Source: a candidate division WOR-3 bacterium (GTDB lineage Bacteria > Hydrothermota > Tepidihabitantia > SM23-42 > JAOAFX01). Taken from it: DNA of 64,000 nt. Below the pieces are notes generated by a model. That model was not told the DNA's origin and searched no databases. It saw only the letters and a list, made by a program, of their open reading frames with translations. The translations under genes and the position numbers were made by a program. The stretch covers positions 3,549 to 67,548 of the forward strand of contig JBDRVV010000009.1 of assembly GCA_039802005.1 (NCBI GenBank), written 5' to 3'. Below, piece by piece: positions 1 through 64,000 of the stretch; within the stretch, counting starts at the first letter, position 1, and each line of letters begins with the position of its first letter.

Positions 1-339
1 CAGTAGTTCAATTTGCTGGATAAATGCCTTGGGCACATAACCTTCTTTTACTGCAATATTCTTAATTGCGTTCATCACATCCGTAAACCGCACACCCTGT
101 GGACACCGTTCAGTACAGGCATAACAACTTGAACAAAACCATATAAAATCATTCTCCAGAACCCTTTTCTTCATTCCTAAGAGAATCATCCTTATTATCT
201 TTCTCGGATTGTACCTATCATCAATCTCGCGCACCGGGCAACTTGCCGTACAGATACCACAGGCAAAACACAATTTTATCTTCTCACCACCCGGTTCCTG
301 GGCAACTCGGTATTTAAATTTTGGATCAATACCGCTCAT
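1..339 (-). CDS. hdrC: Heterodisulfide reductase subunit C-like 4Fe-4S protein, 3' end runs off the window; paralog of 6186-6677
   Basis: Not in ORF track. My translation from ATG at 339 (GGGGGA RBS): MSGIDPKFKYRVAQEPGGEKIKLCFACGICTASCPVREIDDRYNPRKIIRMILLG...WFCSSCYACTERCPQG, two CxxCxxCxxxCP motifs, very similar to 6186-6677. Confidence 0.9.
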   Translation of the reverse strand, partial: MSGIDPKFKYRVAQEPGGEKIKLCFACGICTASCPVREIDDRYNPRKIIRMILLGMKKRVLENDFIWFCSSCYACTERCPQGVRFTDVMNAIKNIAVKEGYVPKAFIQQIELL

Positions 340-429
340 AATCCCCCTTTTGTTTTAAAGCCATTTTTTTGCCCTTTTGCCATTCGTGCCTTTTTCTACC
401 TCTTGAGTCTTTTTGAGCCATTTTACCCT

Positions 430-1221
430 TTACCTGAATAACAGATGTTTTTCTATCTTCTTCAAAAGGGTCTGCGTATCAACTGGTTTATCAATGAAAT
501 CATCTGCAAGGTGGTCAATGGCAATATCCACAGCATATTCGGGCTTGGATAATTGCTGTCCGATTGCGGTAAGCATAATGATTGGAATCGGCCTTGTTTG
601 CGGGTTTTTCCTCAATTCATAACATACCGTATACCCATCCTTTCCCGGCATAATCACATCAAGGAATATCAAATCTGGACTTTCAATCTTCGCCTTCTGG
701 ATACCTTCTTCGCCATCTTTCGCAGTTATCACCTCAAAGCGATTTGCCAGCAGAATCTGTTTTGTTGCCTCAAGAAAATCCGGGTCATCATCAACAAGTA
801 AAATCTTGGGTCTCTCACCTTCTGTTTTCGGCTTCGGTGTCGCAGTGGTCAAAAGAAAATTGACCTTTTCTAAAAGCAAATTTGGATTCGCCGGCTTTTC
901 AATGTATGCATCTGCCTTATGCTGCTTCCCGATATTTTCAGGATAACCGCCTGTTTTGGTTCCGATAGCCGTAAAGAGTATCACCGGAATATTTTGTAAA
1001 TCAGCATTCTCCTTCAGTTCCCGGCAGACCGAAAAGCCATTAATATCGGGCAAGATAACATCAAGAATTATCAAATCAGGCTTTTCACTCATTGCCTTTT
1101 GCATTCCAGTCTTTCCGTCATTAGCAGTGATAACTTCGTATCCTGCATTAGTGAGAATGATTTTGTTTGCCTCAACAAAATCCTTGTCATCATCAATGAA
1201 TAAAATTTTTGATTTCTTCAT
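430..1221 (-). CDS. Response regulator with two tandem receiver domains and no output domain
   Basis: Two REC domains (ILFIDDD...LDVILP...EKP; ILLVDDD...LDVIMP...DKP), both with phosphoacceptor Asp. Confidence 0.9.
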   Translation of the reverse strand: MKKSKILFIDDDKDFVEANKIILTNAGYEVITANDGKTGMQKAMSEKPDLIILDVILPDINGFSVCRELKENADLQNIPVILFTAIGTKTGGYPENIGKQHKADAYIEKPANPNLLLEKVNFLLTTATPKPKTEGERPKILLVDDDPDFLEATKQILLANRFEVITAKDGEEGIQKAKIESPDLIFLDVIMPGKDGYTVCYELRKNPQTRPIPIIMLTAIGQQLSKPEYAVDIAIDHLADDFIDKPVDTQTLLKKIEKHLLFR

Positions 1222-2345
1222 TACTCACTCCTTTTTTCATTCCCTTTCATACTACTTGAAATGGGTAAATAAATTGTAAATGTGCTCCCCTCATTCAATT
1301 TGCTTCTGATTTCAAGCTTGCCATTGTGGATATCAAGAATTTTCTTCACAATCGCAAGCCCCAGACCAGAACCACTTGCAACGCCTTCTCTTTTTACCCT
1401 ATAAAACTCTTCACCGAGCCTTTTGAGTTCATCCTCTGAAATACCAATTCCTGTATCTGTTATATCGACTGCGATATAGTCTCCATTTTTTCTGCAATTT
1501 ATAACAACCGAACCCTGACTTTGATTATATTTAACCCCATTTGTAATTAAATTTATAAGGACCTCTTTTATCAAATCCCTTTCTCCAAAGACTTCATAAA
1601 TTTCATTTGCGAACTTTTTTTCGATCTTTATTCCCTTCTCCAAAGCAAGCGGCTTTATCAATTCTACCGATTCATCAATCAACGGTTCCAAACTAAATTC
1701 CTGAAAATTATCTTTAATATTCAATTCTTCTATACGAGCAAGTTTCAGCCATCTATTTATCAAATCAAGGAGTTCATTCAACCTTATCTTCATTCTCTCA
1801 ATAATCTGTTTCTGCTGTCCAGAAATCTGACCTGCCATTCCACCATAAAGGACTTCAAGATATTGTATGACAGCAACAAGCGGAGTGCGTAATTCGTGAG
1901 AAACAAGGGAAATAAAGTTTTGTCGCATCATTTCTTTTTCTTTCTCAATTTTGTTCTTTTCATCAAGGTCTCTTTTTTTCGCGACTGCTCGCTCAGTAAT
2001 AACAATTAACTCTTCAGCAGTGAACGGTTTAGGAAGAAAATCAAAAGCGCCATTTTTCATTGATTCAACTGCGGTTTCAATTGAGGCATAGCCCGTGATA
2101 ACAATCGGGATCGCATTCGTTTTCCTATCAACAATTGCCTTCAGCACATCCATTCCGCTTATCCCGGGCATCTTCAAATCAATAAATACTACATCAGGGT
2201 TAAAATCTTCAAACTTTTTTAATCCCTCTTCACCATTTTTTGCGAGCTCTACTGAATAACCTTTATCAGTGAGAATCTGGCAACAGGCATCACAGATCGT
2301 TGGTTCATCATCGATTACAAGTATCTTAGGAAAATCAGACTTCAT
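1221..2345 (-). CDS. Hybrid receiver-histidine kinase (REC-HisKA-HATPase_c)
   Basis: N-terminal REC (VIDDE, IDLKMP), H-box VSHELRTPL, N box NLITNGVKY, G boxes DTGIG and GSGLGL. Confidence 0.92.
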   Translation of the reverse strand: MKSDFPKILVIDDEPTICDACCQILTDKGYSVELAKNGEEGLKKFEDFNPDVVFIDLKMPGISGMDVLKAIVDRKTNAIPIVITGYASIETAVESMKNGAFDFLPKPFTAEELIVITERAVAKKRDLDEKNKIEKEKEMMRQNFISLVSHELRTPLVAVIQYLEVLYGGMAGQISGQQKQIIERMKIRLNELLDLINRWLKLARIEELNIKDNFQEFSLEPLIDESVELIKPLALEKGIKIEKKFANEIYEVFGERDLIKEVLINLITNGVKYNQSQGSVVINCRKNGDYIAVDITDTGIGISEDELKRLGEEFYRVKREGVASGSGLGLAIVKKILDIHNGKLEIRSKLNEGSTFTIYLPISSSMKGNEKRSE

Positions 2346-2539
2346 TTTTCCTTCTTTTTGTTGTCTTTATGGCTCTCCTGTTTCTTTTTCGTTAAATAAT
2401 TCTGATAGACCGGACAGGCGAAATATTCCTGTTCGCATTTTGACAATTCTTTACTTTTACCCTTGGGAATCATTTTACGAACCGGGGCAACCGCACAATA
2501 GTTTACAACAATCTCTTCAAGGAATGGACATTTCATCAC
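2342..2539 (-). CDS. Small Cys-containing protein (CPFL...C...C...CP)
   Basis: ORF track; stop overlaps start of next gene; four spaced Cys; first gene after sigma54 promoter. Confidence 0.7.
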   Translation of the reverse strand: MMKCPFLEEIVVNYCAVAPVRKMIPKGKSKELSKCEQEYFACPVYQNYLTKKKQESHKDNKKKEK

Positions 2540-2550
2540 TTAATTTAATA

Positions 2551-2566
2551 TGCAAAATTCGTGCCC
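2551..2566 (-). promoter_or_regulatory. Sigma54 (-24/-12) promoter
   Basis: Minus strand GGGCACG-AATT-TTGCA matches TGGCACG-N4-TTGCW with exact spacing; NtrC-type activator encoded at 4727-6079. Confidence 0.75.
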
Positions 2567-2696
2567 GGCGGAGTCAAAAAAAGTTTTGAAATTTCAATTG
2601 ATTTTTCTGACAAAAACGAGCCTGCTAAATAAATTAGTGTATATTTTTTCAACATCAATATTGTAAACGATTTTTCATTAGTTTTATGTTGCATTT

Positions 2697-4619
2697 TTAA
2701 ACATTAATTGGTAATTTAATTTTAAAAGTTGCTCCCTTACCAAATTCACTATAAACTTCTATCACTCCATTATGGTCATCTATGATTCTTTTGCTTATTG
2801 AAAGGCCAAGTCCAACTCCGTGACTTGCCTCTTTGGTTGTAAAAAATGGCTCAAAAATTTTCTTAATATGCTCAGGTTTTATACCAGGACCGGTGTCTGA
2901 TATTGATATAACTACAAAATTTTTGTCTTCAGAAAACGCTGTTTTTATTGTGAGTTCACCCTTTCCTTCCATCGCTTCAACTCCATTCATTATTATATTA
3001 ATAATAACCTGCTGAATCTGTCCGGGGTCAATGTTTATCTGAGGTAAATTTTTATCGAGTTCAAGTTTTGTGTTTATATTAAGAAAGATTGCCTGGGTCT
3101 TCAACAAACTTAATGTTGACTCAATCAAATCATTTATTGATACCTTTTTTACCTCGGGCTTTTTTTCCCTTGCAAAATCTAATAAACCCTTAACTATCGT
3201 TTTGCAACGCTGTGCCTCACTGTTTATACGGATCAAATTCTTTTTGTATGGTGAATCGTCGGGAAAATTTTTCAGCATTAAATCGCAATAAAGTAATATA
3301 CCGGTCAAAGGATTGTTTATTTCATGTGCCACACCTGCAGCAAGTTGACCAATTATCGCTAATCTTTCTGCTTCGGCGATCGTCTGCTGGGCATATCTTT
3401 TCAACTCTTCATCGCGTTTCTTGATAGAATCTATCATATACTGAAATGCCCTTGCTAAATCTGCTATCTCATCCTGCGTTGTAATGTTAATTCTTTCGGG
3501 GAAATTACCTTTACCAATTTCGCGCGCAGCGCGAGCGATCTCTCCGATAGACTTTGTAATCGTGCCGGAAAGTAAATAAGAGAACCCTGTCACGGCAAGT
3601 ATTGCTATGATAGTTAACCCGATAAAAAATAAAACAATTTGATTGCGCATATCTGTATACTTCTTTTCCAGAATACCAACATAAAGAACGCCTACCGTTT
3701 CACCAAGAAAATTTTTGATTGGTCTATAGGCGGTTATATACCAATCTTTTACTACAAACGCCCTTGCCAACCAGGTCTGTCCCTTCTCAATTACCGCCTC
3801 ATAAACCTCTTTTGAAATCAGTGTTCCTATTGCCCGTGTTCCATCAACATTCTTTACATTCGTCGATACCCGTAAATCCTTCATAAATATGGTTGATGTT
3901 CCAATATCCCGTCCCTTATACTGTTCATTGAGAAAGACAGTATTTTTTATACGGTCAACGATATCAAAATTGTTATTTATTAATTTACCTGCGTAAACCA
4001 CACCAATCACATTTTCATAATCATCAAGGATTGGTGCAGAACCGACTATTACCAAACCTGATGTCTCAACGCCTGAACGCTGGAATTTGACTCTTTGGGT
4101 AGGTAAAATCTTTATCTCTGCTTTCTTTTTGAGTACGGGGTTCTCTTTATATAATCCTTCGGCAGTCAAAATCTCAGTAGCATATGTGGGAGATTTAGTT
4201 TTCATTGTGTGTTCAATCAAGGGATTATAAACAGTATCGTTAAAATTATCTTTGTTGGTCCCTCGAGCAAGAACTACTCCATTTGTATCAACAACCGAAA
4301 GAAAATCAAGATTTTCGGTTTTCAGAACCCTCTCCAACTCCTGTATCATATCCAGATTTTTTTTCTCTAATAATGCTTTTTTTAGGAAAAATCGCGTTGC
4401 GGTAAATCTACAGACATTCAACACCTGGTTTGCAAACTGGTCATATATTTCTCCTGCAGAATTCAAATCCGCACTCACGCGATTCTGCGCCTGATTGATA
4501 ATTCCCCGGTTGATTGTCGCGATGCCTATAATAGAACATAAAATCCCAACAAGTCCAACTGCAAGTACATAACTCAGAGCGAGTTTGGTCCTTAAAGAGT
4601 TAAGATGAAAAAGTGCCAT
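2697..4619 (-). CDS. Membrane sensor histidine kinase (Cache-type periplasmic domain, HAMP, HisKA, HATPase), NtrB-like
   Basis: Two TM segments, HAMP (DEIADLARAF), H-box AHEINNPL, DTGPG, GVGLGL. Confidence 0.92.
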   Translation of the reverse strand: MALFHLNSLRTKLALSYVLAVGLVGILCSIIGIATINRGIINQAQNRVSADLNSAGEIYDQFANQVLNVCRFTATRFFLKKALLEKKNLDMIQELERVLKTENLDFLSVVDTNGVVLARGTNKDNFNDTVYNPLIEHTMKTKSPTYATEILTAEGLYKENPVLKKKAEIKILPTQRVKFQRSGVETSGLVIVGSAPILDDYENVIGVVYAGKLINNNFDIVDRIKNTVFLNEQYKGRDIGTSTIFMKDLRVSTNVKNVDGTRAIGTLISKEVYEAVIEKGQTWLARAFVVKDWYITAYRPIKNFLGETVGVLYVGILEKKYTDMRNQIVLFFIGLTIIAILAVTGFSYLLSGTITKSIGEIARAAREIGKGNFPERINITTQDEIADLARAFQYMIDSIKKRDEELKRYAQQTIAEAERLAIIGQLAAGVAHEINNPLTGILLYCDLMLKNFPDDSPYKKNLIRINSEAQRCKTIVKGLLDFAREKKPEVKKVSINDLIESTLSLLKTQAIFLNINTKLELDKNLPQINIDPGQIQQVIINIIMNGVEAMEGKGELTIKTAFSEDKNFVVISISDTGPGIKPEHIKKIFEPFFTTKEASHGVGLGLSISKRIIDDHNGVIEVYSEFGKGATFKIKLPINV

Positions 4620-4637
4620 CCAAAAATCTCCTTTTAA

Positions 4638-4665
4638 ATTATATCAAAATCAAATGGGAAGTCAA
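4638..4665 (-). promoter_or_regulatory. Sigma70-like promoter TTGACT-N16-TATAAT
   Basis: Read directly; upstream of kinase start 4619. Confidence 0.65.
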
Positions 4666-4726
4666 GAAATGTAAATTTTAGTAAAAATTTGCTTAAAAGT
4701 TTAAATCTTGAAATGATTTTTCGTAT

Positions 4727-6079
4727 TTACTCCTTCTTCAATCCGTACTTTTCCATTTTATTATATAATGTTACACGATTGATACCCAGGACCTGGGCTG
4801 TCTTCTTTATATTCCAATTATAAATTCTTAGCACATTTAAAATATGCTCTTTTTCCATTGTATCAAGGCGTAAATCCTTATTGGTAAACTGGGGAATTAA
4901 AAATTTATCAACTAAATTTTTGGGCAGGTCTTTTTTTCCTATCTCCCTGCCTTTTGTTACTACTACCGCATGTTCAATAACATTCTCAAGCTCACGGACA
5001 TTACCGGGCCAATCGTAAGATAACAACAACTCCATCGCATCCGAACTGATTCCCGAAATATCTTTTTTATTTTCTAAATTGAATTTTTTCAAAAAGTGTT
5101 CTAAGAGAAGTGGAATATCTTCTTTTCTTTCGCGCAAAGGAGGAATTTCTATTGTAATAACATTTAATCGGTAATACAGATCTTCCCTGAAAGTTCCTTC
5201 CCGTATCATTTCTTCAAGTTTCTTATTTGTCGCAGCAATCACCCTTGTATCTACTTTAATGAGCTCTTTACCGCCAACCCTGCGGAATTCGCGCTCCTGC
5301 AAGAATCTTAAAAGGTCAACCTGCGTTTTAAGGCTGATATCGCCAATCTCATCAAGAAAAAGAGTCCCCCGGTCTGCCATTTCAATTCTACCTTTATGCT
5401 GGCTTAAAGCACCGGTAAACGCACCCTTTTCATAACCAAATAACTCCGCTTCAAGAAGTGTCTCTGGCATTGCCCCACAGGCAGTTGCAACAAAAGGGCC
5501 TTTACTGCGTGGACCTAAATTATGGATTGCCCTTGCGACAAGTTCTTTTCCAGTTCCACTTTCACCTCTGATAAGAACAGTTGACCTTGTTGGTGCTACG
5601 GTCTTTATCAATTCAAAAATTTTTTGCATCTTTGGACTCTTACCTATCAAATCCTCTAATCTAAATCGTTTTTCAAGCTCTCTGCGTAGCAGGATGTTCT
5701 CCTTAATAATTTCCTGATGTTCAAGTAATTTTTTAAGAATGATATTTATCTCTTCAGGATTGAATGGTTTCATAACATAGTCTACTGCACCTTCTTTCAT
5801 TGCAACAACCGCACTATCAACTGTTCCATGTCCGGTAATTATTATCACCGGCAAATCCGGTCTTATCTTATGAATTCTCCGCAATGTCTCAATCCCGTCA
5901 ATCTTCGGCATCTTCAAATCCACAAGGACAACATCCCAATCATTAATTTCTATCTGTTCAAGGGCTATTAGACCATCTTCAACCGCCTTTACTTGATATC
6001 CCAAATTATCAAGCCATTCACTGAGTGCGTCTCTAACAATTTTTTCATCATCAATAATCAAAATTTTATATTTCTTCAT
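4727..6079 (-). CDS. Sigma54-dependent response regulator (NtrC/AtoC family)
   Basis: REC + AAA+ (GESGTGKE, GAFTGA, LFLDEIG, WPGNVREL) + C-terminal HTH. Confidence 0.95.
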   Translation of the reverse strand: MKKYKILIIDDEKIVRDALSEWLDNLGYQVKAVEDGLIALEQIEINDWDVVLVDLKMPKIDGIETLRRIHKIRPDLPVIIITGHGTVDSAVVAMKEGAVDYVMKPFNPEEINIILKKLLEHQEIIKENILLRRELEKRFRLEDLIGKSPKMQKIFELIKTVAPTRSTVLIRGESGTGKELVARAIHNLGPRSKGPFVATACGAMPETLLEAELFGYEKGAFTGALSQHKGRIEMADRGTLFLDEIGDISLKTQVDLLRFLQEREFRRVGGKELIKVDTRVIAATNKKLEEMIREGTFREDLYYRLNVITIEIPPLRERKEDIPLLLEHFLKKFNLENKKDISGISSDAMELLLSYDWPGNVRELENVIEHAVVVTKGREIGKKDLPKNLVDKFLIPQFTNKDLRLDTMEKEHILNVLRIYNWNIKKTAQVLGINRVTLYNKMEKYGLKKE

Positions 6080-6090
6080 AGTGATTAAAA

Positions 6091-6118
6091 ATTATACACA
6101 TTTAGAATAAAAAATCAA
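6091..6118 (-). promoter_or_regulatory. Sigma70-like promoter TTGATT-N16-TATAAT
   Basis: Read directly; -10 box lies 11 nt from the ATG at 6079. Confidence 0.6.
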
Positions 6119-6136
6119 TACCCTTCTATATCACTC

Positions 6137-6164
6137 TTGATTTTCTGCGATTAATATATATAAT
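6137..6164 (+). promoter_or_regulatory. Sigma70-like promoter TTGATT-N16-TATAAT for hdrCBA
   Basis: Read directly; divergent from the previous promoter; GGAGG RBS follows. Confidence 0.6.
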
Positions 6165-6185
6165 TTAAACACTTATGGAGGCAAA

Positions 6186-6677
6186 ATGATTGATTTAAAA
6201 AATGCCGATATCAATTTTAAGTGGAACATTATTAAACAGGAAGGCGGAGAGGGATTGCTAAAATGTTTTGGTTGCAGTGACTGTTCTGCAAGTTGTCCGG
6301 TGCGATATCTGGATGATAGATATAACCCAAGAAAAATCATCAGGCTCACACTTTTAGGGATGAAAAACGAAGTCCTTTCTTCACCATTCCTGTGGCTCTG
6401 TGCCCATTGCCATGCCTGTACCGAAAGATGCCCACAGGGAATCCGTGTTGCCGAAGTTATCAATGCAATAAAAAACTATGCCGTAAAAAGTGGATATTGC
6501 CCTGAAGGTCTGAAAGTGCAGTTGAATTTACTAAATAACTCAGGCAGGTTGTATGAACTTGAAGACTTTGACCTTAGAAAGAGACAGAGAATGGGGCTAC
6601 CTGAAATAGCCAAAAAGATCGCCGATGTCGCCAGAATTTTTCAATCAACAAAAATTTTTGAAAGGATTGCAAAATGA
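6186..6677 (+). CDS. hdrC: Heterodisulfide reductase subunit C-like
   Basis: CFGCSDCSASCP and CAHCHACTERCP 4Fe-4S motifs; ATGA overlap with hdrB. Confidence 0.92.
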   Translation: MIDLKNADINFKWNIIKQEGGEGLLKCFGCSDCSASCPVRYLDDRYNPRKIIRLTLLGMKNEVLSSPFLWLCAHCHACTERCPQGIRVAEVINAIKNYAVKSGYCPEGLKVQLNLLNNSGRLYELEDFDLRKRQRMGLPEIAKKIADVARIFQSTKIFERIAK

Positions 6678-7528
6678 AAAGGTATGCTTTGTTTCTTGGA
6701 TGCACAGTGCCGGTTCGGGCACAACATTATGAACTTGCCACAAGAAATGTAGCCAAAGAACTCGGTATTGAATTCGTTGATTTAAAAGAGGGCTCCTGCT
6801 GTGGTTTTCCCTTAAAAGCACTTGATGCTGAAACTTCTTTATTAATGGCAGCAAGGAATGTTGGACTGGCAAGCAATTTAGGCCTTGATGTCGTCACACT
6901 TTGCAATTCCTGCACTGCTATGCTCTCAGATGCCCAGTTGAAATTAAAAGAAAGCGAGTTTCGTAGGAAGTTTACTGAACTCGGGTTTACCTACCCATGT
7001 GAAATAAAAGTCCGTCATTTTGTTCGCATGCTTTATGAAGATATAGGTGTGGAAAATTTAGAGAAGGCAATAAAAAAATTCTTGAAAAACTTAAGGATAA
7101 TTTCACACTATGGTTGCCATTATCTCAGACCATCATACCTCCATTCCTTTGATAATGTTGAAAATCCCCACACCCTTGAGCAACTTGTTGGCTTGACCGG
7201 TGCGACAATAATAGATTATCAAGAAAAGAAATTATGTTGCGGTGGTTCGGTATTGGGTGTAGATGAAGAACTCGCTTTAAAAATGGCAAACCAAAAACTT
7301 TCCATAGCAAAAAACAATAATGCTGATGCATTGATTTCAATCTGTCCATTCTGCACGGTAATGTACGAGGATAATCAACGGAAGGTAGAAACAAAATTCA
7401 CAATCACATACAATCTCCCCGTGCTGTATTACCCACAACTTTTAGGACTTGCACTTGGTTTAGCACCTGATGCCTGTGGTTTGAAATTCAATCGCATTAA
7501 ACCAGATAATATTATCTCAAAATTATAA
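6674..7528 (+). CDS. hdrB: Heterodisulfide reductase subunit B-like (two CCG domains)
   Basis: FLGC, CCG, CNSC, YGCH, CCGG, CPFC motifs. Confidence 0.93.
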   Translation: MKRYALFLGCTVPVRAQHYELATRNVAKELGIEFVDLKEGSCCGFPLKALDAETSLLMAARNVGLASNLGLDVVTLCNSCTAMLSDAQLKLKESEFRRKFTELGFTYPCEIKVRHFVRMLYEDIGVENLEKAIKKFLKNLRIISHYGCHYLRPSYLHSFDNVENPHTLEQLVGLTGATIIDYQEKKLCCGGSVLGVDEELALKMANQKLSIAKNNNADALISICPFCTVMYEDNQRKVETKFTITYNLPVLYYPQLLGLALGLAPDACGLKFNRIKPDNIISKL

Positions 7529-7540
7529 AGGGAGTGTAAA

Positions 7541-9652
7541 ATGAGATTAATTATTTGCCATTGTAATGGTTTGATCAATATTCCTGATTTGGATCTTGGC
7601 CCGGATGTAAAAATTGAAAGATATGATGATCTCTGTAAACAGGAAGTAAAGATTGACCCTGGCGAGAAGGTGGTAATCGGAGGATGCTCCCCATCTTTAA
7701 TGGAAGGTTTATTCCCCGATGCAGATGTTGAGTTTGTAAATCTCAAGGACCACATATTTTTAATGAATCATTCAGTAGAGAAGGCACAGTCACTGCTTAA
7801 AGCAACGATTGAAAAATCCAAATCAGGTATGGGGCTGAAGAAAAAAATATTTACAATTAGATCAAAATCTACTGCAGTAATTGGTTCGGGTGTTGCCGGG
7901 CTTGATCTGACAAACGCATTAACAAAGGCGGGGAGAAAAATATATCTTATCGAAAAAGAGCCATTTTTGGGTGGCACAGTTGCAAAACTGGACAGGCTCT
8001 ATCCCGAAGGCACACCCTGGAGTCATACAGTCCTGCCATTGATTTCAAGTGTAGTAAAAAATAGAAATGTTGAAATTTTCACAAACACTGAAATAATGGA
8101 AATAAAAGGCGAATTAGGAGACTACAAGATCCAGTTGAAGAACAAACCCCGTGGTGTGGTTGATTGCAACAATTGCGGTGCGTGTGTTGCGGTGTGCCCT
8201 ATTACTGTACAGGATAATGGAAGAATTCGCAAAGCAATATATACAATCAACACATATCCTTATATTTATGCGATTGACTTTAATTCCTGTAATAAATGTG
8301 GTGAGTGTGTAAAAGTATGTCCAAAGAAAATAGATCTCAATGAAATAGAAAAGATTATTGAAATTAATACCGGAACGATTGCGGTAGCAACCGGTCTAAA
8401 ATTTTATGACTTGGAAAAAGTTGAGGAATACGGATATGGTAAATATCCTAATGTTATGAATGTTTTAGAGTTTGAACGGAAGATTACTGATGGTTCTTTT
8501 GCCCCTCGTAATGTTGTATTAATTTGCTGTGCCGGTTCGCGTGACAACAACCATTTACCTTATTGCTCAAGGATTTGTTGTTTTCTGGCATTGAAAGAAG
8601 CGAAACTCGTTACCGACCGTTATCCTGAAACGCGCGTCTTTGTCTGTGCTATGGATATGCGTAGTTATGGGAATTTTGAATATTTCTATGCAACATTACG
8701 CGAGCGAGGTGTATCTTTCATAAAAGGGAAACCTTCCGAAGTCATGCAGCGAGACGGCAACCTCGTCGTAAGAGTTGAAGACCTTTACACAAATGAACTT
8801 CTTGAGATTGATGCAGATGCAGTTGTCCTTAGCGGCGGTTTTGTTCCCGATAAAGAAACATTTGATAAACTTGGGGTAAAAATTGATGGAAATTTCCCCG
8901 TTATCTTCGAAAGCGGCAAACTTGGAAATATTGAAATGCCCAGAGGAATATTTGTTGCGGGTTCAGCAAGTTTTCCGGCTGGGGTTTTTGAGACAATCGT
9001 TGACGCAAGAAAATCCGCATTCTCAATCTTCAGTCTATTGCAAAACGATACTATTGAATCCAGCCAACCCATTGTCTATGTAAACGAAGACTACTGTAGT
9101 GTTTGCAAAACCTGCATTAGCGTCTGCCCTTATAATGCAATTACTATTGAGAACGATAAAATAAAAATTCATCCTGATTTATGCATGGGTTGTGGAATAT
9201 GTGCCAGTGCCTGTCCAGCAGCTGCAAGCCGTCTTGAAAAATTTACTGTTCGGGAAATTTCTGATTGGGTCAAAACAACTACAAAGCCCGGTGATATAAT
9301 CGCATTCCTATGTAAATGGTCTGCATACAATGCCACCGAAACTGCGGCATATATGAAAGTTCAGTATCCAGAAAATATCAAGATTCTCAGAGTCCCCTGT
9401 AGTGGCGCAGTAGAACCGAACCATATAATTCAGGCATTGAACTTAGGTGCCAGAGGTGTGCTTATCGGAGGCTGTTATCCCGATGCCTGTCATTATGTAA
9501 AAGGTAATTTTAAAGCAAGAACAAGGGAGAAGATATTAAAGGAAACCATCGAACTTTTGGGTTTATCCAGAGACCGTGTTCGCCTTGAGTGGATTGGTAA
9601 GGATGAGGCAAAAAAGTTTGAAAGTATAATTAAAGAAATGAATAAAGGTTAA
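7541..9652 (+). CDS. hdrA: HdrA-like flavoprotein fused to a C-terminal MvhD (2Fe-2S) domain
   Basis: CHC N-terminus, GSGVAG FAD motif, LGG, four CxxCxxCxxxCP ferredoxin motifs, CAGSR/YCSRICC, then FLCKW...RVPCSG...GGC...CHY..GN MvhD signature. Confidence 0.92.
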   Translation: MRLIICHCNGLINIPDLDLGPDVKIERYDDLCKQEVKIDPGEKVVIGGCSPSLMEGLFPDADVEFVNLKDHIFLMNHSVEKAQSLLKATIEKSKSGMGLKKKIFTIRSKSTAVIGSGVAGLDLTNALTKAGRKIYLIEKEPFLGGTVAKLDRLYPEGTPWSHTVLPLISSVVKNRNVEIFTNTEIMEIKGELGDYKIQLKNKPRGVVDCNNCGACVAVCPITVQDNGRIRKAIYTINTYPYIYAIDFNSCNKCGECVKVCPKKIDLNEIEKIIEINTGTIAVATGLKFYDLEKVEEYGYGKYPNVMNVLEFERKITDGSFAPRNVVLICCAGSRDNNHLPYCSRICCFLALKEAKLVTDRYPETRVFVCAMDMRSYGNFEYFYATLRERGVSFIKGKPSEVMQRDGNLVVRVEDLYTNELLEIDADAVVLSGGFVPDKETFDKLGVKIDGNFPVIFESGKLGNIEMPRGIFVAGSASFPAGVFETIVDARKSAFSIFSLLQNDTIESSQPIVYVNEDYCSVCKTCISVCPYNAITIENDKIKIHPDLCMGCGICASACPAAASRLEKFTVREISDWVKTTTKPGDIIAFLCKWSAYNATETAAYMKVQYPENIKILRVPCSGAVEPNHIIQALNLGARGVLIGGCYPDACHYVKGNFKARTREKILKETIELLGLSRDRVRLEWIGKDEAKKFESIIKEMNKG

Positions 9653-9798
9653 AAAAATCTTTTTTTATTTACCCAATATCTAACGCTTTTGATATATCTA
9701 TTAGGCAATAGAGAATTTAGTCACTATTACCATATTAATTAATATCCATAAACCACCGACTATTTTCTGAGGTAAAGAGGTATCTACTCGATTAAAAT

Positions 9799-10074
9799 GG
9801 CTGGGTCCTCTCCATTTTTTCTTTTCTTGAAATTTTAAGTTTTCATACTAAGTATCAATATATGTTTCTTTTTCCACTATTCAATATTACAACTTTTCGC
9901 AAAAATGAAAAATCTCAATCCCTCTTTCCCCCTTTCATAAAGGGGGATAATGGGGGATTATATTTTTACAAAGGGGACAATGGGGTTATCGAAAGAAAAA
10001 CCAAACTTCTGATATTTTAAGAAAAAAATTCAGGTACGATCTCTTAATATCGAAAAAATGGAGAGGACTCAGTC
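9799..10074. mobile_element. MITE-like non-autonomous element (276 bp)
   Basis: 23-bp terminal inverted repeats (9799-9821 and 10052-10074, 21/23 match) flanked by a direct AAAAT duplication (9794-9798, 10075-10079); no transposase inside. Confidence 0.7.
9917..9959. repeat. C/G-run palindromic repeat inside the MITE
   Basis: TCCCCCTTT-cat-AAAGGGGGA core with outer AATCCC...GGGATT; partial second copy (AAAGGGGACAATGGGG) follows. Confidence 0.6.
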
Positions 10075-10084
10075 AAAATGGTTA

Positions 10085-10112
10085 TTGACATTTATATAAT
10101 TTTTAGTATAAT
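10085..10112 (+). promoter_or_regulatory. Sigma70-like promoter TTGACA-N16-TATAAT
   Basis: Perfect hexamers read directly. Confidence 0.75.
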
Positions 10113-10130
10113 TGACATACTGGGGGCTAA

Positions 10131-10973
10131 ATGATTTTATTTTTACTTATTGCCAGCATAGGATATGAATATATGCTCGTTGATCCGGTTGCAGAGAGGG
10201 TAGGAATGGGTTATGCCGTCGTTGGTGACGGACATAATATTTTTTATAATCCAGCAGGAATTATACTTAATACAGGAGTAAGTTATTCATTCTCTTATCT
10301 GAATTATATTGGGGGGACTCACTTTGGTCATGTTGATTACGAAAGCAATGTATTGGGTGCAGGTATTAGATACTTCTATAGTGGGAAAATGAAAAAAACC
10401 GATGCCTCTGGGCAGGAGTTAGGAGATTTCAGCACAAATTTTATTGATTTTAATATCGGTAAGGGCTTTACAATGAGCAATATTCTATTAGGTGTTTCGG
10501 GAAAATTCGTGTATGAACTTATTGACACATTATATTCTTTGGGCTTTGGCATTGATATGGGAGCCCTATACCTTCTGTCTCAAGAAAATATCCAGCTGGG
10601 TCTCGCAGTAAAAAATCTTGGGACGGGTATAAAGCCATTTATTAACGATAAAGAATTATTACCTTATGAAATCAATTTGGGTCTCATTAAAAAATTTAAT
10701 CAGGGCTGGATTGGACTTGATATTGTTAAACCCGCCCTATTAAATCTTGGTTTTAGAATTGGTGGTGGATATGATCTCACAGAATACTTAACATTCCGTA
10801 TCTCATACAATAGCCTTTTGTCTCAGGTTAAAACTGATACAGGTCTTGATTTTCTTGCAGGAATTACGCTGGGGTTTGGAGTAAAAAAGAATAAAATAAA
10901 TGTCAATTACTCATATACCCCATACTTTAATCTGGGACAGGCACATAGATTAACAATAAGAATAGGAGGTTAA
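10131..10973 (+). CDS. PorV/PorQ-like (UPF0164) outer-membrane beta-barrel protein
   Basis: Short signal peptide, GMGYA...IFYNPAG motif, alternating beta-strands, C-terminal YSY..Y..LG..HR.T. Confidence 0.75.
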   Translation: MILFLLIASIGYEYMLVDPVAERVGMGYAVVGDGHNIFYNPAGIILNTGVSYSFSYLNYIGGTHFGHVDYESNVLGAGIRYFYSGKMKKTDASGQELGDFSTNFIDFNIGKGFTMSNILLGVSGKFVYELIDTLYSLGFGIDMGALYLLSQENIQLGLAVKNLGTGIKPFINDKELLPYEINLGLIKKFNQGWIGLDIVKPALLNLGFRIGGGYDLTEYLTFRISYNSLLSQVKTDTGLDFLAGITLGFGVKKNKINVNYSYTPYFNLGQAHRLTIRIGG

Positions 10974-10974
10974 A

Positions 10975-11964
10975 ATGTCTCGTGTAACATTCGGTATAAT
11001 ACCCGCCATCCTTATAATCATTCTGTCGGTTTTCTTTTATTTAAGTCCTCAATTCCTGGGACAGAAACCGGCAAATGGTAAGGAGGCATTGGCAGAATTG
11101 ATAAACAAAAGAATTACCAATCTTGGCAATTTTATTGTCCGCTCAACATTTGTCCAAGACGCAATGATTGAAAAAGATGATGCAAAATTATCAGAAATCA
11201 TTGTATCTCTAAAACAAGATGAACCTGAGATTTTAAGCGTAAACTTCACCGATAGCAAAAATAAAATAATTGCCTCTTCTAATGCAAATTTACATGGAAC
11301 TGACTATGCCCCTTTTAATCCTGGTAGTTCAAGTAAAATTGTTGAAAAATCTGGTATTTATGAGGGTGGATTCAGCATTAATTTAGGAACTACCTCTCTC
11401 GGAACACTTTATATACAGTTAAAGCCCAAAGTCCCTGAAATAAAGGTGGCTACTTCTCCAAACCCGATAATTCTGATTGTGGGTATTGCAGTAGCAATAA
11501 TCACTTTTATCATTATGTTTTCTATGGCTTCGGGACTTGAATCGCACCTCGTTGAGGATATAAATCTTCGTCAGGAAGAGGTATTTCTTCCTAAAATTGA
11601 AGAATTGAAAAAACAGCAAACAGAAGCACAAAAAGTTCTTGAAGAAATAAACAAAAAAATTGCTCAAGGGGAAAATAAGATAAAAACACTTGAGGCAGAA
11701 TATCAAGCAAGAAAGAAGGAATTTGAATCGAGCCCCGTTGTTCAATCAGTTGAAAAACTCAGGGAAACCGAGTCCGAATTATTGAAAAAACTCGAAGTCT
11801 TAAAGACTGAAGAAAATAGATTAAACAATGAAATCAATCTCCTGACGCAAAAAAGAGAAGAAATTATGAATGCCCTTGAGGCAGAGAAAAAAGAAGAAGC
11901 AAGGCTCCGGGAGAAACTTGATCTAATCAAAAAGAAAATTCTGCACCTTGAGAGCCCTGCATAA
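10975..11964 (+). CDS. Two-TM membrane protein with periplasmic (Cache-like) domain and long cytoplasmic coiled coil
   Basis: Two hydrophobic segments; heptad-rich E/K C-terminal half; GGAGG RBS. Confidence 0.7.
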   Translation: MSRVTFGIIPAILIIILSVFFYLSPQFLGQKPANGKEALAELINKRITNLGNFIVRSTFVQDAMIEKDDAKLSEIIVSLKQDEPEILSVNFTDSKNKIIASSNANLHGTDYAPFNPGSSSKIVEKSGIYEGGFSINLGTTSLGTLYIQLKPKVPEIKVATSPNPIILIVGIAVAIITFIIMFSMASGLESHLVEDINLRQEEVFLPKIEELKKQQTEAQKVLEEINKKIAQGENKIKTLEAEYQARKKEFESSPVVQSVEKLRETESELLKKLEVLKTEENRLNNEINLLTQKREEIMNALEAEKKEEARLREKLDLIKKKILHLESPA

Positions 11965-12011
11965 CAAACAAAGAAGTAGAAAATTAACGCCGATAAGAAT
12001 AACCAAATTTT

Positions 12012-12965
12012 ATGAAGAGTCAGTATATTAACGAATTAAAGGCTGGGCAGCTTGTAAAGGAGAAATTTTTACTTACCAAAAAAGTACTACGGGAAAAAAA
12101 GGATGGCGGTTTTTTTACACAGATAGAACTCAGTGACCGAACGGGCACTATTGAAGGGGTCGCCTGGGATAATATCAGTGACGAATTCAAAAATATATCA
12201 TCTGGTGATTTTGTATTTATAACCGGCAATGTAAATGAATATAATGAAAGACTGCAAATAGTAGTAAATTCCATTGCGCGGGTTCCTGATGATGAAATAG
12301 AAGCCGAGGATTTCCTCAATGTTGTTGATGAAGACATTGAAAAGGTAATAAATGAAATAAAAGAAATATTAAATAAACTAACAAATCATTTTTTAAAAAA
12401 TCTAATTACGCAATTTCTTAATGACTCCAAGTTTATGGAAAAATTCAGAAAAGCTCCGGCAGCAAAGAAGGCTCACCATGCCAGTATCGGCGGGCTTGCT
12501 GTTCACACACGCAATGTAATGAATTTAGGCATTAAGATATGCGAAATATTTGATTTTCTCAATTCCGACCTGCTCATCGCTGGGAGTTTTCTCCATGATA
12601 TTGGCAAGATTGATGAATATACATATCATAAAAAGATTGACCATACTAAAGATGGACGGATGCTGGGACATATTGTTATTGGCTGTGAAATAATCGCTAA
12701 AAAAATTGCGAAAATTGATAACTTTCCCAACGAATTAAGACTGAAATTGTTGCATATGGTTGTTTCTCATCATGGTGAACTTGAATATGGCTCACCCATT
12801 CTACCTGTCTTTCCTGAAGCCCTTGTCTTACATTTTATAGATAACCTTGATTCAAAACTTGAAATGATGCGTGATGAAATAAAAAAGAACAGAGGGACAC
12901 TCAGCGACTGGAGTGAATATCATCCCTTGCTTGAAAGGGTAATATACCTTGGCACTGAAGATTAA
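12012..12965 (+). CDS. yhaM: 3'-5' exoribonuclease YhaM/Cbf1 family (OB fold + HD domain)
   Basis: OB fold (LSDRTGTIEG), PAAKKAHHA, LHDIGK, SHHG, DNLDSK. Confidence 0.9.
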   Translation: MKSQYINELKAGQLVKEKFLLTKKVLREKKDGGFFTQIELSDRTGTIEGVAWDNISDEFKNISSGDFVFITGNVNEYNERLQIVVNSIARVPDDEIEAEDFLNVVDEDIEKVINEIKEILNKLTNHFLKNLITQFLNDSKFMEKFRKAPAAKKAHHASIGGLAVHTRNVMNLGIKICEIFDFLNSDLLIAGSFLHDIGKIDEYTYHKKIDHTKDGRMLGHIVIGCEIIAKKIAKIDNFPNELRLKLLHMVVSHHGELEYGSPILPVFPEALVLHFIDNLDSKLEMMRDEIKKNRGTLSDWSEYHPLLERVIYLGTED

Positions 12966-12983
12966 TAAAAATATTTCCTCAAA

Positions 12984-15900
12984 ATGAAAATTAAAGAAAT
13001 CAAGCTTTACGGGTTCAAATCATTTCAGGAAGAAACTAAATTTTTACTAAATCCTGGAATTACTGCTTTTGTTGGTCCCAACGGTAGCGGTAAATCGAAT
13101 ATTTTTGATGCCTTAAGGTGGGTATTCGGTGAACAGAGTATGAAGGCACTACGCTGTGAAAAGAACGAAGACCTCATTCATATTTCCGCAGACGGGCAGA
13201 GTGATTCAAATTTTGCCGAAGTAACGGTGACGATAGAAAATGAAGACTTTTTCCCTCAATTCGGAAGTGAGTTTGAAATAAAAAGAAAATTTTATAGAGA
13301 CGGAGAAAGTGAATTTTATTTAAATCGTGTAAAATGCAGATTGCAGGATATCCAGGCATTATTTCTGAACTCAGGGACTCTTACCTATTCGTTCTTAGAA
13401 CTATCCGAGATAGAAAGGATTATCAGCGGAGACACAAAAGAGATGTTTGACGATGTTTCGGGAATTTTAAAATATCAGGAACGCCGAGAACAGACCCAGA
13501 GAAGATTGGAACAGACTGAGCAGGATCTTCTACGTCTTGAAGATGTGATAAGTGAAATGGAAAGAACGGTTCGCAGTCTAAAAAGGCAGGCACGACAGAC
13601 ACAATTATATCAGGAATTAAAAGAAGAATATAAAAAATTGTCGCTTATCATAACTAAATCAGATTACGAAAGAACTATCAATGAATTAAAAGAGGTAGAA
13701 ACCTCACTACATAACCTAAATCAGCAGAAACAAAATGTTCTTATCAGGTTAAATAATCTTGATGAAGAGCGGCAGAAATTAAAAAATGAATTTACTGAAC
13801 TGGAAACAAAAAAGAGAGACATTGTAACTGAAATAACCAATCTAAATAATGAAATCGATAATCTACAACAGGAATTGAACAATCTTGAAAATGAAACAAG
13901 GCAATTTAGCATTGAATATGAGAGAAAGACTGCATCCCTTAAAGAAAAACAAGAATACCTGAAAAATCTGAATAATAAAATTATTGAAAACGAAAGAAAA
14001 TTGAATGAAGTAAATAATGAGATTGCCCTCTGGAATGAAAAACTTTTAACTGAACAAAATAATCTTGAGAAACTTTCTAACGATTTTATTGAAATCACCA
14101 GAGTTATAGAAGAAAAACAAAAGACAATTGATGGCATTATGCTTAAAATCCAATTACTAAAAAATGACCTTGCCCGCGTGGAAATAAGCAAAACCAATAA
14201 AGAAAATATCCTCATTCAAATAGAAAAAGAAAAGGAAGAATTAAAGTCTGATTTGTCAGTTAAATTTAAAGAAAAGGCTGATTATGAACAAGAATTAAAT
14301 AATATAATCAAAAACCAGAACAATATAAGTCAATCCATTTCCGAGCAACAGAAAACAATTGAAGACATTGAAATTAAAATAGAAGAAATTGAAAAGGATA
14401 TTGTTAAACGTCAGGAAGAACTGAACGATTGTCGGTTGTTGATCGATACACTACAAAACAGGCTGGGTAAAGTTGAAAATATAAAATTCATTAAACAGCA
14501 ATTTAAAGAAAGATTTGTGGGTATATTCCGGGATTTCTTAATCGTGCGTCCCGGATATGAACAGATTGTTGACCTCTGTCTGTATGATGCCTTAAACTTT
14601 TTTATAGTCAATGACATCTCACCGAATGATTTTAATAACCTTCCGGAAGGTAGATATGGTTTTATGTTGAAGGAAGAAAACATAGCACAGGAAAATCCCG
14701 ACGAATTAAAGGCTCTGAAATCTTTGACTGAACTTGTTGAAATAAGAGCAAATAAGGAAATTTTTTCGGCATTTTTAAGTAAATATTTTTTAACAAATGG
14801 ATTTGAAGAAGCATTAAGATACTCAAAAAAATTTCCGAATTTCGGATTTTTAACACTTGAAGGCTGCTTATTTAATAATAATTCGGTTATAATTCAAAAA
14901 GGTGAATTCGGATATTTCCAGATAAATCAAAGGTTAAGTGAATATCAATCAAAAGCCGAATCTCTTCAGAATGAAATAGTGTTTATGAATGACGAAAAAA
15001 AGAAACTCTTAGAACAACTAAACCAGATAAGAAATGGTCTTGAACAAAATAAAGAAAAACTATTTTCTTTGAATATAAATAAATCCGAATTTTCAATGCA
15101 AGTAAATACATTGAAAAATCAGTTAAATAATCTAAATAAGGATATAGAAGAAGTTGATAATGAGAGGAATAAACTGCTGACGGAAATTGAAGAATTGAAT
15201 AAATATTTTATCGAGTTTACAAATCAAATTACTGAAAACGAGAATATACTTAATAAAACTCAAACTGAATCTGAAGAATTGAAAAATATACTTGATAATC
15301 TGGAAAAAAAGATTGAACGCCAGAATAAAGAGTTAAATCAAATTATCCTTAAAATTGGGATATTAAACGAAGTCAAATCTGTAACAGAAAAAAATTTAAA
15401 CGACACCCAGGTTGAAATTACAAATCTCACTAATGAAATAGAAGAAATTGGCAAATTATCGGCGAGTGAGGAACTTGCCGCCATTGAACAGAAAATAACG
15501 GAACTGAAACAATCCATACAGGAAAAGAAAGAAAGACGTGCGAATCTGGAAAATCAAATTCCTGAGCAGAAAATTCAGGAAATATCAAAAAATCTTGATT
15601 CAATCTACGATGAGATTGCTCAATTACAAAGGCAACAAGATGAAATTCAGAATGCAATAATGCAGGTTAATTTTAAAGTTTTTGAACTGAATCATAAGAA
15701 AGAAGAGCTTAATAAAAAGGCAAAAGAAGAATTCCAAACTAATTTAGAAGATTATGTATTAGAAGATATTCCTGAGCCCGAACAAAAATTAAATGAGGTC
15801 AAAGAAAGAATGGCACGCCTTGGAGAAATAAATCCATTAAGTCTAAGTGCTTATGAACAGGAAAAGAAAAGGCTTGATGAATTTTTAAATCAACGAAATG

Positions 15901-16442
15901 ATATAATTGCTGCCAAGCAAAATCTTTTAAAATCCATTGCCGAACTTGATGCCAGGGCGAAAGAAAGATTCATTGATACCTTTAGAGAAGTGAAGGGAAA
16001 ATTTAACGAAGTCTTCGCAAAATTCTTTGAAGGTGGAGAGGCGGACCTTATTTTGACTGATCCAGCAAACCCATTAACTTCCGATGTTGACATTGTTGTT
16101 CGTATGAAAGGCAAAAGGATAAAAAGGATAAACCAGCTTTCTGGGGGTGAAAGAACACTGCTTGCGGTCAGCCTGTTGCTTGCTTTCTACCTTGTCAAAC
16201 CTGCTCCTTTCTGTATCCTTGATGAAATTGATGCACCGCTGGATGATGTCAATGTTGTGAGATTCAATAAGTTCTTGCGAGAATTGGCACAACATACCCA
16301 GGTGGTTATAATAACCCATAACCGCGCTACAATGGAATATGCCGATTACATATATGGACTTACCATGGAAAGACCCGGCAAGAGTAAGATTATATCAACC
16401 CGTCTGGAAGATTTGGAACCAGTAGAATTAACAGAACAGTAA
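12984..16442 (+). CDS. smc: Chromosome segregation protein SMC
   Basis: Walker A GPNGSGKSN, long coiled coils with central hinge-like region, LSGGE, LDEIDAPLD, ITH. Confidence 0.96.
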   Translation: MKIKEIKLYGFKSFQEETKFLLNPGITAFVGPNGSGKSNIFDALRWVFGEQSMKALRCEKNEDLIHISADGQSDSNFAEVTVTIENEDFFPQFGSEFEIKRKFYRDGESEFYLNRVKCRLQDIQALFLNSGTLTYSFLELSEIERIISGDTKEMFDDVSGILKYQERREQTQRRLEQTEQDLLRLEDVISEMERTVRSLKRQARQTQLYQELKEEYKKLSLIITKSDYERTINELKEVETSLHNLNQQKQNVLIRLNNLDEERQKLKNEFTELETKKRDIVTEITNLNNEIDNLQQELNNLENETRQFSIEYERKTASLKEKQEYLKNLNNKIIENERKLNEVNNEIALWNEKLLTEQNNLEKLSNDFIEITRVIEEKQKTIDGIMLKIQLLKNDLARVEISKTNKENILIQIEKEKEELKSDLSVKFKEKADYEQELNNIIKNQNNISQSISEQQKTIEDIEIKIEEIEKDIVKRQEELNDCRLLIDTLQNRLGKVENIKFIKQQFKERFVGIFRDFLIVRPGYEQIVDLCLYDALNFFIVNDISPNDFNNLPEGRYGFMLKEENIAQENPDELKALKSLTELVEIRANKEIFSAFLSKYFLTNGFEEALRYSKKFPNFGFLTLEGCLFNNNSVIIQKGEFGYFQINQRLSEYQSKAESLQNEIVFMNDEKKKLLEQLNQIRNGLEQNKEKLFSLNINKSEFSMQVNTLKNQLNNLNKDIEEVDNERNKLLTEIEELNKYFIEFTNQITENENILNKTQTESEELKNILDNLEKKIERQNKELNQIILKIGILNEVKSVTEKNLNDTQVEITNLTNEIEEIGKLSASEELAAIEQKITELKQSIQEKKERRANLENQIPEQKIQEISKNLDSIYDEIAQLQRQQDEIQNAIMQVNFKVFELNHKKEELNKKAKEEFQTNLEDYVLEDIPEPEQKLNEVKERMARLGEINPLSLSAYEQEKKRLDEFLNQRNDIIAAKQNLLKSIAELDARAKERFIDTFREVKGKFNEVFAKFFEGGEADLILTDPANPLTSDVDIVVRMKGKRIKRINQLSGGERTLLAVSLLLAFYLVKPAPFCILDEIDAPLDDVNVVRFNKFLRELAQHTQVVIITHNRATMEYADYIYGLTMERPGKSKIISTRLEDLEPVELTEQ

Positions 16443-16452
16443 GCAGAAATCC

Positions 16453-17286
16453 ATGCCTCTACCCTATCTCAGCAAATTCCTTGGGAAATTGACCGGTATT
16501 TTTAGTCCAGCAAAAAAACCCGATATATCCAATCTGGAACAAGTTTTACTTGAATCCGATGTCGGAGTAAAATATACAAATATGTTGCTCGAAAAAATTA
16601 ATTATAATCAGGCAAAACTTAAAGAGGAAATCCTAAAACTGATTAATATCAAACCACCAAATTTAAATCCAACAAAGCCTTTAATCATAATAATTTGCGG
16701 TGTAAACGGCTCGGGCAAAACGACGACCGTGGCAAAACTTGCCTATATGTATCAAAAAAAAGGCAACGTCCTTCTGGTCAGTGCGGATACATATAGGGAT
16801 GCTGCATCAGAACAACTTGATATCTGGGCACAGAAAGTCGGTGTTGAAATCATTCGTTCCCAGAAAGGGCAAGATGCGGGTGCCGTCGTCTATGATGGAC
16901 TAAATAAGGCAATATCAAGAAATAATGATACAGTCTTGATTGATACTGCCGGAAGATTACATACCCGAACCGACCTTATGGAAGAATTAAAAAAAATCAA
17001 AAGGGTTGTAACCAAACTCAAACCTTCAGGTCCTGATCTTTCCCTTTTGACTATTGATGCCACACTGGGTCAGAACTCCATTCAGCAGGCAAAGATATTT
17101 ACCCAGGAACTGGGAATCAATGGCTTGATTTTAACCAAATTTGATGGCACCGCAAAAGGTGGGGCAATAATTCCTATATGTGCAGAATTAAAAATCCCGG
17201 TGCTTTACCTGGGTGTCGGCGAAAAAATTGAAGACCTTATTGAATTCAAACCCGAAGAATTCGTTGAAGCAATGTTTGCTGACTAA
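16453..17286 (+). CDS. ftsY: Signal recognition particle receptor FtsY (short form)
   Basis: GVNGSGKTTT, DTAGR, TKFDGTAKGG; follows smc. Confidence 0.95.
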   Translation: MPLPYLSKFLGKLTGIFSPAKKPDISNLEQVLLESDVGVKYTNMLLEKINYNQAKLKEEILKLINIKPPNLNPTKPLIIIICGVNGSGKTTTVAKLAYMYQKKGNVLLVSADTYRDAASEQLDIWAQKVGVEIIRSQKGQDAGAVVYDGLNKAISRNNDTVLIDTAGRLHTRTDLMEELKKIKRVVTKLKPSGPDLSLLTIDATLGQNSIQQAKIFTQELGINGLILTKFDGTAKGGAIIPICAELKIPVLYLGVGEKIEDLIEFKPEEFVEAMFAD

Positions 17287-17978
17287 TTTGAATAAATATT
17301 AAATTTATTAATATGTTTCTCAAAAAATTCTTCCACTTTTTTTCTCAACAAAAAATAAAGTATTAACGCAATTAAAAATCCAACTCCCCCCATAACCCAA
17401 CCCTTTATTCCCATTGCCATAATCCGATCCCCAGCCACTACATAAATCAGTATCCCGGGGATTCGGCAGAACCCAATAATAACAATCAAAACTTTCAAGG
17501 GGATCATAGTCAGTCCTGCCAGATAAAAAAGTCCATCACCGATAGGGTTGGGAAATATTGCTAAAAATAATACCAGCGGCAAGCCTTTTTTAGTTATCAT
17601 TTGCTCTAAACGCGATGTTCCTTCTTCGGCAAATAGATAAAGTATCTTTTTACCAAAAACCCGTGCTACAAGCATCGCTAAAAAACCGCCAACTATTACT
17701 GCAAGCCATGATACTAAAAATCCTTTCAATGGGCCAAACAACATGCCAGATGCAATATTTAAAACCTGTCCCGGAATCGGCGCGAAGAAAATCTGGAAAA
17801 TATAAAGCAGGAAATATATAAAATAGGAAACAAGACCATAGCGCTGAATTGCATCTCTAACTGCCTCCGGATCATTTACGATAAAATTGAAATTTTTTAC
17901 AAAAATAATTGATACCAAAACAATTATGGTAAAAAAAACAATTGTTCCGCAAAAACCCAAAAATCGTTTTATTTTCAT
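17283..17978 (-). CDS. TVP38/TMEM64 (VTT/DedA-related) membrane protein
   Basis: FAPIPGQVL...SGMLFG, FPNPIGD motifs, multiple TM segments. Confidence 0.85.
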   Translation of the reverse strand: MKIKRFLGFCGTIVFFTIIVLVSIIFVKNFNFIVNDPEAVRDAIQRYGLVSYFIYFLLYIFQIFFAPIPGQVLNIASGMLFGPLKGFLVSWLAVIVGGFLAMLVARVFGKKILYLFAEEGTSRLEQMITKKGLPLVLFLAIFPNPIGDGLFYLAGLTMIPLKVLIVIIGFCRIPGILIYVVAGDRIMAMGIKGWVMGGVGFLIALILYFLLRKKVEEFFEKHINKFNIYSN

Positions 17979-17985
17979 CTAATTA

Positions 17986-18013
17986 ATTATATTTATTTTG
18001 TATTTTCATTCAA
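17986..18013 (-). promoter_or_regulatory. Sigma70-like promoter TTGAAT-N16-TATAAT, probably leaderless
   Basis: -10 box 7 nt from ATG at 17978. Confidence 0.6.
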
Positions 18014-18060
18014 TATCCTTAATATTTATATTTAAATTCATCTTCATTTTTGTGAATTAT

Positions 18061-18290
18061 AAAGACCATTTGACCTTAGGCAATAGGCTGATTGCACTTT
18101 TTATTGATGATGGTTTAATGCGAGAGAACGAACCAGAACAGGTTACCGCTATATTAAAAAAACTTGGTATAAAAACAGTAGTGATAAATGCCGCAAATAT
18201 TTTTTTAAGGCATTGAAAGGCAAAGAAAACCCTGAAGAAATGCGTAAGGCATTTTGCGATACATTCTATAAAGCTCTTGGTGATTCCATA
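18061..18290 (+). pseudogene. Remnant of a GMP synthase ATP-pyrophosphatase (GuaA-B/ExsB-like) gene with a -1 frameshift
   Basis: LGNRLIALFIDDGLMRENEPEQV...VINAANIF, then in the -1 frame KALKGKENPEEMRKAF; resembles GuaA GDRL..IFVD.GL.R..E....D...F...L.GV.DPE.KRK; SGGVDS P-loop and C-terminus absent. Confidence 0.7.
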
Positions 18291-18318
18291 TTGACACACA
18301 AAAGAATTTTAATATACT
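18291..18318 (+). promoter_or_regulatory. Sigma70-like promoter TTGACA-N16-TATACT, leaderless
   Basis: -10 box 6 nt before ATG at 18325; no SD sequence. Confidence 0.7.
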
Positions 18319-18324
18319 AAAAAC

Positions 18325-20931
18325 ATGAAGATATTTATAGATTACCTAAAACAAAAGTTACATTCGGGTTGGGTTATTGCCAACCATATCCTGGTTTCAT
18401 TCCATGTTGCCTTTATCTCTTCTGTTTTGTGCATTCCAAAAGGTTTGCAGGGAAAGGAGGTATTAGGATTTGTCTTTACAAGTGTTGATACAATAATCTC
18501 GGCACTCTTCTGGTTTATAAGTTTCCATACCGGGATCGCTATCCACGAGATGGGGCACTATTTGAGGGCGGTTAAATTAAATGCCCTGAATGAAAATATT
18601 TTGCCGGCAGCCCAAAAAAGATATAAAAGCCCAGGATTAAGTAAACTATTCTGGTATTTAGAAATGTTCATCAAAATACCTTATGGAAAATTCACGGGAG
18701 TAAAGAAAGAAGGATTGACATATTATCCAGAAGCCCCATTCAATCTAAGCGTTGCGGCGGCAGGTCCTGAAATCAGTGGTAATATGGCACTTGTGATGTT
18801 GCCGATTGCAGTAATCCTGCTTGCAATTGGACTCATTGGCGACCATATCATTCTCACCTATATTGGCAGATTGTGCCTTGGTATCGGAACTGTAGGATTA
18901 CTTGATTTTCTACTCGCTGACCCCGGAAAATATCGCGAATTCAAAGAAAGGGAAGCAAGGGCGAAAATGAAGGCTGAAAAGATTGAAATTTCTAAAGAAA
19001 GCTGGCTAAATAAGGTCAAACAGGTAAAAGAAATGATGATGACAAAAAGAATTCAGGAAGTCACACTTCCGGATGGTGAAAAACTCCGTGCGCCCTGGCA
19101 ATATCGGAATTGTGGGATGGGTGGTAGGCATACTGAGAAAGAATATCCCGAGAGTAACATAAGTATGCAGGAGATGATGTTTGTTCCACTTTGTGCCAAA
19201 AATTACGAAGAAGCGCAGATGATTACGGTTGCGCTCCAGACACGATTGAAAGAGATTATTGAGAAGAGCGAAGGTGCACGGGTTATGGGAATCGGTCTGG
19301 AAGGTGGACTCGCACCTTATATAAGTAAGGATCCCAATGACATTGTACCAGAACAACGAATGTGGAGAATGGCGGTTCAGGCAATAAGAGACATTGGTTA
19401 TAAACCGGGTGAAGATATCGCCCTTGCCTTTGACCCCGCGGTAAGTGAATTGAGCAATGCATATCGCGAGGAATTCAATCAGCCGGATGCAGTGGGAATG
19501 TATTATTTCTGGCGTGGAGAAGAGAAAGTCGTTATGTCGCGCGACCAGATTGTTGACTTATACAAGAAGACTGTTCAAGAACTTCCTATTGTTATGTTAG
19601 AGGATGGATTTGCAGAAGATGATTATGAAGGATGGCGTCTTGTGATGAAGGAACTTGGCGATAAAATCTTTATTGTTGGTGATGACATCGTAACCACAAA
19701 AGACTCTACAATTGAAAAATGTGCAGATGACGGATTGATGAATGTTTCTCTCATAAAGGCAAATCAGATCGGAACCCTCTCTGAAACTTTAATCGCAATG
19801 CTTGTTGCGTTAGGCAAAGGGATGGATTTACTTGTATCTCATCGTTCTAAATCACCTAATGATGATATGGAGGCACAGATTGCACTTTCCGCAAATACAA
19901 TGGGATTAAAAGCAGGTGGTGGTGCTAACACCGAGCGCCTCTTCAAATATGGCTCAATTACTAAAATAATGAAAGAACTTCAAAGCGCGCGCGATAAAAA
20001 GTTTGATGAAAAAGAGTATGGTGATGTAAGGAATTTCTTAAACAATCTCGTTATAACAGATATTATTGCCTATGAGGAGCCAACCAATGCAGGTATTCCA
20101 AGTGTTGGTGTTAATATTTATGCCGGTATTCCAGGCAGCGAAGCATACAAAAAGATACTAAAAATGACGGGTTCAACGCCATTAGGTACATCGGCTGGAA
20201 CCGGTGAAGCAATCCATCTTGTTGACAGTACAATTGAACGCTCTTCTCTGACTGATAAATATTCAGATTTATTTACTCCCCAACCTGATAAAACATTTAA
20301 ATTCAAGAAAGGGCTCAAAGAATCTGATATCCTTGCGAAGAATGATTCTGAATTGACAGCGCTCTGGCAGAAAGTGCAACGTTATGAAGGGAAAGGCTGT
20401 CTCAATGCGGTCAATAATATCCTGACAATAATTGCCCCGCACTTTATCGGCAAAAAGGTTTCGGAATTTAAGTCAATATCAATGATTGATAAGATATTGT
20501 TAAACCTTGAAAAAGAGACCGCAATCCTCAGAGGTAAACTCGAAAAGAACGCTTCCCAGGATGAAGTCATTGAAATTATGCAGAGAAAAGGAAATCTCGG
20601 AATGAATGCGATACTCTCAGTTTCACTGGCGATGGGCAGGATGATTGCCCATATTCAAGGAAAAGAACTCTGGCAGTTATTAAGAGAAGAAATGAAGCAG
20701 TTAATGGCAAAAGTAATCGCGGCAAATGGCGGATGGGAAATCATAAAGGATGTAGTTCCCCAAGAAAAAGCATCTGCAATACAATCAGCCAAAGAAAATC
20801 TTGTGTCTGTTTTACAAAAAGAATTAACATTTGAAAACCTTGTAAAATGTCTCCAGAATGTTGAAAAAAGGTTGAAAAAAGAAAACAAAAAACTCTATCA
20901 GGCTTTAAGAGAGCAGGCACAGATTTATTGA
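18325..20931 (+). CDS. M50 (site-2 protease)-like membrane domain fused to a circularly permuted enolase
   Basis: aa ~1-205: TM helices, HEMGH, AAAGP; aa ~250-552: enolase barrel motifs (GGRH, QE, EGG, FDPAVSE, LEDG, VGDD, IKANQIG, SHRS, LKAG, ERLFKY); aa ~576-790: enolase N-domain motifs (GTSAG..EA, RYEGKG..AV.N, LGMNAILSVSLA). Confidence 0.88.
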   Translation: MKIFIDYLKQKLHSGWVIANHILVSFHVAFISSVLCIPKGLQGKEVLGFVFTSVDTIISALFWFISFHTGIAIHEMGHYLRAVKLNALNENILPAAQKRYKSPGLSKLFWYLEMFIKIPYGKFTGVKKEGLTYYPEAPFNLSVAAAGPEISGNMALVMLPIAVILLAIGLIGDHIILTYIGRLCLGIGTVGLLDFLLADPGKYREFKEREARAKMKAEKIEISKESWLNKVKQVKEMMMTKRIQEVTLPDGEKLRAPWQYRNCGMGGRHTEKEYPESNISMQEMMFVPLCAKNYEEAQMITVALQTRLKEIIEKSEGARVMGIGLEGGLAPYISKDPNDIVPEQRMWRMAVQAIRDIGYKPGEDIALAFDPAVSELSNAYREEFNQPDAVGMYYFWRGEEKVVMSRDQIVDLYKKTVQELPIVMLEDGFAEDDYEGWRLVMKELGDKIFIVGDDIVTTKDSTIEKCADDGLMNVSLIKANQIGTLSETLIAMLVALGKGMDLLVSHRSKSPNDDMEAQIALSANTMGLKAGGGANTERLFKYGSITKIMKELQSARDKKFDEKEYGDVRNFLNNLVITDIIAYEEPTNAGIPSVGVNIYAGIPGSEAYKKILKMTGSTPLGTSAGTGEAIHLVDSTIERSSLTDKYSDLFTPQPDKTFKFKKGLKESDILAKNDSELTALWQKVQRYEGKGCLNAVNNILTIIAPHFIGKKVSEFKSISMIDKILLNLEKETAILRGKLEKNASQDEVIEIMQRKGNLGMNAILSVSLAMGRMIAHIQGKELWQLLREEMKQLMAKVIAANGGWEIIKDVVPQEKASAIQSAKENLVSVLQKELTFENLVKCLQNVEKRLKKENKKLYQALREQAQIY

Positions 20932-20936
20932 AAATT

Positions 20937-21029
20937 TGCAGGCAACTTTCTGTGTGATTACAAATTTTAATAATATATAAGAGCCAACTTAAAAAATACA
21001 TTTAAGAGAAACACAAAAAGTTGCCTGCA
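20937..21029. repeat. 19-bp inverted repeat pair enclosing a 55-bp AT-rich spacer
   Basis: TGCAGGCAACTTTCTGTGT (20937-20955) vs ACACAAAAAGTTGCCTGCA (21011-21029), 18/19 complementary. Confidence 0.7.
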
Positions 21030-21040
21030 CCTTTTTGCTA

Positions 21041-21068
21041 TTGACTTTACACTAAAATTGATTAATCT
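21041..21068 (+). promoter_or_regulatory. Sigma70-like promoter TTGACT-N16-TAATCT, leaderless
   Basis: -10 box 6 nt before ATG at 21075. Confidence 0.55.
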
Positions 21069-21074
21069 TTATCA

Positions 21075-22742
21075 ATGTCTATTACAGCAAAAACATTCTG
21101 GGATATTGAAAAAGAAAAGACAACTGTAATATATGCAATTTTTGGAGTTCTTGTATTTTTTTATTTTTTTTCTTTTTTTATCATCTGGACTATATTTAAA
21201 CTTTTAATTTATGTAAGGCTTCAACTGGAAAATCCTCATATCCGTTTCCATCTCTTCGGCTCGGATACATTAATCGTATTTATTATTGCCCTCATACTTG
21301 CAATCATGCACTGGTTTTACACAAATCGTAATGTTGTTGAAAAAATTTTAAAATTGCTTAATGCGAAGCCACCGGATAAAAACGACCGTTATCATTATGT
21401 CTTCAAAAATATTGTGGAAGAAATCAGCATTGCTGCAGGTAAAATAGCGGTTGAACCTTATATCGTTCCAACTATAGCAATGAATGCATTTGCACTCCAG
21501 GATATTTATGGTAGAAATGTCATAGGTGTAACCGAAGGGCTCATATCAAGATTAAATCGAGATGAACTCCAGGCAGTCCTTGCCCATGAAATGGCACATA
21601 TTGTATCAAATGATTCATTATTAACAACTGTAGCAAGTTCACTATTTGGAGTATATAATGAAATGCTCAACGGCATTGTAAATAATATCAGCAAAATGAA
21701 TCGGGCTGACGAAGATATTCCTTTTAGTAAAAGCCAAAAGAATGCCGCTGCGGCCGGTTTGGTCTTCCTACCTGTATTTATCTGTCTTTTAATAATGAGT
21801 TTTTTATCCCAACTTCTATATGTTTTTATCTCGCGTGAAAAAGAATATCGGGCAGATGTGAACGCAATAAAATATACCAGAAATCCTTTGAGTCTCGCCC
21901 GTGCCCTTTATAAAATAGCAACCCATTATCGTGGGACTGCAAGTTATCTGGCACCAATTTTTATCTTAAGTCCTGAGGCAAATCCACTTGAAGAGCGAGA
22001 AGATTTTTTTGCAAACTTATTCTCCACCCACCCCCCTTTCACAAAAAGGCTTCAACTAATCCTTGACCAGGCGCACGCTGACTTAAGCCAGATTACCGAA
22101 GAGATTTATAAAATACCACGAAGTGAAGAACAGACAAAACCAACCAAGTCTGAAATTTTTATAAAAAAAGAAGAAAGATGGCTTGGACCTTATACATTGC
22201 TTCAACTCCAATCTTTAGACTTTTTAACCCCTGATACCGAGGTTAAAATTAAAGGTACCGAACAGATAGTAAAGGCAGAATCAATTCCTGCATTAGACCA
22301 TTATTTTAAAATAAAAAATACTCCTCTGTGGAAGATGCGACGTATATGCCCGGTATGTAATGAATGGTTAATAGTCCAGGAATATGAGGGATTGTATGTC
22401 TGGCGTTGTGCATTTTGCGATGGGCTACTTGTGGAAAGAGAAAAACTGCCGAGAATAATTGTGCGCGAAGAAAAAGAATTTTCTGAAGAGACCATACGTA
22501 TCGCATCTTTTATTCTTGCTGAAGCCAAAAAGAAAAAACCAAATTTCAAATTGCTCATAGAGACCGTTAACAAGAGAAAATGCCCAAAATGTGGTAAACC
22601 GATGGTGCGTAAATTGTATAGTTATGTATACCATATTGAGATTGACGAGTGTAATGAATGTAATTTAATCTGGTTTGATAAAAATGAACTTGAGATATTA
22701 CAATGTTTAATTGAAATGGAGGAAAAAGATGGAAAAGGATAA
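21075..22742 (+). CDS. HtpX-like M48 zinc metalloprotease with C-terminal GYF-like motif and two zinc ribbons
   Basis: TM segments, NAFA, HEMAH, SREKEYRAD, STHPP; WLGPY; CPVC..CAFCDG and CPKC..CNEC..WFD. Confidence 0.85.
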   Translation: MSITAKTFWDIEKEKTTVIYAIFGVLVFFYFFSFFIIWTIFKLLIYVRLQLENPHIRFHLFGSDTLIVFIIALILAIMHWFYTNRNVVEKILKLLNAKPPDKNDRYHYVFKNIVEEISIAAGKIAVEPYIVPTIAMNAFALQDIYGRNVIGVTEGLISRLNRDELQAVLAHEMAHIVSNDSLLTTVASSLFGVYNEMLNGIVNNISKMNRADEDIPFSKSQKNAAAAGLVFLPVFICLLIMSFLSQLLYVFISREKEYRADVNAIKYTRNPLSLARALYKIATHYRGTASYLAPIFILSPEANPLEEREDFFANLFSTHPPFTKRLQLILDQAHADLSQITEEIYKIPRSEEQTKPTKSEIFIKKEERWLGPYTLLQLQSLDFLTPDTEVKIKGTEQIVKAESIPALDHYFKIKNTPLWKMRRICPVCNEWLIVQEYEGLYVWRCAFCDGLLVEREKLPRIIVREEKEFSEETIRIASFILAEAKKKKPNFKLLIETVNKRKCPKCGKPMVRKLYSYVYHIEIDECNECNLIWFDKNELEILQCLIEMEEKDGKG

Positions 22743-23379
22743 AAAAATATTTGCAGAAAAAATAATTGACGGAATAAAAAGGCATTTTCCAAATCCCAAG
22801 ATTGAACTAAATTATAGAAATGAATTTGAACTTTTGATCGCAGTCCTTCTATCTGCCCAGACTACCGATAAGAAAGTCAATGAAGTCACACCACAGTTGT
22901 TCGCAAAATATCCAACACCCCAGAAACTTGCACAGGCGGATATAAATGATTTATATAAAATAATCAAGCCACTCGGCTTCTTTAAAAGAAAATCTGAGCT
23001 CATAAAGAAATGTGCGGAAACGATATGTAAAAAATTTAATGGTAAAATTCCAGCAACAATTGAAGAACTTGTTCAATTGCCCGGTGTAGGCAGAAAAACC
23101 GCTTCTGCAGTCCTGGTAAATGCCTTCAATAAACCTGCAATTGTGGTTGATACCCATGTAATACGGGTTGCAACGGAAAGATTAAAACTCAGCAAGGCAA
23201 AAGACCCTGATAAAATTGAACAGGATCTGGCAAAAATTTTTCCGAAAAATGATTGGCAATTTATAGCGAATGGACTCGTATTATTTGGGAGATATGTCTG
23301 CACTGCAAAAAATCCCAATTGTTCTTCCTGCTATATATATAACCTATGTCCTTACGAAAATAAAACATCTAAAAAATAA
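22729..23379 (+). CDS. nth: Endonuclease III
   Basis: LSAQTTD, HhH LPGVGRKTA, VDTHV, C-x6-C-x2-C-x5-C; start placed at MEKD after GGAG. Confidence 0.95.
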   Translation: MEKDKKIFAEKIIDGIKRHFPNPKIELNYRNEFELLIAVLLSAQTTDKKVNEVTPQLFAKYPTPQKLAQADINDLYKIIKPLGFFKRKSELIKKCAETICKKFNGKIPATIEELVQLPGVGRKTASAVLVNAFNKPAIVVDTHVIRVATERLKLSKAKDPDKIEQDLAKIFPKNDWQFIANGLVLFGRYVCTAKNPNCSSCYIYNLCPYENKTSKK

Positions 23380-23403
23380 ATTGCATCCAGGAAAATTTTG
23401 TAA

Positions 23404-24660
23404 ATGATTAAAAAATTATCAAAAAACTTTGTCATATTAGTTTTTGGAGAAGGTTTTAGCCATTTTATGGGTTTTATCATTAATGCGTATATAGCCCGTA
23501 AACTGGGTGTAGATGGCTTCGGGGTAATAAATTACAGTCTTGCATTTTTGACTTATCTATTACTTTTCAGTACTATGGGTCTACCCACATTGGGTGCACG
23601 AGAAGTCGCGCGGGACCACAACAATACACAGATAATCGGCGAAATAACTGGAGTAAGATTTTTTTTAACACTAATCCTTTATAGTATATTTCTATCTTTC
23701 CTCTTTATCATTCCAGGTAATCCAATAACGAAAAAAGTAATTTTGTTATACATTTTTGCCGGATTTCCTTATGCCTTTTATTTAGAATTTGTATTTCAGG
23801 CAAGAGAAGAAATGGAATATGTTGCCGGCGGCAGGATAATTCAATATTTAGGTTATTTTATTTTTTTATTGATTTTATTTAAAGATAAAAATCAAATTCT
23901 TGCCGTTCCTTTTTCGTTTTTGGGTGGTTATATTATAGCGACATTATTTTTGATTGTAATTTTTTTACACAAATATAAAAAAATATATTTTTCTATCAAT
24001 TTTCACCGGTTTCATCAAATCCTTACTGCCGCCCTGCCCATTGGTATTGCTACAATCATTTATCAAGCAGTGATCAACTTCCCCGTAATATCTCTGGGTA
24101 TATTCCATAGTGATAGTGAAGTTGGACTTTTTAGTGCTGGATTCAAGATAATACTTTTACTTTTAATCATAGAACGGGCATTTTATTATCTCCTCTTCCC
24201 CACCTTTTCGAAACAAGACCCCCCAAAATTAGAAAAAAGCCTTGTGTTTTTCTCTCAACTCATCTTAGGTATTACATTATTTATTGCGGTTATTGGATTT
24301 ATATTTGCGAAAAATATTATTACATTGATATATGGTCCTAATTTTGTACCTGGCTCAGTGGTATTACGAATTTTATTACTATATTTTATAATTGCGCCCC
24401 TTAATACCATTTGGGGTTATGCATTAATTGCCCTCAACCATGAAAAGAAATTTTTATATGTCATTGTTATAATCGCCATTTTAAATTTGATTTTAATGCT
24501 TATATTTGGTTATTTATTTAAAAGCAGCGGCGTTGCTATGTCAATGGTGTTCAGTGAATTAGCAGGTTTAATAATTATGAAAAAAAACTTGAATTCTGTT
24601 GTCAATTTTCGTTTTTTTTCGCGATTTAAATTTGAAGAAATAAAATACTTATCAAAATAA
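23404..24660 (+). CDS. Polysaccharide flippase (Wzx/MOP superfamily)
   Basis: ARKLGVDGFG, GAREVAR, multiple TM helices. Confidence 0.85.
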   Translation: MIKKLSKNFVILVFGEGFSHFMGFIINAYIARKLGVDGFGVINYSLAFLTYLLLFSTMGLPTLGAREVARDHNNTQIIGEITGVRFFLTLILYSIFLSFLFIIPGNPITKKVILLYIFAGFPYAFYLEFVFQAREEMEYVAGGRIIQYLGYFIFLLILFKDKNQILAVPFSFLGGYIIATLFLIVIFLHKYKKIYFSINFHRFHQILTAALPIGIATIIYQAVINFPVISLGIFHSDSEVGLFSAGFKIILLLLIIERAFYYLLFPTFSKQDPPKLEKSLVFFSQLILGITLFIAVIGFIFAKNIITLIYGPNFVPGSVVLRILLLYFIIAPLNTIWGYALIALNHEKKFLYVIVIIAILNLILMLIFGYLFKSSGVAMSMVFSELAGLIIMKKNLNSVVNFRFFSRFKFEEIKYLSK

Positions 24661-24675
24661 CAAAAGATACAACCC

Positions 24676-24703
24676 TTGACATTCTTTTTTTTTTAATTAT
24701 AAT
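24676..24703 (+). promoter_or_regulatory. Sigma70-like promoter TTGACA-N16-TATAAT for tRNA
   Basis: Perfect hexamers 7 nt before the tRNA 5' end. Confidence 0.8.
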
Positions 24704-24710
24704 ATGCTAT

Positions 24711-24782
<72 letters not shown>

Positions 24783-24803
24783 TTTAAATAAAAAGGGGTT
24801 TTG

Positions 24804-24971
24804 ATGGAAAGAAGAAAAAAGTTAGAGAGGAGAAAAGGCGAGAGAAGAAAGTTGCTAATCGAAGATGAATTTCGCAAATTGATTGAGGAAGGAAAAGTAA
24901 GCAAAAATGACCGCCGCTCCTGGACTGATAGACGTAAATTTAAAAGAAGAAAAAAACAAATCGGAATCTGA
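24804..24971 (+). CDS. Small basic protein with repeated ERR/DRR motifs (55 aa)
   Basis: Not in ORF track. MERRKKLERRKGERRKLLIEDEFRKLIEEGKVSKNDRRSWTDRRKFKRRKKQIGI; AAGGGG RBS; TGA abuts next ATG. Confidence 0.75.
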   Translation: MERRKKLERRKGERRKLLIEDEFRKLIEEGKVSKNDRRSWTDRRKFKRRKKQIGI

Positions 24972-25199
24972 ATGCCAATCTTTGAATTTAAATGCAAAAA
25001 ATGTTTTAATAAATTTGAAGAACTTGTTTTCAAAAATAGTGATCTGGATGATATAAAATGTCCCAAATGTCAGGGAAAAGAAATAGAAAAATTAATTTCT
25101 GTTTTTGGTTTTCGTAGCACAGGCTCAAATGGCAAAACGATAAGTACAGGAAGTTCCTGTACTGGATGTCAGCGAACAACCTGTGCAGGTTGTAAATAA
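24972..25199 (+). CDS. FmdB-family zinc-ribbon protein
   Basis: MPIFEFKC..C...FE.....CPKC; Cys-rich tail. Confidence 0.88.
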   Translation: MPIFEFKCKKCFNKFEELVFKNSDLDDIKCPKCQGKEIEKLISVFGFRSTGSNGKTISTGSSCTGCQRTTCAGCK

Positions 25200-25212
25200 A
25201 CAGGAGGTTAAA

Positions 25213-25506
25213 ATGCGCCGTGAATATCTTATTGAAGCAATATCGGCAAAATTTGGTTCTATATACCCTAAGATTGATATTGAAAAACTTATTGATGCAT
25301 TCCTTGATCTTATCATAGATACTTTGATAAAAGAAAAAAGGGTGGAAATTAGAAAATTTGGCACATTTGAATTAAGAAAAAGACCGGGCAGAACATCAAG
25401 GGCTCCTAAATCGGGTAAGGAATTCACCCTACCAGACCGATATGTTCCTTTCTTTAAACCATCTAAGGTATTCAAAAAGTTGATAATGGATAGAACAAAG
25501 CCATAG
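25213..25506 (+). CDS. HU/IHF-family DNA-binding protein
   Basis: VEIRKFGTF..RKR.GR..R.PKSG....P.F.PS; GGAGG RBS before ATG 25213. Confidence 0.9.
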   Translation: MRREYLIEAISAKFGSIYPKIDIEKLIDAFLDLIIDTLIKEKRVEIRKFGTFELRKRPGRTSRAPKSGKEFTLPDRYVPFFKPSKVFKKLIMDRTKP

Positions 25507-25603
25507 TTTTGAAATAGAATATTGCAAAATCAGAATATTAGAGTATTAATAGTGTTAGAAAAATCTTTAACTGATGTCTTGGATATATTGATAAACCTTT
25601 AAT

Positions 25604-26173
25604 ATGGATGTCTTTGAAGCAATCAAATGGCGGAGGAGCGTAAGAAAGTTTTTACCACAAAAGATAGAAAAAGAAAAAATTTTAAAAATACTTGAGGCTG
25701 GAAGGCTTGCCCCTTCTTCAAGCAACCGCCAGGCGTGGCATTTTATAGTTGTAGATGACGAAAATCTAATAAAACAAATCCCGGAAAAGGTTGTTATTGG
25801 CACGAAGAGTATCATATCATGGATCCAAGATGCCCCGCTTGTTATTGTTGGCTGCTACACAAAGGCAGTAACCCATTTCGTGGCAGGACTTTATGGAAGA
25901 GAAAATCATTTAATCGACATTACAATTGCAATGACCCATATGGTTCTTGAGGCAACCGAGCTTGGTATAGGTACCTGTTATATTGGCTGGTTCAATGAAA
26001 AGCACTTAAAGAAAATTTTAAAAATCCCTGACCATTACCGTGTTGCAATGCTCGTTGTAATGGGGTATCCTGCAGAGCCTTCTACACCAGATGGTATCGG
26101 TGGGATAAAACCAAGACCAAGAAAGGATCTAAAAGAAATTGTTTCATATAATATCTGGGGTAAAAACTTTTAA
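25604..26173 (+). CDS. Nitroreductase family protein
   Basis: RRSVRKF, APSSSNRQ.W.F, LGIGTCYIG. Confidence 0.9.
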   Translation: MDVFEAIKWRRSVRKFLPQKIEKEKILKILEAGRLAPSSSNRQAWHFIVVDDENLIKQIPEKVVIGTKSIISWIQDAPLVIVGCYTKAVTHFVAGLYGRENHLIDITIAMTHMVLEATELGIGTCYIGWFNEKHLKKILKIPDHYRVAMLVVMGYPAEPSTPDGIGGIKPRPRKDLKEIVSYNIWGKNF

Positions 26174-26211
26174 TTTTCCAATCTCTCAGTGCAATAAATA
26201 AGTTGAACAAT

Positions 26212-26237
26212 AAAAAGCCCCGGCATTAAGCCGGGGC
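26212..26237 (-). terminator. Rho-independent terminator
   Basis: GCCCCGGC-ttaat-GCCGGGGC then TTTTT on the minus strand, after gene end 26256. Confidence 0.8.
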
Positions 26238-26255
26238 CCTGATTTATATGTTTTT

Positions 26256-28265
26256 TTACCGGGTCAGGATGAATTTCTGGGTTATTATAGCATTATCTTT
26301 TTCAAGAACCACAAAATAAATACCATCAGAAAGTGCTTCAGCACGTGGATTCCAGTTGAGTATATTATCACCTTTTTTGATTGATATCTTTGCAACAAGC
26401 CTGCCATTAATGTCAAAAACTTTCAAGTAATTAGTCTTCAGATTGGTAGCATTAATTTCAAATGTTACAACATCCTTCACTGGATTAGGTACGACTTTCA
26501 GTAACCGGCTGTAAGCAACATTCTCTTTTTCTGACTCCTCAACTGGAGTTAGCGGTGTATAAAATCCTTTTACCTTAACAACCTGATTGACATAGGTACC
26601 ACTTATTTGAGCGATTGTTACCCAATAATTTCCATCCCTCGGGTCAAATTCAATTCCACGAATGTTCCAACCATAATTGAGAAGGAATTTTTTGCCTGTG
26701 AATATCGGTGGCGGACCTTGAAATTCAACAACACCGACACTATCAAGTGTCTGGCTTGCATTGAACCAGGTTTGAACATTGACGAAAGAATTGCCCAGTG
26801 AATCATACGCAAGGCAACGGGTATTCAAATATCCCTGAATCGGACTGTTATATTGAGTTGCACTACCAAGCGTATCACCGATATAAATCAGTTGTGTTGC
26901 ACCAAGTGCGGTTCTTCTATCTGCGTACCACATTGTATTAGGTGGTTTAAAAGCAAGACCAACAGGATAATCTTGGGCAGGATTACTGAATTGTCTGAGA
27001 ATTGCACCGGTAGATTTGTTAATCTTCCACACCATTTTCTGGGGATAATTGCAGACATATAGTCGGTCATCATATCTGCTATAGGATATATCAACCACAC
27101 TATCTTCAGGACCGGTAATTACGCCCATATATGTAACAAAACTATCCGAAGAATACTGCCTTATCTGATTGGAGTAAAAGTCAAGGACATATATCCTGTC
27201 GCCCAGTCGGTCATAGGCAAGGCCATAAATGAACTGGGTGCTTGGAAAATTGGGAAGATATTTCGGACCCCAGATAATTGTACCCGGTGCCATACCAACA
27301 CTATAGGAAAAAGTCCTTACCCAGGTTGACTCGGCAGAAGTAAGTACAAGCTGGAATTCAGCAATATGACCCGGTGGTGTTGATGCATGAACAGACAAAT
27401 CATAAGGGTCTGAAATATTATTGGCACTGACCCCTGCGTTCATTGTGCCATAGGTGTAGGTGGAATCGGTGATTGTAATATAAGGAGAAGTAGTTCGCAA
27501 TTTCCCCTGAACATTGGTTGCCGCCACAGTTCCCACATTTTTTATGTAGGTAACTATTCCCGCATTCTCTCCTGGGTCAAGTTTGCCATTGCCATTGTTG
27601 TCGTTTACAACCTTGGTGCTATCTAAGGTCAAAAATGGTTTATTGCTTAAATAAATGAGTTGTACATCATCGGCGAAGACCTTCGCCAGTTGTGCAGCCC
27701 CTCAGCAAGTATGGGCGGTAGTATCATAAAATGCTACTTCAATCTTTTGAACATTTGCTGGATTAACACCTGGTAAATTCTGCAGTTCACTTGCCAAACT
27801 GAATGAATGAGTATGCCATAGAGAATCATTGACCATAATCAAATGACAGGTTGGCGTATTCTGCCATGGACAGGGCGCAGTAAACTGACAAATACGCGTC
27901 TCACCTAACAAAACACCACTTGAATTACGATAGCCAATTATCACTGCGGCGGCCGCAAAAGTCAGGGTATCGGCATTATTATCATAAGCATAAATTTTTG
28001 CCTTAACCGAAAAGGTAACATTATTCACCGATGGAATATCAACAATCTGCCTCACCCGGGCATAGCCACTGCCCGTCTGTTTTTCTACACGCAGCTCATA
28101 ATCAGGGTCTGGTTCATAGGTGGTAGCACGGTCGATGTAGATATAATAACCTGAAGTATCCTTAGTCCACCCTACACTTATATCCTGCTCGAAATCTCCA
28201 TTGGTAATGAGATTCTGAGCAGAAACTGCACTAATAAACAACAGGATTGTTATTATTCCTCTCAT
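26256..28265 (-). CDS. Secreted protein (CBM-like domain, Ig-like domain, beta-propeller-like region, C-terminal sorting-type domain); predicted selenoprotein with Sec at TGA 27704-27702
   Basis: ORFs 27702-28280 and 26256-27632 are in the same frame, separated by one TGA: ...HTC*GAAQLAKVFADDVQL...; SECIS-like hairpin follows; signal peptide only on the first part, sorting domain only on the second; RBS before ATG 28265. Confidence 0.75.
27672..27687 (-). promoter_or_regulatory. Candidate bacterial SECIS element
   Basis: GGCGAA-GGUC-UUCGCC hairpin starting 14 nt after the in-frame UGA, loop 20 nt downstream. Confidence 0.65.
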
Positions 28266-28352
28266 TAAACCCCCTTTCAAACTTTAATTATCAGTTTTTA
28301 TGTTTATTTTTGTTATCCATCACCTCCTTTCTATCTATCTAAATCTCTTACC

Positions 28353-29705
28353 CTATTCTATCTTAACTACCTTGTGGGTACCTGCTTCCGGCAATCGAAT
28401 AAAATAGACACCTGAACGCAATTTTGAACAGTCAAAATAGCCGTTATCGGTGTGGGCAATATTCCTGCCACTGGCATCATATAGATATACAGTTTTTCCT
28501 GAAAATTCTGGGAGCACTATGTCTTTTTTGATAATGCTCGGTATCTTTATTTTTGATATCCCTTCTTGTTCTGTTTCTTCAACCCCAACAATTTCAATAT
28601 CAATATTGCCACGGATATCATACTGTGATGAAATATATTCACTCCAGACATTGAGATAACGATTATTGGCACCGGGAACGACATCAGCATAGTATATATT
28701 ATTTGTTGACGGTGAAATCCTAAACGCTGAACCAACCTGAAGACCGCTGGTATTGTATTTGACACCCCAAAGCTGATAGATACCGCCTACCTGGTACGAA
28801 TAGGTAACGAGATAATTTATCCCGTCAAACACAACGCGCGAAGACTTAAAATAATAAACCGGGGAAGCGATTGTAAATGGACTGCCAATAGGGGTACCCG
28901 TATTTGAAACTAACAGACCTTTCAAAGTGTATGGTGAACTCGTTTCATTCCAGATGACCATGAAATTAGCTCCACTGTATGCGACATCTACATTGTAGAT
29001 AGCTGCTGAAGCACTGGCTAATTGCAAGGTATCGCTCGCCATAGATCCATCTGGATTTACAAAACGTCCATAGACATGATAAGGTGCTGGAGTATAAACG
29101 CCCCAAACCACAAAATATCTCGTCCCGCCCCAGGTGACTGAAGGATAATAGTAGTATTGACTTGTGCCTATTGAAATTTGAATTCCTGTTGGGTCAAGAA
29201 CCGAACCACCGGGTGTAACCCGGGCGCCGTATATCTGATAAATATTGTTCCGATAGTCATGCCAGACTACAAAATAATTGCCACCCCCAAAAGTTATTTC
29301 TGGAGCATATTGAGCAGGTATAGGACCGTCATAATATATATAAAATGCTGAACCTAATGGGTCACAAGTCGGAGTGACACGCACTCCGCGGATATCACCA
29401 TAACTTCAACATCCTTCGCGCCAGACCACCAGAAAGTTTGTTCCATCATATGCTACTGCCGGTGTAAAGCAACTATCCTGAAATTGGAACTTTCCGTTTA
29501 AATCTATTACAGTACCGGTTGCCGAAACCCTTGCCCCGTATAAAGCGTACATATAGGAAGAAGAATTACGATAATCAGTCCAGAAGACATAATATTGATT
29601 GTTGGCAAAGGCAACACAGGGATATACCTCAATTGTATTAAGATTGGTTATAGCAAAATCCGCATTAAAGAGACTTAAGGTTAACATACCAATTATGCAA
29701 GCCAT
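28353..29705 (-). CDS. Secreted repeat (beta-propeller-like) protein with C-terminal sorting-type domain; predicted selenoprotein with Sec at TGA 29408-29406
   Basis: ORFs 29406-29705 and 28353-29384 are in frame across one TGA: VVWREGC*SYGDIRGVRV aligns without gaps to the next repeat VVWHDYRNNIYQIYGARV; AAGGAGG RBS. Confidence 0.78.
29370..29388 (-). promoter_or_regulatory. Candidate bacterial SECIS element
   Basis: CGGAGUG-CGUGU-CACUCCG hairpin starting 17 nt after the in-frame UGA. Confidence 0.65.
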
Positions 29706-29764
29706 AAGACCTCCTTTTAATTCTTTTGTTTCAAAACTCTTTCCGAGGTCATTTCTATGTTAAT

Positions 29765-29792
29765 ATTATATTCATAATTTGAGATTTGTCAA
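29765..29792 (-). promoter_or_regulatory. Sigma70-like promoter TTGACA-N16-TATAAT for the predicted selenoprotein operon
   Basis: Perfect hexamers read directly. Confidence 0.75.
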
Positions 29793-29840
29793 GGGGAAGG
29801 GGTTAGGTGCGAAATACCTTGAGATTTAGACATATTTATC

Positions 29841-29950
29841 CGCAGGCTAAAGCCTGCGACTACCAATTAATTCCATTTTTGTGTTTTGTAGTGGTCGAGC
29901 TTGCTCGACAATTTGCTATTTATTTTTGCGAGGCTAAAGCCTCGCCCTAC
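29841..29950. repeat. Cluster of three GTAG-type REP palindromes
   Basis: GTAGTCGCAGGCTTTAGCCTGCG (-, 29841-29863), GTAGTGGTCGAGCTTGCTCGAC (+, 29888-29909), GTAGGGCGAGGCTTTAGCCTCGC (-, 29928-29950). Confidence 0.8.
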
Positions 29951-29962
29951 ATTATTTATTCT

Positions 29963-32800
29963 CTAATCCATGATATCTTCTGGCAGAAGAAATAATTCTT
30001 CGGGCTCCAGCATTCCCCTACCTTCAATCAGGTCAATGAATTTCTGAGTTTCTTTTTTCAAGACAGGATAATCAGACTTCAAATACCGTCTTACAATTTC
30101 GGTCAGATGTTTTTTGTACTCGGTTGTCTTTTCCTTGTTATCCATTTTTGCGTATATCTTCGCCATTGTTTTTATCATTATGGCAATGTGTTGTTCATTT
30201 TTGGCCTTCTTCAGTTCTGCTTCTACCCTATCCAATGCGTACTTTCCAAGTTGTGCCATTCCTTCCATTGCAGCAATCTTTACAACATAAGAAGAATCGG
30301 TGAGCAGTTTTATTAAGATTGGGACACCGGTGGTATCTTTAATATTCTGCAATGCCTCAGCCACACGCAGTCTCATTCTTTCGTTCTTGTGTCTGTAGTA
30401 TTGATTAAAAATTGGAATCGCAAGGGTATCCTTCAATTTCCCGAGTGTATAGATCAAAACACCAGCAACCTTATCTTCGGGCTTTTTTTCAAGCATTAAT
30501 CTCAATGTATCCTTTGCCTTTGTGTATTCAAGTTGTCCAAATAGATATATGCAATTCCTCACAATTGTATCATTTTCATTATGCAGACCCTGGTATAAAT
30601 AAAAAGCAGCGGTATCCTTGAATGCCTTGAAAACTTCTTCAATCGCCCGCAGTTTGAGACCATCAAATGTCCGCATTTCGTTTTTAAAAATATATTCCAC
30701 TGCCCTTTCTTTGAATTCGTTTATCATGATTCTTCTGCCGGTCTTCGCTTTAGGAATATCCGCCCGGACCTCCCACAAAGAGCCATAATAAAAAAGCCTT
30801 GCCATCTTTGCCGAATCACTTTGCATTGTATCAATTTCGGGAAATGTAGTAATGGTATCTTCCCAGGGTTCTTTTTTGGGTTCCACTGCCTCAAGGTCCA
30901 TTCCTAAGGCATAAGTGCCGGAAGTCCAGATATGATTATTCTTGCCCTTGTCTTTCTCTGCATATCTATCTTCACCCTGCAAATCAATAAACAAACCTAT
31001 CCCACCAGTCCCCCGTGACCAGTTTGCACCACCCTGACTCATTCCTTCCCTTGAACAGTAGTCATCATTACCCCTGGTATCAACAAATATTCCAACAGAG
31101 TTTGTAAGACCTATCCCCTGTCCACCCGATGCATAATATACATCATCACCATCTTTATCTAAAAGCCAGCCAACTGCGACATCGTGTCCTTCACCCTGGG
31201 CAGGACCGAATCTACTAAAATAATGGTCATCACCTTCTAAGTCCACAAGTCCACCAATTGATAAATGAATCCCTGCACCCTGGGAATATTGTGCTGCAGA
31301 ATATAAATCATTTCCCTGTTCATCAAGTAGCATACCGAGTGCAAACCAGTATGAGGTTGCCTGCCCATAAACCTCAGAGATATATTTATCATTCCCAGAA
31401 CAATCATACAAAAATCCAATCCCACCTGATGCTACATCCCGCCAACCAAAACCAAACCCCTGAGCAAATGAACGAAACTGGTCAGGGTCTAAGGGCATAT
31501 GGAGATATTTCCCACCAGCATAATACAAATCATCACCCTCTCTATCATATAATAACCCATAGCCACAGGTACCGCCCATCCCCTGTGCCCAACAATATGA
31601 ATGATAAATGTCATCTTCTTTATAGTCAACTAAAATCCCTGAGCCAAAATTTCCAGCCCCCTGAACAAAGTAACCACCACGAAAATTATCAAAACCATCT
31701 TCGTCAATGAGTATACCGATTCCAAATAATCCTGCACCCTGACTGATATGGAATCCAGTATATGTATCATTCCCGGATATATCCCATAGTATCCCTGCAC
31801 CAAATAAACCAGCACCCTGATTGACAAGTTTGTTATAATTCCTATAGACATCATCTCCAGAAAGGTCAATGACAAAGCTCACTGGAGTATTCAATTCTCC
31901 AACCGCACCGGCACACCGACCAAGATATGTATCATTACCGCCCAGATCAATGATTACTGCAAAATCATTGTAGTAGATATTGTCATCAACACCACCAATA
32001 ACACCCTTAAATCCGCCGGGTAGTTCAAAGGTCTCGTAAACAAATCCCTTGACCCCGGATATCTCTTTGTAAGATAGATTTTCTTGCTTAGATAATTTTT
32101 CAGCAATCGCTTTTATCTTTTCAATTCCTTGGGCAAGAATGATACCAGCACAATGTATTTCACAAATATCTATCTTTTTGGCTAATTTTAATAATTGAAC
32201 AGTTTCAAGCGTGGTGACGGTGTCACGCTCAATTCCAAATTCTTTGTGTAAGGCACCTGCATATCCACGCTCAATAGAATCGGCCTCATCTGCCCAGAGT
32301 GATGGGGCGGTGTAGATTAGACTATCTTTTTGTTCGGGTGTGAGTTTGATAAATGCCTTATCAAGATGTTTTTTTGTGAGGGTATAAACCTCTTTTATTA
32401 AAGTAATAAAATCATCCGATTTAAGTTCTGCAAGGCTAACCTCTGGTTCTGAAAGAACCATCGGTTCTTGAAGAAAGCCTTGCCCTACATTGAATGTCCG
32501 TGATAAATTTTGCCCAATAATCTCTCCAGCACAAAATTTTATATAATCCGATGGGGTTTTTAAATTTTTTATTGTGTTTCCCGAATATAAAACATAATCA
32601 GGAACCGACATTGGTTTATCCATTAAATTTTTAACAACCGAAAGCCGAAAACTATCCTGTATCCAGTGTTTATCATATTCTAAGTCAATTTTTGAAAGAT
32701 TCAAGAGAGCCAAACCTTCAAAAATATATCTCCGCTCTACCTGCCATAAGGTATCAGGTTGTGGTAAGGGCAGGGTCAAAAATAAAATGAATGTGGCCAT
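29963..32800 (-). CDS. Large exported protein with repeated GxGxLxDxxGxDxY units and C-terminal HEAT repeats
   Basis: Signal-like N-terminus; many DxxGxDxY repeats; HEAT-like helices (VRLRVAEAL, VKIAAMEGM). Confidence 0.8.
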   Translation of the reverse strand: MATFILFLTLPLPQPDTLWQVERRYIFEGLALLNLSKIDLEYDKHWIQDSFRLSVVKNLMDKPMSVPDYVLYSGNTIKNLKTPSDYIKFCAGEIIGQNLSRTFNVGQGFLQEPMVLSEPEVSLAELKSDDFITLIKEVYTLTKKHLDKAFIKLTPEQKDSLIYTAPSLWADEADSIERGYAGALHKEFGIERDTVTTLETVQLLKLAKKIDICEIHCAGIILAQGIEKIKAIAEKLSKQENLSYKEISGVKGFVYETFELPGGFKGVIGGVDDNIYYNDFAVIIDLGGNDTYLGRCAGAVGELNTPVSFVIDLSGDDVYRNYNKLVNQGAGLFGAGILWDISGNDTYTGFHISQGAGLFGIGILIDEDGFDNFRGGYFVQGAGNFGSGILVDYKEDDIYHSYCWAQGMGGTCGYGLLYDREGDDLYYAGGKYLHMPLDPDQFRSFAQGFGFGWRDVASGGIGFLYDCSGNDKYISEVYGQATSYWFALGMLLDEQGNDLYSAAQYSQGAGIHLSIGGLVDLEGDDHYFSRFGPAQGEGHDVAVGWLLDKDGDDVYYASGGQGIGLTNSVGIFVDTRGNDDYCSREGMSQGGANWSRGTGGIGLFIDLQGEDRYAEKDKGKNNHIWTSGTYALGMDLEAVEPKKEPWEDTITTFPEIDTMQSDSAKMARLFYYGSLWEVRADIPKAKTGRRIMINEFKERAVEYIFKNEMRTFDGLKLRAIEEVFKAFKDTAAFYLYQGLHNENDTIVRNCIYLFGQLEYTKAKDTLRLMLEKKPEDKVAGVLIYTLGKLKDTLAIPIFNQYYRHKNERMRLRVAEALQNIKDTTGVPILIKLLTDSSYVVKIAAMEGMAQLGKYALDRVEAELKKAKNEQHIAIMIKTMAKIYAKMDNKEKTTEYKKHLTEIVRRYLKSDYPVLKKETQKFIDLIEGRGMLEPEELFLLPEDIMD
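32430..32488 (-). repeat. 59-bp REP-derived element, intragenic copy
   Basis: Identical to 33476-33534; encodes VGQGFLQEPMVLSEPEVSLA within the 945-aa ORF. Confidence 0.85.
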
Positions 32801-32823
32801 GTAACCCCCTTTAGAAAAAAATA

Positions 32824-32965
32824 CCTAAACGCCTAAATTCCTAAATACCTAAATTCAACATCCCTTCTTCACCCTTGTTTACCCTTCTTTTCCTTTTTTT
32901 ACCCTTTTTATCGCCTTCTGCCCTTTAGTCATCTTTCGCCTTTTTGACCTCTTTAGTCCTTTTTC
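32824..32965. repeat. Degenerate short-period tandem repeats (8-mer CCTAAATN, then 9-10-mer ACCCTTNTTT/GCCTTTTT units)
   Basis: Read directly in the intergenic region. Confidence 0.6.
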
Positions 32966-32981
32966 GCCATTTTTGGTGTTT

Positions 32982-33458
32982 TCATTTAAATGTCGCGATC
33001 CAGTCACCAATGAAATGTGTAATTACTATGACCACCACCGCAATCAATAAATGCTCACCAACAATAGACCAGGGATTTGTCTTTTGCTCCCTGCCCATCA
33101 TAAAACTGAAAAGGGAAATCAAAAACAATCCCCAGAGTACACTCACAATGATTGCTGTTGTAAGAGGGAAGATTAAAACCGGAACAAGGAATGTAAGGGC
33201 AAATAAGAATTTGGCAAAAAATGTCATTATCGTTGATTCCCATATCTCTTTTGTAGTATGTTTATTTTCGGACTCTTCAGAAATATGAATACCGAGGGCA
33301 TCAGAAAATGCATCGGCAATTGCAATTGTCAGGATACCACCAATAACCACAATTTTTGAATGGGTTCCTGAATGGAGTCCTACCATTAACCCAAGGGTTG
33401 TTATTATTCCTGATGTTGAGCCAAAACTAAATCCGGTTTTTAATGAATGTTTAAGCAT
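32982..33458 (-). CDS. VIT1/CCC1-family membrane protein
   Basis: FSFGSTSGIIT, IADAFSDALGIHISEESE; AAGGAG RBS before ATG 33458. Confidence 0.8.
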   Translation of the reverse strand: MLKHSLKTGFSFGSTSGIITTLGLMVGLHSGTHSKIVVIGGILTIAIADAFSDALGIHISEESENKHTTKEIWESTIMTFFAKFLFALTFLVPVLIFPLTTAIIVSVLWGLFLISLFSFMMGREQKTNPWSIVGEHLLIAVVVIVITHFIGDWIATFK

Positions 33459-33475
33459 AAATAGCTCCTTTGTTC

Positions 33476-33534
33476 GCAAGGCTAACCTCTGGTTCTGAAA
33501 GAACCATCGGTTCTTGAAGAAAGCCTTGCCCTAC
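33476..33534 (-). repeat. 59-bp REP-derived element, intergenic copy
   Basis: GTAGGGCAAGGCTT-[36 nt]-TAGCCTTGC, identical to 32430-32488. Confidence 0.85.
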
Positions 33535-33569
33535 GGAGAAAATTACTGGAGCCTTGTCCTACATCAATT

Positions 33570-34010
33570 TTATTCTTTCAATTCAGATGTGCAATTAGGG
33601 CAGCGCACTGCTTTTATGGGGATAGCCGTAAAACAAAATGGACATTCCTTGGTCGTCGGGGGTGGAGGTGCTTGGGGTTTAGGTGCAGTCCAGCGATTAA
33701 CCTGCTTAATCATTAAGAACAATGCAAAAGCAACGATTATAAAATTAATTACCGTGTTTAAAAACAGACCATAGTTTATTGTTGGCACACCCGCCTTTTT
33801 TGCTTCAGCAAGGCTCGCAAACGGTTGTCCAGAAAGATTGATGAATAAATTTGAGAAGTCTACTTTATTCAGCAGCAACCCTATAGGCGGCATAATGATA
33901 TCATTCACCAGCGAGTTTACAATCGCGCCAAAGGCACCGCCCATAATAAAACCGACGGCGAGGTCAATGACATTACCCCGCATTGCAAATTTTTTGAATT
34001 CAGAAAACAT
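33570..34010 (-). CDS. mscL: Large-conductance mechanosensitive channel
   Basis: [35 protein letters not shown]; C-terminal CPFC...CPNC extension. Confidence 0.96.
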
Positions 34011-34036
34011 AGAACCTCCTTGGAATTTAAACTACA

Positions 34037-34065
34037 AAAAGGGGAGGTATTATACCTCCCCTTTT
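34037..34065. terminator. Rho-independent terminator
   Basis: AAAAGGGGAGGTAT-T-ATACCTCCCCTTTT perfect hairpin downstream of the OmpA-like gene. Confidence 0.85.
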
Positions 34066-34084
34066 GTAAAATATGAGTGGATTA

Positions 34085-35923
34085 TTATTTAATTATCACA
34101 AATTCAACCCTGCGATTCTTTGCCATATTCTCAGGTGTAGTATTCGGCACAACCGGTTTGGATTCACCGTATCCCTTGGGAATTAAACGATTCGCATCCA
34201 GATTGTGATTGGTCACGAGATAATCTTTGACTGCGTTTGCCCTATCTTGAGATAGTTTAAGATTGTAACTATCAGAACCTCTGCTGTCGGTATGACCCTG
34301 AACTTCAATAGTTGTGGTTGCATTCCCTGCAAAGATCTTGGCAATTGTTTTCGCGGCATCGTCAAGGACTGGATACGATTCAGGTTTTATCTCGGACTTT
34401 GCCGTTTCAAAATAAATTTCTGGCAATACAATTTTGAATTCTTTCTTCACAAGTGCAATTTCCAGTTCTAATTTTTTGCCCGCTTCTATTGTAACCGTTC
34501 TCTCATAAGGTAGATAATTCTCATCGGTGACACTTGCTTTTATCGTATATGTGCCTGCCTTTAATGTCTTGGTCATTGAAGATGTCATTTCTTCTACAAC
34601 ATCACCGATAGTAACTTTTGCAACCATTGGTTGGCGGGTTGAGAGGTCAATCACATTAACTGTCAGTTCACCTTCTGTCGGTACCGGCCTCAATCTCAAA
34701 CTCAAAGGTATTTTTTCTCCGGCGCTGACCAGTAATTCAATTGACTCATCATAAAACCCATCAAGTGATGCGACAATGCGATAATTACCGGGTTCAAGTT
34801 CCTTTAATTCAAATTGACCAAAGGTATTTGAAGTAATGGATTTAACAAGAGAACCATCGCGGTAAAATGATATATTAGCAATAAGGGGTTCATCTGTCTT
34901 ATCATTAACAATGGTTCCGGCGATAGTAGCCAATTTGGGACCTTCTGGTTTGAAATCAACACAATAAGAAAATCCTGCAATCACTGCCCAGGGTGGTGCA
35001 ACACCCCAGCCGGTGGTAATATTTGTGCTGTCGGTCAATGCGGTTGGGAATGCGCGGTCATTTAATCCTTCCCAGGCGCGAATATCAACTGCAAGATTCA
35101 AACTGAATCTACCAGGTCGGAAACTGATACCAGGGGTATAATAGACCTCATTCGCGCCAAAGATTGCATCATCATCAATAAATGTAAAGAACTGGTCTTC
35201 ACCACAAAAATCAATTCCACCGACTTCAATAAACGGAGTAATTTTGCCGAGATCCCAGCTCAATGCCGCGCGATAAATAGTGTAATTATTGCGCCAGCCC
35301 ATTTCATCATCATTCTTATTTTTATCAATATAACCACCATTCAAATCAAGGGTCATCATTTTTGACTTAAAAGAAAGTCCCATCAATACACCGTAATCTA
35401 TGGCACCGCTCGAGAAATAACGAAAGACCCCACCATCATTGCCATAGGCTTCGCCGAAAATGGGATAGTTTTTCTGTTCAAGACTTGTCCCCCGATCTGA
35501 ACCGGTAGGCAATGATAAAACCGGTCCGATTGCCCAGGCAAAGTTTTCTTTACCAAGGCTCAGTTTCAAACCAAGCTTTGTATCACCCCAGCCCAAACTT
35601 GCCCGATTGTAATCGGTTGCGGTATAGTTAACACCGTCTCCATGTAATGAAGTCGCAATATTGAATGCCAGGTTATCGGTAATCGCATAACCAAGACCAA
35701 AAAACATATCACCACCTCCATGAACCGCTTCGCCTGCCGGTTCCCCGATAATTGCGACATCCCTTGTCTCTGTGAAATAGCGTGCGAACCAACCGATGTG
35801 AAAATGCCCGGCACCGCCATTCCAGGCAGACTCAGTACGAAACAGCCCGTATGCACCCTGATTATTAGAATAAGCAGTGCACAGAGCAATAACAACGAAT
35901 AGCGTTATAATGTTGCGTTTCAT
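34085..35923 (-). CDS. OmpA-family protein with N-terminal beta-barrel-like region and Ig/PEGA-like domains
   Basis: Signal peptide; C-terminal IYFE...IEVQGHTD.RG...YN..LS.DRA.AV..NRRVE. Confidence 0.88.
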   Translation of the reverse strand: MKRNIITLFVVIALCTAYSNNQGAYGLFRTESAWNGGAGHFHIGWFARYFTETRDVAIIGEPAGEAVHGGGDMFFGLGYAITDNLAFNIATSLHGDGVNYTATDYNRASLGWGDTKLGLKLSLGKENFAWAIGPVLSLPTGSDRGTSLEQKNYPIFGEAYGNDGGVFRYFSSGAIDYGVLMGLSFKSKMMTLDLNGGYIDKNKNDDEMGWRNNYTIYRAALSWDLGKITPFIEVGGIDFCGEDQFFTFIDDDAIFGANEVYYTPGISFRPGRFSLNLAVDIRAWEGLNDRAFPTALTDSTNITTGWGVAPPWAVIAGFSYCVDFKPEGPKLATIAGTIVNDKTDEPLIANISFYRDGSLVKSITSNTFGQFELKELEPGNYRIVASLDGFYDESIELLVSAGEKIPLSLRLRPVPTEGELTVNVIDLSTRQPMVAKVTIGDVVEEMTSSMTKTLKAGTYTIKASVTDENYLPYERTVTIEAGKKLELEIALVKKEFKIVLPEIYFETAKSEIKPESYPVLDDAAKTIAKIFAGNATTTIEVQGHTDSRGSDSYNLKLSQDRANAVKDYLVTNHNLDANRLIPKGYGESKPVVPNTTPENMAKNRRVEFVIIK

Positions 35924-35954
35924 TTAACCTCCTTTTATTTATAACACTTGTTTA

Positions 35955-35982
35955 ATTATAGTCAATATTTTTTATATGTCAA
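35955..35982 (-). promoter_or_regulatory. Sigma70-like promoter TTGACA-N16-TATAAT
   Basis: Perfect hexamers read directly. Confidence 0.75.
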
Positions 35983-36045
35983 TTGTTACTTTCAGACTTA
36001 AGTGTGTAATTTTATATTGCTAAATCACCAAGGTCATTATCCCGG

Positions 36046-36867
36046 TTAACAGAGCCCTAAATTTCTTTTCTTCTTATGAATCTCCGGAAGCAATTTACGG
36101 AATCTTTCTTTTGTATTGAGAATCCAATCTTTGAAATGTTCTTCCATTTTTTCTTTGGTCCAGCGATGTTTATTCAAATCCTTTGCATCAAAATAAAATC
36201 CATCTTCAACCGCTTTCGCAGTCGTCAAACATACCGGGCAGCGATATAAATCACCTTTTATACGCTGGAAAATATCACAAAAATCTATTGGGCAGTATTT
36301 TGAAACGACTGAAGCAAAAGGCTCGCATTTAAAATCAATCAGTCTATTAATTGATTTTTCAATCTTGGTTATCCCATCTTCCAGCAATACCTCTCCCTGT
36401 CCTGCACCGTATATGAAAAAACTACCAACAATCCGACAACCCAATGCCAGCAAGAAAATATTCATCAAAGACAGCTGGAATTGATTCCAGTCAATCGGTG
36501 ATGCCACACCAATACTTATTGCGGGCCATTCAGGTCTATCTTTAATCAATGGGTAAAGGCACAAAAATCTATCAAGAAAAATTTTTAATTTACCCGGAAT
36601 TGTTAATACATAGGTTGGTGCAAATAAGATTAAACCATCAGTATTTATAATCTTTTCGGCAAGTTTATAAAGGTCATCATCAATTTTACATTTTGCGTTC
36701 TTAAAAACACAGGACATACATCCCTGACATTGTTTTATCTCAAAATCTTTTAGATATACAAGATTTGGCGTAACCCCTTTTTCTCTTAAATATTTTTCCG
36801 AGTACCTTGCGAGTAAGTCACAATTACCATTCTTCCTTTCTGATGCAATGATTATTCCAACCTTCAT
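36046..36867 (-). CDS. Flavodoxin-fold protein (NADPH-dependent FMN reductase / iron-sulfur flavoprotein-like)
   Basis: S.RKNGN, CQGCMSC....C..DD, APTY; start placed at MKVGII overlapping the upstream stop. Confidence 0.85.
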   Translation of the reverse strand: MKVGIIIASERKNGNCDLLARYSEKYLREKGVTPNLVYLKDFEIKQCQGCMSCVFKNAKCKIDDDLYKLAEKIINTDGLILFAPTYVLTIPGKLKIFLDRFLCLYPLIKDRPEWPAISIGVASPIDWNQFQLSLMNIFLLALGCRIVGSFFIYGAGQGEVLLEDGITKIEKSINRLIDFKCEPFASVVSKYCPIDFCDIFQRIKGDLYRCPVCLTTAKAVEDGFYFDAKDLNKHRWTKEKMEEHFKDWILNTKERFRKLLPEIHKKKRNLGLC

Positions 36868-37193
36868 TTTCCCTTTCTTGCAGCATAAAAAAACGGATAA
36901 AAATAACTCTGCCACAACTCATCAGAAGAACCATATTGATTATCAAAATAAAAATAATCAACAAGCACCTCACGCAATCGTACTAATTCCTTTAAACGTC
37001 TTTTATTTTTAGGATCAATAATCGTCAAATCAATAAGTTCCAGTGCCCTTTCTGTCGCTTTTATACTGTATTCACGGTTTTTCTCACGCCAGTTAATCGC
37101 TCTATTAACCTCACTACCAATATGTGCCATCTGTTCAATAAAAGAAAATTGGAACCATTTCCCCTGAGCAAGTTCCTTATGCTGGTAGTTCAT
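36864..37193 (-). CDS. Hypothetical protein (109 aa)
   Basis: ORF track; coupled by overlaps on both sides. Confidence 0.75.
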   Translation of the reverse strand: MNYQHKELAQGKWFQFSFIEQMAHIGSEVNRAINWREKNREYSIKATERALELIDLTIIDPKNKRRLKELVRLREVLVDYFYFDNQYGSSDELWQSYFYPFFYAARKGK

Positions 37194-37531
37194 CTTGCTA
37201 TCAAACTATTTACAATCTCAATTATTCTTTTTCTTATTTCTGGATTATCAACACCGCGCGTTTTGTTACCCTGTGAAGGCCGCAATTTTATCAACGAATC
37301 AAATTCAATAAAACTTTCGCTTTCGGCATCAGGATAGATATTTATGCCCCAGAGACTTTCTTGTTTTGACCCAATCGCAAGCAACTCGGCTTCTTCATCG
37401 GCGTGAAGTTCAGCTCCGATAGCCATTATACCCTTTTCCACATCCACAACTGCTTTCACTACAGTTCCAAATGTCTCCTGAGCAATTCGTTTAATTTCAT
37501 CAATATTAATTTTCTCTCTTAAAATTAACAT
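37190..37531 (-). CDS. DUF5674-family protein
   Basis: KAVVDVEKG....G.ELHAD.E..LL..GS.Q..LWG.NIY...IEFDS.I..RP.Q.N. Confidence 0.75.
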   Translation of the reverse strand: MLILREKINIDEIKRIAQETFGTVVKAVVDVEKGIMAIGAELHADEEAELLAIGSKQESLWGINIYPDAESESFIEFDSLIKLRPSQGNKTRGVDNPEIRKRIIEIVNSLIAR

Positions 37532-37537
37532 CTAACA

Positions 37538-38761
37538 TTATGCTTTTGGTTCAACAACCCTGCCAATGAAAAGTATATTACCGGTATTTTTTTCTTGTAT
37601 CACAAAAATAAATGGATGATCAGCACGAAACACAGGAATTCTTGGACCCACTGAAGTAATACCAACCACTACACCGGTTGCTGCTGCAGCTTCAGTCCCT
37701 TCTTCGTTGACATCAACATAAGCTTGATGGACAACTGCACGGATATATAAATTTTTTGTGCCATCTATACCGGAAAAGTCGCAGTGAGGGGAAAATGCGT
37801 TGGGCATACCAAGTTGTGATAAGTTGGGTGTAAGGGTATATCTCGTTTTGAAAGTAAACTTGGGCAAATATACTTCAACCCTTGTCTCAGACAAAAGTTT
37901 TTTCCACTCTTCAAATTTTTCTTGAGATAACTCTTTCTCAACTAATTTCAAATCATTCTTGCGCGGCAGTAATATGACCATTGATAAATCATTTCCTTCG
38001 TAAGGTAATTCAAGAATTTGCAGTTCATCTGTCTCAGCATAATTAAATCTGGTCTCCGGGTCTATTCTCTTCATCATCGGTACTTTTATTGTCTTTGACT
38101 CGTTAACCCAGAAGTCTTCTTCGGTTGTTAATGATTTATCAAATTGCTTGAGCCACTGCCCTTTAAAATATATCGCATTGGTAATCACCAATCTTGATTG
38201 TTGGTCAATTGAACCTGGTGGGAAGAGGTCTTTTATTTTTTGATTGGTCTTATCTTCTACCCATTTGTTGATTATCTGGCGCGTTTGTTCGGTTGCTCCT
38301 ATAAAATCCACATTCCGTGCATAACCATCGTAATATTTTTGAATCGTCTTCAAATATTCAGGTAAAAATGGGTAGTCTTTTTGAATCCATAAGGCATTAG
38401 CAATATGTAATCTATATTTTGCATTCTTTTTATTAATTTGTTTATAAAGGGATAGAAAAGTTTCCCGACGATTTTTCTCATCCAGAGGGAATTTAAAGAC
38501 TTCATACATCTCACCTTTAACCCAACCCTTTGCCCCTTCAAAGACCATCGCTATTGCCATTGTAATACTGAATGGTGAATAAAAAATATTCCCGGTTTCA
38601 TTTTCAGTCAAATTCTTATAAAGATTAAAACAGAAACGATTATTACCCTGCACAATTTCATCAAATTTCTGTGGCACTTCAGCCTTACCACCCATAGCGT
38701 ATACAAATGTAAATAGCATTAAACCAATCAGAAAATATTTCATAATATAGCCTCCTTGCAA
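37538..38761 (-). CDS. Secreted serpin (serine protease inhibitor); start may be MKYF at 38743
   Basis: NIFYSPFSI, TNAIYFKGQW, EEGTEAAAAT hinge, FRADHPF. Confidence 0.95.
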   Translation of the reverse strand: MQGGYIMKYFLIGLMLFTFVYAMGGKAEVPQKFDEIVQGNNRFCFNLYKNLTENETGNIFYSPFSITMAIAMVFEGAKGWVKGEMYEVFKFPLDEKNRRETFLSLYKQINKKNAKYRLHIANALWIQKDYPFLPEYLKTIQKYYDGYARNVDFIGATEQTRQIINKWVEDKTNQKIKDLFPPGSIDQQSRLVITNAIYFKGQWLKQFDKSLTTEEDFWVNESKTIKVPMMKRIDPETRFNYAETDELQILELPYEGNDLSMVILLPRKNDLKLVEKELSQEKFEEWKKLLSETRVEVYLPKFTFKTRYTLTPNLSQLGMPNAFSPHCDFSGIDGTKNLYIRAVVHQAYVDVNEEGTEAAAATGVVVGITSVGPRIPVFRADHPFIFVIQEKNTGNILFIGRVVEPKA

Positions 38762-38768
38762 TCACATT

Positions 38769-38796
38769 ATTATCCATATTTTTAAAATAAAGTCAA
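38769..38796 (-). promoter_or_regulatory. Sigma70-like promoter TTGACT-N16-GATAAT
   Basis: Read directly upstream of serpin. Confidence 0.55.
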
Positions 38797-38812
38797 GAAT
38801 TCCTATATCTTT

Positions 38813-40723
38813 TTAAATATTTAACCTGATGGTGAATACGGTGCCCTTTTCCTTGCTACTCTCAACATTTATGGTGCCATTATGTTCACTTACTATCTTG
38901 TGCGCAATAAACAGCCCCAGTCCGGTCCCACCTTTTTTGGTTGTAAAATATGGTTCAAAAATTTTATCAAGGGCAGAAGCAGGTATTCCTGGTCCGTTGT
39001 CATATACCTTAATTAAAGCATGCCCATTTTCTTTTTTCAAAGAGATCCCGATCTGGGAATCAATTTTAGGTACAGAAGAAACAGCCTCAATTGCATTGAG
39101 TAGTAAATTCATTAATGCACGCCTTATATCTTCCATATTTCCCTTTATAATCACCCCCTCTTCTATATCAATATTGAATTTAATATTTTTTTGTTTTGTC
39201 TGTTCATTTATTAAAATCTCCATATCTTTTATTAATCGGCTCAGATCAAATTCCTGACTTTCCTTTATCTGCGGTCGCACCAGGCTTAAAAAATCATTAA
39301 GGATTCTTGTCATTGAATCAATTTCTTTGATGATTGCAGAAATGAGCTGATTATAAGATTCACCCTGTGAAGGAAATTCTCTATGTAAGCGTTGGGCTGC
39401 AATTGCCAGACCATTCAATGGATTTTTTATCTCATGTGCAAAGTTTGCAACAAGATTCCCAAGAAAAGTCAATCGCTCTTTCTCCTTTTGTTCTTTTTCT
39501 CTTTTTCGAATTTCTGAGACATCATGTAGTATTGATATTGTTCCAAAAAATTTTTTGTTTCTATCATAAAGTGGATATGTGGCATACTTTATAACCTTAT
39601 TGAAGATTTCCCTTTCCTCTTCAACAAAATTATTTGTTTCCTTAACGATTTGCAGTAAAAAAGGATCTCCTCTAAATACTACATTATATTGCTTATTTAA
39701 TATTTCAGATTCCTGCACACCAGTAATTTTACCGAACATTTTATTGGCACCTTTGATATTTCCTTTAACATCCAGAAGCAGAATACCTTCATCAATCGCG
39801 CCGAGTATATGAGAGAAGAATTGTTCACGCATCTGATAATCCTGATGCTTTATGAAAATTGTAAATACAGCAATACCAACACCGAACAATATCACAAATA
39901 AAAGCCCCAATTGAATATAGGTACTATTAAGATACTGATAATAATTATCTAAATTCATACCGATGCGTAGAAGTCCAATAATTTCCTTTTCAACGATAAA
40001 CGGGGTGACAATTTCAAGCACTTTCTTGTTTTCAAAATTTGTTATACGTGATATTTCTTTTCCATTTTGAAATGCCTTCAATAATAATGAATCGCTCTGT
40101 ATCCTGGGCATTACTTTAACATTGGGTGTAGCAAAAATAATTCCCTGTAAATCTTGAAGCGCAACATAATTGATAATTGGATTTATTGCCATTTGATTGA
40201 GAATCTTGCCGATACCATACTCCTGACTGAATTTTTTTATCTCCTCGGCGGATAACTCAATCTGGAATACAACCCTTTCAGTTTTATAAATAAAACGAAT
40301 AAATTTTTCGTTAAGTATTGTGAAATAATAATATTTAATCCTATCCCCTTCCTTAAAACTTTTGTAATCAATTTCGTATGGATTGCCCGACTTTAATAAA
40401 TCCTTTTTCCTTATTGAATCATAAATCACTATTGAACTTAGATTAAAATTCTGTCGTACTTTATCAAGGTTGTCTTTTTTTAGACCAATTTCGTTGAGAT
40501 AATTTATTATGCTAATGAGATTATCAGTAATTTTATCTTCAAGTTCTGCCTCCGCAAAGATGGAGTGCTCCTGAGCAAGTGCAATCAGTGTTAAAAATGA
40601 ACGGGCTTCGTCTTTGAAAAAAGCAAGCATAGTGCGCTGGTTGTTTATTATGCTGAAAATCAGAAATATGCCCAATAAACAGAGCAAAATAAATGCCATT
40701 AAAAGATAGTTTTTAGTATTCAT
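38813..40723 (-). CDS. Membrane sensor histidine kinase with PAS domain (no adjacent regulator)
   Basis: Two TM, PAS, AHEIKNPL, DNGPG, GTGLGL. Confidence 0.9.
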   Translation of the reverse strand: MNTKNYLLMAFILLCLLGIFLIFSIINNQRTMLAFFKDEARSFLTLIALAQEHSIFAEAELEDKITDNLISIINYLNEIGLKKDNLDKVRQNFNLSSIVIYDSIRKKDLLKSGNPYEIDYKSFKEGDRIKYYYFTILNEKFIRFIYKTERVVFQIELSAEEIKKFSQEYGIGKILNQMAINPIINYVALQDLQGIIFATPNVKVMPRIQSDSLLLKAFQNGKEISRITNFENKKVLEIVTPFIVEKEIIGLLRIGMNLDNYYQYLNSTYIQLGLLFVILFGVGIAVFTIFIKHQDYQMREQFFSHILGAIDEGILLLDVKGNIKGANKMFGKITGVQESEILNKQYNVVFRGDPFLLQIVKETNNFVEEEREIFNKVIKYATYPLYDRNKKFFGTISILHDVSEIRKREKEQKEKERLTFLGNLVANFAHEIKNPLNGLAIAAQRLHREFPSQGESYNQLISAIIKEIDSMTRILNDFLSLVRPQIKESQEFDLSRLIKDMEILINEQTKQKNIKFNIDIEEGVIIKGNMEDIRRALMNLLLNAIEAVSSVPKIDSQIGISLKKENGHALIKVYDNGPGIPASALDKIFEPYFTTKKGGTGLGLFIAHKIVSEHNGTINVESSKEKGTVFTIRLNI

Positions 40724-42687
40724 AAAATACCCATAACTGCGTTAGCAATTTCAGTTGCATGAAAGTTGATTCTTTCGAGGTCGCTTAATATATCAAGATG
40801 GATAGTTGAAGTTTCAAGACTTTCTTTCAATCCGCGGTGTAATCTCTCAATATGTTTTATCTCAAATTCCTTAGCCATTTTTAATCCTTTATCGCGTCTT
40901 GAGAAAACTTCCTGAGCAAATTTCCGATCCCTGGTTGCCATACTGGAAATTGACATTCTCAAAGTATCCAGAACAAATTTGTGGAATTCTTTGATTTGCG
41001 CCAACCCCTCTTGAGAAAATTCCATGCCTTCATCTATCTGCTTTTTTGCGTAGTTCATTAAATTTTTTGAAATTGTATCGCCGATATGTTCCAGTTCTGA
41101 AGTAACAGTGAGCAAACCAATTTGCATTTTTCTAAGTTCTTGGTCCATCTCTTCAGGATTCAGTCGGGAAAGATAAGGAGTTACCAATTCATCTATACGA
41201 TCGATCTCATCGTCTGCCTCAATAATTGATTTCCTTAAAACAATATCCCTCTTTTCAAAGACCTTTATTGAATCCTCAAGCATCTTAACCGTTTTATCAC
41301 CCATATCCATAATTTCTTTCAATGCCTGACTGATTGCAATTGATGGTGTATCAAGGAATGTCTGATCAAGTTTTTTAGTTTTTAAAATTTCGTGCTTTGT
41401 TTCAATAACAAGATAATTTAGCAACTTATTAAATGGACTGAGGAGAGGCAGAAAAATAAGTGCAATAAAAATATTAAAGATCGTATGGAAATTCGCAATC
41501 TGTCTTGCACTATTGCCACCGAAGGATATAAATCCGATATAATCAATTAATAATACGAATATTATAACACCAACCAGTTTAAAGATGAAGTTTCCCAGAG
41601 CAATCCTTCTCGCATTAACTGAATCTGCAATGAGCATGTGAAGTATCGTTGTTCCGAGATTTGCTCCCAGCACCAGATTAAATGCAGAAATGGTAGATAT
41701 CGCGGATTCAAATACAAGAACAAGAATAAAACCAATAATTGCCGTGCTCGAACGAAATATGAACGAAAGCAATGTGCCGATCAAAACTGCAAGAATCGGG
41801 GCATTATTCAAACTTACAATTGATTTAGTAAATCCTGATAGATATTTTACATTTACAATGCCTGTAGAAATAATCTTTAATGAGAAGAATAATAAACCGA
41901 TACCAAAAATAAACTGAGCGAGATTTCGGAGGTTTGGGAATAATAATCTTAGGAGCACACCAGCAGTAACTATTAAAAGTGAATAGTTCATAATATTGAA
42001 AGCAAGAAATTGAATTGTTATTGTGGCACCCACATTCGCACCGAGCATTACCGCAAGTCCAGACATCACTGGAACAACACCCGCTGAGGCAAACTTTATC
42101 AACAATGATGCAGTTGCAGTACAGGAACCAAAAATAGCCGTAATAAAAAATCCGCTTACCAGAGCAGTCAGACGACGATTTGTGAAATTGAATAATAGAT
42201 CTCGCGTCTTGGAACCAAGCCCCCGAATCAACCCTTTGCTACCATAACTCAGGGCAAATATAAAAAGAGCGAGTCCTCCAATTATAGAAATTATCATTAC
42301 CAATACCCAGTCTTGTTCCATACCCGTAAAATGGAATATAAGAGCGTCGTTATTATTTCTAACAAGTATGTAGTAATCACCCCGGGCACCCCCGAGTTTT
42401 ATAAAAGTTTTTGCAAAACCATCTTTATCAGTGTATGTAGTCTCAGGATGTATAACCGCAAATTTACTTGTAAGATTATTTTCTAAAGGTTCTTTGAGAA
42501 CTGCAAAGATCACTTTTGCATTCTCAACCCCTCTGCCCTTTTCATCAACAACACGGACCACAACCGGTTTTTGCAAAAACTGATTCACTATGCCTATTTG
42601 CTGGTCACCCGAGATATCGTTTCCTAATGGGTCCTGTCCTTTCAATAGTATGCAGAAAAACCACAAAAAAAAGTGTCCATTAATCAT
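40720..42687 (-). CDS. Na/Pi cotransporter (NptA family, PhoU-like C-terminus) with N-terminal Ig-like domain
   Basis: GANVGAT and GANLGTT repeats, IANFHTIFN, PhoU-like helices; N-terminal SGDQQ...VRVVD..G..V....TD.DG Big_1-like segment; start at second Met (42687) fits the promoter. Confidence 0.88.
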   Translation of the reverse strand: MINGHFFLWFFCILLKGQDPLGNDISGDQQIGIVNQFLQKPVVVRVVDEKGRGVENAKVIFAVLKEPLENNLTSKFAVIHPETTYTDKDGFAKTFIKLGGARGDYYILVRNNNDALIFHFTGMEQDWVLVMIISIIGGLALFIFALSYGSKGLIRGLGSKTRDLLFNFTNRRLTALVSGFFITAIFGSCTATASLLIKFASAGVVPVMSGLAVMLGANVGATITIQFLAFNIMNYSLLIVTAGVLLRLLFPNLRNLAQFIFGIGLLFFSLKIISTGIVNVKYLSGFTKSIVSLNNAPILAVLIGTLLSFIFRSSTAIIGFILVLVFESAISTISAFNLVLGANLGTTILHMLIADSVNARRIALGNFIFKLVGVIIFVLLIDYIGFISFGGNSARQIANFHTIFNIFIALIFLPLLSPFNKLLNYLVIETKHEILKTKKLDQTFLDTPSIAISQALKEIMDMGDKTVKMLEDSIKVFEKRDIVLRKSIIEADDEIDRIDELVTPYLSRLNPEEMDQELRKMQIGLLTVTSELEHIGDTISKNLMNYAKKQIDEGMEFSQEGLAQIKEFHKFVLDTLRMSISSMATRDRKFAQEVFSRRDKGLKMAKEFEIKHIERLHRGLKESLETSTIHLDILSDLERINFHATEIANAVMGIL

Positions 42688-42694
42688 TATCTTA

Positions 42695-42722
42695 ATATTA
42701 ATCATTCAACTAAGAAAGTCAA
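42695..42722 (-). promoter_or_regulatory. Sigma70-like promoter TTGACT-N16-TAATAT, leaderless
   Basis: -10 box 7 nt from ATG 42687. Confidence 0.6.
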
Positions 42723-42802
42723 TAAAGTATTTTAACTTCTTGCAGGGTATCCAATAATTCATGTGGCGGTCGTTTTAAATCTCATTTAGTGGCACAAATA
42801 GA

Positions 42803-42830
42803 TTGACATATTTATATGATTAACTATAAT
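42803..42830 (+). promoter_or_regulatory. Sigma70-like promoter TTGACA-N16-TATAAT, leaderless
   Basis: Perfect hexamers; ATG 5 nt after the -10 box; no SD. Confidence 0.8.
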
Positions 42831-42835
42831 TTCCA

Positions 42836-44326
42836 ATGGATTTTAAATTTGAAAAATATAAGAAATTTATACCCTGTATTTTAATTACAATCGGTTCCAT
42901 TTTCCGTCTCGCACAATATATCTTCAACCGCTCTCTCACTGAAGGTGAAGCACCATTGGCAATGAATATTATAGAACGCTCTTATCAAACATTGATTAAA
43001 CCCCTTGATTATGTCCAGGCAGCGCCGATCGGTTTTCTTTATATAGAGAAATTGTGTGTGAATATATTTGGCAATAATGAATATGCATTACGAATCTTCC
43101 CGCTAATTGTTGGCATTTTAGCCCTTTTCCTTTTTTACAAAATTTTAAAAATAATTGGCGACTATAAAATCACACTTTTTGGTCTTGCCTTTTTTGTCTT
43201 AAATGATTATTTAATCTATTTTTCTTCGGAAGTAAAACCATATTCAAGCGATGTATTCTTTTCTCTATTACTAATCTTTCTTGTATTAATTACAATTAGA
43301 GATAACCTGAATATTGCAATGTTGATAATCTATGGGATTATCGGTGCCATCACCATCTGGCTTTCTTTTCCTGCAGTCTTTGTATTCATTGGCACTGGCA
43401 TCATCCTGTTAATTTACATAATAAAAAATAAAGATTACAAAGCATTCTTGATTATTATGTTAGCTGGAGCGATTGGTTTTTTAAGCCTTACTTCAAATTA
43501 TTTTCTTTGTCTCCGCCACTATACAACACATAAAGAATTACTGGATTTCTGGCAAAATGATTTTATTCCATTCCCACCTAAGTCATTAGCTGAAGTATAT
43601 CAAATAATTTATATGTTGGTCAGAATTTTTAAAAATCCTGGGGGTTTTTCTATTTACGATATCTTCCTTGCAATATTATTTTTCATAATTGGTATTATTT
43701 ATTTTTATAGAAACAAAAAAATCGCCTCATTAATCATTATTATTCCCTTTATTATTACTATCCTTTGTTCTATTCTTAGACTCTATCCATTTGAAGGTCG
43801 GGTGATACTATTTATCGCACCAATTTTATCAATCTTTGTTAGTGCTGGTGTTACCTTAATGTACAACATAGTAAAAAAGAGTTCAACACCAATTGCAACA
43901 TCAATCTCTTTGATATTGTTTATTTACCCAGCATTGAATTCATGCTATCATCTTATCAAACCCCGTGCACCCGAAGAGTTAAGATCGGTGTTGGAATACC
44001 TCTTAAAGAATAGGAAAGAACAGGATAAAATTTATGTATATTATGGGGCAGTAAATGCATTCAGATATTATCAGACCAGATTTTCAGATTTTCACGAGGA
44101 TTATATATTGGGGATTGAATCGCGGAATGATTGGACTGGATATTATCGCGATTTGGAAAAATTAAAAGGCAACAGAAGGGTCTGGTTTATATTTTCACAC
44201 ATCGCTACACATTTAGGGGGTAATGAAGAGAAAATATTTTTAAGTTATTTAAATCTAATCGGCAATCAGGTTGCATCATTTACCACATCAGGTGCATCTG
44301 CATATCTTTATGATTTAAGCAAGTAA
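42836..44326 (+). CDS. Polytopic membrane glycosyltransferase (GT-C, ArnT/PMT-like)
   Basis: RSL..GE, ALRIFPL, SEVKPYS motif, many TM helices. Confidence 0.75.
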   Translation: MDFKFEKYKKFIPCILITIGSIFRLAQYIFNRSLTEGEAPLAMNIIERSYQTLIKPLDYVQAAPIGFLYIEKLCVNIFGNNEYALRIFPLIVGILALFLFYKILKIIGDYKITLFGLAFFVLNDYLIYFSSEVKPYSSDVFFSLLLIFLVLITIRDNLNIAMLIIYGIIGAITIWLSFPAVFVFIGTGIILLIYIIKNKDYKAFLIIMLAGAIGFLSLTSNYFLCLRHYTTHKELLDFWQNDFIPFPPKSLAEVYQIIYMLVRIFKNPGGFSIYDIFLAILFFIIGIIYFYRNKKIASLIIIIPFIITILCSILRLYPFEGRVILFIAPILSIFVSAGVTLMYNIVKKSSTPIATSISLILFIYPALNSCYHLIKPRAPEELRSVLEYLLKNRKEQDKIYVYYGAVNAFRYYQTRFSDFHEDYILGIESRNDWTGYYRDLEKLKGNRRVWFIFSHIATHLGGNEEKIFLSYLNLIGNQVASFTTSGASAYLYDLSK

Positions 44327-44399
44327 AACTTCTTCTACATTTCCTTAGTCAACTTTTGTTCAAATAATTTTTAGTTTTAAACTGCGATTGATTATTAAT

Positions 44400-44580
44400 G
44401 TAGAAGCCGAGTTCACTCCGCTTTTAAATATTTGCAGACCAATCCGTCATAAAACGCGGCAGACCGCAAATACCATCAATCATTCCAACATCCTGTAGTG
44501 GTTGAGATTGCTCAACATTGATTATTTCAGAGTAAACTCTGCCACAACAATCTTTATTGCAGACCAAGGTCTGCCACTAC
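44400..44580. repeat. Cluster of at least four GTAG-type REP palindromes
   Basis: 44400-44423 (+), 44495-44516 (+), 44528-44548 (-, GTTG variant), 44559-44580 (-, GTAGTGGCAGACCTTGGTCTGC). Confidence 0.72.
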
Positions 44581-44663
44581 AGCTTTACGAAATTTCAATA
44601 GATTTTATTGAACCTGAAAAAAGTATTGTATAAGAGATGGAGAGAACTCAGATACATTCTACC

Positions 44664-44691
44664 TTGACATTTATGTTAATTTGAATAGAAT
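44664..44691 (+). promoter_or_regulatory. Sigma70-like promoter TTGACA-N16-TAGAAT, leaderless
   Basis: -10 box 5 nt before ATG 44697. Confidence 0.7.
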
Positions 44692-44696
44692 ATCGT

Positions 44697-44858
44697 ATGA
44701 TGGAGAGATTGAACAAAGGCATACTCGGTGCAATTATCGCTGGTGTTTTTGGAATATTTTTAGCCACGGTTGGGTTCTGGCGTACATTATTAATATTATT
44801 TTTGATAGTAATTGGGTTTTTAGTCGGCACATACTGGGAAATAAGAAAAAAAGAATAA
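44697..44858 (+). CDS. Small integral membrane protein (DUF2273-like, 53 aa)
   Basis: Not in ORF track. MMERLNKGILGAIIAGVFGIFLATVGFWRTLLILFLIVIGFLVGTYWEIRKKE; G.W.TLL..F....G motif; own promoter. Confidence 0.8.
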   Translation: MMERLNKGILGAIIAGVFGIFLATVGFWRTLLILFLIVIGFLVGTYWEIRKKE

Positions 44859-44864
44859 TCCCCT

Positions 44865-45917
44865 TTAAAATATTGAAAAAGGCTGGGGGATAAAGGTAAG
44901 TATTAATACAATCAATGCGATTAATGCATATATTTTTTCTTTCTTTGAAAGCGGTGTTAACGCATCCTGTATTAGAGGCTCTCTGCGGGCAAGTATAAAA
45001 GCAAGCAAGCCCCAAATTATCCATCCCTGCCAGAGGATTCCAAATCCAATTAGTACAATAATAAGAGGTAAATAGAGTTTTTTCTGATTTTTCAATAAAA
45101 CACTATAGGCTATATGACCACCATCAAGCTGACCAATTGGCATTAGATTCATTGATGTAACCAGAAATCCAATCCAGCCTGCAAATGCCATTGGGTGTAA
45201 AAATATATCCATACCTTCCGGTATTGAAGGATGAAATATTCTCCCCAAGACAAAAAACAATAATGAATCGCCCAATCTTAAATAAGTTCCAGTAGCTGGC
45301 GCTTGTTTAACCTCAGAAAGCATGATACCAATTATTGAGGCAATCAGTGCAACGAAAAATCCCGATAATGGTCCTGCCATTCCAATTCTCAGCAATGCCT
45401 TTCTTGAAGGAACGATTGATTTCATTCTAATGATGGCACCGAATGTGCCTAAAAAATGGAATGGAACAGGAATGAAATAAGGCAGACTCGTAACCAGCCC
45501 ATATCTTCTTGAAATAAAATAATGTCCAAGTTCATGACAGGTAAGGATTGCCATAAGCGAGAATGAAAATGGAATACCCAAAAAAATATCTGAAAAGTTC
45601 GTCAGGGGATTACCCCCGCTGTTGAATGAGCCAGCAAGAAGTGTAGTAAAAATTGTCGCTACAAATAACAAAACATTCAGCCATATCTTAGGTTTATCAA
45701 CAATTTTAGGAAAAACACCTATAGTCACTTTATGATACATACCTTCTTGGCTGAATAAAGGAGTGCAGTCATACTGAGAACAAAAATCTTTTATCTCTTC
45801 AATCGTCTGCTCAAGTGGTTCGTATATTTTGCCATAAAACGCAATAAACTGTACACCCTGTGCTGTATCAACAATAAACATTTTCTTTTCAAGAAAGTGC
45901 ATTATCTCTTCGTTCAT
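44865..45917 (-). CDS. Site-2 protease (M50) family protein
   Basis: HELGH, GTFGA, MAGP, NLMPIGQLDGGH. Confidence 0.92.
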   Translation of the reverse strand: MNEEIMHFLEKKMFIVDTAQGVQFIAFYGKIYEPLEQTIEEIKDFCSQYDCTPLFSQEGMYHKVTIGVFPKIVDKPKIWLNVLLFVATIFTTLLAGSFNSGGNPLTNFSDIFLGIPFSFSLMAILTCHELGHYFISRRYGLVTSLPYFIPVPFHFLGTFGAIIRMKSIVPSRKALLRIGMAGPLSGFFVALIASIIGIMLSEVKQAPATGTYLRLGDSLLFFVLGRIFHPSIPEGMDIFLHPMAFAGWIGFLVTSMNLMPIGQLDGGHIAYSVLLKNQKKLYLPLIIVLIGFGILWQGWIIWGLLAFILARREPLIQDALTPLSKKEKIYALIALIVLILTFIPQPFSIF

Positions 45918-45920
45918 TTT

Positions 45921-47795
45921 CTATTCTTCTCCCTTTTTGTTTTTTAAATTTATTAAAATTGTCAATATATCAACCGGGCTTATTCCCTGTATCCGTGATG
46001 CCTGGTCAAGATTCTTTGGTTTGGTTTGGTTGAGTTTACTTTTTGCCTCATTTGATAAACCTTTAATTGCATTGTAGTCAAAATCTTCGGGTATTTCAAT
46101 ATTTTCAATTTTTTTAAGTTTCTCAATCATTTCCTGTTCGCGTTTTATGTAACCCTCATATTTAACTTCAATCTCGGTCCTTAAACCAATTTTTTCTGCA
46201 ACCTGTTCACTTAAAAAGGCAAATATATCCTGCCAGGAAATCCCGGGCCTCTTCAAAATCTGTAATAAGCTTATCCCTCCCCCTTCTTCAGGAACAGGCA
46301 TTTCATTTTTTGCAATCAAAAGCGGATTCATAATTTCCGGCTTTATTATTGACTTTTTTAACTTCTCAATCGTTCTATCAATCATTTCCCTTTCGCTTTG
46401 AACTTCTTTATAAAAATCAATATTGATAAGTCCAAAATCAACCCCATAATGCATAAGTCTATCATACACATTATCAATCCTCAATATCAATCTATGTTCG
46501 GCGAGGGATGTAAACATCCGATAAGGCTCAATGGTATTCTTTGTAACGAGGTCATCAATCAATACTCCAATATATGCCTCATACCTTTTTAATATGAAAG
46601 GTAATTTACCCCGCAATTTCAAGACTGCATTTATTCCGGCAATAAATCCCTGGGCTCCTGCCTCTTCATATCCTGATGTGCCGTTTATCTGCCCAGCACA
46701 ATAAAGGTTTTTGATTAACTTTGTCTCCAGTGTTGGATATAACTGTATCGGATAGACAAAATCATACTCCACAGCATAACCGGGCCTGGTGATTATTGCA
46801 TTTTCCAGTCCATTTATTGAATGGAGCATATCAATCTGAACATCATAGGGAAGGGATGTTGATAATCCATTAAGATAATATTCGCCCGAGTCATATCCTT
46901 CGGGTTCTACGAAAACAATATGGGAATTACGGTCTGAAAATCTTACCACCTTTGTCTCTATTGATGGGCAGTATCTTGGTCCTATTCCGATAATTCTGCC
47001 TGTGTAGAGTGGTGAACGATCAAGATTTTTATTTATAATTTTATGGGTCTCTTCATTCGTCCTTGTGATATAACATGGCAGTTGTTTAATCCTTATTTCA
47101 GAACTTCTGTATGAATATGGTTCAATTGGTTCTTCACCATTCTGAATATCCATCTTTGATATATCTATTGAATTCTTTGCTACCCTTGGGGATGTCCCAG
47201 TCTTCAACCTACCAAGATTAAAGCCCAATTTTATTAATGACTGGCTCAAATTGCCTGATTTTGGTTCACCAAGCCTCCCCCCAGGATAGGTTTCAAGTCC
47301 TATATGCATCAGACCATTTAAAAATGTTCCTGTTGTAATGATAACCGCCCTGGCAAGATATTCATTTCCAATGCCTGTCCTGACCCCTACTATCTCTTTT
47401 TTTTCCACCAAAATATCAATTACTTCTTCCTGTTTTATCGTAAGATTCTTTTGATTAACGAGCGTGTTAAGTGCCTCTTGCTTATATCTTATCCGGTCAT
47501 TCTGCGTCCTTGGAGACCATACGGCAGGACCTTTTGAACGATTAAGCATTCTGAACTGAACAATGGTTTTATCAGCGAGAAAACCAATCTCTCCACCCAG
47601 TGCATCAATCTCTTTCACAAGATGCCCTTTGGCAAGACCACCGATTGAGGGATTACAGGACATTTGACCAATATTATCTATATTTAAGGTTAAAAGAAGG
47701 GTATTAAAACCACTGCGGGCTGAAACAAGGGATGCCTCAATACCTGCATGCCCACCCCCAACCACAATAATATCAAATTTTTCAGTATATGCCAC
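45921..47795 (-). CDS. mnmG: tRNA uridine-5-carboxymethylaminomethyl(34) synthesis enzyme MnmG; start probably GTG 47795
   Basis: GGGHAG, MSCNPSIGG, GPRYCPSIE, AGQINGTSGYEEA. Confidence 0.97.
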   Translation of the reverse strand: MAYTEKFDIIVVGGGHAGIEASLVSARSGFNTLLLTLNIDNIGQMSCNPSIGGLAKGHLVKEIDALGGEIGFLADKTIVQFRMLNRSKGPAVWSPRTQNDRIRYKQEALNTLVNQKNLTIKQEEVIDILVEKKEIVGVRTGIGNEYLARAVIITTGTFLNGLMHIGLETYPGGRLGEPKSGNLSQSLIKLGFNLGRLKTGTSPRVAKNSIDISKMDIQNGEEPIEPYSYRSSEIRIKQLPCYITRTNEETHKIINKNLDRSPLYTGRIIGIGPRYCPSIETKVVRFSDRNSHIVFVEPEGYDSGEYYLNGLSTSLPYDVQIDMLHSINGLENAIITRPGYAVEYDFVYPIQLYPTLETKLIKNLYCAGQINGTSGYEEAGAQGFIAGINAVLKLRGKLPFILKRYEAYIGVLIDDLVTKNTIEPYRMFTSLAEHRLILRIDNVYDRLMHYGVDFGLINIDFYKEVQSEREMIDRTIEKLKKSIIKPEIMNPLLIAKNEMPVPEEGGGISLLQILKRPGISWQDIFAFLSEQVAEKIGLRTEIEVKYEGYIKREQEMIEKLKKIENIEIPEDFDYNAIKGLSNEAKSKLNQTKPKNLDQASRIQGISPVDILTILINLKNKKGEE

Positions 47796-47800
47796 ATATA

Positions 47801-47828
47801 ATAATAAAGATATTCTGCCAAAAATCAA
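47801..47828 (-). promoter_or_regulatory. Sigma70-like promoter TTGATT-N16-TATTAT, leaderless onto GTG
   Basis: -10 box 5 nt from GTG 47795. Confidence 0.55.
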
Positions 47829-47844
47829 TGGGGTTGATTTGGGG

Positions 47845-47870
47845 TGAAACTTTTTTGAGGATTTTGCGTA
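47845..47870 (+). promoter_or_regulatory. ECF sigma (SigW-type) promoter TGAAAC-N16-CGTA
   Basis: Exact match to the B. subtilis SigW consensus directly upstream of an anti-sigma gene. Confidence 0.7.
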
Positions 47871-47877
47871 TTACTTA

Positions 47878-48390
47878 TTGATGAGGCATGAAGAGATAGA
47901 AAGGCTTATCCATAAGAGACTGGATAAAGAGATAACAACAGAAGAAGAAAAAGAGCTCTTTGAGCATATAAGAAGATGTTCCCAATGCAGGGAATTTTAT
48001 CTTGAAATGGAAAGGATAAAGCAAGATATCTTCAACTTGACCGAATTCTTCCCAAGGGTTGATTTCAATACCCGTATTATTTCCGCGATAAATATCAAAA
48101 GGCATAAAATCTGGTATAAAGCAATTCCTGCTTTCGGAAGCATATATTTAATTGGACTTGCTATTCTATTATTCACCCCACTTCCCAATTATCTATTTTC
48201 AAAACTGATTCTAACATTACCTGGGCTTGTTTATATTTTTGACAAGATAAAGCCATTTGGAAACGGATTATTTCTCCTTGCCTCATCTTTTTTAAAGTTT
48301 AACCAGGTTGTAATCTTTACTGGCTTTTTGCTTAGTTTGTTTATATTTTACACCATTGGGAAAATATTAAAAACCAGGGAGGTATTATGA
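47878..48390 (+). CDS. Zinc-binding anti-sigma factor (zf-HC2) with TM helices
   Basis: HIRRCSQC (HxxxCxxC) then hydrophobic C-terminal half. Confidence 0.85.
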   Translation: MMRHEEIERLIHKRLDKEITTEEEKELFEHIRRCSQCREFYLEMERIKQDIFNLTEFFPRVDFNTRIISAINIKRHKIWYKAIPAFGSIYLIGLAILLFTPLPNYLFSKLILTLPGLVYIFDKIKPFGNGLFLLASSFLKFNQVVIFTGFLLSLFIFYTIGKILKTREVL

Positions 48391-49523
48391 AAACACCAAA
48401 AATTATTTTTATCTTTGCTTTAATCATTGGTTTAACAAACCCGGGGGGTGCATTGGTATTCAAAAGGGGTAACGAAATAATCATTGGCCCCGACGAAGTC
48501 ATTGATGATGATTTAATCGCTGCGGGCAGAATAGTAAAGATTGAAGGAAAGGTTAACGGCGATGTATTTGCCTTTGCCCAGGAAGTACATATAAAAAGCG
48601 AAATAAATGGCTCTATTTATACTGCCGGTTCTGAAATAAGGATCAATGCAAAAAGTTGTAGGAGTTTATGGGCATTCTGCGGTTCCCTTGAGGCTGATGG
48701 TAATGTTGAAAATAACCTTTTGTTTTTCGGTGGGCAGATCAAAACTGAAAAAACGAATTTAATTAAAAAAGACCTGTTCGCATTTGGTGGAGAAATAAAT
48801 ATTGACGGTGAAGTCAAGGGCAAAGTAAAAGGTGGTATGGGGAGATTCAATCTAAGCGGCAAAATAGGCAGTGCAGATATTGAAGCAAATAATGCTAATA
48901 TTAAATCAGGCTCAATTGTTATTGGAGACCTGCTGATCAAAGGTAAACAGGAACCCAATATTGCCCCTGATGCACAGATTTTAGGCAAAATTGATTACCA
49001 AAGGGCAGAAGGAAGAGAGTCAAAACAAAGAAAAGGCGGATTGGGTACGGCTCTAAAAACTATATTTTTCATAAGTAAGTTAATCATTGGCATAATATTA
49101 ATTGCCCTGTTCAAGCGATTTATTATAAAAACAAATGAAATCTTGAAAAATTCTACCTGGAAAGCACTCGGGTTTGGTTTCCTTACAATAATTATCATTC
49201 CTGTAGCAATGGCTATAACACTGATAACCATTATTGGCATTCCAGTTTCAGTATTCTGTCTATTTGTCTTTTTGACCCTTGTGTATTTATCAGGTATAGT
49301 CTTTGCCACTGGATTTGGTGAGTTCCTTATCAAATTGATAAAAAAAGAAGGAACTATTTCACCATTCATCTCATTCCTTGTCGGCATAATAATAATAAGT
49401 CTGGTCTCATTAATTCCATATCTCGGTTTTCTGGTGCGCCTTGTTGTTTTATTCTTCGGAACGGGAATGCTCGTGCTCCTGTTTAACAATATCTGGAAAA
49501 AATCTTTAACGATGGAGGCATAA
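48387..49523 (+). CDS. Exported beta-helix (polymer-forming/bactofilin-like repeats) plus multi-TM C-terminal domain
   Basis: Signal peptide; G.V.GD/V..GG repeats; GFLT.I..P....L.IT.IGIP TM domain. Confidence 0.8.
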   Translation: MKTPKIIFIFALIIGLTNPGGALVFKRGNEIIIGPDEVIDDDLIAAGRIVKIEGKVNGDVFAFAQEVHIKSEINGSIYTAGSEIRINAKSCRSLWAFCGSLEADGNVENNLLFFGGQIKTEKTNLIKKDLFAFGGEINIDGEVKGKVKGGMGRFNLSGKIGSADIEANNANIKSGSIVIGDLLIKGKQEPNIAPDAQILGKIDYQRAEGRESKQRKGGLGTALKTIFFISKLIIGIILIALFKRFIIKTNEILKNSTWKALGFGFLTIIIIPVAMAITLITIIGIPVSVFCLFVFLTLVYLSGIVFATGFGEFLIKLIKKEGTISPFISFLVGIIIISLVSLIPYLGFLVRLVVLFFGTGMLVLLFNNIWKKSLTMEA

Positions 49524-50569
49524 TGATAGAATTTATAACAATTCTTATATTGTTAACGGTAGATACTCAATATCAATCAGAGCCCTGTGCATATAAATTT
49601 TCCGGTGATTATCATTTAAAATCAGGTGATACACTAAGAGAAGATGTCTCGGTGAGCAGTGGGAATGCTATGATTGATGGTGTGATTGATGGCGACCTTG
49701 CGGTGATGGGTGGTTCAGTAACGGTTAATGGGACCATAGATGGTGATGTTGCAGTATTTGGTGGTGAGATTGAAAATTATGGTAAGATCACCGGTGATGC
49801 GGCAGTTGCTGGTGGCTCGGTAAAAAATAAAGGAACAATTGATGGCGACATTGCTGTTGCTGGCGGGACAGTCATTCTTGATTCAGGTTCGGTCGTTATG
49901 GGTGATATAGCAATCGTTGGTGGGAGTGTTGACCGCTCTGACTTCGCAGTTGTTGAAGGACAGATAACTACCGTTGATATCGGTAAGATTGACAAAATTA
50001 TGCCAAGGCTCAGCAGGTTGTTACGATTAAGGCAAAATCCGTGCATATTGGGATCTGGATTGCACATAGTTACATCAATCGCATTTATCATTGTAATGTA
50101 TATTTTGAATCTCCTCTTGCTTTTGATTTTCCCTAAAGCGATAGAAAAAATAGGCAACAAAATAAAAAAGAATATCTGGGCTTGTATCGCTATCGGCATC
50201 GGTATTGAAATACTTTTTGTCCCATTGATTCTACTCTTTGTTATTTCCATTATAGGCATTCCTATAATCCCAGCCTTTGTCCTCGCACTATTCATTGGTA
50301 TGCTCTTTGGTATCTCTGGATTCTCGGTTGTCCTTGGCGAAAGGATATGTACAGGATTGAACTGGAATATAGATAATAAAATCGGTCTGTTTTCAACCGG
50401 CTGGCTCGGGATAATGATTATACTGATAATTGGGATACTACTAAAAAATGCAGGCTTTTTTGGAACTTTGATATGGCTCCTGGGGATTGTAATAGTTTAT
50501 GTTGCAGTAACGATTGGAATTGGTGGTGTCCTTTATGCACTGGTAAAAAAAGATAAAGAAATTATTTAG
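49523..50569 (+). CDS. Paralogous beta-helix repeat plus multi-TM protein
   Basis: IDGDLAVMGG/IDGDVAVFGG repeats; ISIIGIP TM domain. Confidence 0.8.
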   Translation: MIEFITILILLTVDTQYQSEPCAYKFSGDYHLKSGDTLREDVSVSSGNAMIDGVIDGDLAVMGGSVTVNGTIDGDVAVFGGEIENYGKITGDAAVAGGSVKNKGTIDGDIAVAGGTVILDSGSVVMGDIAIVGGSVDRSDFAVVEGQITTVDIGKIDKIMPRLSRLLRLRQNPCILGSGLHIVTSIAFIIVMYILNLLLLLIFPKAIEKIGNKIKKNIWACIAIGIGIEILFVPLILLFVISIIGIPIIPAFVLALFIGMLFGISGFSVVLGERICTGLNWNIDNKIGLFSTGWLGIMIILIIGILLKNAGFFGTLIWLLGIVIVYVAVTIGIGGVLYALVKKDKEII

Positions 50570-52772
50570 AAAATCTGAACCCTTTTTCTTTAAATAATTT
50601 TATACAGATATCCACAATCTCGGGTTCAAATTTGATTCCCCTTCCTTTGCTTATATCATTAAGTGCCTGGTCAAGACCCAATGCCTCACGATATGGACGA
50701 TGGGACATCATTGCCTCAACAATATCTGCGACACAAAGTATCTTTGCCTCAATCATAATCTCATCTCCTTTCAAACCCTTTGGATAACCAGAACCGTCCA
50801 TTTTTTCATGGTGTTGAAGAACAATCTCAGGTATGGGCCAGGGGAAATTTACCGGAGCAAGAATCTCATAACCAACCTGGCTATGTGTTTTTATTATCTC
50901 AAATTCTGCCGGTGTCAATGTGGTGGGTTTGGCAAGTATCTCTGCAGGCACATATATCTTACCAACATCATGGAGGAGAGAGGCGATACGAAGATAATTT
51001 ATAATTTCCTTTGAAAGACCCATTTCTTCAGCAATGGTACAGGTCAATTCCGCAACACGGCGCTGATGGCCTGCAGTATAAGGGTCGCGTTTTTCTACTG
51101 CTGAGGCAAGGGCGGTTACTGCACCTTCAAGTAGTCTATTGAGTTGTTCATAACTTTTTTTCAATTCCTGGTGTGCATTATATGCATCACTAACATCCCT
51201 TGCCACACCAAGAATCCCGATTGGTTTGCCTTCTTTATCTCTTATAAATTTAAAAGTCGTCTGTGCCCATATTTCCATTCCATCACGCTTTTTAATTTGT
51301 AGCAATAATGAGCGGTATCTATTTTTGTTTAAAGTAGGTATGCTCTCAATTTCTAATTCTTCTTTCAACACCTTCATTGCATCTGAGTAGGAATGTCGGG
51401 TTAATAGTTTTTCAACCCCGTTATTTAACAATTCATCCGTATCATAACCAATTATCTTTATAGAAGGGCTCATAAATGTAAACTTCAAATCCATATCAAG
51501 GATAAAAATAACCTCAGTTATATTCTCTGTTATTAGTTGCAGCCGTTCCTGGTTCTTTATTAATTCACTTTTCGTTGTCTCTTGTTCAGAAATATCCCGC
51601 GCGATACCACAAAGTCCCCAAATCTCACCTTTTGCATTATAGAGAGGAACCTTAATCGTATGGAACTTAAATCTTTTTCCTCTTATATTTCTTTCCGAAA
51701 AATTTTCAATAACCTCTCCGTTTAGAACTCTCCGGTCTTCGGAAATAATTGTATTAGCAGTATCCGGACCAAAAATATCAAAATCAGTTTTACCAATTAT
51801 TTCTTCGGTTTTCATTCCCAATAATTCAGCCGTACATTTATTGACCATAACATATCTCAATGCCTTATTTTTTATGAATATACAATCCTTTGCTGACTCA
51901 AATATTGTCCGGAACAATTCTTCATTCTCTTTTAACTGCCCCTGTATTCTTTTTTTCTCAGTAATATCCCTTACTAATGCAAGAAGATATACACCATCGG
52001 GCAATTCAAATCTTCTCAAACTTACTTCAGTATCAAATAACGAACCATCAATTCTTCTGTGCTGCCATTCAAAAAACATAGGTTTCCCGTAAAGTGCTTC
52101 CTTCATCATCTGTATTGCCTTTTCATTTGAATTACTTCCGTCGGGTTGGAACGCAGGAGAAAGTTCGTAAGGGTATTTCCCAATTATGTCTTTTTCATCG
52201 CAACCAAAAATCTCAAGTGCTCTTTTATTACATTCTACAAATTTATAATCCTTTAGAATCATAATACCATCACCCGCACTGTCAAATAGCGTCTGATATT
52301 TGGTTGATATTCCAAGTAACTTTTGTAAAAAATGTGCGCTGTAAGTCTGCAAAACTGACTTGTCTATATGCAATGAAGGCCTATTTGTCTGTATCGAACC
52401 ACTAACGATATCACTTATAAAATCATTCAATTTATGAGCGAATTGTTCTTTTTGCATAGTAGTATTCATAACGGCATCCGCCCCGAGATTTTTTAAATAC
52501 TCCTGCCCTTTTTCATCAGTAACACCAGGAACACAAATTACCATTGGGATATCTTTTGTCTTATCATTTGTTTTTACCCGATAACAGAATTGCAATCCAT
52601 CAAGAACCGGCTGTAAAATACCGCTGATTATTAAATCAAACCCATTTTCTAAAAGAAGTTTAAATGCATCAACACAATTGTTGACTTCTACTATATTGTG
52701 CCCCTTCTCTTTTAAAATTTCCTTCAATAAAATTCTATTTTCTGCCTTATCGTCCAGAACTAAAATCTTCAT
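50562..52772 (-). CDS. HD-GYP phosphodiesterase with degenerate REC and three PAS domains
   Basis: RDPYTAGH, LHDVGK, HHEKMDGSGYP; PAS/PAC motifs; REC phosphosite reads ISGIL. Confidence 0.9.
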   Translation of the reverse strand: MKILVLDDKAENRILLKEILKEKGHNIVEVNNCVDAFKLLLENGFDLIISGILQPVLDGLQFCYRVKTNDKTKDIPMVICVPGVTDEKGQEYLKNLGADAVMNTTMQKEQFAHKLNDFISDIVSGSIQTNRPSLHIDKSVLQTYSAHFLQKLLGISTKYQTLFDSAGDGIMILKDYKFVECNKRALEIFGCDEKDIIGKYPYELSPAFQPDGSNSNEKAIQMMKEALYGKPMFFEWQHRRIDGSLFDTEVSLRRFELPDGVYLLALVRDITEKKRIQGQLKENEELFRTIFESAKDCIFIKNKALRYVMVNKCTAELLGMKTEEIIGKTDFDIFGPDTANTIISEDRRVLNGEVIENFSERNIRGKRFKFHTIKVPLYNAKGEIWGLCGIARDISEQETTKSELIKNQERLQLITENITEVIFILDMDLKFTFMSPSIKIIGYDTDELLNNGVEKLLTRHSYSDAMKVLKEELEIESIPTLNKNRYRSLLLQIKKRDGMEIWAQTTFKFIRDKEGKPIGILGVARDVSDAYNAHQELKKSYEQLNRLLEGAVTALASAVEKRDPYTAGHQRRVAELTCTIAEEMGLSKEIINYLRIASLLHDVGKIYVPAEILAKPTTLTPAEFEIIKTHSQVGYEILAPVNFPWPIPEIVLQHHEKMDGSGYPKGLKGDEIMIEAKILCVADIVEAMMSHRPYREALGLDQALNDISKGRGIKFEPEIVDICIKLFKEKGFRFSK

Positions 52773-52817
52773 AAAAAAACCTCCTTCAGGGGCCATTTCT
52801 AATTTACAAATATAAAT

Positions 52818-52845
52818 AGTATAATCTATTAGGTTTAAAAGTCAA
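52818..52845 (-). promoter_or_regulatory. Sigma70-like promoter TTGACT-N16-TATACT
   Basis: Read directly. Confidence 0.65.
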
Positions 52846-52880
52846 GAGAAAAAATTGCTGCCTTATTTATTTACTAATAT

Positions 52881-53903
52881 CTACCTTTGAGGTTCTATTA
52901 ATATTTTTAATGAATAGCCAGCCTTTTCTACAAGTTCAAATCCTTTTTGAATTTCATCCAAGCCAAATCTATGTGTAATCATATCATCAACATTTAGTTT
53001 CTTATTTTTTAATAAATCAATTGCTTCAACTATATCCTGCTTAACTGCTGCATAAGAAAAAACAATCTTAACCCCTTTAAAATAAAGGTCAAAAAGTGGA
53101 AGGGGAATACGCACTTCAGGGGCAGTAGGTGCAAACAACAAAAGCGTGCCGGCACGGTCTACAGATGAAAACGCCTGTTCAAAGGCACTGAGCGCAGTTG
53201 TATTTACAATCACAACATCTGCGAGACGACCATTATTTAATTCTTTCACCTTTTCCATTACATTATCTTTTGCATTGACAACCTCTGCCCCACACTTTTT
53301 TGCAAATTGAAGGCGGTATTCATTTATATCTGTTGCAATTATACTTTTAACGCCCCGTGCCTTTAAAAGTTTTATATGTAATATACCCGCAATGCCCGAG
53401 CCAATCACCAGCACGGTATCATCTGTTTTTATTTCCGCAAACCTCTGACCTCTTATTACACAACCGAGTGGTTCAATGAATGTCCCTTCTTCATAAGATA
53501 CTTGTTCGGGTAATAAAAATGTTCCGAATTTTACATTTATTTCCGGAACGCGCAGGTATTCAGCAAACCCCCCGGGGTCAAAGTTGGTCTTTTTGAGTGT
53601 CTCGCAGACCGTATGATAACCTTTGATACAATATCTGCATTCATTACAGGGAACATGATGGGATACAAAAACCCTATCTCCTATTTGAAAATCTTTAACA
53701 TCTCGGCCCTTTTTAACAATCTCACCGGCAATCTCATGCCCTAAGACCCTTGGCGCACTCTTTATCCGATACCACTCCATTACATCACTACCACATATCC
53801 CGCTGGCAATCACCTTAACCAGCAGTTCGTTTTCTTTAATCTCTGGTATGGGTCTTTCTTCTATTCTTATATCTTTATTGTTGTAGTAAACTGCAACACG
53901 CAT
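52881..53903 (-). CDS. Zinc-dependent alcohol/polyol dehydrogenase
   Basis: GICGSD, GHE, CNECRYC...C, GSGIAG. Confidence 0.92.
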   Translation of the reverse strand: MRVAVYYNNKDIRIEERPIPEIKENELLVKVIASGICGSDVMEWYRIKSAPRVLGHEIAGEIVKKGRDVKDFQIGDRVFVSHHVPCNECRYCIKGYHTVCETLKKTNFDPGGFAEYLRVPEINVKFGTFLLPEQVSYEEGTFIEPLGCVIRGQRFAEIKTDDTVLVIGSGIAGILHIKLLKARGVKSIIATDINEYRLQFAKKCGAEVVNAKDNVMEKVKELNNGRLADVVIVNTTALSAFEQAFSSVDRAGTLLLFAPTAPEVRIPLPLFDLYFKGVKIVFSYAAVKQDIVEAIDLLKNKKLNVDDMITHRFGLDEIQKGFELVEKAGYSLKILIEPQR

Positions 53904-53948
53904 TATGGTTAAATGGTTAAGTAATCTGCAAAAACCAGCATCTCAACC

Positions 53949-54746
53949 TCAACCCTTATAACTTTTCCTTCTTTTTTCCTCAAATATCTCATATGCCTCA
54001 TTTACGCTTACATTTTTGTGCACGATTGCCCTCACCGCCTGTATCATCGCAACCGGGTCTTCAGATTGAAATATATTCCTGCCCATATCAACTCCGACTG
54101 CTCCCTTATTTATTGCATTATAAGCAAGTTGTAATGCTTCTTTTTCAGGAATTTTCTTACCACCTGCGATAACAATCGGAACCGGACAAGTTTCAACAAC
54201 TTTTTCAAAATCTTCGCAATAATATGTCTTTACAAAATGGGCACCAAGTTCTGCTGCAATCCGACAGCATAGACTGAGATATTTTGCATCCCTTTCCATT
54301 TCTCTGCCTACAGCAGTAACCGCAAGGACTGCAATACCATATTCTTCTGCCTGATTGACGAGTTCGGAGAGTGCTAATAATGTTTCCTTTTCATGTTCAG
54401 AGCCTACAAATATTGAGAGTGCCACTGCACAGGCATTCAACCTTATTGCCTCTTTTATTGATGTAGTAATTCCTTCATTCGATAAATCTTTTGAAAGTAT
54501 ACTTGTGCCACCCGAAACACGGAGTACAATCGGTATATCAAAATAATCGGGTACTGAAGTCCTTAATACCCCTCTTGTGAGCATTAATGAATCGGCAAAA
54601 CGAAGTAATGGTCTAATTGTCTTTGACGGAACTTCAAGTCCGCTTGTTGGACCAAGAAAATAACCATGATCCACTGCCAGCATCACGGTCCTGCCGGTTT
54701 CTGGTTTAATTATTCGTGATAATCTATTTTTTAATCCCCAATCCAT
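53949..54746 (-). CDS. lsrF: LsrF-like class I aldolase/thiolase
   Basis: MDWG.KNR, MLAVDHGYF.GP, VKTYY, AGGKK, DMGRNIFQ. Confidence 0.9.
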   Translation of the reverse strand: MDWGLKNRLSRIIKPETGRTVMLAVDHGYFLGPTSGLEVPSKTIRPLLRFADSLMLTRGVLRTSVPDYFDIPIVLRVSGGTSILSKDLSNEGITTSIKEAIRLNACAVALSIFVGSEHEKETLLALSELVNQAEEYGIAVLAVTAVGREMERDAKYLSLCCRIAAELGAHFVKTYYCEDFEKVVETCPVPIVIAGGKKIPEKEALQLAYNAINKGAVGVDMGRNIFQSEDPVAMIQAVRAIVHKNVSVNEAYEIFEEKRRKSYKG

Positions 54747-54776
54747 AATAACTCCTTTTTGTATTATAGATAAATT

Positions 54777-55802
54777 TCAAAGTTTTTTTATGAATTCTAT
54801 AACAAGACGGGCAGTCCGCTCAATATCCTTCAGACAGACCACCTCTATTGGCGTATGCATATAGCGAAGCGGTATACCCAGAACACAGGTGGGAATTCCT
54901 TCTTTATTAAACGCAATCGCATCTGCATCGGTGCCAGTATAACTCGGCAGGGGTTCAATCTGGTATGGAATCTCTTTGGATTGGGCACTTTCAGTAAGAA
55001 GTTTGTATAATTTTTGCGGAATTGTTGCACCACGTGCGATAACCGGCCCTTTATTCAAACTGAAGTATTCACCCTCTGAAAGCCCAGGATATTCGCCATG
55101 TGTAACATCAATCACCACACAATAATCAGGACTCAAACGGTATGAATGAATTCTTGCTCCAAGTCCAGAAAATTCTTCCTGATTTGTAGCCACAAAATGT
55201 AAATTAACAGGGGAACCGAGTTCTGAAAGTTCGCGCAGAACAAGGATAGCACAGGCAATGCTCGAACGATTATCAAGTGCTTTAGCACTTCTAAAATCAC
55301 CCTGTAGTTTATTATAATATCCTGCAAAACATATAAAATCACCAATATCCACAAATTTTTTTAATACTTCAGGTTTCAATCCTGTGTCAATAAAGAGTTT
55401 ATCAGTAGTCATTACCTTATTTACTTCTTCTTTTTTCATTAAATGTGGTGGTTTGGCACCTACATAACCTTTTATTTCTTTTTTTCCAAGAATGACAACT
55501 TCCTGTCCGGGTAAAATTCTGTCGTCACAGCCACCAACCTGTTTGAATCTAATAAAGCCATTATCTTCAATACTACTAACAATAAAGCCAATTTCATCAA
55601 TATGGCAGGCAAGCATTACATTTACATTTCTCATTCCTTTGATTAATCCATAGACACTGCCGTCAGGAAAGTTTCTTGCATCATCAGTGTAAGGTTTTAT
55701 CTCACCAACAAGTATATCTTTTATCTCACCTGCATAACCAATCCCATTTGCCTTGCATAATTTTTCTAAAATTTCATCAAGATATGTTGAATTATTATTC
55801 AT
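54777..55802 (-). CDS. M42 family aminopeptidase
   Basis: HIDEIG, ALDNR, QEE, IDVT, GTDAD, RYMHTP. Confidence 0.9.
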   Translation of the reverse strand: MNNNSTYLDEILEKLCKANGIGYAGEIKDILVGEIKPYTDDARNFPDGSVYGLIKGMRNVNVMLACHIDEIGFIVSSIEDNGFIRFKQVGGCDDRILPGQEVVILGKKEIKGYVGAKPPHLMKKEEVNKVMTTDKLFIDTGLKPEVLKKFVDIGDFICFAGYYNKLQGDFRSAKALDNRSSIACAILVLRELSELGSPVNLHFVATNQEEFSGLGARIHSYRLSPDYCVVIDVTHGEYPGLSEGEYFSLNKGPVIARGATIPQKLYKLLTESAQSKEIPYQIEPLPSYTGTDADAIAFNKEGIPTCVLGIPLRYMHTPIEVVCLKDIERTARLVIEFIKKL

Positions 55803-56428
55803 TTTACCTGCCCACCTTTCACTTTTTGTTCTTCAGTTTCTATAAGACTATCGGCGGATTCAACCGCGGTGCCGAATACAAGATTACCTGTTTCAGATTG
55901 TATCATTGAAACAACCTTAACATCCACATTCCGATTTATATACTTCGCACCATTTTCCACTATCACTTTTACGCCTTCAATATAACCCACCCCTTCATTA
56001 GAATTTAATCCCTTTTTAATTATCCTTACCGAAATTATTCTACCCGGATAGAAAATTGGTGTAAGAATGCGGTAAAGTTCTTTTATATTGATAATACGCA
56101 GTTCAGGAAATGATTTGATATAGAATTCGTAACCATCGGATGCAGTTATGACCTTGGCTTTCCTGCGTTCGGCAGTTTTCAAAACACACTCTTCTTCCAC
56201 AACACCATCAACATTTTTATCTACAAATTCAACACTTGCAAATTTTTTGAGATTATTGATTATTTTATCTGCCTCAACTCCAATTTTTCGACGGACGACG
56301 ATTCTAACGAGATAAGGTATTATCACCTTACCTTCAAAAAATTTCTTTTCAAAAAGGTTGACAATACGTCCATCAATAATGCATGATGAATCAAGAACAA
56401 ATCTCTCTTCTTTCTTAAAAAACAACAT
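55799..56428 (-). CDS. PIN/TRAM domain protein (YacL-like, no N-terminal TM region)
   Basis: VLDSSCIIDGRI; TRAM GVGY..GVKVIVENG; downstream of radA. Confidence 0.8.
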   Translation of the reverse strand: MLFFKKEERFVLDSSCIIDGRIVNLFEKKFFEGKVIIPYLVRIVVRRKIGVEADKIINNLKKFASVEFVDKNVDGVVEEECVLKTAERRKAKVITASDGYEFYIKSFPELRIINIKELYRILTPIFYPGRIISVRIIKKGLNSNEGVGYIEGVKVIVENGAKYINRNVDVKVVSMIQSETGNLVFGTAVESADSLIETEEQKVKGGQVK

Positions 56429-56444
56429 TCAGAACCCCCTTGTC

Positions 56445-57773
56445 TCAGGTAGAAAAAATTGCCGAAACTGCTTCATTCACTTCACTCACCTGCATTACAT
56501 TTATTTGTAAATTGTTCGGTAATTTATTTTTTGCAGGTGCAATTGCGGTTTTGAACCCAAGTCTCTCTGCTTCTCTTAATCTCATATCAATCCCGAAAAC
56601 TGGTCTGACTTCACCACAGAGTCCCACCTCACCAACCACCAGTAATGTCTTACTTACTGGCTTATTTTTTATAGATGAAGCGATAGCAAGGATTATACCT
56701 AAATCGCTTGAAGGCTCATTAACTTTAATACCACCGGCAACATTGACAAAACAATCAAGTCCATAGGCATTTATACCAACACGCCTTTCCAGAACAGCAA
56801 GCAACATTGATAATCTTTTATAATCTACGCCCGTCGTAACACGCTGGGGGTAGTTAAAAAATGTGGGACTCGTCAATGCCTGGACCTCAACTAAAAATGG
56901 CCTTGAACCCTCGATCACTGAGACAATAACCGCACCCGGAGCCATTATATCTGAGATAAATATGCTTGATGGATTCTCAACCCCCTTAAGGCCGCTGTCC
57001 GTCATCTCAAAGATACCAAGTTCATTTGTTGCACCAAACCTATTTTTTATTGCCCTTAAAATTCTGAACTGACCTTCTTTGTCGCCTTCAAAATACAAAA
57101 CTGTATCAACGATATGTTCCAGTGTCTTGGGTCCGGCAATGACTCCAAATTTTGTTACATGTCCGATTATCACTGTCGTAATATTATATGCCTTGGCAAA
57201 TCTCATTATATCACCACCACATTCCCGAACTTGGGCTACACTTCCCGGTGCAGAAGATATTTCTGATTTATAAATGGTCTGAATTGAATCAATGACCATC
57301 AAATCTGGTTTTACCTCTTCGGCAACACTGAGGATTGAATTTAGTTCGGTCTCGGCGAGGATGCTGATATTATCTGCACTCATACCAAGCCTTTCTGCCC
57401 GTAGTCTAATTTGCGAAGAAGATTCCTCTCCACTTACATAGAGAATCTTGCCGCCATTTTTGCTAACAAAATCCGAAATCTGTAGCATTAATGTAGACTT
57501 ACCAATTCCCGGATCACCACCCAGAAGAATTAGAGAACCTGAAACAAGTCCACCGCCGAGGACTCGATCCATTTCACCTATGCCTACGGAACGACGCCGG
57601 TAATCCTCATAAGGCACAGACGAAAGCACAACAGGCTTTACCTTCTTTGCAGCAGTCTCAACTTTATCAACTCTTTCTTCAACCATTGTATTAAAGGCGC
57701 CACAGTTTGGACACCGGCCCAGCCACTTAGGTGAAACCGCACCACAATCCTGACAGACAAACCTGCTCTTCAT
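56445..57773 (-). CDS. radA: DNA repair protein RadA/Sms
   Basis: CQDCG...CPNC, GGDPGIGKST, KNRFG. Confidence 0.97.
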   Translation of the reverse strand: MKSRFVCQDCGAVSPKWLGRCPNCGAFNTMVEERVDKVETAAKKVKPVVLSSVPYEDYRRRSVGIGEMDRVLGGGLVSGSLILLGGDPGIGKSTLMLQISDFVSKNGGKILYVSGEESSSQIRLRAERLGMSADNISILAETELNSILSVAEEVKPDLMVIDSIQTIYKSEISSAPGSVAQVRECGGDIMRFAKAYNITTVIIGHVTKFGVIAGPKTLEHIVDTVLYFEGDKEGQFRILRAIKNRFGATNELGIFEMTDSGLKGVENPSSIFISDIMAPGAVIVSVIEGSRPFLVEVQALTSPTFFNYPQRVTTGVDYKRLSMLLAVLERRVGINAYGLDCFVNVAGGIKVNEPSSDLGIILAIASSIKNKPVSKTLLVVGEVGLCGEVRPVFGIDMRLREAERLGFKTAIAPAKNKLPNNLQINVMQVSEVNEAVSAIFST

Positions 57774-57831
57774 AAAAAACCCAGATACCTAAAATTTTTC
57801 AGGCAATGCAGGATTGAATCTTTAGGCATTT

Positions 57832-58572
57832 TTAAAATACCTTTATCTCCAAATATTTTTTGGGATTTGCCTTTATATCTTCAATCAATGACTTCAAAGC
57901 CTGATTGGTTTCCCTGATTTCTTCATAAAGTTCATCAGACTCTACAAGTTTCGCTACAGTTCCCTGTTTCTGCAGGAGTGCATTTAACGAATCAAGAAGC
58001 ACACCCAATTTCAATGCGATCAATCCCAACTGGTCTTTAGGTTCCTTTATCATTTCTTTCAATTCCTTGATATTTTTATCCAGCATATTGGTAAACCTAT
58101 CACCAATATTACCGAGATCCGGAAGTTTTAAGTTATTAAACAGATTGCTCAAACTATCAAGTTTTGTTGCCACAAGTTCAATATCAAATGACGCATTATA
58201 ACCATAGTAATATTCAGGAATTACTCCGCTCTTTCCTGGTACGATTTTTATATAACGGTCAGAACCAAGATAACTTACAAGTCGAATAGAAATCTTTGAA
58301 TCGTCGTAAAGCACAACTTCCGGTGCAAGTGCAAGAACAACCAGAACCTTATCACCTTGGAGCGACATTGATTTAACCTTTCCTTTCTCAATCCCGTATA
58401 TGATGACCGGGTCACCGGTTCTTAACCAGGTGACATCATCAAAATAAACCTTAATCTCCTTGGTGTGATGCAGTGAGAATTTTCCTGAAAGAAGTATATA
58501 AAATATAATAAAAAGTATCACACCAAGCGTAATATAAACACCAACTAATGTTCTTTTAATTTTGTTATCCAT
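57832..58572 (-). CDS. mlaD: MlaD/MCE-family protein
   Basis: N-terminal TM, FDDV..L..GDPV...G...G.V, helical tail; follows mlaE/mlaF. Confidence 0.85.
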   Translation of the reverse strand: MDNKIKRTLVGVYITLGVILFIIFYILLSGKFSLHHTKEIKVYFDDVTWLRTGDPVIIYGIEKGKVKSMSLQGDKVLVVLALAPEVVLYDDSKISIRLVSYLGSDRYIKIVPGKSGVIPEYYYGYNASFDIELVATKLDSLSNLFNNLKLPDLGNIGDRFTNMLDKNIKELKEMIKEPKDQLGLIALKLGVLLDSLNALLQKQGTVAKLVESDELYEEIRETNQALKSLIEDIKANPKKYLEIKVF

Positions 58573-59251
58573 AAATTCCTTTCTCAATCCTTTCCAATCT
58601 TTTAATCTGTCCATCTTTTAACATATAAATCACATCGCCAACTGTCCGGGCTGTCTCAAGGTCATGAGTAACAACAATCCCGCTTTTTTTAAATTCTTTC
58701 TTTAAATTCGCAATCAAGGATACTATCCGGTCGCGCATAATCGGATCAAGCCCGGTTGTGGGCTCATCATAAAAAAGATAACGGGGTTCGAGGGCAAGTG
58801 CCCGGGCAATTGAAACAAGCCTTTTCATCCCACCTGATAAAGCATTAGGATATAATTTCTCCCTGCCCGGCAATCCTACTATCTCCAATAATGTCTTAAC
58901 CTTTTCTTTTACTTCCCTATCCGATATCCTGGTATGCTCAAAAAGGGGCAAAGCAACATTCTCATAAACATTCATTGAATCAAACAGTGCACTGCTCTGA
59001 AAAATAAAACCAACAGTTCTCCTTATTTCATATACTTCCTTAATGTCGGCTGTCAAAATGTTCCGCCCATCAAAATAAACCGCTCCACTATCCACTGGTA
59101 ATAAGCGAAGTATTGATTTTAAAAGAACCGTCTTACCTGTTCCTGATGGTCCTAAAACAACTACGAGATTCGCATCCTCAACAGTAAAACTCACATCCTT
59201 CAAAACATAATGCCCATCAAATTGTTTTGTCAAATTTTTTATCTCTATCAT
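58565..59251 (-). CDS. mlaF: MlaF-like ABC ATPase
   Basis: GPSGTGKT, LSGGMKR, YDEPTTGLDP. Confidence 0.88.
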   Translation of the reverse strand: MIEIKNLTKQFDGHYVLKDVSFTVEDANLVVVLGPSGTGKTVLLKSILRLLPVDSGAVYFDGRNILTADIKEVYEIRRTVGFIFQSSALFDSMNVYENVALPLFEHTRISDREVKEKVKTLLEIVGLPGREKLYPNALSGGMKRLVSIARALALEPRYLFYDEPTTGLDPIMRDRIVSLIANLKKEFKKSGIVVTHDLETARTVGDVIYMLKDGQIKRLERIEKGIYG

Positions 59252-59988
59252 TATCCAAACACAAGGAGGGCAACAATAAAATCTAAAATCAAAATCAAAA
59301 CACAGGCAGTAACAACTGCATAGGTAGCAGCCGCACCAACTTCTTTAGCACCACCCCTGACCTTAAACCCGAAATAGCAACCAGAGGTTGATATTGCGAA
59401 AGAGAACAAAATTGATTTTAGCAACCCACCAAATAGGTCGCGGTGATAAAAATTTCTCACCAGCCCATAATTATAAACACTGAGCGGAACATTCAAAAAT
59501 GTATGGGCATATAATCCACCAGTATAAATTGCTACAAATTCAGAAAAAACGGTTAGAATTGGTAGTGAAATGAGTGTTCCCATAATCCTGGGGAAACCAA
59601 GAAATTGATATGGATTTATTGCCATTGATTCAAGGGCATCGATCTGTTCCGTAACCCTCATTGTCCCAATTTCTGCTGCCATTGCTGATGCACATCTTCC
59701 ACTAACGATCAAACCAGTAAGTATTGGTCCGAGTTCAATTAAGACCATTCTACCCACCACTGCACCAAGAAAATATCTGGGCAGTATACCAAGTAATTGG
59801 TATGACAACTGAACGGTTGTGACCAGACCAAGAAATGCAGAGATAAGAATAATGATGGGCAGTGAACCAATACCCACACTATCAATCTGCTCAAGAATTC
59901 TTATCTTGTGCTTGCGAAAGTTCCAGCGAAAAAAGAAACTTCGCAAAAATGATTCAGCATAGTCTGCAATATTGCTAAAAAGGCTCAA
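59251..59988 (-). CDS. mlaE: MlaE-like ABC permease
   Basis: ELGP.LTG..V.GR..SA.AAEIGTM.VTEQIDAL. Confidence 0.92.
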   Translation of the reverse strand: MSLFSNIADYAESFLRSFFFRWNFRKHKIRILEQIDSVGIGSLPIIILISAFLGLVTTVQLSYQLLGILPRYFLGAVVGRMVLIELGPILTGLIVSGRCASAMAAEIGTMRVTEQIDALESMAINPYQFLGFPRIMGTLISLPILTVFSEFVAIYTGGLYAHTFLNVPLSVYNYGLVRNFYHRDLFGGLLKSILFSFAISTSGCYFGFKVRGGAKEVGAAATYAVVTACVLILILDFIVALLVFG

Positions 59989-61348
59989 AATCCTCCACCT
60001 CCGAAACTATAGAACCAGGTGCAAGGTTTGTAAATCTTGTAAACTCTTTTTGAAAACCGAGTTCAATCCTGCCCGTAGGTCCGTTCCTCTGTTTTGCTAC
60101 ATCAATCTCTGCTTTCCCTTTGGTATCAGGATCATCGGGATGATAAAATTCGTGGCGATAAATAAATATTACCACATCTGCATCCTGTTCAAGCGCACCA
60201 CTTTCCCTTAAATCCGCAAGTCTTGGTCTGTGATCTCCTACCCGGTGTTCGGGCATTCTTGAAAGTTGGGATACAACGGCAACTGGAACATCCAGTTCTT
60301 TTGCCAATGCCTTCAATGAACGAGAAATCTCTGAAATTTCCTGTTGACGGGAAACCGCCTGTTTTATCCCCGGACTACCAGCAATCATCTGGAGATAATC
60401 TATAATAATAAGTTGAATATCATAATCAACTTTCAACCTTCTTGCCTTCGTCTTTAATTCCAGCATTGTTAGAGAAGCACTATCATCTATGAATATTGGC
60501 GCACGGTCTAAGTTCCCGGCTGCAGTTGCAAGATTAACCCAGTCCTGGTCTGTAAGAATGTTACGCCGCAAATTTCTCAAATTAACTCCTGCTTCACTAC
60601 ATAACATTCTTTGGGTCAAACTTTCGGCAGACATTTCAAGAGAAAATATTGCTATAGGCACATTATTTTTTATTGCGGCAAAGGCAGCAATATTGAGAGC
60701 GAATGCCGTCTTTCCCATACTCGGCCTTCCAGCAATAATAATAAAATCGCCTTTCTGAAAACCCGAGGTTAATTCATCTAATGCAAAAAATCCTGTTTCA
60801 ACACCAGTAACTAATCTTGCCCCCCGCATTCGCTCGGCTGTCTCAAGTATATTTGTAACAAAAAACTTTATCGGCATGGGGTCCTTGCGCAATCCTCTTT
60901 CTTTTATCTGGAATATTAGATTCTGAGCAATGTCAACCATTTCCGCAGCGCTTTGTACATCTTCAAAAGCGTTCTTTAAAATATCCATAGAAGATCTAAT
61001 CAGTGTCCTTTTTATTGCCTTATCAAGAACAACGCGGGCGTGATGTTCTACATTTGCGGTGGTAATCACACTGGCAACAATATTTGAAAGATAATCTGCG
61101 CCTCCTATGTCTTCAAGCATTTTATTCTTTCTTAACCAGTCGGTAACAGTAACAAGGTCGGGGGTGACATTATGATTATATAAATCAGCAATCGCACGAA
61201 AAATTTTTTGATTTGCCGGCGAATAAAAATGTTCTTCTTTTAAGATTTCGAGAATTTTAACAACTGCTGATTCATCAAGGAGCGCGGAACCGAGGACTGA
61301 TTCTTCGGCTTCAAGAGAATGTGGTGGGACTCTTTTATCTTCAAACAT
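59975..61348 (-). CDS. dnaB: Replicative DNA helicase
   Basis: PPHSLEAE, GRPSMGKT, IIDYLQ, LRESGALEQDAD, KQRNGP. Confidence 0.97.
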   Translation of the reverse strand: MFEDKRVPPHSLEAEESVLGSALLDESAVVKILEILKEEHFYSPANQKIFRAIADLYNHNVTPDLVTVTDWLRKNKMLEDIGGADYLSNIVASVITTANVEHHARVVLDKAIKRTLIRSSMDILKNAFEDVQSAAEMVDIAQNLIFQIKERGLRKDPMPIKFFVTNILETAERMRGARLVTGVETGFFALDELTSGFQKGDFIIIAGRPSMGKTAFALNIAAFAAIKNNVPIAIFSLEMSAESLTQRMLCSEAGVNLRNLRRNILTDQDWVNLATAAGNLDRAPIFIDDSASLTMLELKTKARRLKVDYDIQLIIIDYLQMIAGSPGIKQAVSRQQEISEISRSLKALAKELDVPVAVVSQLSRMPEHRVGDHRPRLADLRESGALEQDADVVIFIYRHEFYHPDDPDTKGKAEIDVAKQRNGPTGRIELGFQKEFTRFTNLAPGSIVSEVEDFEPF

Positions 61349-61351
61349 TTT

Positions 61352-62503
61352 CTATTCTTCAACAATTAAATCAAGAATACGATTTGCTATCTCCCATTTC
61401 GTCATTGTTCCCAATTCTGTAATTTTTCCATTCTTTGTTAATATGGTTACAGAAGTAGTTTCTTTCCCGATAACCGAAACTGGATTGGAAATAATATAAT
61501 CGAGTCCCTTTTCCTTCAATTTTTCCCGGGCTCTTTTTAATACATTTTTATCCTCTACAGAAAAACCGATAAATGTTTTATTTTTCTTATAACTTCTCAT
61601 TGATTGCAAAATGTCAATATTCTTTTTTAAATCCAATCTCAAAGAATCAGAGTGAATCTTTGTCTCACACAACTTTAAAGGTTTATAATCACCAACTGCA
61701 GCACTCATTATTAGAGTATCCGTCCATTCAATGTGTTTTTTCAATGTTTGCAACATTTCTTCTGATGTCCTCACCCTGAATATACCCGGCTCATCAGGCA
61801 CTGAAACGCTCGTCTGTCCAATAATCAACCTGACATCTCCATCCCTGCACTTTGCTGCCTCATACAATTCAAGTGCCATAATTCCTGAAGAACGATTTGT
61901 AATAACCCGGACCGAATCAATATCTTCTTCTGTTCTCCCACCGGTTATGAGAATCTTTTTATCGGCAAGTGTTTTGTATCCAGCAGCACAAACAATTATT
62001 TTTTTATAAATTCTATCCAATTTGGGAAATCTTCCTTTACCAACCTTGCCTGAAGCAAGCGCCCCTGAATCTGGTTCAAGAAAATAATATCCGTTTTTTT
62101 TCAGTTTTTTTAAATTATCCTGGACAATCCGGTTATTCCACATTCCTGTATCCATCGCAGGTACAAAAAGCACCGGCTTCTGAAAAGAGATTATCGTTGT
62201 AGAAAGTAAATCATCTCCTATCCCTGCTGCTGTCTTACCAATGATATTTGCGGTGGCAGGTGCAATTACTAATATGTCAGCCCAATCATTTAGTGAAATG
62301 TGTTTAATCCCCTTTGTTAGAACAAATTGGTCAATATAAACTTCGTTATCAGAAAGTGTCTGGCAGGTAAGTGGGGTAACGAATTCAAGAGCAGATTTTG
62401 TAAGTACTACCTTTACTTCGTTACCATTACGCCTCAAAAGTCTGATAAGTTCTAATGCCTTATACCCAGCAATAGAACCAGTTATTCCTAAAACGACCTT
62501 CAC
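61352..62503 (-). CDS. coaBC: Phosphopantothenoylcysteine decarboxylase/ligase
   Basis: GITGSIA, APATAN, PAM, TGG.T.E.ID.VR.ITNRSSG, AAVGDY. Confidence 0.95.
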   Translation of the reverse strand: MKVVLGITGSIAGYKALELIRLLRRNGNEVKVVLTKSALEFVTPLTCQTLSDNEVYIDQFVLTKGIKHISLNDWADILVIAPATANIIGKTAAGIGDDLLSTTIISFQKPVLFVPAMDTGMWNNRIVQDNLKKLKKNGYYFLEPDSGALASGKVGKGRFPKLDRIYKKIIVCAAGYKTLADKKILITGGRTEEDIDSVRVITNRSSGIMALELYEAAKCRDGDVRLIIGQTSVSVPDEPGIFRVRTSEEMLQTLKKHIEWTDTLIMSAAVGDYKPLKLCETKIHSDSLRLDLKKNIDILQSMRSYKKNKTFIGFSVEDKNVLKRAREKLKEKGLDYIISNPVSVIGKETTSVTILTKNGKITELGTMTKWEIANRILDLIVEE

Positions 62504-62691
62504 TCTTTATATTTATATTTTATAACACCTGCAGAACACTTAATCAATGCTTCCCTGATTGGACTAACTTTACTATCTACCAAGTGCTGTCCCTGCTCAT
62601 CCTTTATCTTTCGTGCATAAAGTGCAGCAATATTTATTGCCTTGTATTTATTTTTATAATGTTTCCAGATATTCTCTATGGGAAATATCAT
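62500..62691 (-). CDS. rpoZ: RNA polymerase omega subunit-like
   Basis: NKY.....AA..AR.I motif, size, conserved position upstream of coaBC. Confidence 0.7.
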   Translation of the reverse strand: MIFPIENIWKHYKNKYKAINIAALYARKIKDEQGQHLVDSKVSPIREALIKCSAGVIKYKYKE

Positions 62692-62778
62692 AAACCTCCT
62701 TTTTTCTCAATTATTCGTTAATCCCAGTTCAATCATGAAAAAACCTAAAGTTTTCGTTCCCTATATAAATAATATTAT

Positions 62779-62806
62779 ATTATATGGAAATAGTTATCAA
62801 TGTCAA
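62779..62806 (-). promoter_or_regulatory. Sigma70-like promoter TTGACA-N16-TATAAT
   Basis: Perfect hexamers read directly. Confidence 0.75.
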
Positions 62807-62838
62807 GAAAAACATTATTCAGTTCCCTGGGTTATCTA

Positions 62839-63348
62839 TTAATATTCTATTCCTTTCCGTGCCTTAACGCCTTGCTGGAAATAATGCTTTACTTCTATGA
62901 TTTCGCTTATCAAGTCGGCGTAATCCTGTAATTCTTCAGGCATATATCTACCAGTTATAATTATCTCTATTTTCTTTGGTGTCTTCTTTAACAATTCAAC
63001 AACTTCTTTAACAGAAATCAATCCATAATCTACTGCCACATTCAGCTCATCAAGAATAATAATATCGTATTTTTTACTTTTTATCAATTCTTTTGCCCTT
63101 TCAAACCCCTTTTTTGCTAATTCAATATCTATTTTTGCAGGATTATCTTTGTCAACAAAATCCGGCCTGCCGTATTGTTCAATTTTAAAATTTTTTAAAA
63201 GTTTTGCTGATTTCAGTTCGCCATAATTTATCTTTCCCTTCATAAACTGAATCATTATAACCTTTTTCCCGTGCCCCACTGCACGCATAGCAATCCCCAA
63301 TGCTGCAGTCGTCTTTCCTTTACCATTGCCGGTATATATCTGAATCAT
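62839..63348 (-). CDS. cobO: Cob(I)alamin adenosyltransferase (CobO/BtuR)
   Basis: IYTGNGKGKTTAALG, QFMKG, LDE, ITGR, GIEY. Confidence 0.95.
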   Translation of the reverse strand: MIQIYTGNGKGKTTAALGIAMRAVGHGKKVIMIQFMKGKINYGELKSAKLLKNFKIEQYGRPDFVDKDNPAKIDIELAKKGFERAKELIKSKKYDIIILDELNVAVDYGLISVKEVVELLKKTPKKIEIIITGRYMPEELQDYADLISEIIEVKHYFQQGVKARKGIEY

Positions 63349-63397
63349 ATGCTCTCCATTTTAAAATTAAACCACATCCTTTTGTGGCAAAGCCAAT

Positions 63398-63817
63398 CTA
63401 TATCTCAAGCAAATTCAAACCTGTATCAGAATCTTTTTTACGCACCATTTTTTTATCAAACGGCAAAACAATTATTTCTAATGTTGCTGGAACATAACCT
63501 GAAAATAAATGACCACCAAAGGCATTAAAGTTTTTATCAGTAATTGTAACATGGATATGAATAACCAGCTCTTTCTCAAAATAGGAAACATTACCAAGAA
63601 AGCTCGTAAATTCGTATTCGTCTTCAAAATGCTTTTCTATATAAGATTTCTTATGGGCATCAAAATAACCGAGTTTCAATCTCTCACCAACACCAAGACC
63701 ATAAAGAAATGCGCCTTTTAATTTTATCTTTTTTGCAAAAATTTTTATACTCTCAATTATTTCTTCACCTTTTTGTAATCGTAAAATATAATAATTTTGG
63801 TATTTCTTGTATGTCAT
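63398..63817 (-). CDS. PPC/DUF296 domain protein
   Basis: L..GE, G.G, HIHV, GGHL, TLEI; AAGGAG RBS before ATG 63817. Confidence 0.85.
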   Translation of the reverse strand: MTYKKYQNYYILRLQKGEEIIESIKIFAKKIKLKGAFLYGLGVGERLKLGYFDAHKKSYIEKHFEDEYEFTSFLGNVSYFEKELVIHIHVTITDKNFNAFGGHLFSGYVPATLEIIVLPFDKKMVRKKDSDTGLNLLEI

Positions 63818-64000
63818 AAGTTCTCCTTTTTTGCAGAGTAATCTATGCCACGACATTTCATTTTTTAATTAATCTTTTTGCAATACAATCCTTCGTAACC
63901 GGAAGAACACCGCCTTAGAACTTAATTATCACAATATTCACAAGAAAGTTCAAGGTTTGATTTCTTTAATAATCCTGCAATCTCCAGCCAGAACCTTATC

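Follow-up and report, generated by a model that had tools for sequence, protein, structure and literature searches.

A 16-nt spacer separates the canonical promoter hexamers in an order of candidate division WOR-3 bacteria

Introduction

The sigma70 spacer optimum in E. coli and B. subtilis is 17 nt. A sequence-only reading of a 64-kb stretch of DNA from a candidate division WOR-3 bacterium (hereafter, the window) reported promoters with canonical hexamers set 16 nt apart, and this locus thus raises the question of whether the sigma factor or the RNA polymerase of the lineage has a shifted spacing preference. The component of the holoenzyme responsible for measuring spacer length is not known to have been established. 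In all 49 TSS-mapped species covered by a 2025 survey, 17 bp predominated (PMC12641261), and a 2026 bioRxiv preprint (10.64898/2026.09.23.753901), reporting a peak at 17 in 60 of 67 phyla, reached the conclusion 'the canonical spacer holds across the bacterial domain'. The phylum with the smallest share of 17 in that preprint was Caldisericota. Our literature search found no paper joining WOR-3, promoter and sigma factor.

Results

Promoters of the window

The -35-like and -10-like hexamers are separated by exactly 16 nt at all 17 sites for which this spacing had been claimed, seven of them on the + strand and ten on the - strand, and a gene lies downstream in the correct orientation in every case. 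Six of these sites are perfect TTGACA-N16-TATAAT pairs, as had also been stated. On the + strand, the pair at 10085..10112 precedes a 280-aa ORF (10131-10973) without Pfam match, that at 24676..24703 a tRNA-Met (24710/24711-24783) whose mature 5' end lies 7-8 nt past the -10 box, and that at 42803..42830 a PMT_2-type glycosyltransferase gene (42836-44326) which looks leaderless, its ATG being located 5 nt past the -10 box. On the - strand, the site at 29765..29792 is followed by a 99-aa ORF starting 59 nt downstream, that at 35955..35982 by an OmpA-family protein gene (34085-35923) with a 31-nt leader containing AAGGAGG, and that at 62779..62806 by a 63-aa ORF from 87 nt and coaBC (61352-62503) from 275 nt downstream.

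The remaining sites depart from consensus to different extents. Two of them are divergent: TTGATT-N16-TATAAT at 6091..6118 (-) serves a sigma-54-activator response regulator gene (4727-6079; ATG 11 nt past the -10 box), and the same hexamers at 6137..6164 (+) face a ferredoxin/FlpD-type (heterodisulfide-reductase-like) operon from 6186. A Cache/HAMP histidine kinase gene (2697-4619) is preceded by TTGACT-N16-TATAAT (4638..4665, -), with the ATG 18 nt past the -10 box and an AAAGGAG ribosome-binding site ahead of it. Two further genes look leaderless, namely those for a VTT-domain membrane protein (17283-17978), behind TTGAAT-N16-TATAAT at 17986..18013 (-) with ATG after 7 nt, and for an 868-aa enolase-like protein (18325-20931), behind TTGACA-N16-TATACT at 18291..18318 (+) with ATG after 6 nt. 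TTGACT-N16-GATAAT (38769..38796, -) lies before a serpin gene (37538-38761), TTGACA-N16-TAGAAT (44664..44691, +) before a 53-aa ORF that starts 5 nt past the -10 box, and TTGACT-N16-TATACT (52818..52845, -) before a response-regulator-PAS-HD protein gene (50562-52796). By hexamer score alone three sites are weak, and in all of them the start codon is found 5-7 nt past the -10 box: TTGACT-N16-TAATCT at 21041..21068 (+; four mismatches), supported by geometry and not by hexamer score, with the ATG of an M48 peptidase gene (21075-22742) after 6 nt; TTGACT-N16-TAATAT at 42695..42722 (-; three mismatches), with the ATG of a Na/Pi-cotransporter-PhoU gene after 7 nt; and TTGATT-N16-TATTAT at 47801..47828 (-; three mismatches), with the GTG of mnmG/gidA (45921-...) after 5 nt.

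The window was then scanned exhaustively for spacers of 15-19. All six sites without mismatch have the 16-nt spacer. For any one spacer length, base composition would yield about 0.04 such sites by chance in 64 kb. Among sites with one mismatch, four have a spacer of 16, and one each of 15, 17 and 19; the first of these three overlaps the promoter at 62779 and the other two are intragenic. No intergenic site of similar quality with a spacer other than 16 was found in the window.

Spacer lengths in the whole genome

In the 2.54-Mb genome, perfect hexamer pairs occur 192 times at a spacing of 16 and 15 times at 17 (a ratio of about 13:1), never at 15 or 18, and 1-7 times at the remaining spacings (12-14 and 19-22). 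About 92% of the strong promoters have a spacer of 16 and about 7% of 17. Pairs with one mismatch number 337 at 16 and 35-78 at other spacings, and a reversed-pattern control gave a single match. The excess at 16 is about 100-fold, both over other spacings and over the control. Because of these counts and this control, the concern that sites picked by eye might reflect selection bias proved unfounded. The mode lies inside the accepted 16-18 range, yet is shifted from the 17±1 distribution with its mode at 17.

The same preference is observed when sites are collected independently of the -35 box. We considered all TATAAT boxes followed, after 5-6 nt, by the ATG of an ORF with 100 aa or more (124 sites). 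A -35 box with at most one mismatch was present at a spacing of 16 in 88 and of 17 in seven of them, and at no other spacing. Pairs with weaker hexamers gave ratios between 16 and 17 of 15:2, 26:1 and 26:1, and of 64:6 in the set ascertained by TATAAT-ATG.

With respect to genes, a correctly oriented ORF begins no more than 300 nt away from 493 of the 529 strong 16-nt sites, with a sharp peak of start codons 5-6 nt past the -10 box, and perfect 16-nt promoters are found at many tRNA genes. The start codon lies a few bases past the -10 box in 29% to about 40% of strong promoters, the figure varying with the criteria set for start codon and ORF length. The sequence logo of the 529 sites is close to TTGACA at -35 and close to TATAAT at -10. 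The spacer sequences themselves are diverse, and hence these promoters are not a repeat; when orthologous promoters of two genera were compared, the 16-nt length was kept while the spacer sequence had wholly diverged. The idea of leaderless tRNAs and of life without RNase P, which came from the tRNA-Met of the window, was dropped, as other tRNAs lie 5-31 nt past the -10 box.

The segment upstream of the -10 box

A TG extended -10 was not encountered in the studied genome, the frequencies being 0.19 for T at -15 and 0.25 for G at -14. In family f20 of WOR-3, which uses the 17-nt spacer, the logo reads TTTT-R-T-G-n-TATAAT. The studied genome shares the T-rich run and the T-R with f20, equally far from the -35 box, and after these come only two unspecific bases and TATAAT. 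From this alignment of logos, the promoter looks one bp shorter than that of f20 in exactly the segment from T-R to TATAAT. In the 50 promoters of the studied genome with a 17-nt spacer, anchoring of the spacer T to the -35 box is weakly favored over anchoring to the -10 box (0.58 vs. 0.42).

Distribution in the order and in the phylum

All seven genomes of the same order show the same pattern, with 176-216 perfect pairs at 16, 13-24 at 17 and 0-1 at 18. Elsewhere in WOR-3 the situation differs: f20 is strictly a 17 family (24 pairs at 16 vs. 1466 at 17), family f31 divides its pairs 3:56:56 between 16, 17 and 18, one genus of family f14 favors 16 by about 5:1, family f5 uses 16 and 17 equally, families f6 and f3 favor 16, and many families are intermediate. 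Across WOR-3 families the share of 16 is in fact a continuum, from 0.02 to 0.92, which could reflect something besides a fixed structural ruler. Firmicutes controls peak at 17. Since 16 is order-wide and families of the phylum contrast with each other, preferred spacing is a heritable, lineage-specific trait, and this distribution is consistent with an inherited feature of the transcription machinery. The shift proposed for the sigma factor or polymerase of this lineage is accordingly supported; a genome-wide peak at 17, the outcome that had been named as speaking against it, did not appear.

Sigma factor and core enzyme

The genome encodes one group-1 sigma factor (RpoD, 522 aa, regions 1.2 to 4.2) and a second sigma-70-family protein of 283 aa. 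Alignment shows that region 2.4 (YATWWIRQAITRAI) and region 4.2 (TRERVRQIE) of RpoD match E. coli; the residues that read the hexamers are conserved, which is consistent with the hexamers being unchanged. Three other features distinguish the order or class. Sigma region 3.0 reads P-A-H-I-L-D, compared with P-V-H455-M-I-E458 in E. coli, with Asp at the E458 position, and this change goes together with the absent TG extended -10; in sigma region 2.2, the residue equivalent to E. coli Q406 is G; and the beta' clamp helices have one extra residue inserted in their tip loop. These features are candidate determinants suggested by sequence comparison, and features unique to the order count as a single evolutionary event. 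In f20, region 3.0 reads PVHMLE. The f14 family has the canonical region 3.0 motif PVHMIE despite the preference for 16 in one of its genera, and f5 has the motif of the studied class despite its equal use of 16 and 17.

No simple determinant emerged when the beta flap and RpoD regions 2.4, 3 and 4.2, to which the sequence-only reading had pointed, were compared, and nothing in the sequences of sigma, beta or beta' was found to track spacer preference across independent lineages. Several candidates were rejected. The sigma 3.2 linker shows no indel in the order, and the beta flap tip helix neither an indel nor a substitution common to the 16-bp users. RpoD columns that split the 16 and 17 sets are scattered in regions 3.2 and 4.1, and they are undiagnostic, E. 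coli having the '16' state at D513. The beta' zipper residue corresponding to E. coli P41, which is Ala in several 16-bp users, fitted perfectly on 24 genomes and failed phylum-wide: when it was read through a degenerate DNA pattern in 134 of the 151 genomes of the phylum and compared with the 16 and 17 counts, the share of 16 ranged from 0 to 0.94 in genomes with Ala and from 0.005 to 0.83 in genomes with Pro. Reverse gyrase, and with it thermophily, was discarded as a cause, as was absence of gyrase; topoisomerase content does not follow spacer preference.

Discussion

The explanation that we favor, with a probability of roughly 0.75, is that the 16-nt sites are working promoters of the single group-1 sigma factor, that the holoenzyme of this order is best served by 16 bp, and that selection has fixed this length. 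Their function as promoters is deduced from position, orientation and leaderless geometry. Selection would have fixed the 16-bp spacer in the ~92% of strong promoters that carry it, tolerating 17 in ~7% and excluding 15 and 18. The cause would lie in the geometry of the holoenzyme, in how far apart, or at what angle, sigma domain 2 (on the beta' clamp helices) and sigma domain 4 (on the beta flap) are held. The base pair that is missing would be located in the stretch immediately preceding the -10 box, from which the lineage has lost the TG extended -10. A broader proposal is put forward here as tentative, and we consider it rather doubtful as a whole. In it, bacterial RNA polymerase would have no constant preferred spacer; the preference would have switched repeatedly in one phylum (16 in this order, strictly 17 in f20, 17-18 in f31), with at least two independent shifts to 16. 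The shift in this order would be caused by coupled changes in sigma 2.2 (G at the Q406 position), the beta' clamp tip and sigma 3.0, by which sigma domain 2 would come to lie nearer to sigma domain 4 by about one base pair, the remodelled region 3.0 no longer reading TG.

Several other explanations were weighed. The polymerase might be an ordinary one, and 16 bp might mimic the phasing of 17 because the DNA is less negatively supercoiled or differently twisted in vivo. Simple arithmetic is in keeping with this, as total twist is nearly equal, at about 548 degrees, in 17 bp at a superhelical density of -0.06 and in 16 relaxed bp, and the continuum in the share of 16 is as expected of a quantitative cellular parameter. 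The distributions are nevertheless very sharp, with 15 and 18 absent, a 3.4 Å difference in length persists despite twist, gyrA does not distinguish 16- from 17-preferring lineages, being present in both, and reverse gyrase is confined to the 17-preferring family f13 and absent from the studied genome; we regard this explanation as unlikely. Less probable still is that the polymerase optimum remains at 17 and that 16 was selected to weaken perfect-hexamer promoters that bind too tightly and hinder escape. Perfect pairs are indeed unusually many, about 200 per 2.5 Mb in the studied genome vs. none in E. coli K-12, but promoters with weaker hexamers prefer 16 equally, and f20 is just as rich in perfect pairs, at 17.

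That another sigma factor with rigid spacing (ECF-like or group 2/3) reads these sites in place of the primary one might be suspected from the 283-aa sigma gene and from the strict 16-17 bp spacing of ECF sigma factors. We consider this very improbable: canonical TTGACA/TATAAT fits the residues that RpoD conserves in regions 2.4 and 4.2, tRNA genes and several hundred genes of diverse kinds lie behind the sites, and families f6 and f3 favor 16 with no match to the second sigma. Although the sites of the window were picked by eye, chance, reader bias or a dispersed repeat or mobile cassette carrying one promoter can practically be dismissed, given the genome-wide excess over other spacings and the reversed control, spacers that are all unlike in sequence, and orthologous promoters that keep their length across two genera.

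Compared with sigma-70/sigma-A promoters of E. coli and B. subtilis, those described here share both hexamers, the residues that read them and the position just before genes, and differ in a mode of 16, in the absence of 18, in a far sharper distribution and in the lack of a TG extended -10. The Gram-positive '-16 region' TRTG-n-TATAAT is found as the exact motif in f20; the studied genome keeps the T-rich run and T-R, with TG missing and two bases before TATAAT. A rigid, nearly single-valued spacer is reminiscent of ECF (group 4) promoters, whose -35 is GGAAC-like and whose -10 is CGT-like, unlike TTGACA/TATAAT; ECF sigma factors moreover are devoid of domain 3, whereas the group-1 sigma of the studied genome is full-length. 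A lineage-specific departure from E. coli geometry is also seen in Bacteroidota, whose primary-sigma promoters have -33 TTTG and -7 TAnnTTTG and which, as WOR-3 usually is, are placed in the FCB group; there the hexamers differ, whereas in the studied genome they are canonical and spacing alone differs. Placement of the start codon a few bases past the -10 box resembles the leaderless -10/ORF arrangement of Deinococcus-Thermus (PMC12340547), with the differences that a strong -35 box is also present and that the commonest gap is 5-6 nt vs. about 6-7 bp there.

A whole order with 16 bp in more than 90% of its strong promoters contradicts the recent claims of a universal 17, and promoter predictors and synthetic-biology parts designed around a spacer of 17 will err on such genomes. 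Lineages with 16- and 17-nt spacers provide natural pairs of enzymes in which the part that measures the spacer is directly testable; if the reading of coupled changes were true, such pairs would expose the molecular ruler of promoter spacing. Finally, the very many perfect-consensus promoters suggest simple gene control, with little reliance on regulators, in these uncultured lineages.

Sixteen-Nucleotide Spacers in the Window and in the Source Genome

An exhaustive hexamer-pair scan was performed over the entire window, allowing spacers of 15–19 nt between the -35 and -10 hexamers (N15–N19). All six zero-mismatch pairs (TTGACA and TATAAT; perfect pairs) were N16, as were four of the seven pairs with one mismatch, the remaining ones being an N15 pair overlapping the promoter at 62779 and intragenic N17 and N19 pairs. 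An independent consensus scanner gave the same sites in its top ranks. The sequence-only reading had described 17 promoters, six of them perfect and all with a 16-nt spacer; both counts were reproduced, as -35-like and -10-like hexamers lie exactly 16 nt apart at 17/17 sites (7 on the + strand, 10 on the - strand). A correctly oriented gene or tRNA is located directly 3′ of each, and the products served include a histidine kinase, a sigma-54 activator, a ferredoxin operon, an M48 peptidase, an OmpA-family protein, a serpin, a phosphate transporter, mnmG and tRNA-Met, a diversity that fits promoters of the primary sigma factor. The serpin (37538–38761) is a full-length bacterial one (Pfam Serpin, E = 4e-126) located behind an N16 promoter. 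At 18325–20931, the window encodes an 868-aa protein in which an enolase C-terminal barrel (residues 266–555) precedes the enolase N-terminal domain (682–786), an architecture that is permuted or otherwise atypical.

The search was extended to the source assembly (2.54 Mb, 62 contigs, 37% G+C; the window is C9:3549–67548). Perfect pairs numbered 192 at N16 and 15 at N17, with none at N15 or N18 and 1–7 at spacers 12–14 and 19–22; the seven perfect N21 matches are N16 promoters with overlapping TATAA. A reversed-pattern control yielded a count of 1. With one mismatch, 337 pairs were N16 and 75 N17, other spacings giving 35–78. To avoid circularity, sites were also chosen blind to the -35 box, as TATAAT followed after 5–6 nt by an ATG that begins an ORF of 100 aa or more. 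Of these 124 sites, 88 have a -35 box with no more than one mismatch at N16 and 7 have one at N17; none has one at another spacing. The genome-wide count proposed in the sequence-only reading hence peaks at 16 and not at 17, and supports the shift in the spacing preference of the transcription machinery that had been inferred there.

Promoter Structure

Promoters of the source genome show A or C ahead of TTGACA, a spacer whose 3′ half is A-rich and then T-rich, T at -16 (0.79), a purine at -15, two unspecific bases and TATAAT; TG is absent. We compared them with a genome of family f20 of the same phylum (713 kb examined; 71 perfect pairs at N17, 0 at N16), whose logo, C-TTGACA ... TTTT-R-T-G-n-TATAAT, corresponds to the "TRTG" extended -10 known from Gram-positives. 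In both lineages the T-rich run, the purine and the T, whose frequency is 0.75 in each, lie at the same distance from the -35 box, and "TGn" in f20 is replaced by "nn" in the source genome. As the rest aligns on the -35 box, the missing base pair seems to belong to the stretch right before the -10 box. In a genome of family f14 (perfect N16:N17 14:1; one mismatch 62:34), neither a clear TG nor a T-run was found.

Spacing in Relatives and Controls

Perfect pairs at N16, N17 and N18 were counted in 151 genomes of the phylum. Each of the seven genomes of the source genome's own order (families f1 and f2) has 176–216 N16, 13–24 N17 and 0–1 N18 pairs. N16:N17:N18 is 317:76:5 in f6, which includes Stahlbacteria, 446:172:38 in f14 (with one genus favoring 16 over 17 about 5:1), 24:1466:7 in f20 and 3:56:56 in f31; N16:N17 is 774:553 in f16, 80:163 in f10 and 13:119 in f13. 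Spacers of 17 and 18 bp are about equal in f31, and 16 almost never occurs (2:23:30, 1:16:13 and 0:17:13 in G083, G108 and G125). Among 11 Firmicutes controls, N17 exceeded N16 in 10 (e.g., 42 vs 6, 35 vs 8, 39 vs 10), the exception being one Geobacillus (N16 12, N17 9); in E. coli K-12, perfect pairs are absent at both spacings. Perfect-consensus promoters are very numerous in the own order (about 200 per 2.5 Mb) and in f20 (128–237), compared with 3–42 in Firmicutes and none in E. coli K-12, and spacing distributions are much sharper than those of the Firmicutes controls.

On an RpoB tree, the class of the source genome (f1, f2, (f3, f5), f6) forms one clade, whose sister is the 17-preferring f13, and f14 belongs to a clade apart, implying that the preference for 16 was gained at least twice or lost several times. 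Lineages differ in their preferred spacing, and the trait is heritable. An "uncultured Bacteroidales" MAG (locus L012, genome G166; N16:N17 44:12) falls with f14 on this tree, and its public label is probably wrong. Genome G012 carries a promoter-like 30-mer with an 18-bp spacer, TTGACAAAATGCTATTTTTATTGGTATAAT, at at least six places on at least six contigs, probably a multicopy element with its own promoter.

A 17-bp spacer predominates in all 49 TSS-mapped species (PMC12641261); the median is 17 bp in every genome examined in another survey, with 17 enriched in 60/67 phyla and significantly under baseline in none (bioRxiv 10.64898/2026.09.23.753901). Our literature search found no paper joining WOR-3 with promoter and sigma factor. 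No bacterium is known to us in which promoters of the primary sigma show a sharp peak at 16. Hexamers, sigma and location are shared with ordinary sigma-70-type promoters, from which these are set apart only by the spacing mode, by how sharp it is and by the lack of TG.

Sigma Factor, RNA Polymerase and Rival Explanations

The most likely cause of the preference, at a probability of roughly three in four, is the polymerase itself. The source genome has a single primary sigma, RpoD (522 aa), closest to WOR-3 MAGs (81 and 75% identity) and then Stahlbacteria. When RpoD and the beta flap were compared, as the sequence-only reading had suggested, the hexamer-reading residues matched E. coli (YATWWIRQAITRAI and TRERVRQIE), no indel was found in the sigma 3.2 linker or the flap tip, and the class showed a change in sigma region 3.0, P-A-H-I-[IL]-D vs P-V-H455-M-I-E458 in E. 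coli. This change fits the loss of TG; as counter-cases, f14 favors 16 while keeping the canonical motif, and f5 uses 16 and 17 equally although it has the class motif. The residue at the position of E. coli Q406 in region 2.2 differs among families: f1 and f2 carry G, f6 carries A, and f3 and f5 carry E. In f1 and f2 alone, one residue is added to the tip loop of the beta′ clamp helices, where sigma domain 2 docks. A beta′ zipper residue (E. coli P41) looked perfectly correlated in 24 genomes, showed no association in 134 and was rejected. In G149 (own order, single contig), the rpoD match is split between C1:182419–183474 and 226913–227173, on opposite strands and some 43 kb from each other, the result of either a rearrangement or an error in assembly.

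That DNA twist accounts for the 16-bp spacing appears unlikely. Reverse gyrase occurs in f13 alone, a 17-preferring family, gyrA is present everywhere, and topoisomerase content, scored as gene presence, does not follow the trait. Still less probable is that the 16-bp spacer attenuates over-strong consensus promoters: weaker hexamers keep the N16:N17 ratio of strong ones (15:2, 26:1 and 26:1), which counts against this idea.

Leaderless Geometry and tRNA Promoters

An ORF start lies within 300 nt of 493/529 strong N16 sites of the genome, the distances peaking sharply 5–6 nt past the -10 box. Leaderless mRNAs are expected to show such a geometry, which is the best available proxy for TSS positions. 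ATG occurs 5–9 nt past the -10 box in 176/599 strong promoters (mode 5–6 nt), with 7/129 in the f20 genome and 18/122 in the f14 genome (mode 8), and leaderless genes are predicted to be common in the source genome. In the window, a start codon lies 5–7 nt past the -10 box at 7 of the 17 promoters (17986, 18291, 21041, 42695, 42803, 44664 and 47801).

The tRNA-Met gene (24676–24783 with its perfect promoter) starts 7–8 nt past the -10 box, and its primary transcript would therefore nearly lack a 5′ leader; gaps of 5–31 nt at other tRNA genes of the source genome indicate that this is not a general feature. Four tRNA genes outside the window, Ala-TGC, Gln-CTG, Gln-TTG and Pro-TGG (loci C5:33848, C6:25690, C6:42323(-) and C14:8596), have no consensus promoter. 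What the four share, some 20 nt upstream, is a short hairpin, GGGCAT...ATGCCC, with T[AG]TAAC after it; 16 boxes of this kind match a loose pattern in the source genome.

What the first reader, a model, noticed from the sequence alone, without database searches (positions are those of the whole stretch)
18325..18945. Site-2-protease-like membrane domain fused to the permuted enolase
Seen: the first ~205 aa hold several hydrophobic helices, HEMGH (aa 74-78), VAAAGP and a later LLD/ADP Asp candidate for the third zinc ligand, in the same ORF as the enolase. Established: HExxH, AGP and a downstream Asp are hallmarks of M50 intramembrane proteases. Inference: the permutation frees a new N-terminus for this fusion. 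The protein could couple a glycolytic intermediate (2-PG/PEP) to regulated intramembrane proteolysis, or tether enolase to the membrane. The gene has its own leaderless promoter.
Basis: partly seen in the sequence, partly recalled or inferred. Interest (0 to 1): 0.8.

Follow-up and report, generated by a model that had tools for sequence, protein, structure and literature searches.

The report
Membrane protease-like anchor on sole enolase
This gene joins a four-helix membrane domain that looks like a very divergent zinc intramembrane protease to a rearranged but complete enolase; it is this bacterium's only enolase, and the same undescribed design recurs in hundreds of uncultured species.

Summary
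ORF 18325-20931 (868 aa) has four hydrophobic helices, HEMGH (aa 74-78), AAAGP (144-148) and LLD194FLLAD199PG. These lie in frame with an enolase whose barrel (266-555) precedes its cap domain (682-786).

The fusion is not an artefact. All 80 fetched loci, of 265 species hits across about ten phyla, carry it as one gene. The three motifs are present in 114 of 114 full-length relatives. The membrane domain is as conserved as the enolase part.

Kinship to site-2 proteases (M50) is probable but partial.
- Pfam M50 is the only recurrent hit, though below its cut-off.
- Profile-profile comparison gives 68-76% probability over HExxH, beta-hairpin and AGP. Controls give 2.3% or less.
- The canonical NxxPxxxxDG motif is absent.
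- The AlphaFold model finds no solved S2P structure, whereas a bona fide M50 control does.

The enolase keeps every catalytic residue. It is the only enolase in this 97.6%-complete genome and in four related genomes. Sister lineages keep a canonical eno directly downstream.

Most likely this is a membrane-tethered housekeeping enolase whose anchor is an S2P-derived zinc site that is probably still catalytic. The substrate is unknown, and metabolite gating is speculative. A conserved leaderless-type promoter is supported by comparison of relatives. No published description was found.

The parts
18291..18318 (+). Sigma-70-type promoter TTGACA-16-TATACT. It ends 6 nt before the ATG and has no Shine-Dalgarno sequence, so the mRNA is probably leaderless.
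   Evidence: 11 of 12 consensus match; sequence. The -35, spacer, -10 and 5-6 nt distance to ATG are invariant in 12 relatives with diverged flanks.
18325..20931 (+). Whole 868-aa gene: S2P-like membrane domain, linker, circularly permuted enolase and C-terminal tail.
18370..18438 (+). TM1 (aa 16-38), with conserved polar residues A19, N20, H21, S25, F26 and H27.
   Evidence: Hydropathy; helix 16-36 in the model; conservation
18460..18558 (+). TM2 (aa 46-72) running into HEMGH (aa 74-78, nt 18544-18558) at the cytoplasmic end of one long helix (54-84).
   Evidence: H74, E75 and H78 are invariant. HExxH is present in 80 of 90 cluster representatives at 50% identity.
18676..18732 (+). Conserved beta-hairpin IPYGKFTGVKKEGLTYYPE (aa 118-136; P119, G121 and G125 invariant). 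It sits where S2Ps have the membrane-reentrant beta-loop.
   Evidence: Strands 126-129 and 132-135 in the model. It aligns to the beta region of canonical M50 in hhalign. The S2P beta-loop between TM2 and TM3 is described in PMC11486902.
18745..18837 (+). TM3 (aa 141-171), starting with AAAGPEIS (G147-P148-x-x-S151).
   Evidence: G-P is kept even in the most divergent relatives.
18847..18933 (+). TM4 (aa 175-197) with R182 and D194, followed by D199-P-G at the helix break. D199 is the best candidate for the third zinc ligand.
   Evidence: Invariant R182, D194 and D199. D199 is retained more often than D194 in divergent representatives. Helix 175-197 is followed by helix 200-219. No confident alignment to NxxPxxxxDG.
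18922..19110 (+). Charged helical interdomain linker (aa 200-262: 17 K/R, 11 D/E), ending in two strands that enter the barrel.
   Evidence: Conserved R209, E210, A213, W227, R242, Q244, P257 and W258.
19111..20004 (+). Enolase TIM-barrel domain with H269, E283, E326, D370, E426, D454, K478, H506-R507-S508 and K529.
   Evidence: Pfam Enolase_C E 9e-53; aligned to PDB enolases; residues invariant in A1; coordinates.
20047..20694 (+). Enolase N-terminal (cap) domain relocated after the barrel, including the PLGTS623AGTGEA loop.
   Evidence: Pfam Enolase_N at aa 682-786. PDB chain residues 57-134 align to ORF aa 685-786 (query 431-532 of the 614-aa fragment that starts at aa 255). Invariant P619-G625.
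20695..20928 (+). C-terminal tail (aa 791-868) ending in the conserved L857, R862 and Y868.
   Evidence: no Pfam family

Best explanation
The gene encodes one polypeptide with two working modules.

Module 1 (aa 1-200) is a four-helix inner-membrane domain. Both ends and its 60-residue loop are cytoplasmic, and almost nothing faces the periplasm. It descends from the three-helix catalytic core of site-2 (M50) intramembrane metalloproteases. It keeps HExxH on one helix, a beta-hairpin, a G-P-x-x-S helix, and an Asp (D199, with D194) at the cytoplasmic end of the last helix. It therefore most likely still binds zinc and is probably still a hydrolase.

Module 2 (aa 263-790) is a cytoplasmic enolase whose barrel and cap domains are in swapped order but whose catalytic set is complete. 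In this genus the canonical eno gene has been lost, so this protein carries the cell's 2-phosphoglycerate/phosphoenolpyruvate step at the inner face of the membrane.

By analogy with SpoIVFB/MjS2P-type S2Ps (TM core, interdomain linker, cytosolic CBS domain), the charged linker and the enolase take the place of the linker and ligand-binding domain. They could dock or gate a still unknown membrane substrate.

Shown: the architecture, its conservation, the sole-enolase status, the motif set and the topology logic. Inferred: zinc binding, protease activity, and any coupling between the two modules.
For: - Fusion in one frame in 80 of 80 loci and in 12 of 12 long cluster representatives. The family occurs in 265 species.
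- HExxH, AGP and D....DxG are present in 114 of 114 full-length relatives. The catalytic Glu, which is not a metal ligand, is invariant in the main clade.
- The N-domain is as conserved as the enolase part: 52.7% against 52.2% identity in 56 distant loci. That is unusual for a mere anchor.
- M50 is the only recurrent Pfam hit (53 of 58). hhalign gives 68.5-76.5% probability against controls of 2.3% or less.
- The order of secondary-structure elements and the register of the motifs within their helices match a modelled bona fide M50.
- Topology: four TM segments and positive-inside loops.
- All enolase catalytic residues are invariant.
- This is the only Enolase_C hit in the 97.6%-complete genome and in four related genomes that are 98-99% complete. 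PGK, a PPDK-like protein and an EI-like protein are present.
- Sister lineages have the order fusion then canonical eno. One lineage has a decayed eno remnant. 15 of 50 carrier genomes lack an intact canonical eno.
Against: - The Foldseek search of the N-domain model found no S2P structure, although the same procedure on a true M50 did.
- The PDB profile search found nothing.
- An HMMER profile search of 1.84 billion proteins returned only 147 representatives. Every long one that I scanned is a permuted-enolase fusion, and none showed a canonical M50 match.
- The canonical NxxPxxxxDG motif is absent, and the last helix does not align.
- This protein's Pfam M50 score is 12.5-14.1 bits against a cut-off of 27.2.
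- In remote clades the Glu is replaced by Met, Gln or His, or the whole motif is lost, while the enolase remains. The membrane domain can therefore persist without catalysis.
- No conserved neighbouring gene suggests a substrate.
- There are no expression or biochemical data.
Confidence: 0.6

Rival explanations
1. Pseudo-protease anchor. The membrane domain descends from an S2P but now serves only to tether and perhaps dimerise the enolase at the membrane. The zinc site is kept for structural reasons, and no peptide bond is cut.
For: Remote clades replace the catalytic Glu (HMxxH twice, HQxxH, HHxxH) or lose the motif entirely while keeping the enolase. No substrate gene is conserved nearby. 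The LDG motif is remodelled. The fold search found no S2P match. Long forms add PPDK-type modules, which suggests the family is built around PEP metabolism at the membrane rather than signalling.
Against: Glu75 is not a metal ligand, yet it is invariant in the main clade across about ten phyla. The beta-hairpin and G-P helix, which in S2Ps handle substrate, are also invariant. The domain's conservation equals that of the enolase. Simple anchors usually drift.
Confidence: 0.25
2. Not an S2P relative at all. Instead it is a new four-helix membrane metal-binding domain that reached HExxH convergently. It would have some other metal-dependent role linked to enolase or PEP, such as hydrolysis of a non-peptide substrate or ion binding.
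For: No S2P match by Foldseek, while the control works. No PDB sequence match. The HMMER profile search returned no canonical M50 among the hits that I scanned. The third motif is not alignable. There are extra invariant polar residues in TM1 and TM2 (N20, H21, H27, H68) and R182 in TM4, more than one zinc site needs.
Against: M50 is the only family that recurs in Pfam scans (53 of 58). hhalign aligns 63-67 columns spanning HExxH, the beta-hairpin and AAGP at 68-76% probability, while an unrelated HExxH membrane protease (M48) gives 1-2%. The motif order and the positions of the motifs within their helices are the same as in a modelled M50.
Confidence: 0.14
3. Artefact: two adjacent genes, a small membrane protein and an enolase, joined by an assembly or frameshift error.
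For: None found.
Against: The same uninterrupted frame occurs in 80 independent assemblies from many studies and in more than 100 database proteins.
Confidence: 0.01

Closest known systems
CBS-type site-2 proteases (SpoIVFB of Bacillus subtilis, MjS2P of Methanocaldococcus jannaschii; MEROPS M50, Pfam PF02163)
   Same: Both have HExxH near the cytoplasmic end of a TM helix, followed by antiparallel beta-strands, then a helix beginning with A-G-P, then a helix ending in a zinc-ligand Asp. Both then have a cytoplasmic interdomain linker helix and a C-terminal soluble ligand-binding domain. Neither has a periplasmic PDZ domain. (PMC11486902 and PMC10202637.)
   Different: There are four TM helices, against six in the solved MjS2P and SpoIVFB structures (my recollection of those structures). 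About 40 residues with two helices are inserted between HExxH and the hairpin. NxxPxxxxDG is replaced by G-L-L-D-F-L-L-A-D-P-G. The appended domain is a whole permuted enolase rather than CBS. There is no Foldseek match to 3B4R or 8VJM, and the Pfam score is below the cut-off.
Canonical enolase / phosphopyruvate hydratase (EC 4.2.1.11; Pfam PF03952 + PF00113; TIGR01060; e.g. PDB 4A3R)
   Same: Both Pfam domains score above their cut-offs. All catalytic and metal-binding residues are present (H269, E283, E326, D370, E426, D454, K478, H506-R507-S508, K529, S623). It is the only enolase in the genome.
   Different: The domain order is reversed, with the barrel before the cap. The protein is membrane-anchored. 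SHRSGETED becomes SHRSKSPNDD and GDEGG becomes GLEGG. The TIGR01060 score is 233.9 against a cut-off of 300. There is an extra 78-aa tail.
RseP-type (group I, PDZ-bearing) S2Ps
   Same: HExxH, a beta-loop and an AGP-type helix. The genome has its own 437-aa RseP-like gene.
   Different: There is no PDZ domain and virtually no periplasmic exposure, so any regulation must come from the cytoplasm or the bilayer. No anti-sigma partner is nearby.

Membership tests
Peptidase M50 / site-2 protease | HExxH zinc-binding and catalytic motif inside or at the end of a transmembrane helix | tested here: met
   HEMGH is at aa 74-78 in helix 54-84, following hydrophobic segment 46-67. It is invariant in 58 of 58 N-domains and 114 of 114 full-length relatives.
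Peptidase M50 / site-2 protease | Second core helix with a G-P-x-x-N/S/G-type motif after a membrane-reentrant beta-hairpin. The motif definition is from my recollection of Kinch et al. 2006; the beta-loop is described in PMC11486902. | tested here: met
   G147-P148-x-x-S151 is invariant, preceded by strands 126-135. It aligns to AAGP of bona fide M50 in hhalign. The own-genome M50s have AGP-x-x-N and AGP-x-x-G.
Peptidase M50 / site-2 protease | NxxPxxxxDG (LDG) motif on a third helix, supplying the Asp zinc ligand | tested here: not met
   The sequence is G191-L-L-D194-F-L-L-A-D199-P-G, with no Asn or Pro at the canonical positions. hhalign does not align this helix with confidence. An invariant Asp (D199) does sit at an equivalent helix break, so a third ligand is plausible.
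Peptidase M50 / site-2 protease | Score above the Pfam PF02163 gathering threshold (27.2 bits) | tested here: not met
   12.5 bits for the full protein and 14.1 bits for aa 1-262. 53 of 58 relatives hit at E<=1, best 4.3e-6. 4 of 120 have a precomputed PF02163 hit.
Peptidase M50 / site-2 protease | Profile-profile similarity to bona fide M50 families | tested here: inconclusive
   hhalign gives 68.5% (E 4.6e-5, 63 columns), and 76.5% with a deeper alignment, against the 350-aa M50 type. It gives 11-16% against the 213-aa type. Two true M50 types score 95.4% against each other. Unrelated controls score 0.2-2.3%.
Peptidase M50 / site-2 protease | Fold similarity to solved S2P structures (3B4R, 8VJM, 7W6X) | tested here: not met
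   The N-domain model (pLDDT 82.8, pTM 0.72) has no S2P among its 50 listed hits, and its best E is 0.12. The control M50 model finds 3B4R at E 1.8e-5, then SpoIVFB and RseP. Model coordinates could not be inspected.
Peptidase M50 / site-2 protease | Zinc-dependent cleavage of a transmembrane substrate | not testable with these tools
   This needs biochemistry. No candidate substrate emerged from the gene neighbourhoods.
Enolase (phosphopyruvate hydratase) | Enolase_N and Enolase_C domains above the Pfam thresholds | tested here: met
   Enolase_C 179.9 bits (cut-off 21.5); Enolase_N 44.7 bits (cut-off 35).
Enolase (phosphopyruvate hydratase) | Complete catalytic and metal-binding residue set | tested here: met
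   H269, E283, E326, D370, E426, D454, K478, H506, R507, S508, K529 and S623 are invariant in 28 diverse relatives and align to PDB enolases. Assignment of their roles is from my knowledge of yeast and E. coli enolase.
Enolase (phosphopyruvate hydratase) | Canonical domain order (cap then barrel) and the TIGR01060 equivalog score | tested here: not met
   The barrel (aa 266-555) precedes the cap (aa 682-786). TIGR01060 scores 233.9 bits against a cut-off of 300.
Enolase (phosphopyruvate hydratase) | Catalyses 2-PG <-> PEP in vivo | not testable with these tools
   Indirect support only. It is the sole Enolase_C gene in five genomes that are 97-99% complete, which also have PGK and PEP-using enzymes. 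The canonical eno is absent or decayed in 15 of 50 carriers.

The most novel reading that the evidence does not exclude
This would be a new class of intramembrane protease in which a live glycolytic enzyme is the sensor. Binding or turnover of 2-phosphoglycerate/PEP by the fused enolase, which closes its cap loops, would be transmitted through the conserved linker to an S2P-type zinc site. Cleavage of membrane proteins, and hence a transcriptional or membrane-remodelling response, would then report lower-glycolytic flux directly. In the long forms the same unit would be wired to a PPDK-type ATP-grasp and phosphohistidine swivel, forming a membrane-bound machine for handling PEP.
Probability: 0.13. 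Interest if true: 0.9.

Novelty: new variant of a known kind. Interest (0 to 1): 0.72.

Why it matters
Enolase is one of the most invariant enzymes of central metabolism, and it is normally soluble. Here a rearranged enolase is permanently attached to a protease-like membrane domain, and in several lineages, including this one, it is the only enolase left.

If the membrane domain is catalytic, this adds a fifth architectural group to the S2P family, beyond the PDZ, CBS and domain-less groups. It would also be a candidate for a direct link between glycolytic flux and regulated intramembrane proteolysis.

If the membrane domain is only an anchor, the protein still shows that a whole cell's 2-PG/PEP flux can run at the membrane.

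There is also a practical point. Automated pipelines label these proteins 'hypothetical' or plain 'enolase', or start them at Met76 inside HEMGH. Metabolic reconstructions of WOR-3, Planctomycetota, Omnitrophota and other groups may therefore miscount enolase and overlook the membrane module.

Tried and rejected
- A PDB sequence search with the N-domain profile found nothing at E<=10.
- A Foldseek search of the N-domain model returned only GPCR-like noise. I first thought all-helical membrane folds might simply be invisible to Foldseek. The control with a true M50 showed they are not, so the negative result counts.
- The HMMER profile search of 1.84 billion proteins returned only 147 representatives, and no canonical M50 among the long ones I scanned. 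It was useful for architectures but did not bridge the two families.
- hhalign against the 213-aa M50 type aligned only the HExxH helix, at 11.5%. The 350-aa type was more informative.
- Greedy or global hhalign could not place the last helix on NxxPxxxxDG.
- Neighbourhood clustering over 80 loci found only lineage-specific synteny and no universal partner. Examples are an M48 peptidase in 11 WOR-3 loci and small membrane proteins in Planctomycetota.
- Three literature searches gave no description of a permuted or membrane-anchored enolase or of an enolase-S2P fusion. A WOR-3 metabolism paper does not use the word 'enolase' in its main text.
- Misassembly or frameshift fusion is rejected.
- A GMP-synthase-like look of the upstream 72-aa ORF got no Pfam support.
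Full report
**What is there.** The ORF at 18325..20931 (+) encodes 868 aa. Pfam finds Enolase_C at aa 266-555 (E 9e-53) and Enolase_N at aa 682-786 (E 2e-11). The two enolase domains are therefore in reversed order within one frame. Peptidase_M50 appears only as a sub-threshold hit (E 0.09; aa 65-225 on profile positions 4-106 of 221). TIGR01060 scores 233.9 bits in two stretches, below its cut-off of 300.

A hydropathy scan gives four hydrophobic segments (16-41, 46-67, 147-183 and 175-198) and none in the enolase part. Lys and Arg are concentrated in the N-terminus, in loop 79-140 and after residue 198. The simplest topology is N-in and C-in with four TM helices. Periplasmic loops would be only about 7 and 4 residues long.

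**It is a real, widespread, obligate fusion.**
- A word-indexed search returned more than 100 full-length relatives at 50-90% identity. They come from WOR-3, Cloacimonadota, Hydrogenedentes and unclassified MAGs, and are named 'hypothetical protein' or 'enolase'.
- A scan of one genome per species found 265 species with a relative. These include Stahlbacteria, Omnitrophota, Aminicenantes/Acidobacteriota, Planctomycetota, Ignavibacteria, Gemmatimonadota, Eiseniibacteriota and two Asgard MAGs.
- Wherever a contig covers it, the N-domain and the enolase are in one uninterrupted frame (80 loci; three are cut at a contig end).
- A profile of 58 N-domains searched against 1.84 billion cluster representatives returned only 147 proteins at E<=1e-3.
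- All 12 long representatives that I scanned have the N-domain directly followed by Enolase_C and then Enolase_N. Some have large N-terminal extensions. One has PPDK_N plus the PEP-utilizers swivel domain at its C-terminus.
- About 20 of 50 carrier genomes have such forms of 1,800-2,400 aa or longer.
- I found no instance of this membrane domain without the permuted enolase, apart from fragments.

**Conservation of the motifs.**
- In 28 diverse full-length proteins H74, E75, H78, A145, G147, P148, S151, D194 and D199 are invariant. In 58 N-domains the same residues are invariant except G147.
- All three motifs occur in 114 of 114 relatives that contain the region. Five apparent exceptions are 787-795-aa gene calls with only 183-192 residues before the barrel junction, which is consistent with a start at Met76 inside HEMGH.
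- Among representatives clustered at 50% identity, HExxH is present in 80 of 90. Exceptions include HMxxH twice, HQxxH and HHxxH, and four total losses. D199 is kept more often than D194, and G147-P148 is almost universal.
- The N-domain is as conserved as the enolase part: 52.7% against 52.2% identity over 56 distant loci.

**Is it a site-2 protease? Evidence for.**
- M50 is the only Pfam family that recurs (53 of 58 members at E<=1, best 4.3e-6).
- hhalign against a bona fide M50 profile built from this phylum (the 350-aa type encoded at window 44865-45917) gives 68.5% probability and E 4.6e-5 over 63 columns. These columns run from HExxH through the G-x-F-G-V beta region to AAGP.
- A deeper N-domain alignment raises this to 76.5%.
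- Unrelated controls give 0.2-2.3%. They include an M48 membrane protease that also has HExxH.
- The AlphaFold model (pLDDT 82.8, pTM 0.72) has the element order TM1, long HExxH helix, hairpin, G-P helix, Asp helix, linker helix. A modelled true M50 has the same order, with the motifs at similar depths in their helices.
- Reviews define the S2P core as three TM segments carrying HExxH and LDG, with a reentrant beta-loop between the first two.

**Is it a site-2 protease? Evidence against.**
- This protein's M50 score is far below the Pfam cut-off.
- Two true M50 subfamilies score 95.4% against each other over 148 columns that include NxxPxxxxDG. The N-domain's last helix cannot be aligned to that motif at all.
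- A PDB profile search is empty.
- The N-domain model finds no S2P structure by Foldseek. The control M50 model finds MjS2P (E 1.8e-5), SpoIVFB and RseP as its top nine hits.

I conclude that the N-domain is probably (about 75%) a strongly remodelled descendant of the S2P core. It should not be filed as an ordinary M50 member.

**The enolase is live, and here it is indispensable.**
- Alignment to PDB enolases and the family alignment show all catalytic and metal residues invariant: H269, E283, E326, D370, E426, D454, K478, H506-R507-S508, K529 and S623.
- In the window's own genome (97.6% complete) this ORF is the only Enolase_C match. PGK, a 923-aa PPDK-like protein and a 587-aa Enzyme-I-like protein are present.
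- Three other genomes of the genus and one of a sister family, all 98-99% complete, also have only the fusion.
- Sister lineages carry a canonical 424-443-aa eno next to it. In 11 of 80 loci the canonical eno is immediately downstream. In L019, for example, a 436-aa eno starts 79 bp after the fusion.
- One Ignavibacteria-labelled genome has a 52-57-aa Enolase_C remnant with stop codons at that position, followed by divIC.
- Of 50 carrier genomes across phyla, 35 have both genes and 15 lack an intact canonical eno.

Repeated loss of the canonical gene argues that the fused enzyme does the glycolytic job.

**Promoter.** TTGACA (18291-18296), a 16-nt spacer and TATACT (18313-18318) lie 6 nt upstream of the ATG, with no Shine-Dalgarno sequence. 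In 12 relatives the -35, the spacing, the -10 and the 5-6-nt distance to ATG are invariant, while everything further upstream has diverged. This is a phylogenetic footprint consistent with a leaderless transcript.

**Context.** Upstream are smc, ftsY and a divergently transcribed VTT/DedA-family gene. Downstream is an M48 peptidase with zinc ribbons. The M48 gene is syntenic in 11 WOR-3-lineage loci only. No neighbour is conserved across phyla, so no substrate or partner can be named. The genome has three ordinary M50 genes of its own.

**How it most likely works.** A dimeric or higher-order cytoplasmic enolase is held on the inner face of the membrane by a four-helix S2P-derived domain. The zinc site of that domain (H74, H78 and probably D199; E75 as general base) lies at the cytoplasmic interface, directly above the charged linker.

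The layout copies CBS-type S2Ps, in which the interdomain linker docks the substrate and the soluble domain positions the linker. Three features are invariant: a non-ligand catalytic Glu, the hairpin that handles substrate in S2Ps, and the G-P helix. The domain is also as conserved as the enolase. These points favour a still-catalytic site.

My estimates are about 80% that the domain binds metal, about 50% that it cleaves peptide bonds, and about 13% that cleavage is gated by 2-PG/PEP. Remote clades have lost the Glu or the whole motif but kept the enolase. This shows that the two activities are separable and keeps the anchor-only rival alive.

**Novelty and limits.** Full-text searches found no description of a permuted or membrane-anchored enolase or of an enolase-S2P fusion. 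The S2P review lists only PDZ, CBS and domain-less groups. Earlier AI notes of this scan describe the same family in other genomes. I re-tested their main points here:
- coexistence with canonical eno;
- adjacency to canonical eno;
- replacement of canonical eno;
- long forms fused to PPDK-type domains.

The limits are these. I could not inspect model coordinates. I have no expression data and no biochemistry. All carriers are uncultured MAGs or SAGs, so absence of a gene rests on completeness estimates.

Noticed in passing
L145:10843-11001 (same place as G161:C1:42718-42885): Directly after the fusion gene in an Ignavibacteria-labelled MAG lies a 52-57-aa Enolase_C remnant with in-frame stops, followed by a Y1 transposase and then divIC and recO. 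It looks like a canonical eno caught in decay beside the fused one.
   Followed up: partly
P0124 (2114 aa); open frames of roughly 1,800-2,400 aa at the enolase matches of about 20 genomes: About 40% of carrier genomes have long forms. In P0124 the N-domain and permuted enolase are followed by about 1,200 aa that include a PPDK_N ATP-grasp and a PEP-utilizers phosphohistidine swivel domain, but no PEP-utilizers_C barrel. Only P0124 was scanned for these domains.
   Followed up: partly
P0136 (6041 aa), P0175 (4136 aa), G189:C13 (open frame 15690 aa, Omnitrophota SAG, L068): In some genomes the same N-domain plus enolase unit is embedded deep inside giant proteins. In P0136 the N-domain is at residues 1786-2037.
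   Followed up: no
L047 and L048 (Promethearchaeota and Sifarchaeum MAGs): Two Asgard-archaeal bins carry the fusion at about 52% identity, next to a canonical enolase on the opposite strand. This could be horizontal transfer or a binning error; I did not resolve which.
   Followed up: no
window 21075-22742 (+): The downstream gene is a 555-aa M48 (HtpX-like) membrane metalloprotease with C-terminal TFIIB-type zinc ribbons. It follows the fusion on the same strand in 11 WOR-3-lineage loci, and in some of them a canonical eno lies between the two.
   Followed up: partly
P0019, P0068, P0069, P0072, P0076: Public gene calls for several homologs are 556-795 aa and have only 183-192 residues before the barrel junction. 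This is consistent with a start at the Met inside HEMGH (not checked directly). Such calls delete TM1, TM2 and the zinc motif from the annotated protein.
   Followed up: partly
window 20695-20928 (aa 791-868): The C-terminal tail after the enolase cap is conserved to the last residue (L857, R862, Y868; ...LYQxLREQxxxY) and matches no Pfam family. It might dock back onto the membrane domain or onto a partner.
   Followed up: no
window 18370-18438 and 18526-18528: TM1 carries invariant or near-invariant polar residues (N20, H21, S25, H27). H68 precedes HExxH and R182 sits in TM4. This is more buried polar residues than one zinc site needs, and they are unexplained.
   Followed up: no
window 17998-18216 (+): A 72-aa ORF lies in the 346-bp intergenic region upstream of the promoter. 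By eye it reads like a fragment of a GMP-synthase ATP-pyrophosphatase domain (…FIDDGLMRENEPEQV…). Pfam gave no hit, so this is unverified.
   Followed up: partly
window 44865-45917 (-): A canonical 350-aa M50 protease (HELGH … MAGP … NLMPIGQLDGGH) lies in the same window. I used it as the positive control for the profile and fold comparisons.
   Followed up: yes

Follow-up and report, generated by a model that had tools for sequence, protein, structure and literature searches.

Two apparently uncatalogued families of probable surface-directed selenoproteins in WOR-3 bacteria, each with a conserved in-frame UGA

Two genes in tandem, here called A and B, were found on the minus strand of a 64,000-nucleotide window (the whole stretch of DNA analysed, from contig JBDRVV010000009.1 of assembly GCA_039802005.1, a candidate division WOR-3 bacterium). 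They are very probably intact WOR-3 selenoprotein genes, in which a single in-frame UGA is decoded as selenocysteine (Sec) and whose products are exported. The UGA is conserved, it is followed by a SECIS-type hairpin under selection, and the genome encodes the machinery for Sec insertion and for type IX secretion (T9SS). From these features we infer that Sec, and not another residue, would be inserted at the UGA, and likewise the export route and function proposed below. The two genes represent two mutually unrelated families.

Organization of genes A and B

Gene A (28353..29705, minus strand) has 450 codons and encodes a beta-propeller protein in which residue 100 would be Sec. It starts with an ATG at 29705, 8 nt beyond AAAGGAGG, and ends with a TAG at 28353-28355. 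Its sole in-frame TGA (29406-29408) stands right behind a TGT codon, giving REGC-U-SYG (Cys99-Sec100 codons TGT TGA, 29406..29411, minus strand), and ORF callers divide the gene into two pieces, 29406-29705 and 28353-29384. Gene B (26256..28265, minus strand) has 669 codons with Sec at residue 188, and runs from an ATG at 28265 to a TAA at 26256-26258. Here the sole in-frame TGA (27702-27704) is located right behind a TGC codon, giving AHTC-U-GAA (Cys187-Sec188 codons TGC TGA, 27702..27707, minus strand), and the pieces called are 27702-28280 and 26256-27632. A sequence-only reading of the window had joined the four ORF pieces into two genes with one in-frame Cys-TGA each; this was borne out, both being single continuous frames in which the TGA is conserved.

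The same reading had placed both genes under one promoter and one terminator. A sigma-70-like match, TTGACA-N16-TATAAT, agreeing with the consensus at 12/12 positions but a match only, was indeed found upstream of gene A (29765..29792, minus strand), and a terminator-like hairpin with a T run, also a consensus match only, follows gene B (26214..26240, minus strand; 11-pair stem, 8 GC). An operon or "system" of A and B is however only plausible, because the two are unrelated and their tandem arrangement is confined to the closest relatives.

The product of gene B would consist of four parts: a head resembling the beta-sandwich of carbohydrate-binding modules (CBMs), a CARDB-like domain, a propeller and a sorting domain. 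An N-terminal signal-like segment, MRGIITILLFISAVSAQ, which looks typical by eye, lies upstream of the TGA. The head (27651..28214, minus strand) was modelled with a pLDDT of 83.5 and has the Sec in the turn before the last strand, the TGA position falling between strands 157-167 and 175-188. Foldseek comparison with the PDB matched it to CBM16, CBM4, CBM11 and CBM22 and to the sugar-binding domain of Fbs1 (probability 1.0, TM ~0.45-0.5). Downstream of the TGA, the T9SS type A sorting domain (26259..26492, minus strand) scores above the curated cut-offs, with 40.7 bits for TIGR04183 (cut-off 23) and 42.2 bits for PF18962 (cut-off 27).

The AlphaFold model of gene A (pLDDT 83) has a propeller fold, in which Cys99-Sec100 would lie in the loop that follows the 'VVW' strand in blade 2; in the corresponding loop, blades 1 and 3 invariably have D-x-R. 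Its N-terminal hydrophobic segment MACIIGMLTLSLFNA (29661..29705, minus strand), read by eye and kept in homologues, has no basic n-region and is modelled as a helix with low confidence; it is probably a signal peptide of an atypical kind. The C-terminal sorting domain of T9SS type (28356..28514, minus strand) is weak, with 21.4 bits for TIGR04183 (cut-off 23), 21.1 bits for PF18962 (cut-off 27) and a slight likeness to the gingipain CTD (E = 0.11), and a near-identical public fragment carries the name T9SS type A sorting domain protein. The proposed layout, with the signal peptide before and the sorting domain after the TGA, is seen in gene B, with a clear sorting domain and a probable signal peptide, and is weak at both ends of gene A.

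Conservation of the in-frame TGA

Full-length homologues and a paralogue with 44% identity (C42) align straight through the TGA of gene A, and two paralogues with 59% (C22) and 26% identity (C2) align through that of gene B. All three paralogues keep Cys-TGA at the aligned site. Family B was found in 46 of 61 related genomes, where 94 of the 95 matches that span the site hold exactly one TGA; phylum-wide it occurs in 42 of 151 genomes, with the TGA in 92 of 94 among the matches listed. For family A, about 131 homologues with one TGA were found in the 61 related genomes among the matches listed, and their open frames are nearly throughout ~430-500 codons long, with a few cut short or longer. 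Among the 19 listed matches without TGA, almost all frames have ~590-950 codons, the others being one of 458 codons and one downstream fragment. Conservation of TGA and hairpin in homologues had been proposed as a check on the sequence-only reading, and both are indeed kept at the aligned position, recurring in well over 200 homologous genes; coding conservation runs through the TGA in >200 genes, at identities as low as 26%.

A profile search of 1.84 billion proteins returned family B mostly as ORFs of 180-200 aa that stop at the Sec position. A few full-span relatives without Sec were found; four of them (P0070, P0077, P0030 and P0096) have a Cys in the equivalent loop and others have no Cys there. 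For family A no homologue with Cys in place of Sec was found, and the relatives without Sec carry an unrelated D-x-R-x-G loop at this place. A 343-aa public 'T9SS type A sorting domain-containing protein' was found to begin at a GTG after the TGA of gene A.

SECIS-like hairpins downstream of the TGA

The GC-rich hairpin that had been noticed 20-24 nt past each TGA was confirmed in both genes. In gene A it is CGGAGTG-CGTGT-CACTCCG (29370..29388, minus strand), with a stem of 7 bp and the loop CGUGU beginning 24 nt past the UGA; its minimum free energy (MFE) is -10.6 kcal/mol, equalled by 1 of 200 shuffles. In gene B it is GGCGAA-GGTC-TTCGCC (27672..27687, minus strand), with a stem of 6-7 bp, the loop GGUC beginning 20 nt past the UGA, and an MFE of -8.8 kcal/mol that none of 200 shuffles equalled. 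The published criteria for bacterial SECIS elements (bSECIS) are a loop of 3-9 nt, a stem of 4-16 bp, a G at the first or second loop position, a UGA-to-loop distance of 16-37 nt and an MFE <= -7.5 kcal/mol (PMC13188914). Both hairpins, with loops of 4-5 nt and stems of 6-7 bp, satisfy every one of them, a test that the sequence-only reading had also called for, and in both loops the G at position 1 or 2 is followed by G or U. An Rfam 15 search of 26200-29800 at a permissive threshold gave no SECIS family and only noise at the terminator.

Both hairpins are under RNA-level selection. Across 44 sequences of hairpin A, 89.9% of the cells are paired, the pair formed by columns 24 and 36 was seen as AU, CG, GU, GC and UA, and the covariation was matched by 0 of 500 shuffles; the Gly codon and the Thr codon have complementary third positions in 42 of the 44 sequences, where codon usage alone predicts 36%. 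For hairpin B, 95.5% of the cells are paired across 35 sequences, compensatory changes occur at 3 pairs, covariation was again matched by 0 of 500 shuffles, and from the codon usage of the genome the codon set would be expected with a probability of 4.5e-4. Variants in homologues include GGCGGA..UCCGCC, AGCGAA..UUCGCU, GGCAAA..UUUGCC and CGCGAA..UUCGCG, the first of which alters two amino acids, K to E and F to S. With these paired changes, hairpin B is an unusually clean example of RNA structure overriding protein sequence. Its GGUC loop, which we take to resemble the apical loop of fdhF, also occurs in the HdrA2 genes of this genome, which are bona fide selenoprotein genes; the hairpin of the selD gene is weak and has no obvious likeness to hairpins A and B.

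Sec and type IX secretion machinery in the genome

Sec machinery, the first thing to be looked for if the reading was right, was found complete: tRNA-Sec, SelA, SelB and SelD all score above the curated cut-offs in this genome. The tRNA-Sec gene (78.3 bits, cut-off 47; anticodon TCA) is adjoined by both selA (541 bits) and selB (344 bits), and selD (325 bits) has a UGA of its own. Presence of family B goes with presence of selA across genomes (Fisher p = 1.8e-6), and three of them (G039, G037 and G012) have B genes at a distance of 0.3-6 kb from selA. The T9SS core is represented by PorU (478 bits, cut-off 420) and SprA/Sov (313.8 bits, cut-off 200).

TGA is an ordinary stop codon in this genome, terminating 442 of 1374 long ORFs. 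A global reassignment of TGA (code 4 or 25) was therefore rejected, and is also contradicted by the presence of only ~20 credible in-frame TGAs in 2.5 Mb.

A scan of other sorting-domain proteins of this genome, likewise suggested by the earlier reading, revealed further candidate Sec-UGAs. At least five unrelated cargo types have a conserved candidate Sec-UGA ahead of the sorting domain, namely propeller A, the CBM-like B, a BNR/Asp-box type with G-U-G, an NHL-like type with U-A-S-C and an Omp28-like type with UxxC, together ~11 genes versus 3 cytoplasmic selenoprotein genes. Two distant, T9SS-tailed relatives of the Omp28-related selenoprotein are present (C4:21212 and C22:39816), which suggests that exported selenoproteins are a theme of this genome.

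The Cys-Sec motif and its possible function

The vicinal Cys-Sec pair that had been proposed as the hallmark of both proteins is common but not universal, and is no defining feature. C-U is present in 42 of 44 distinct members of family A, the exceptions being R-U and G-U-C, and among truncated representatives of family B about two thirds end in Cys, about one fifth in Gly and a few in C-x-x before the TGA. The His two residues ahead of the Cys is not universal. We tentatively propose that the Sec, usually with a near Cys (C-U, C-x-x-U or U-C), could form a redox-active selenenylsulfide centre in a surface loop, with thiols, polysulfide or sulfur, or else oxidants, as its reaction partners. 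That the Sec site binds a soft metal or metalloid instead seems rather unlikely.

A structural role for the Sec would be a low-potential Se-S cross-link, closed in reducing, sulfidic surroundings. Selenenylsulfides have reduction potentials below those of disulfides, and conserved distal cysteines speak for such a role: Cys114 of family A, 14 residues past the Sec, is nearly invariant, and Cys126 and Cys132 are invariant in the main clade of family B. However, the distal Cys has been lost from whole subclades that keep C-U (L099-L111, L115 and L118, and the C2 paralogue), and a bond within an adjacent Cys-Sec pair would staple nothing. The Sec domain of gene B, moreover, takes the 'head' position that is held by a subtilase domain on a 77%-identical stalk, and this suggests that the Sec domain is an active module. 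A purely structural Sec is thus improbable.

Alternative readings of the UGA

The UGA might be recoded without Sec, if a ribosome slowed by the hairpin admitted a near-cognate tRNA (Trp or Cys) or a suppressor and made a selenium-free product. The evidence for Sec is sequence evidence, the Rfam SECIS models give no match, and for family A the search found none of the Cys-form homologues that true selenoproteins usually have. Both hairpins nevertheless fit the bSECIS model down to the G[G/U] loop start, hairpin B shares its loop with the HdrA2 genes of the same genome, family B tracks selA and sometimes adjoins it, and a Cys is found adjacent to or <=3 residues from the site, as is typical of Sec redox motifs. 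We regard recoding without Sec as very unlikely.

Gene callers and public annotation take the UGA as a true stop, as in the 343-aa record with its GTG start and the ORFs of 180-200 aa. Four products would then be made, or two short secreted fragments with remainders that are untranslated or separately started. Such a stop would cut the beta-sandwich ahead of its last strand, as well as a propeller blade, and the sorting domain would be useless, as the pieces past the TGA lack a signal peptide. The conservation of frame and amino acids past the TGA and the RNA-level selection on the hairpins also contradict it, and a true stop is hardly credible. Pseudogenes or assembly errors, compatible with one MAG window taken alone, are effectively refuted, since the same aligned TGA is present in dozens of independently assembled genomes and in the three paralogues, with no other frame disruptions in its carriers.

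Proposed mechanism and significance

For Sec insertion in genes A and B, SelB with Sec-tRNA(Sec) would dock on the hairpin, which begins 14-17 nt past the UGA; Sec would be placed at the UGA and the ribosome would then proceed through the remainder of the protein. Both products would leave via the Sec export pathway, and the sorting domain would pass B (clearly) and A (probably) to the T9SS. Because the sorting domain is downstream of the UGA, only the full-length product containing Sec would reach the surface, and this gene layout makes UGA read-through a putative export gate.

It is quite possible that WOR-3 bacteria maintain a selenoproteome on their surface, displayed there through the T9SS, a wider proposal that we make with some reserve. 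If so, most of the cellular selenocysteine would go into proteins outside the cytoplasm whose folds are not of the thioredoxin type, with a plausible use in the extracellular chemistry of sulfur, polysulfide or metals in anoxic hot-spring sediment; the supply of selenium would determine the amount of surface display, since a product that ends at the UGA lacks the sorting domain. Genes A and B themselves, if real, broaden the use of selenium in both location and fold: they stand for two large lineage-wide families whose Sec lies in a surface loop, of a propeller in one and of a lectin-like sandwich in the other, suggesting extracellular chemistry beyond the reach of cysteine in these habitats. 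Hundreds of public records break these genes into a short "hypothetical protein" and a "T9SS sorting domain protein" without its head, so that WOR-3 gene counts, domain architectures and secretome predictions would be wrong at these loci.

Comparison with known selenoproteins and related folds

To our knowledge, the bacterial selenoproteins described so far are, with few exceptions, oxidoreductases of the cytoplasm or periplasm whose active sites are thioredoxin-like or hold a metal cofactor. Periplasmic formate dehydrogenase and hydrogenases are known secreted examples. Unlike the catalogued selenoproteins, A and B are not oxidoreductases of any listed family but combine a beta-propeller or a CBM-like beta-sandwich with secretion signals. 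Both families are absent from the 2026 catalogue of 119 prokaryotic selenoprotein families and from NCBIfam. Searches of both merged proteins against Pfam and NCBIfam release 20 matched sorting-domain models only, and no selenoprotein or CBM model; profile searches of PDB sequences gave nothing significant, and literature searches on selenoproteins with type IX secretion and on WOR-3 with selenocysteine found nothing relevant. A and B are therefore apparently two uncatalogued, surface-directed selenoprotein families. The sequence-only reading had expected an unusual exported class, which holds for the folds; secreted selenoproteins as such have a precedent in the catalogued, non-cytoplasmic Omp28-related family (NF045500, 'hypothetical protein GOS_C', UxxC), which has another fold and motif and whose model A and B do not match.

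In the arrangement of the recoding site, the two genes are like other bacterial genes with an intragenic SECIS, such as E. coli fdhF, in which the UGA is followed by a G[G/U] loop within 16-37 nt (PMC13188914 Fig. 2A); a short stable hairpin goes together with tRNA-Sec, SelA, SelB and SelD in those systems as it does here. With the CU-motif selenoproteins, i.e. SaoL (NF040728), HgcA (NF040863), SaoC, MbdU, KCU-star and the Csac_0668 family (Haft and Gwadz, bioRxiv 10.1101/2022.07.06.499078; PMC13188914 Table 1), A and B share the adjacent Cys-Sec and database entries truncated at the aligned Cys before the UGA. There is no sequence relationship between them, none of the NCBIfam models of those families matched, and part of family B does without the Cys, unlike the CU-motif families. 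The dipeptide of A and B is internal, in a surface loop, and the protein that carries it is exported, whereas in the known CU proteins, thioredoxin reductase included, it belongs to a flavoenzyme C-terminus or a cytoplasmic organometallic system.

Mammalian thioredoxin reductase carries the motif GCUG, in which Cys-Sec are the penultimate residues of a flexible tail at the C-terminus of a flavoprotein. The pair in A and B is not of this type, being internal (residues 99-100 of 450 and 187-188 of 669) and without a flavoprotein domain.

In its predicted beta-sandwich fold, the head of gene B agrees with the type B/C modules CBM16, CBM4, CBM11 and CBM22 and with the sugar-binding domain of Fbs1, which is a likeness of fold and not membership, and it shares with CBMs a typical NGDFE start and a last strand with hydrophobic-x-D-D. 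By sequence it matches neither a CBM family in Pfam nor a chain in the PDB, and we know of no CBM that holds selenocysteine. Gene A has the same ~50-residue blade, with ~40% identity, as the WOR-3 propellers with 'FDGTNFLVVWxDxR...IYGARV' repeats (PF12396-positive, ~450-950 aa), which unlike gene A have neither a TGA nor a Cys in the corresponding loop. Judged by sequence, family A is a shorter derivative (~430-480 aa) of these repeat propellers, with C-U inserted in blade 2.

Gene structure and in-frame TGA codons

Two genes on the reverse strand of the window are each interrupted once by an in-frame TGA, and their decoding appears to follow the standard bacterial mechanism of selenocysteine (Sec, U) insertion. 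Gene A, a beta-propeller gene, runs from the ATG at 29705, located 8 nt downstream of AAAGGAGG, to the TAG at 28353; its single in-frame TGA (29406-29408) directly follows a TGT Cys codon, giving the reading ...VVWREGC-U-SYGDIRGVRVTPTCD... Gene B runs from the ATG at 28265 to the TAA at 26256, and its single in-frame TGA (27702-27704) directly follows a TGC codon (...DTTAHTC-U-GAAQLAKVFADDV...). In both genes the ORF piece 3′ of the TGA shares its frame with the piece 5′ of it. These data agree with the sequence-only reading, in which each gene was broken by one TGA after a Cys codon.

The same reading had placed the two genes in one operon under a single promoter. A perfect match to the -35/-10 promoter elements (29792-29765) and a terminator-like hairpin (26240-26214) are indeed present on the reverse strand; both are consensus matches only, and among relatives the A-B tandem persists in the closest two, G001 and G011. 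In genomes G002, G021 and G044, families A and B were found no more than a few kb apart. Upstream of the promoter, a gene (29963-32800, reverse strand) encodes 945 aa with many short repeats of the GxDxY/GNDxY type and a HEAT-like helical C-terminus. A nitroreductase-like ORF (MDVFEAIKWRRSVRKF...; 25604-26173, forward strand) is convergent on the gene B terminator, and no evident tie between it and the selenoprotein genes was seen.

Sec machinery and genetic code

A search of the genome (2.54 Mb, 37% GC, with the window in its contig C9), whose nearest relatives in public databases are MAGs bearing the label candidate division WOR-3, found the tRNA-Sec, selA, selB and selD that selenoprotein synthesis in this organism had been expected to require. 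The tRNA-Sec scored 78.3 bits (cut-off 47), and ARAGORN called it as tRNA-SeC with anticodon TCA; selB (344 bits) and selA (541 bits) directly adjoin it on contig C1 (C1:122518-125879), and selD (325 bits; C22:17404-18315) has one in-frame TGA of its own. A reassigned genetic code was excluded, since across the whole genome TGA is a normal stop, found at the end of 442 of the 1374 ORFs that are 250 codons or longer.

Hairpins downstream of the TGA codons

Hairpin A (29370-29388, reverse strand; CGGAGTG-CGTGT-CACTCCG) folded alone at -10.6 kcal/mol, a value reached by 1 of 200 shuffles, and hairpin B (27672-27687, reverse strand; GGCGAA-GGTC-TTCGCC) at -8.8 kcal/mol, reached by none of 200. The published model of the bacterial SECIS, the hairpin 3′ of the UGA, has a loop of 3-9 nt with G first or second and then G or U, a UGA-to-loop distance of 16-37 nt, and a minimum free energy at or below -7.5 kcal/mol (PMC13188914). 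With spacings of 24 nt (A) and 20 nt (B), both hairpins satisfied all four constraints of that model, as their earlier description as SECIS-like would predict. An Rfam search of 26200-29800 gave no match to a SECIS model.

Comparison of homologues shows that both hairpins are selected as RNA. Among 35 distinct sequences of hairpin B, 95.5% of cells were paired and three pairs had changes on both sides; the observed covariation was reached by 0 of 500 shuffles. The clearest case is a subfamily in which GGCGAA..UUCGCC is replaced by GGCGGA..UCCGCC, with the pair retained and the protein changed from A-K-V-F-A to A-E-V-S-A. Given the codon usage of the genome, the gene B codons GCG-AAG-GTC-TTC-GCC would be expected together with a probability of 4.5e-4, yet this set is nearly invariant. 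For hairpin A, 89.9% of cells were paired across 44 sequences, and the Gly and Thr codons in G-V-R-V-T pair through their third bases in 42 of the 44 (AU 27, CG 5, GU 5, GC 3, UA 2), where codon usage expects 36%. The two HdrA2 genes of the genome (C44:882 and C44:10208), which match the established selenoprotein family NF040770 at 1189 bits, contain C-x-x-U followed by a hairpin with a GGUC loop, as in hairpin B.

Conservation of the UGA and co-occurrence with selA

The TGA is kept at the aligned codon in paralogues and relatives, the comparison by which the sequence-only reading proposed to judge its candidates. Within the genome, a full-length paralogue of gene A on C42 (44% identical) reads ...RDSC-TGA-SAGNIVGVRV..., and the gene B head has paralogues on C22 (59% identical) and C2 (26% identical) that read ...AHTC-TGA-GASQLAKVFADDV... 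and ...SYGC-TGA-PFHAEAKVFADDI..., respectively. In a first set of 61 relatives, the most distant of them related at class level, 46 genomes contained the gene B head, and 94 of the 95 matches spanning the site had exactly one TGA. For family A about 131 one-TGA matches were found among the matches listed in these relatives, nearly all with an open frame of some 430-500 codons and a few shortened or longer. Another 19 matches lacked the TGA; almost all are in frames of about 590-950 codons (one is of 458, and one is a downstream fragment), and they are ordinary repeat propellers. In a whole-phylum sample of 151 genomes, family B occurred in 42 genomes (26 of 79 genera), with the TGA in 92 of the 94 matches listed.

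Screening 1.84 billion representative proteins with a profile gave 220 matches for family B. Most are ORFs of 180-200 aa that match up to their C-terminal residue, which falls at the profile position immediately preceding Sec; gene callers that take UGA for a stop leave this signature. The downstream piece of gene A likewise has its own entry in public databases, a 343-aa "T9SS type A sorting domain-containing protein" starting at the GTG after the TGA.

Among the 61 relatives, 49 have selA, and family B is associated with it (2x2 table 44, 2, 5, 10; p = 1.8e-6). The two exceptions are fragmented assemblies, one of which carries part of selA at the end of a contig. Family B and, among the matches listed, TGA-type family A are also missing from all seven class-level genomes that have no selA. 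Family B genes were located 0.3-6 kb from selA in G039 (C137:7846-10114), G037 (C1:1642995-1645917) and G012 (C48:44475-52622).

Protein architecture and export

Gene A is built of a repeat of about 50 residues, FDGTNFLVVWxDxR..IYGARV..G.VLD, that is abundant in WOR-3 proteins, and its model (pLDDT 83.1) predicts a beta-propeller that resembles sialidase-, GH145- and PL42-type propellers in a generic way. The Cys-Sec position is in the loop that follows the VVW strand in blade 2; in the equivalent loop of blades 1 and 3, D and R are invariant. Cys114 of family A is invariant in the closer members and lost in subclades that retain C-U.

The gene B head was modelled (pLDDT 83.5) as a CBM-type beta-sandwich, with Foldseek likeness to CBM16/4/11/22 and the Fbs1 sugar-binding domain (TM about 0.45-0.5); Sec is predicted in a seven-residue turn between its last two strands. 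The stalk that follows consists of a CARDB-like domain, then a propeller and last the sorting domain, and is 77% identical to that of a TGA-less S8 subtilisin-like protease on C22, so that the Sec domain takes the position of a catalytic head. A stand-alone gene B head in a higher-GC WOR-3 MAG (L119:2501-3130), reading ...SSAC-U-GLWLGAEVSARFVSLKPAPVR-stop with the hairpin GGGGCGGA-GGUC-UCCGCCC and its stop 22 codons after U, indicates that the Sec domain can exist without stalk or sorting domain.

PorU (478 bits) and SprA/Sov (313.8 bits) of the type IX secretion system (T9SS) scored above cut-offs, and about 45 sorting-domain matches were found in the genome. Both genes had been credited with a C-terminal sorting-type domain: that of gene B exceeds the curated cut-offs and that of gene A falls just below them. 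From these data, T9SS export is a reasonable inference for the gene B product and probable for that of gene A. As the sorting domain is encoded 3′ of the UGA, the layout implies that a UGA-terminated product cannot be sorted.

The Cys-Sec pair and its possible role

The vicinal Cys-Sec pair, earlier taken as common to the system, is frequent rather than defining. Of the truncated representatives of family B, about two thirds have Cys as their last residue and about a fifth Gly; a few have C-x-x before the TGA. Family A includes one R-U and one G-U-C member; in the latter, L117 (G019:C16:29619-30383), the pair is reversed to Sec-Cys (...DSIG-U-C-YGNICGVRV).

Redox-type selenoproteins have Cys adjacent to Sec or within three residues (CxxU, UxxC, CU; PMC13188914 Table 1). 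CU dipeptides, which families A and B share with SaoL, HgcA, SaoC and MbdU, are in those proteins linked to organometallic chemistry (bioRxiv 10.1101/2022.07.06.499078). For both reasons our tentative preference is for a surface loop bearing a reactive selenenylsulfide or selenol. A metal or metalloid binding site is a less likely role, and a structural Se-S bond an improbable one.

Novelty and other candidate secreted selenoproteins

Families A and B are absent from the 2026 catalogue of 119 prokaryotic selenoprotein families and match no NCBIfam selenoprotein model; full-text literature searches combining selenoproteins with either type IX secretion or WOR-3 returned nothing relevant. By sequence, both families would represent ordinary Sec insertion in new folds and a new cellular location.

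The proposed scan of other sorting-domain proteins found in-frame TGA codons in T9SS-tailed BNR/Asp-box, NHL-like and Omp28-like genes. Three paralogous BNR/Asp-box proteins of about 760 aa with T9SS tails (C16:21527, C22:44028 and C37:10165), matching NF045728 (F510_1955-like), resemble a third family of secreted selenoproteins: in each, a single in-frame TGA (EG[SL]G-U-G) is followed by a hairpin (GACGG-CGGGU-CCGUC) overlapping the TDGGSVW Asp-box. A cluster of secreted-protein genes outside the window (C22:36852-45075) comprises the TGA-less S8 subtilase, an Omp28-like gene, a family B paralogue (TGA 41362) and a BNR/Asp-box gene. A T9SS-tailed NHL-like propeller (C1:132705-133880), a homologue of the propeller portion of gene B, contains an in-frame TGA within YGT-U-ASC (a UxxC motif); its gene is about 8 kb away from the tRNA-Sec/selB/selA locus. 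C4:21212 (G-U-ASC) and C22:39816 (T-U-GSC), both T9SS-tailed and about 350 aa long, carry the U motif about 37 residues from the start and have a distant likeness, well below cut-off, to the Omp28-related selenoprotein family NF045500. In total, the genome has about 11 candidate secreted selenoprotein genes versus three conventional ones, the two of HdrA2 type and selD.

Follow-up and report, generated by a model that had tools for sequence, protein, structure and literature searches.

A putative selenocysteine codon in the CBM-like domain of a predicted T9SS-exported protein from a WOR-3 bacterium

Introduction

Does the in-frame TGA at this locus end the gene of a short secreted protein, or does it encode selenocysteine (Sec) within a much longer one? 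The locus lies in a window of 64,000 nucleotides of DNA from a candidate division WOR-3 bacterium, and positions are those of the window unless another contig is named. The annotators split the locus into an ORF of ~187 aa and one of 458/477 aa. An earlier note, made from the sequence alone, had described a merged modular protein of 669 aa that is completed by TGA readthrough. The evidence presented here suggests that the locus is very probably a single gene for a secreted protein of 669 residues, in which the UGA at codon 188 would be decoded as Sec by means of SelB, tRNA-Sec(UCA) and a downstream hairpin.

Results

Gene layout and neighbourhood

On the minus strand, the merged frame runs from the ATG at 28265 to a TAA at 26256-26258 and contains a single in-frame TGA (Table 1); the frame, its coordinates and the TGA position were all found as the earlier note had described them. 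The upstream frame opens with MRGIITILLFISAVSA followed by QNLITNGDFE, and extends to AHTC before it is cut by the TGA; the site context at codon 188 is AHTC-U-GAAQLAKVFADD. The 23 in-frame codons after the TGA read GAAQLAKVFADDVQLIYLSNKPF, and no stop precedes the 458-codon frame, which begins at a TTG (27632) in the ORF list; the stop-free continuation into the downstream ORF, which had also been claimed, was thereby seen. The three further Cys residues that had been pointed out are C126 (in ICQF), C132 (PCPW) and C140 (TCHL). Gene callers split the orthologs L010, L011 and L012 identically.

Table 1. Features of the locus and its surroundings (positions in the window)
Feature	Positions	Strand	Basis
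Promoter-like site ahead of the neighbour gene, perfect sigma-70 consensus (TTGACA-16-TATAAT)	29765..29792	(-)	consensus match only
Second T9SS-tailed candidate selenoprotein gene, upstream (REGC-U-SYGD; TGA 29406-29408)	28353..29705	(-)	
Shine-Dalgarno-like AAAGGGGG, 4 nt 5' of the ATG	28270..28277	(-)	direct sequence reading
Complete putative selenoprotein gene, 669 codons and TAA stop	26256..28265	(-)	window sequence
Putative signal peptide MRGIITILLFISAVSA, predicted cleavage after VSA	28218..28265	(-)	read from translation
CBM-like / galactose-binding-like β-sandwich holding the putative Sec, residues ~17-208	27642..28217	(-)	AlphaFold, Foldseek
Cys187 codon (TGC), C of the C-U pair, directly 5' of the Sec codon	27705..27707	(-)	
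UGA codon 188, putative selenocysteine	27702..27704	(-)	column conservation, Sec machinery in genome
Last β-strand, residues 192-206, LAKVFADDVQLIYLS, with invariant Asp199, 3' of the UGA	27648..27692	(-)	model strand E192-206
SECIS-like core hairpin GGCGAA-GGUC-UUCGCC, stem 6-9 bp, loop GGUC	27672..27687	(-)	folding, consensus, covariation
Ig-like β-sandwich, residues ~212-323, begins VVNDNNGNGKLDPGE	27297..27632	(-)	full-length model, pLDDT 65-84 here
Central region, residues ~324-587, probably β-propeller-like repeats	26505..27296	(-)	NHL-repeat hint, pLDDT <50
T9SS type A C-terminal sorting domain (Por_Secre_tail)	26268..26489	(-)	PF18962, TIGR04183
Intrinsic terminator-like hairpin (11 pairs, 8 G-C) and T-run, 16 nt past the stop codon	26214..26240	(-)	

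The upstream candidate selenoprotein gene is probably co-transcribed with the 669-codon gene, and no terminator-like site was found between the two on the minus strand. The possibility of a conserved functional operon was ruled out; the neighbours of the orthologs are unrelated, and the flanking genes in the window are housekeeping ones. At G000 C22:39660-42708, an Omp28-related selenoprotein directly adjoins a paralog of the CBM-like Sec family.

Conservation of the in-frame TGA and the Sec machinery

A TGA at the same column was found in orthologs of 57-92% identity, and also in two paralogs of this genome that have different C-terminal domains. Alignment of the homologs at this column, which had been proposed as a check, showed that the TGA is kept in 148 of the 150 matches listed (110 of the 272 genomes of phylum WOR-3); TAA or TAG was found there in none of these 150, and one further match has two TGAs. 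The frames past the TGA continue for 300-1,669 codons in every genomic copy listed, and the protein is conserved on both sides of the TGA across genomes and paralogs. According to the earlier note, its reading would fail if the homologs were stand-alone proteins ending at HTC; the genomic copies listed continue in frame. In a library of 1.8 billion proteins, ~87 independent cluster representatives (50% identity) end exactly at the TGA column, and the residue preceding the stop is mostly Cys (59/87) or Gly (21/87). Such ~187-aa database entries are truncations, because in all genomic copies listed the stop is a TGA that is followed by an in-frame continuation.

The family has up to nine copies per genome. 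A SelA match is present in nearly all domain-positive genomes, and the exceptions in which none was seen (G127, G144, G159 and probably G223) are draft or incomplete assemblies. Among the 272 WOR-3 genomes, the domain is absent from the SelA-less families. A pair of Sec and Cys homologs is the classical criterion for a selenoprotein, customary rather than obligatory. Cys was not found at the Sec column of the stop-free homologs, which are few and have Pro, Ala, Asp or Ile there, or else a longer loop. The machinery for Sec decoding was found in the same genome, including a tRNA-Sec with the anticodon TCA (78.3 bits, over the Rfam cut-off), SelA (472.9 bits), SelB (TIGR00475, 344.7 bits; cut-off 242), and SelD (324.9 bits), which itself has an in-frame TGA.

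The SECIS-like hairpin

The bacterial SECIS consensus describes a loop of 3-9 nt with G[G/U], a stem of 4-16 bp and a distance of 16-37 nt from the UGA to the loop (PMC13188914). The hairpin reported by the earlier note is present, starts 14 nt past the UGA as stated there, and satisfies this consensus in its loop, its stem and its spacing (the loop begins 20 nt past the UGA). The consensus test also sets an MFE limit of <= -7.5 kcal/mol. The isolated 16-nt hairpin (-7.3 kcal/mol) is slightly short of this limit; the value is -8.8 kcal/mol with one flanking base per side, and -17.8 kcal/mol in a 60-nt context.

Comparison of 27 distinct hairpin sequences showed that 162 of 162 stem positions are paired, with G-C/A-U double compensatory changes in three of the six stem pairs; none of 500 shuffles was as good. 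Conservation at wobble positions is 0.90-1.0 inside the hairpin and 0.31-0.59 outside. The GGUC loop is also common to the HdrA Sec sites of the same genome. An Rfam scan of 27400-29600 gave no match, which says little because, to our knowledge, Rfam has no general bacterial SECIS model.

Structure of the N-terminal domain

The N-terminal domain was modelled by AlphaFold with Cys substituted for Sec (pLDDT 92.8, pTM 0.88). Sec188 is placed in the loop preceding the last β-strand of the sandwich, as expected from the earlier claim of a C-U pair on a loop of a carbohydrate-binding-like domain. The residues 192-206, encoded after the TGA, form a long strand of the sandwich in this model. VFADDVQL had been compared with the terminal strand of such domains, and both the modelled strand and the stop-free full-length homologs, which retain a last strand [AV]xVxAD[DN]xxL with an invariant Asp, agree with the comparison.

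The nearest folds in the Foldseek search are CBM11, CBM16, CBM22 and CBM61, and CenC-like phage tail-fibre modules, with a probability of 1.0, E values of 1e-6 to 1e-8, TM of 0.4-0.7 and a sequence identity of 10-18%. At E<=0.001 there are 83 PDB matches, with CBMs and tailspike modules on top, and 148 viral matches. The profile search gave a weak match to the C-terminal region of the GH31 enzyme 5x7o (E 8e-5). The HMM check suggested by the earlier note turned out negative, since the Pfam search of the merged protein found neither CBM_4_9 (PF02018) nor any other CBM family at E<=1; no NCBIfam or Pfam model matches the N-terminal domain. The proposed CBM4_9-like jelly roll is therefore retained as a fold and not as membership of the Pfam family; judged from the model, the CBM resemblance is at the fold level only. 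Cys132 (CPW) was considered as a possible disulfide-type partner of Sec188; it is often present together with the C-U pair, but is missing from some members that have C-U.

Rest of the protein and export

The N-terminal hydrophobic stretch is conserved in the orthologs, and the putative cleavage site between MRGIITILLFISAVSA and Q looks typical by eye. The full-length AlphaFold model was based on 9 sequences only (pLDDT 53), and was used for rough domain borders. The Ig-like region (residues ~212-323) has no Pfam match; the central region has a weak NHL-repeat hint (Pfam, E 0.11), and its counterpart is a paralogous domain at G000 C1:132753-133523. The sorting domain scored 42.2 bits with PF18962 (cut-off 27) and 40.7 bits with TIGR04183 (cut-off 23). 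The T9SS genes of the genome include PorU (478 bits; cut-off 420) and SprA (313.8 bits summed; cut-off 200), and there is a PorV-like match of 97 bits, which is under the cut-off of 250. The predicted signal peptide and sorting domain, together with the T9SS genes, indicate that the protein would be exported.

Discussion

Alternative explanations

The public annotation implies two genes, namely a secreted 187-aa domain ending at HTC and a second protein translated from an internal TTG or GTG. Gene callers and the NCBI annotation agree on this, and the ~87 cluster representatives end at the TGA column; but the truncated part would be without two features retained by the stop-free homologs, the last β-strand and its invariant Asp. 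The downstream piece bears the T9SS sorting domain but lacks its own signal peptide; neither a Shine-Dalgarno sequence before the internal TTG nor a signal peptide after it was seen by inspection of the sequence and translation, in line with the earlier note. Moreover, a true gene end would use all three stops, whereas 148 of the 150 copies listed have TGA with an in-frame continuation. The existence of two genes is thus very unlikely. Least probable of all, and practically negligible, is that the locus is a pseudogene, that the TGA is a sequencing error, or that TGA has been reassigned throughout the genome. The single in-frame stop would resemble a nonsense mutation if only one genome were considered; however, 110 genomes and multiple paralogs share it at one column, and the protein is conserved to either side of it. 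Reassignment was ruled out, as TGA ends 356 of the 1,147 long frames of the genome (31%), and the genuine stop of the L010 ortholog is likewise a TGA.

The UGA might also be read through without Sec, either by hairpin-stimulated near-cognate decoding (Trp, Cys or Arg) or by failure of the release factor, which would give a selenium-free full-length protein. This is improbable, though somewhat less so than two genes. The open frame across the TGA is compatible with it, as are the stop-free homologs without Cys at the Sec column and the database protein P0159, which has W at this column, perhaps owing to a table-4 gene call. On the other hand, the stop is invariably TGA, and the family tracks SelA across the 272 genomes. 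The hairpin has a SelB-type GGUC loop at the canonical spacing, like the HdrA Sec sites of the same genome; and a covarying hairpin kept at a fixed distance for so long would be unnecessary for leaky readthrough. The "TGA readthrough" of the earlier note is accordingly refined: the frame does continue through the TGA, but the event would be SECIS-directed Sec insertion rather than leaky readthrough.

Proposed mechanism

The combination of a UGA, a downstream hairpin and SelB is the canonical bacterial SECIS mechanism. For Sec insertion at this locus, the hairpin would recruit SelB and tRNA-Sec(UCA) to the UGA at codon 188, and the product would consist of a signal peptide, the CBM-like sandwich with Cys187-Sec188, the Ig-like domain, poorly modelled repeats and the T9SS sorting domain. 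The last strand with the invariant Asp199 is encoded 3' of the UGA, and therefore only the Sec-inserted product would be able to fold; termination at the UGA would leave an incomplete and probably unstable fragment. Export of the full-length protein would involve first the Sec translocon and afterwards the type IX secretion system, and the selenocysteine would be located on or outside the cell surface.

We infer from the comparative sequence evidence that selenium is really inserted at codon 188. By analogy with other CU selenoproteins, the Cys-Sec pair might be a redox-active selenenylsulfide, or a soft-metal/chalcogen site, on a lectin-like module. The CBM-like Sec module appears to be a common N-terminal 'head' on surface proteins with differing C-terminal parts.

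Novelty and implications

With NCBIfam release 20.0, only the sorting domain was matched, and no selenoprotein model. None of the 119 selenoprotein families/subfamilies in the 2026 catalogue (Table 1 of PMC13188914) fits, and the literature search found no paper joining selenoproteins with T9SS or WOR-3. This is a large uncatalogued family of putative selenoproteins, and databases record each gene as two broken ones. The mis-annotation is systematic (a short hypothetical protein and a 'T9SS sorting domain protein'); its recognition would correct hundreds of gene models and extend the selenoproteome of an uncultured phylum. Most of the bacterial selenoproteins known so far are enzymes resembling thiol oxidoreductases (PMC13188914), and the family is unusual in having a putative selenocysteine, usually beside cysteine, in a lectin-like β-sandwich. 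The sandwich heads proteins with a type IX sorting signal; therefore, the Sec would be outside the cell of an anaerobe. This raises the questions of what role extracellular selenocysteine chemistry might have, and whether the availability of selenium controls surface proteins.

A more speculative and rather doubtful idea is that WOR-3 bacteria have a selenium-based surface proteome delivered via T9SS, in which the 'head' module (2-9 copies per genome) captures or reduces an extracellular chalcogen, metal or glycan-linked substrate. If this were true, the candidate substrates would be polysulfide, elemental sulfur, selenium or a thiophilic metal, and the module would act beside the neighbouring repeat-protein C-U family and the Omp28-like UxxC family. 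Each gene would need Sec insertion to complete its fold, and the selenium supply would therefore gate the set of surface proteins.

Comparison with known systems

The Sec decoding of E. coli fdhF is similar to that proposed here, with an in-frame UGA, a GGUC-loop hairpin in the coding region ~20 nt on, and a full sel set; whereas its product is a cytoplasmic molybdoenzyme (formate dehydrogenase), unrelated to the secreted, non-enzyme-like β-sandwich of this locus. A Cys-Sec dipeptide is also found in the CU-dipeptide selenoproteins SaoB, SaoC, SaoL and HgcA of Haft & Gwadz (bioRxiv 10.1101/2022.07.06.499078), whose database entries are likewise typically truncated at CU; MbdU and KCU-star are further CU selenoproteins listed in PMC13188914. 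SaoB and SaoC have signal peptides, and were proposed to bind metals or organometallics by clustered Cys/Sec (bioRxiv 10.1101/2022.07.06.499078). However, the CU selenoproteins have no sequence or fold relation to the present protein, which has no conserved gene neighbourhood; they follow lipoprotein or substrate-binding-protein routes, whereas export here would depend on the T9SS sorting domain.

The Omp28-related selenoprotein (NF045500; 'hypothetical protein GOS_C') occurs in the same genome, and is also extracytoplasmic with a T9SS sorting domain. Its UxxC motif lies close to the N-terminal end of an Omp28-like fold, whereas in the family described here the motif is C-U or G-U and the fold a CBM-like sandwich. 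CBM11, CBM16, CBM22, CBM61, the CenC-like CBM4_9 and the tailspike modules share the β-sandwich, the NGDFE opening and the acidic last strand with this domain; but the low identity to known CBMs (10-18%) and the lack of a Pfam CBM match set it apart, and its sugar binding is putative. We know of no CBM with selenocysteine. Sec in the cell envelope is also found in the TonB-dependent receptor of the FCYXU type and in the MtrB/PioB-like GSU2204 family (2026 catalogue). These are membrane β-barrels with other motifs, whereas the protein described here is a predicted T9SS cargo.

Gene structure and predicted selenocysteine decoding

The window (C9:3549-67548) is part of a 2.54-Mb genome that is 97.6% complete (G000); one close ortholog carries the name candidate division WOR-3. 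One gene rather than two is located at 26256..28265 (-), and its features are collected in the table. The split frame, the in-frame TGA, the merged length of 669 codons, the hairpin and its 14-nt distance from the UGA were all found as the earlier note had described them; the three further cysteines it listed are residues 126, 132 and 140. The frame beyond the TGA reads GAAQLAKVFADDVQLIYLSNKPF and is open to the TAA at 26256-26258.

Features of the gene studied, its surroundings and paralogous genes in G000 (window positions unless a contig is named)
Feature	Position	Strand	Remark
Start codon ATG	28265	-	AAAGGGGG 4 nt upstream of ATG
N-terminal reading MRGIITILLFISAVSA-QNLITNGDFE...	from ATG 28265	-	translated frame
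In-frame TGA after ...YDTTAHTC	27702-27704	-	codon 188
Hairpin GGCGAA-GGUC-UUCGCC	27672-27687	-	14 nt 3' of UGA
Perfect sigma-70 consensus promoter-like site	29765-29792	-	12-of-12 consensus match; ahead of upstream neighbour gene
Strong terminator-like hairpin	26214-26240	-	just 3' of gene studied
Paralog 1 of gene studied	C22:40753-42708		same N-terminal domain, TGA, hairpin
Paralog 2 of gene studied	C2:13977-15950		same N-terminal domain, TGA, hairpin
U-G/A-x-C paralogs (n=4)	C22:39660-40742, C13:44085-45176, C4:21089-22165, C43:5175-5900		motif near N-terminus

The Sec machinery of G000 is complete. It includes tRNA-Sec (78.3 bits, above the Rfam cut-off; anticodon TCA), SelA (472.9 bits), a SelB adjoining these two (TIGR00475, 344.7 bits vs a cut-off of 242), and SelD (324.9 bits), which has one in-frame TGA of its own. 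A genome-wide TGA reassignment was ruled out: among the stop-to-stop frames of G000 that span 300 codons or more, 356/1,147 end in TGA, and the ortholog in L010 likewise has TGA as its genuine stop; therefore the genetic code is not reassigned.

Conservation of the TGA codon

Three database relatives (65-93% identity to the downstream ORF) were annotated as an ORF of 184-187 aa followed by one of 477 aa, and all three have an in-frame TGA at the same column. The two G000 paralogs share the N-terminal domain, the TGA and the hairpin with the gene studied; their C-terminal bodies are different. Each of the phylum's 272 species genomes was searched with a profile spanning the stop, and the domain was found in 110 of them, with up to nine copies per genome. 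Exactly one TGA was present in 148 of the 150 matches listed from this search; one match had two TGAs and two had none, so that all but two listed copies bear the TGA. The alignment at the TGA column that had been proposed earlier returned the same codon in orthologs and paralogs, and never TAA or TAG among the 150 listed. The read-through frames of these matches were mostly ~600-780 codons long, with extremes of ~220 (on contig fragments) and 1,669.

Among 1.84 billion cluster representatives, 178 matched. About 87 of these are 170-210 aa long with the C-terminus exactly at the TGA column, and their last residue is Cys in 59 and Gly in 21. They were interpreted as gene-caller truncations and not as stand-alone proteins. 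SelA is present in 128/272 phylum genomes; among the 107 with a strong domain match it occurs in all except G127, G144, G159 and probably G223, and no domain copy was found in families without SelA among the 272. The TGA is conserved and almost certainly encodes selenocysteine, in what is one predicted secreted protein.

The single-contig genome G132 (90% complete) has two TGA-containing family copies and a SelA fragment of only 97 residues; either indels in a long-read assembly rich in them or ongoing loss of Sec decoding in this lineage could explain this.

The hairpin as a SECIS-type element

The hairpin is a SECIS-type RNA structure under selection. Third-codon positions from 29 distinct loci were 0.90-1.0 conserved within it vs 0.31-0.59 outside. 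Among 27 distinct hairpin sequences the stem pairing was complete (162/162 positions), with double changes at three of the six stem pairs (G-C to A-U at two, A-U to G-C at the third) and additional sequences kept paired via G-U; slid registers were only 18-65% paired, and in 500 shuffles the observed values were never reached. Some compensated changes are non-silent (K to R together with F to L), which indicates that the RNA is the object of selection.

The hairpins of both HdrA genes in G000, members of an established selenoprotein type, have the same GGUC loop. These HdrA-like genes (C44:705-3866 and C44:9614-12013; FlpD, Fer4 and FAD domains; MDCxxU) have the loop 27 nt past the UGA; they are expected selenoproteins and so provide the loop motif with a control from within the genome. 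The geometry of the element studied (GGUC loop, 6-9 bp stem, 20 nt from UGA to loop) fits the bacterial SECIS consensus model that PMC13188914, a review from 2026, quotes.

Domain fold and the probable selenocysteine site

The AlphaFold model of the domain (97-sequence alignment; pLDDT 92.8, pTM 0.88) is an all-β sandwich. Strand 174-184 and a long last strand, 192-206, flank the loop 185-191 that contains residue 188; this agrees with the C-U loop suggested earlier. An alignment of ten stop-free homologs to the Sec forms shows that they keep the closing segment [AV]xVxAD[DN]xxL and that Asp199 is invariant. The model and the alignment together indicate that the residues encoded past the UGA form part of the domain, as had been claimed. 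Foldseek matches include CBM11, 16, 22, 61, F-box sugar-binding domains, and CenC-like modules of phage tailspikes (E 1e-6 to 1e-8, TM-scores 0.4-0.7, identity 10-18%); the profile search of PDB sequences gave only a weak match (E 8e-5), which lies in the C-terminal region of a GH31 enzyme. No Pfam or NCBIfam model matches the domain; it is therefore CBM-like in fold, with no match placing it in CBM_4_9 or another sequence family. The proposed CBM_4_9-like domain holds for the fold, but not for the HMM match.

Cysteine, the customary counterpart of Sec, was not found at the Sec column of the stop-free homologs. The stop-free P0036 has GC-A-EGHC vs GC-U-QGHC in the close Sec form L041, and the related locus L035 has SC-P-PP. 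From these sequences, it seems that the site either relies on Sec or has been lost. The database homolog P0159 has Trp at this column (...YHC-W-GAQEKAKVFAD), which probably stems from gene calling with a TGA=Trp table and not from a genuine TGG.

By analogy with the CU selenoproteins (Table 1 of PMC13188914), the favoured reading is that the Cys187-Sec188 pair would be a redox-active selenenylsulfide, or a soft-metal/chalcogen binding site. Candidate partners are the nearly invariant His141, Gln73, and the common Cys132 (CPW).

Predicted export and probable transcription unit

The protein ends in a type A T9SS sorting domain, which scores over the cut-off in both Pfam and NCBIfam. Genes for PorU (478 bits) and SprA (313.8 bits summed) are present in G000, together with a weaker match to PorV, and further sorting-domain matches number in the dozens. 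The full-length model is of poor quality (pLDDT 53) and suggests no more than an Ig-like domain at ~212-323 and the sorting domain at ~589-667. The central repeat region, which is poorly modelled, has a paralog in a 256-aa ORF at C1:132753-133523 (+), with shared motifs such as IYV.D...IY.YSSDSFVT and RCL.YD; therefore this region is a reusable module.

No terminator-like site was found between the gene studied and its upstream neighbour on the same strand, and the two are probably transcribed as one bicistronic unit, as the arrangement of sites suggests. The pairing is not kept in more distant orthologs, and the flanking genes are housekeeping.

The upstream neighbour (28353-29705 (-), TGA 29406-29408) is a second T9SS-tailed protein (...VVWREGC-U-SYGD) with the hairpin CGGAGUG-CGUGU-CACUCCG (z = -4.5). 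Its family occurs in 170/272 phylum genomes, with exactly one TGA in most matches listed, and its paralog at C42:2413-3771 shows compensated stem changes (GGGGUG/CACCUC). The U-G/A-x-C paralogs, three of four with a T9SS tail, match NCBIfam NF045500 (Omp28-related selenoprotein, GOS_C family) and Pfam Omp28 weakly; the C22 copy is directly upstream of a paralog of the gene studied. Elsewhere in the window, an 868-aa ORF (18325-20931 (+)) has Enolase_C (residues 266-555) before Enolase_N (residues 682-786), an order and length unusual for enolase, and 37538-38761 (-) encodes a full-length serpin (PF00079, 421.7 bits) in a bacterial genome.

Proposed mechanism and comparison with known selenoproteins

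SelB-GTP-Sec-tRNA would bind the GGUC hairpin, and Sec would be inserted at codon 188. The protein would then cross the inner membrane by the Sec pathway, fold, and be passed to the surface by the T9SS. Since a stop at the UGA would leave a fragment without the last strand, selenium supply would limit the protein yield.

Recoding by this mechanism is canonical. The May 2026 review PMC13188914 lists 119 families and subfamilies, and this family is missing from them; none of the NCBIfam selenoprotein models matches it, and none of the papers in the library searched connects selenoproteins to T9SS or WOR-3. Known envelope or exported selenoproteins include SaoB, SaoC, a TonB-dependent receptor type, and Omp28-related proteins, and therefore extracytoplasmic Sec is not new as an idea. 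The gene studied belongs to a large uncatalogued family, and what is new is the Sec-bearing lectin-like module on a T9SS cargo.
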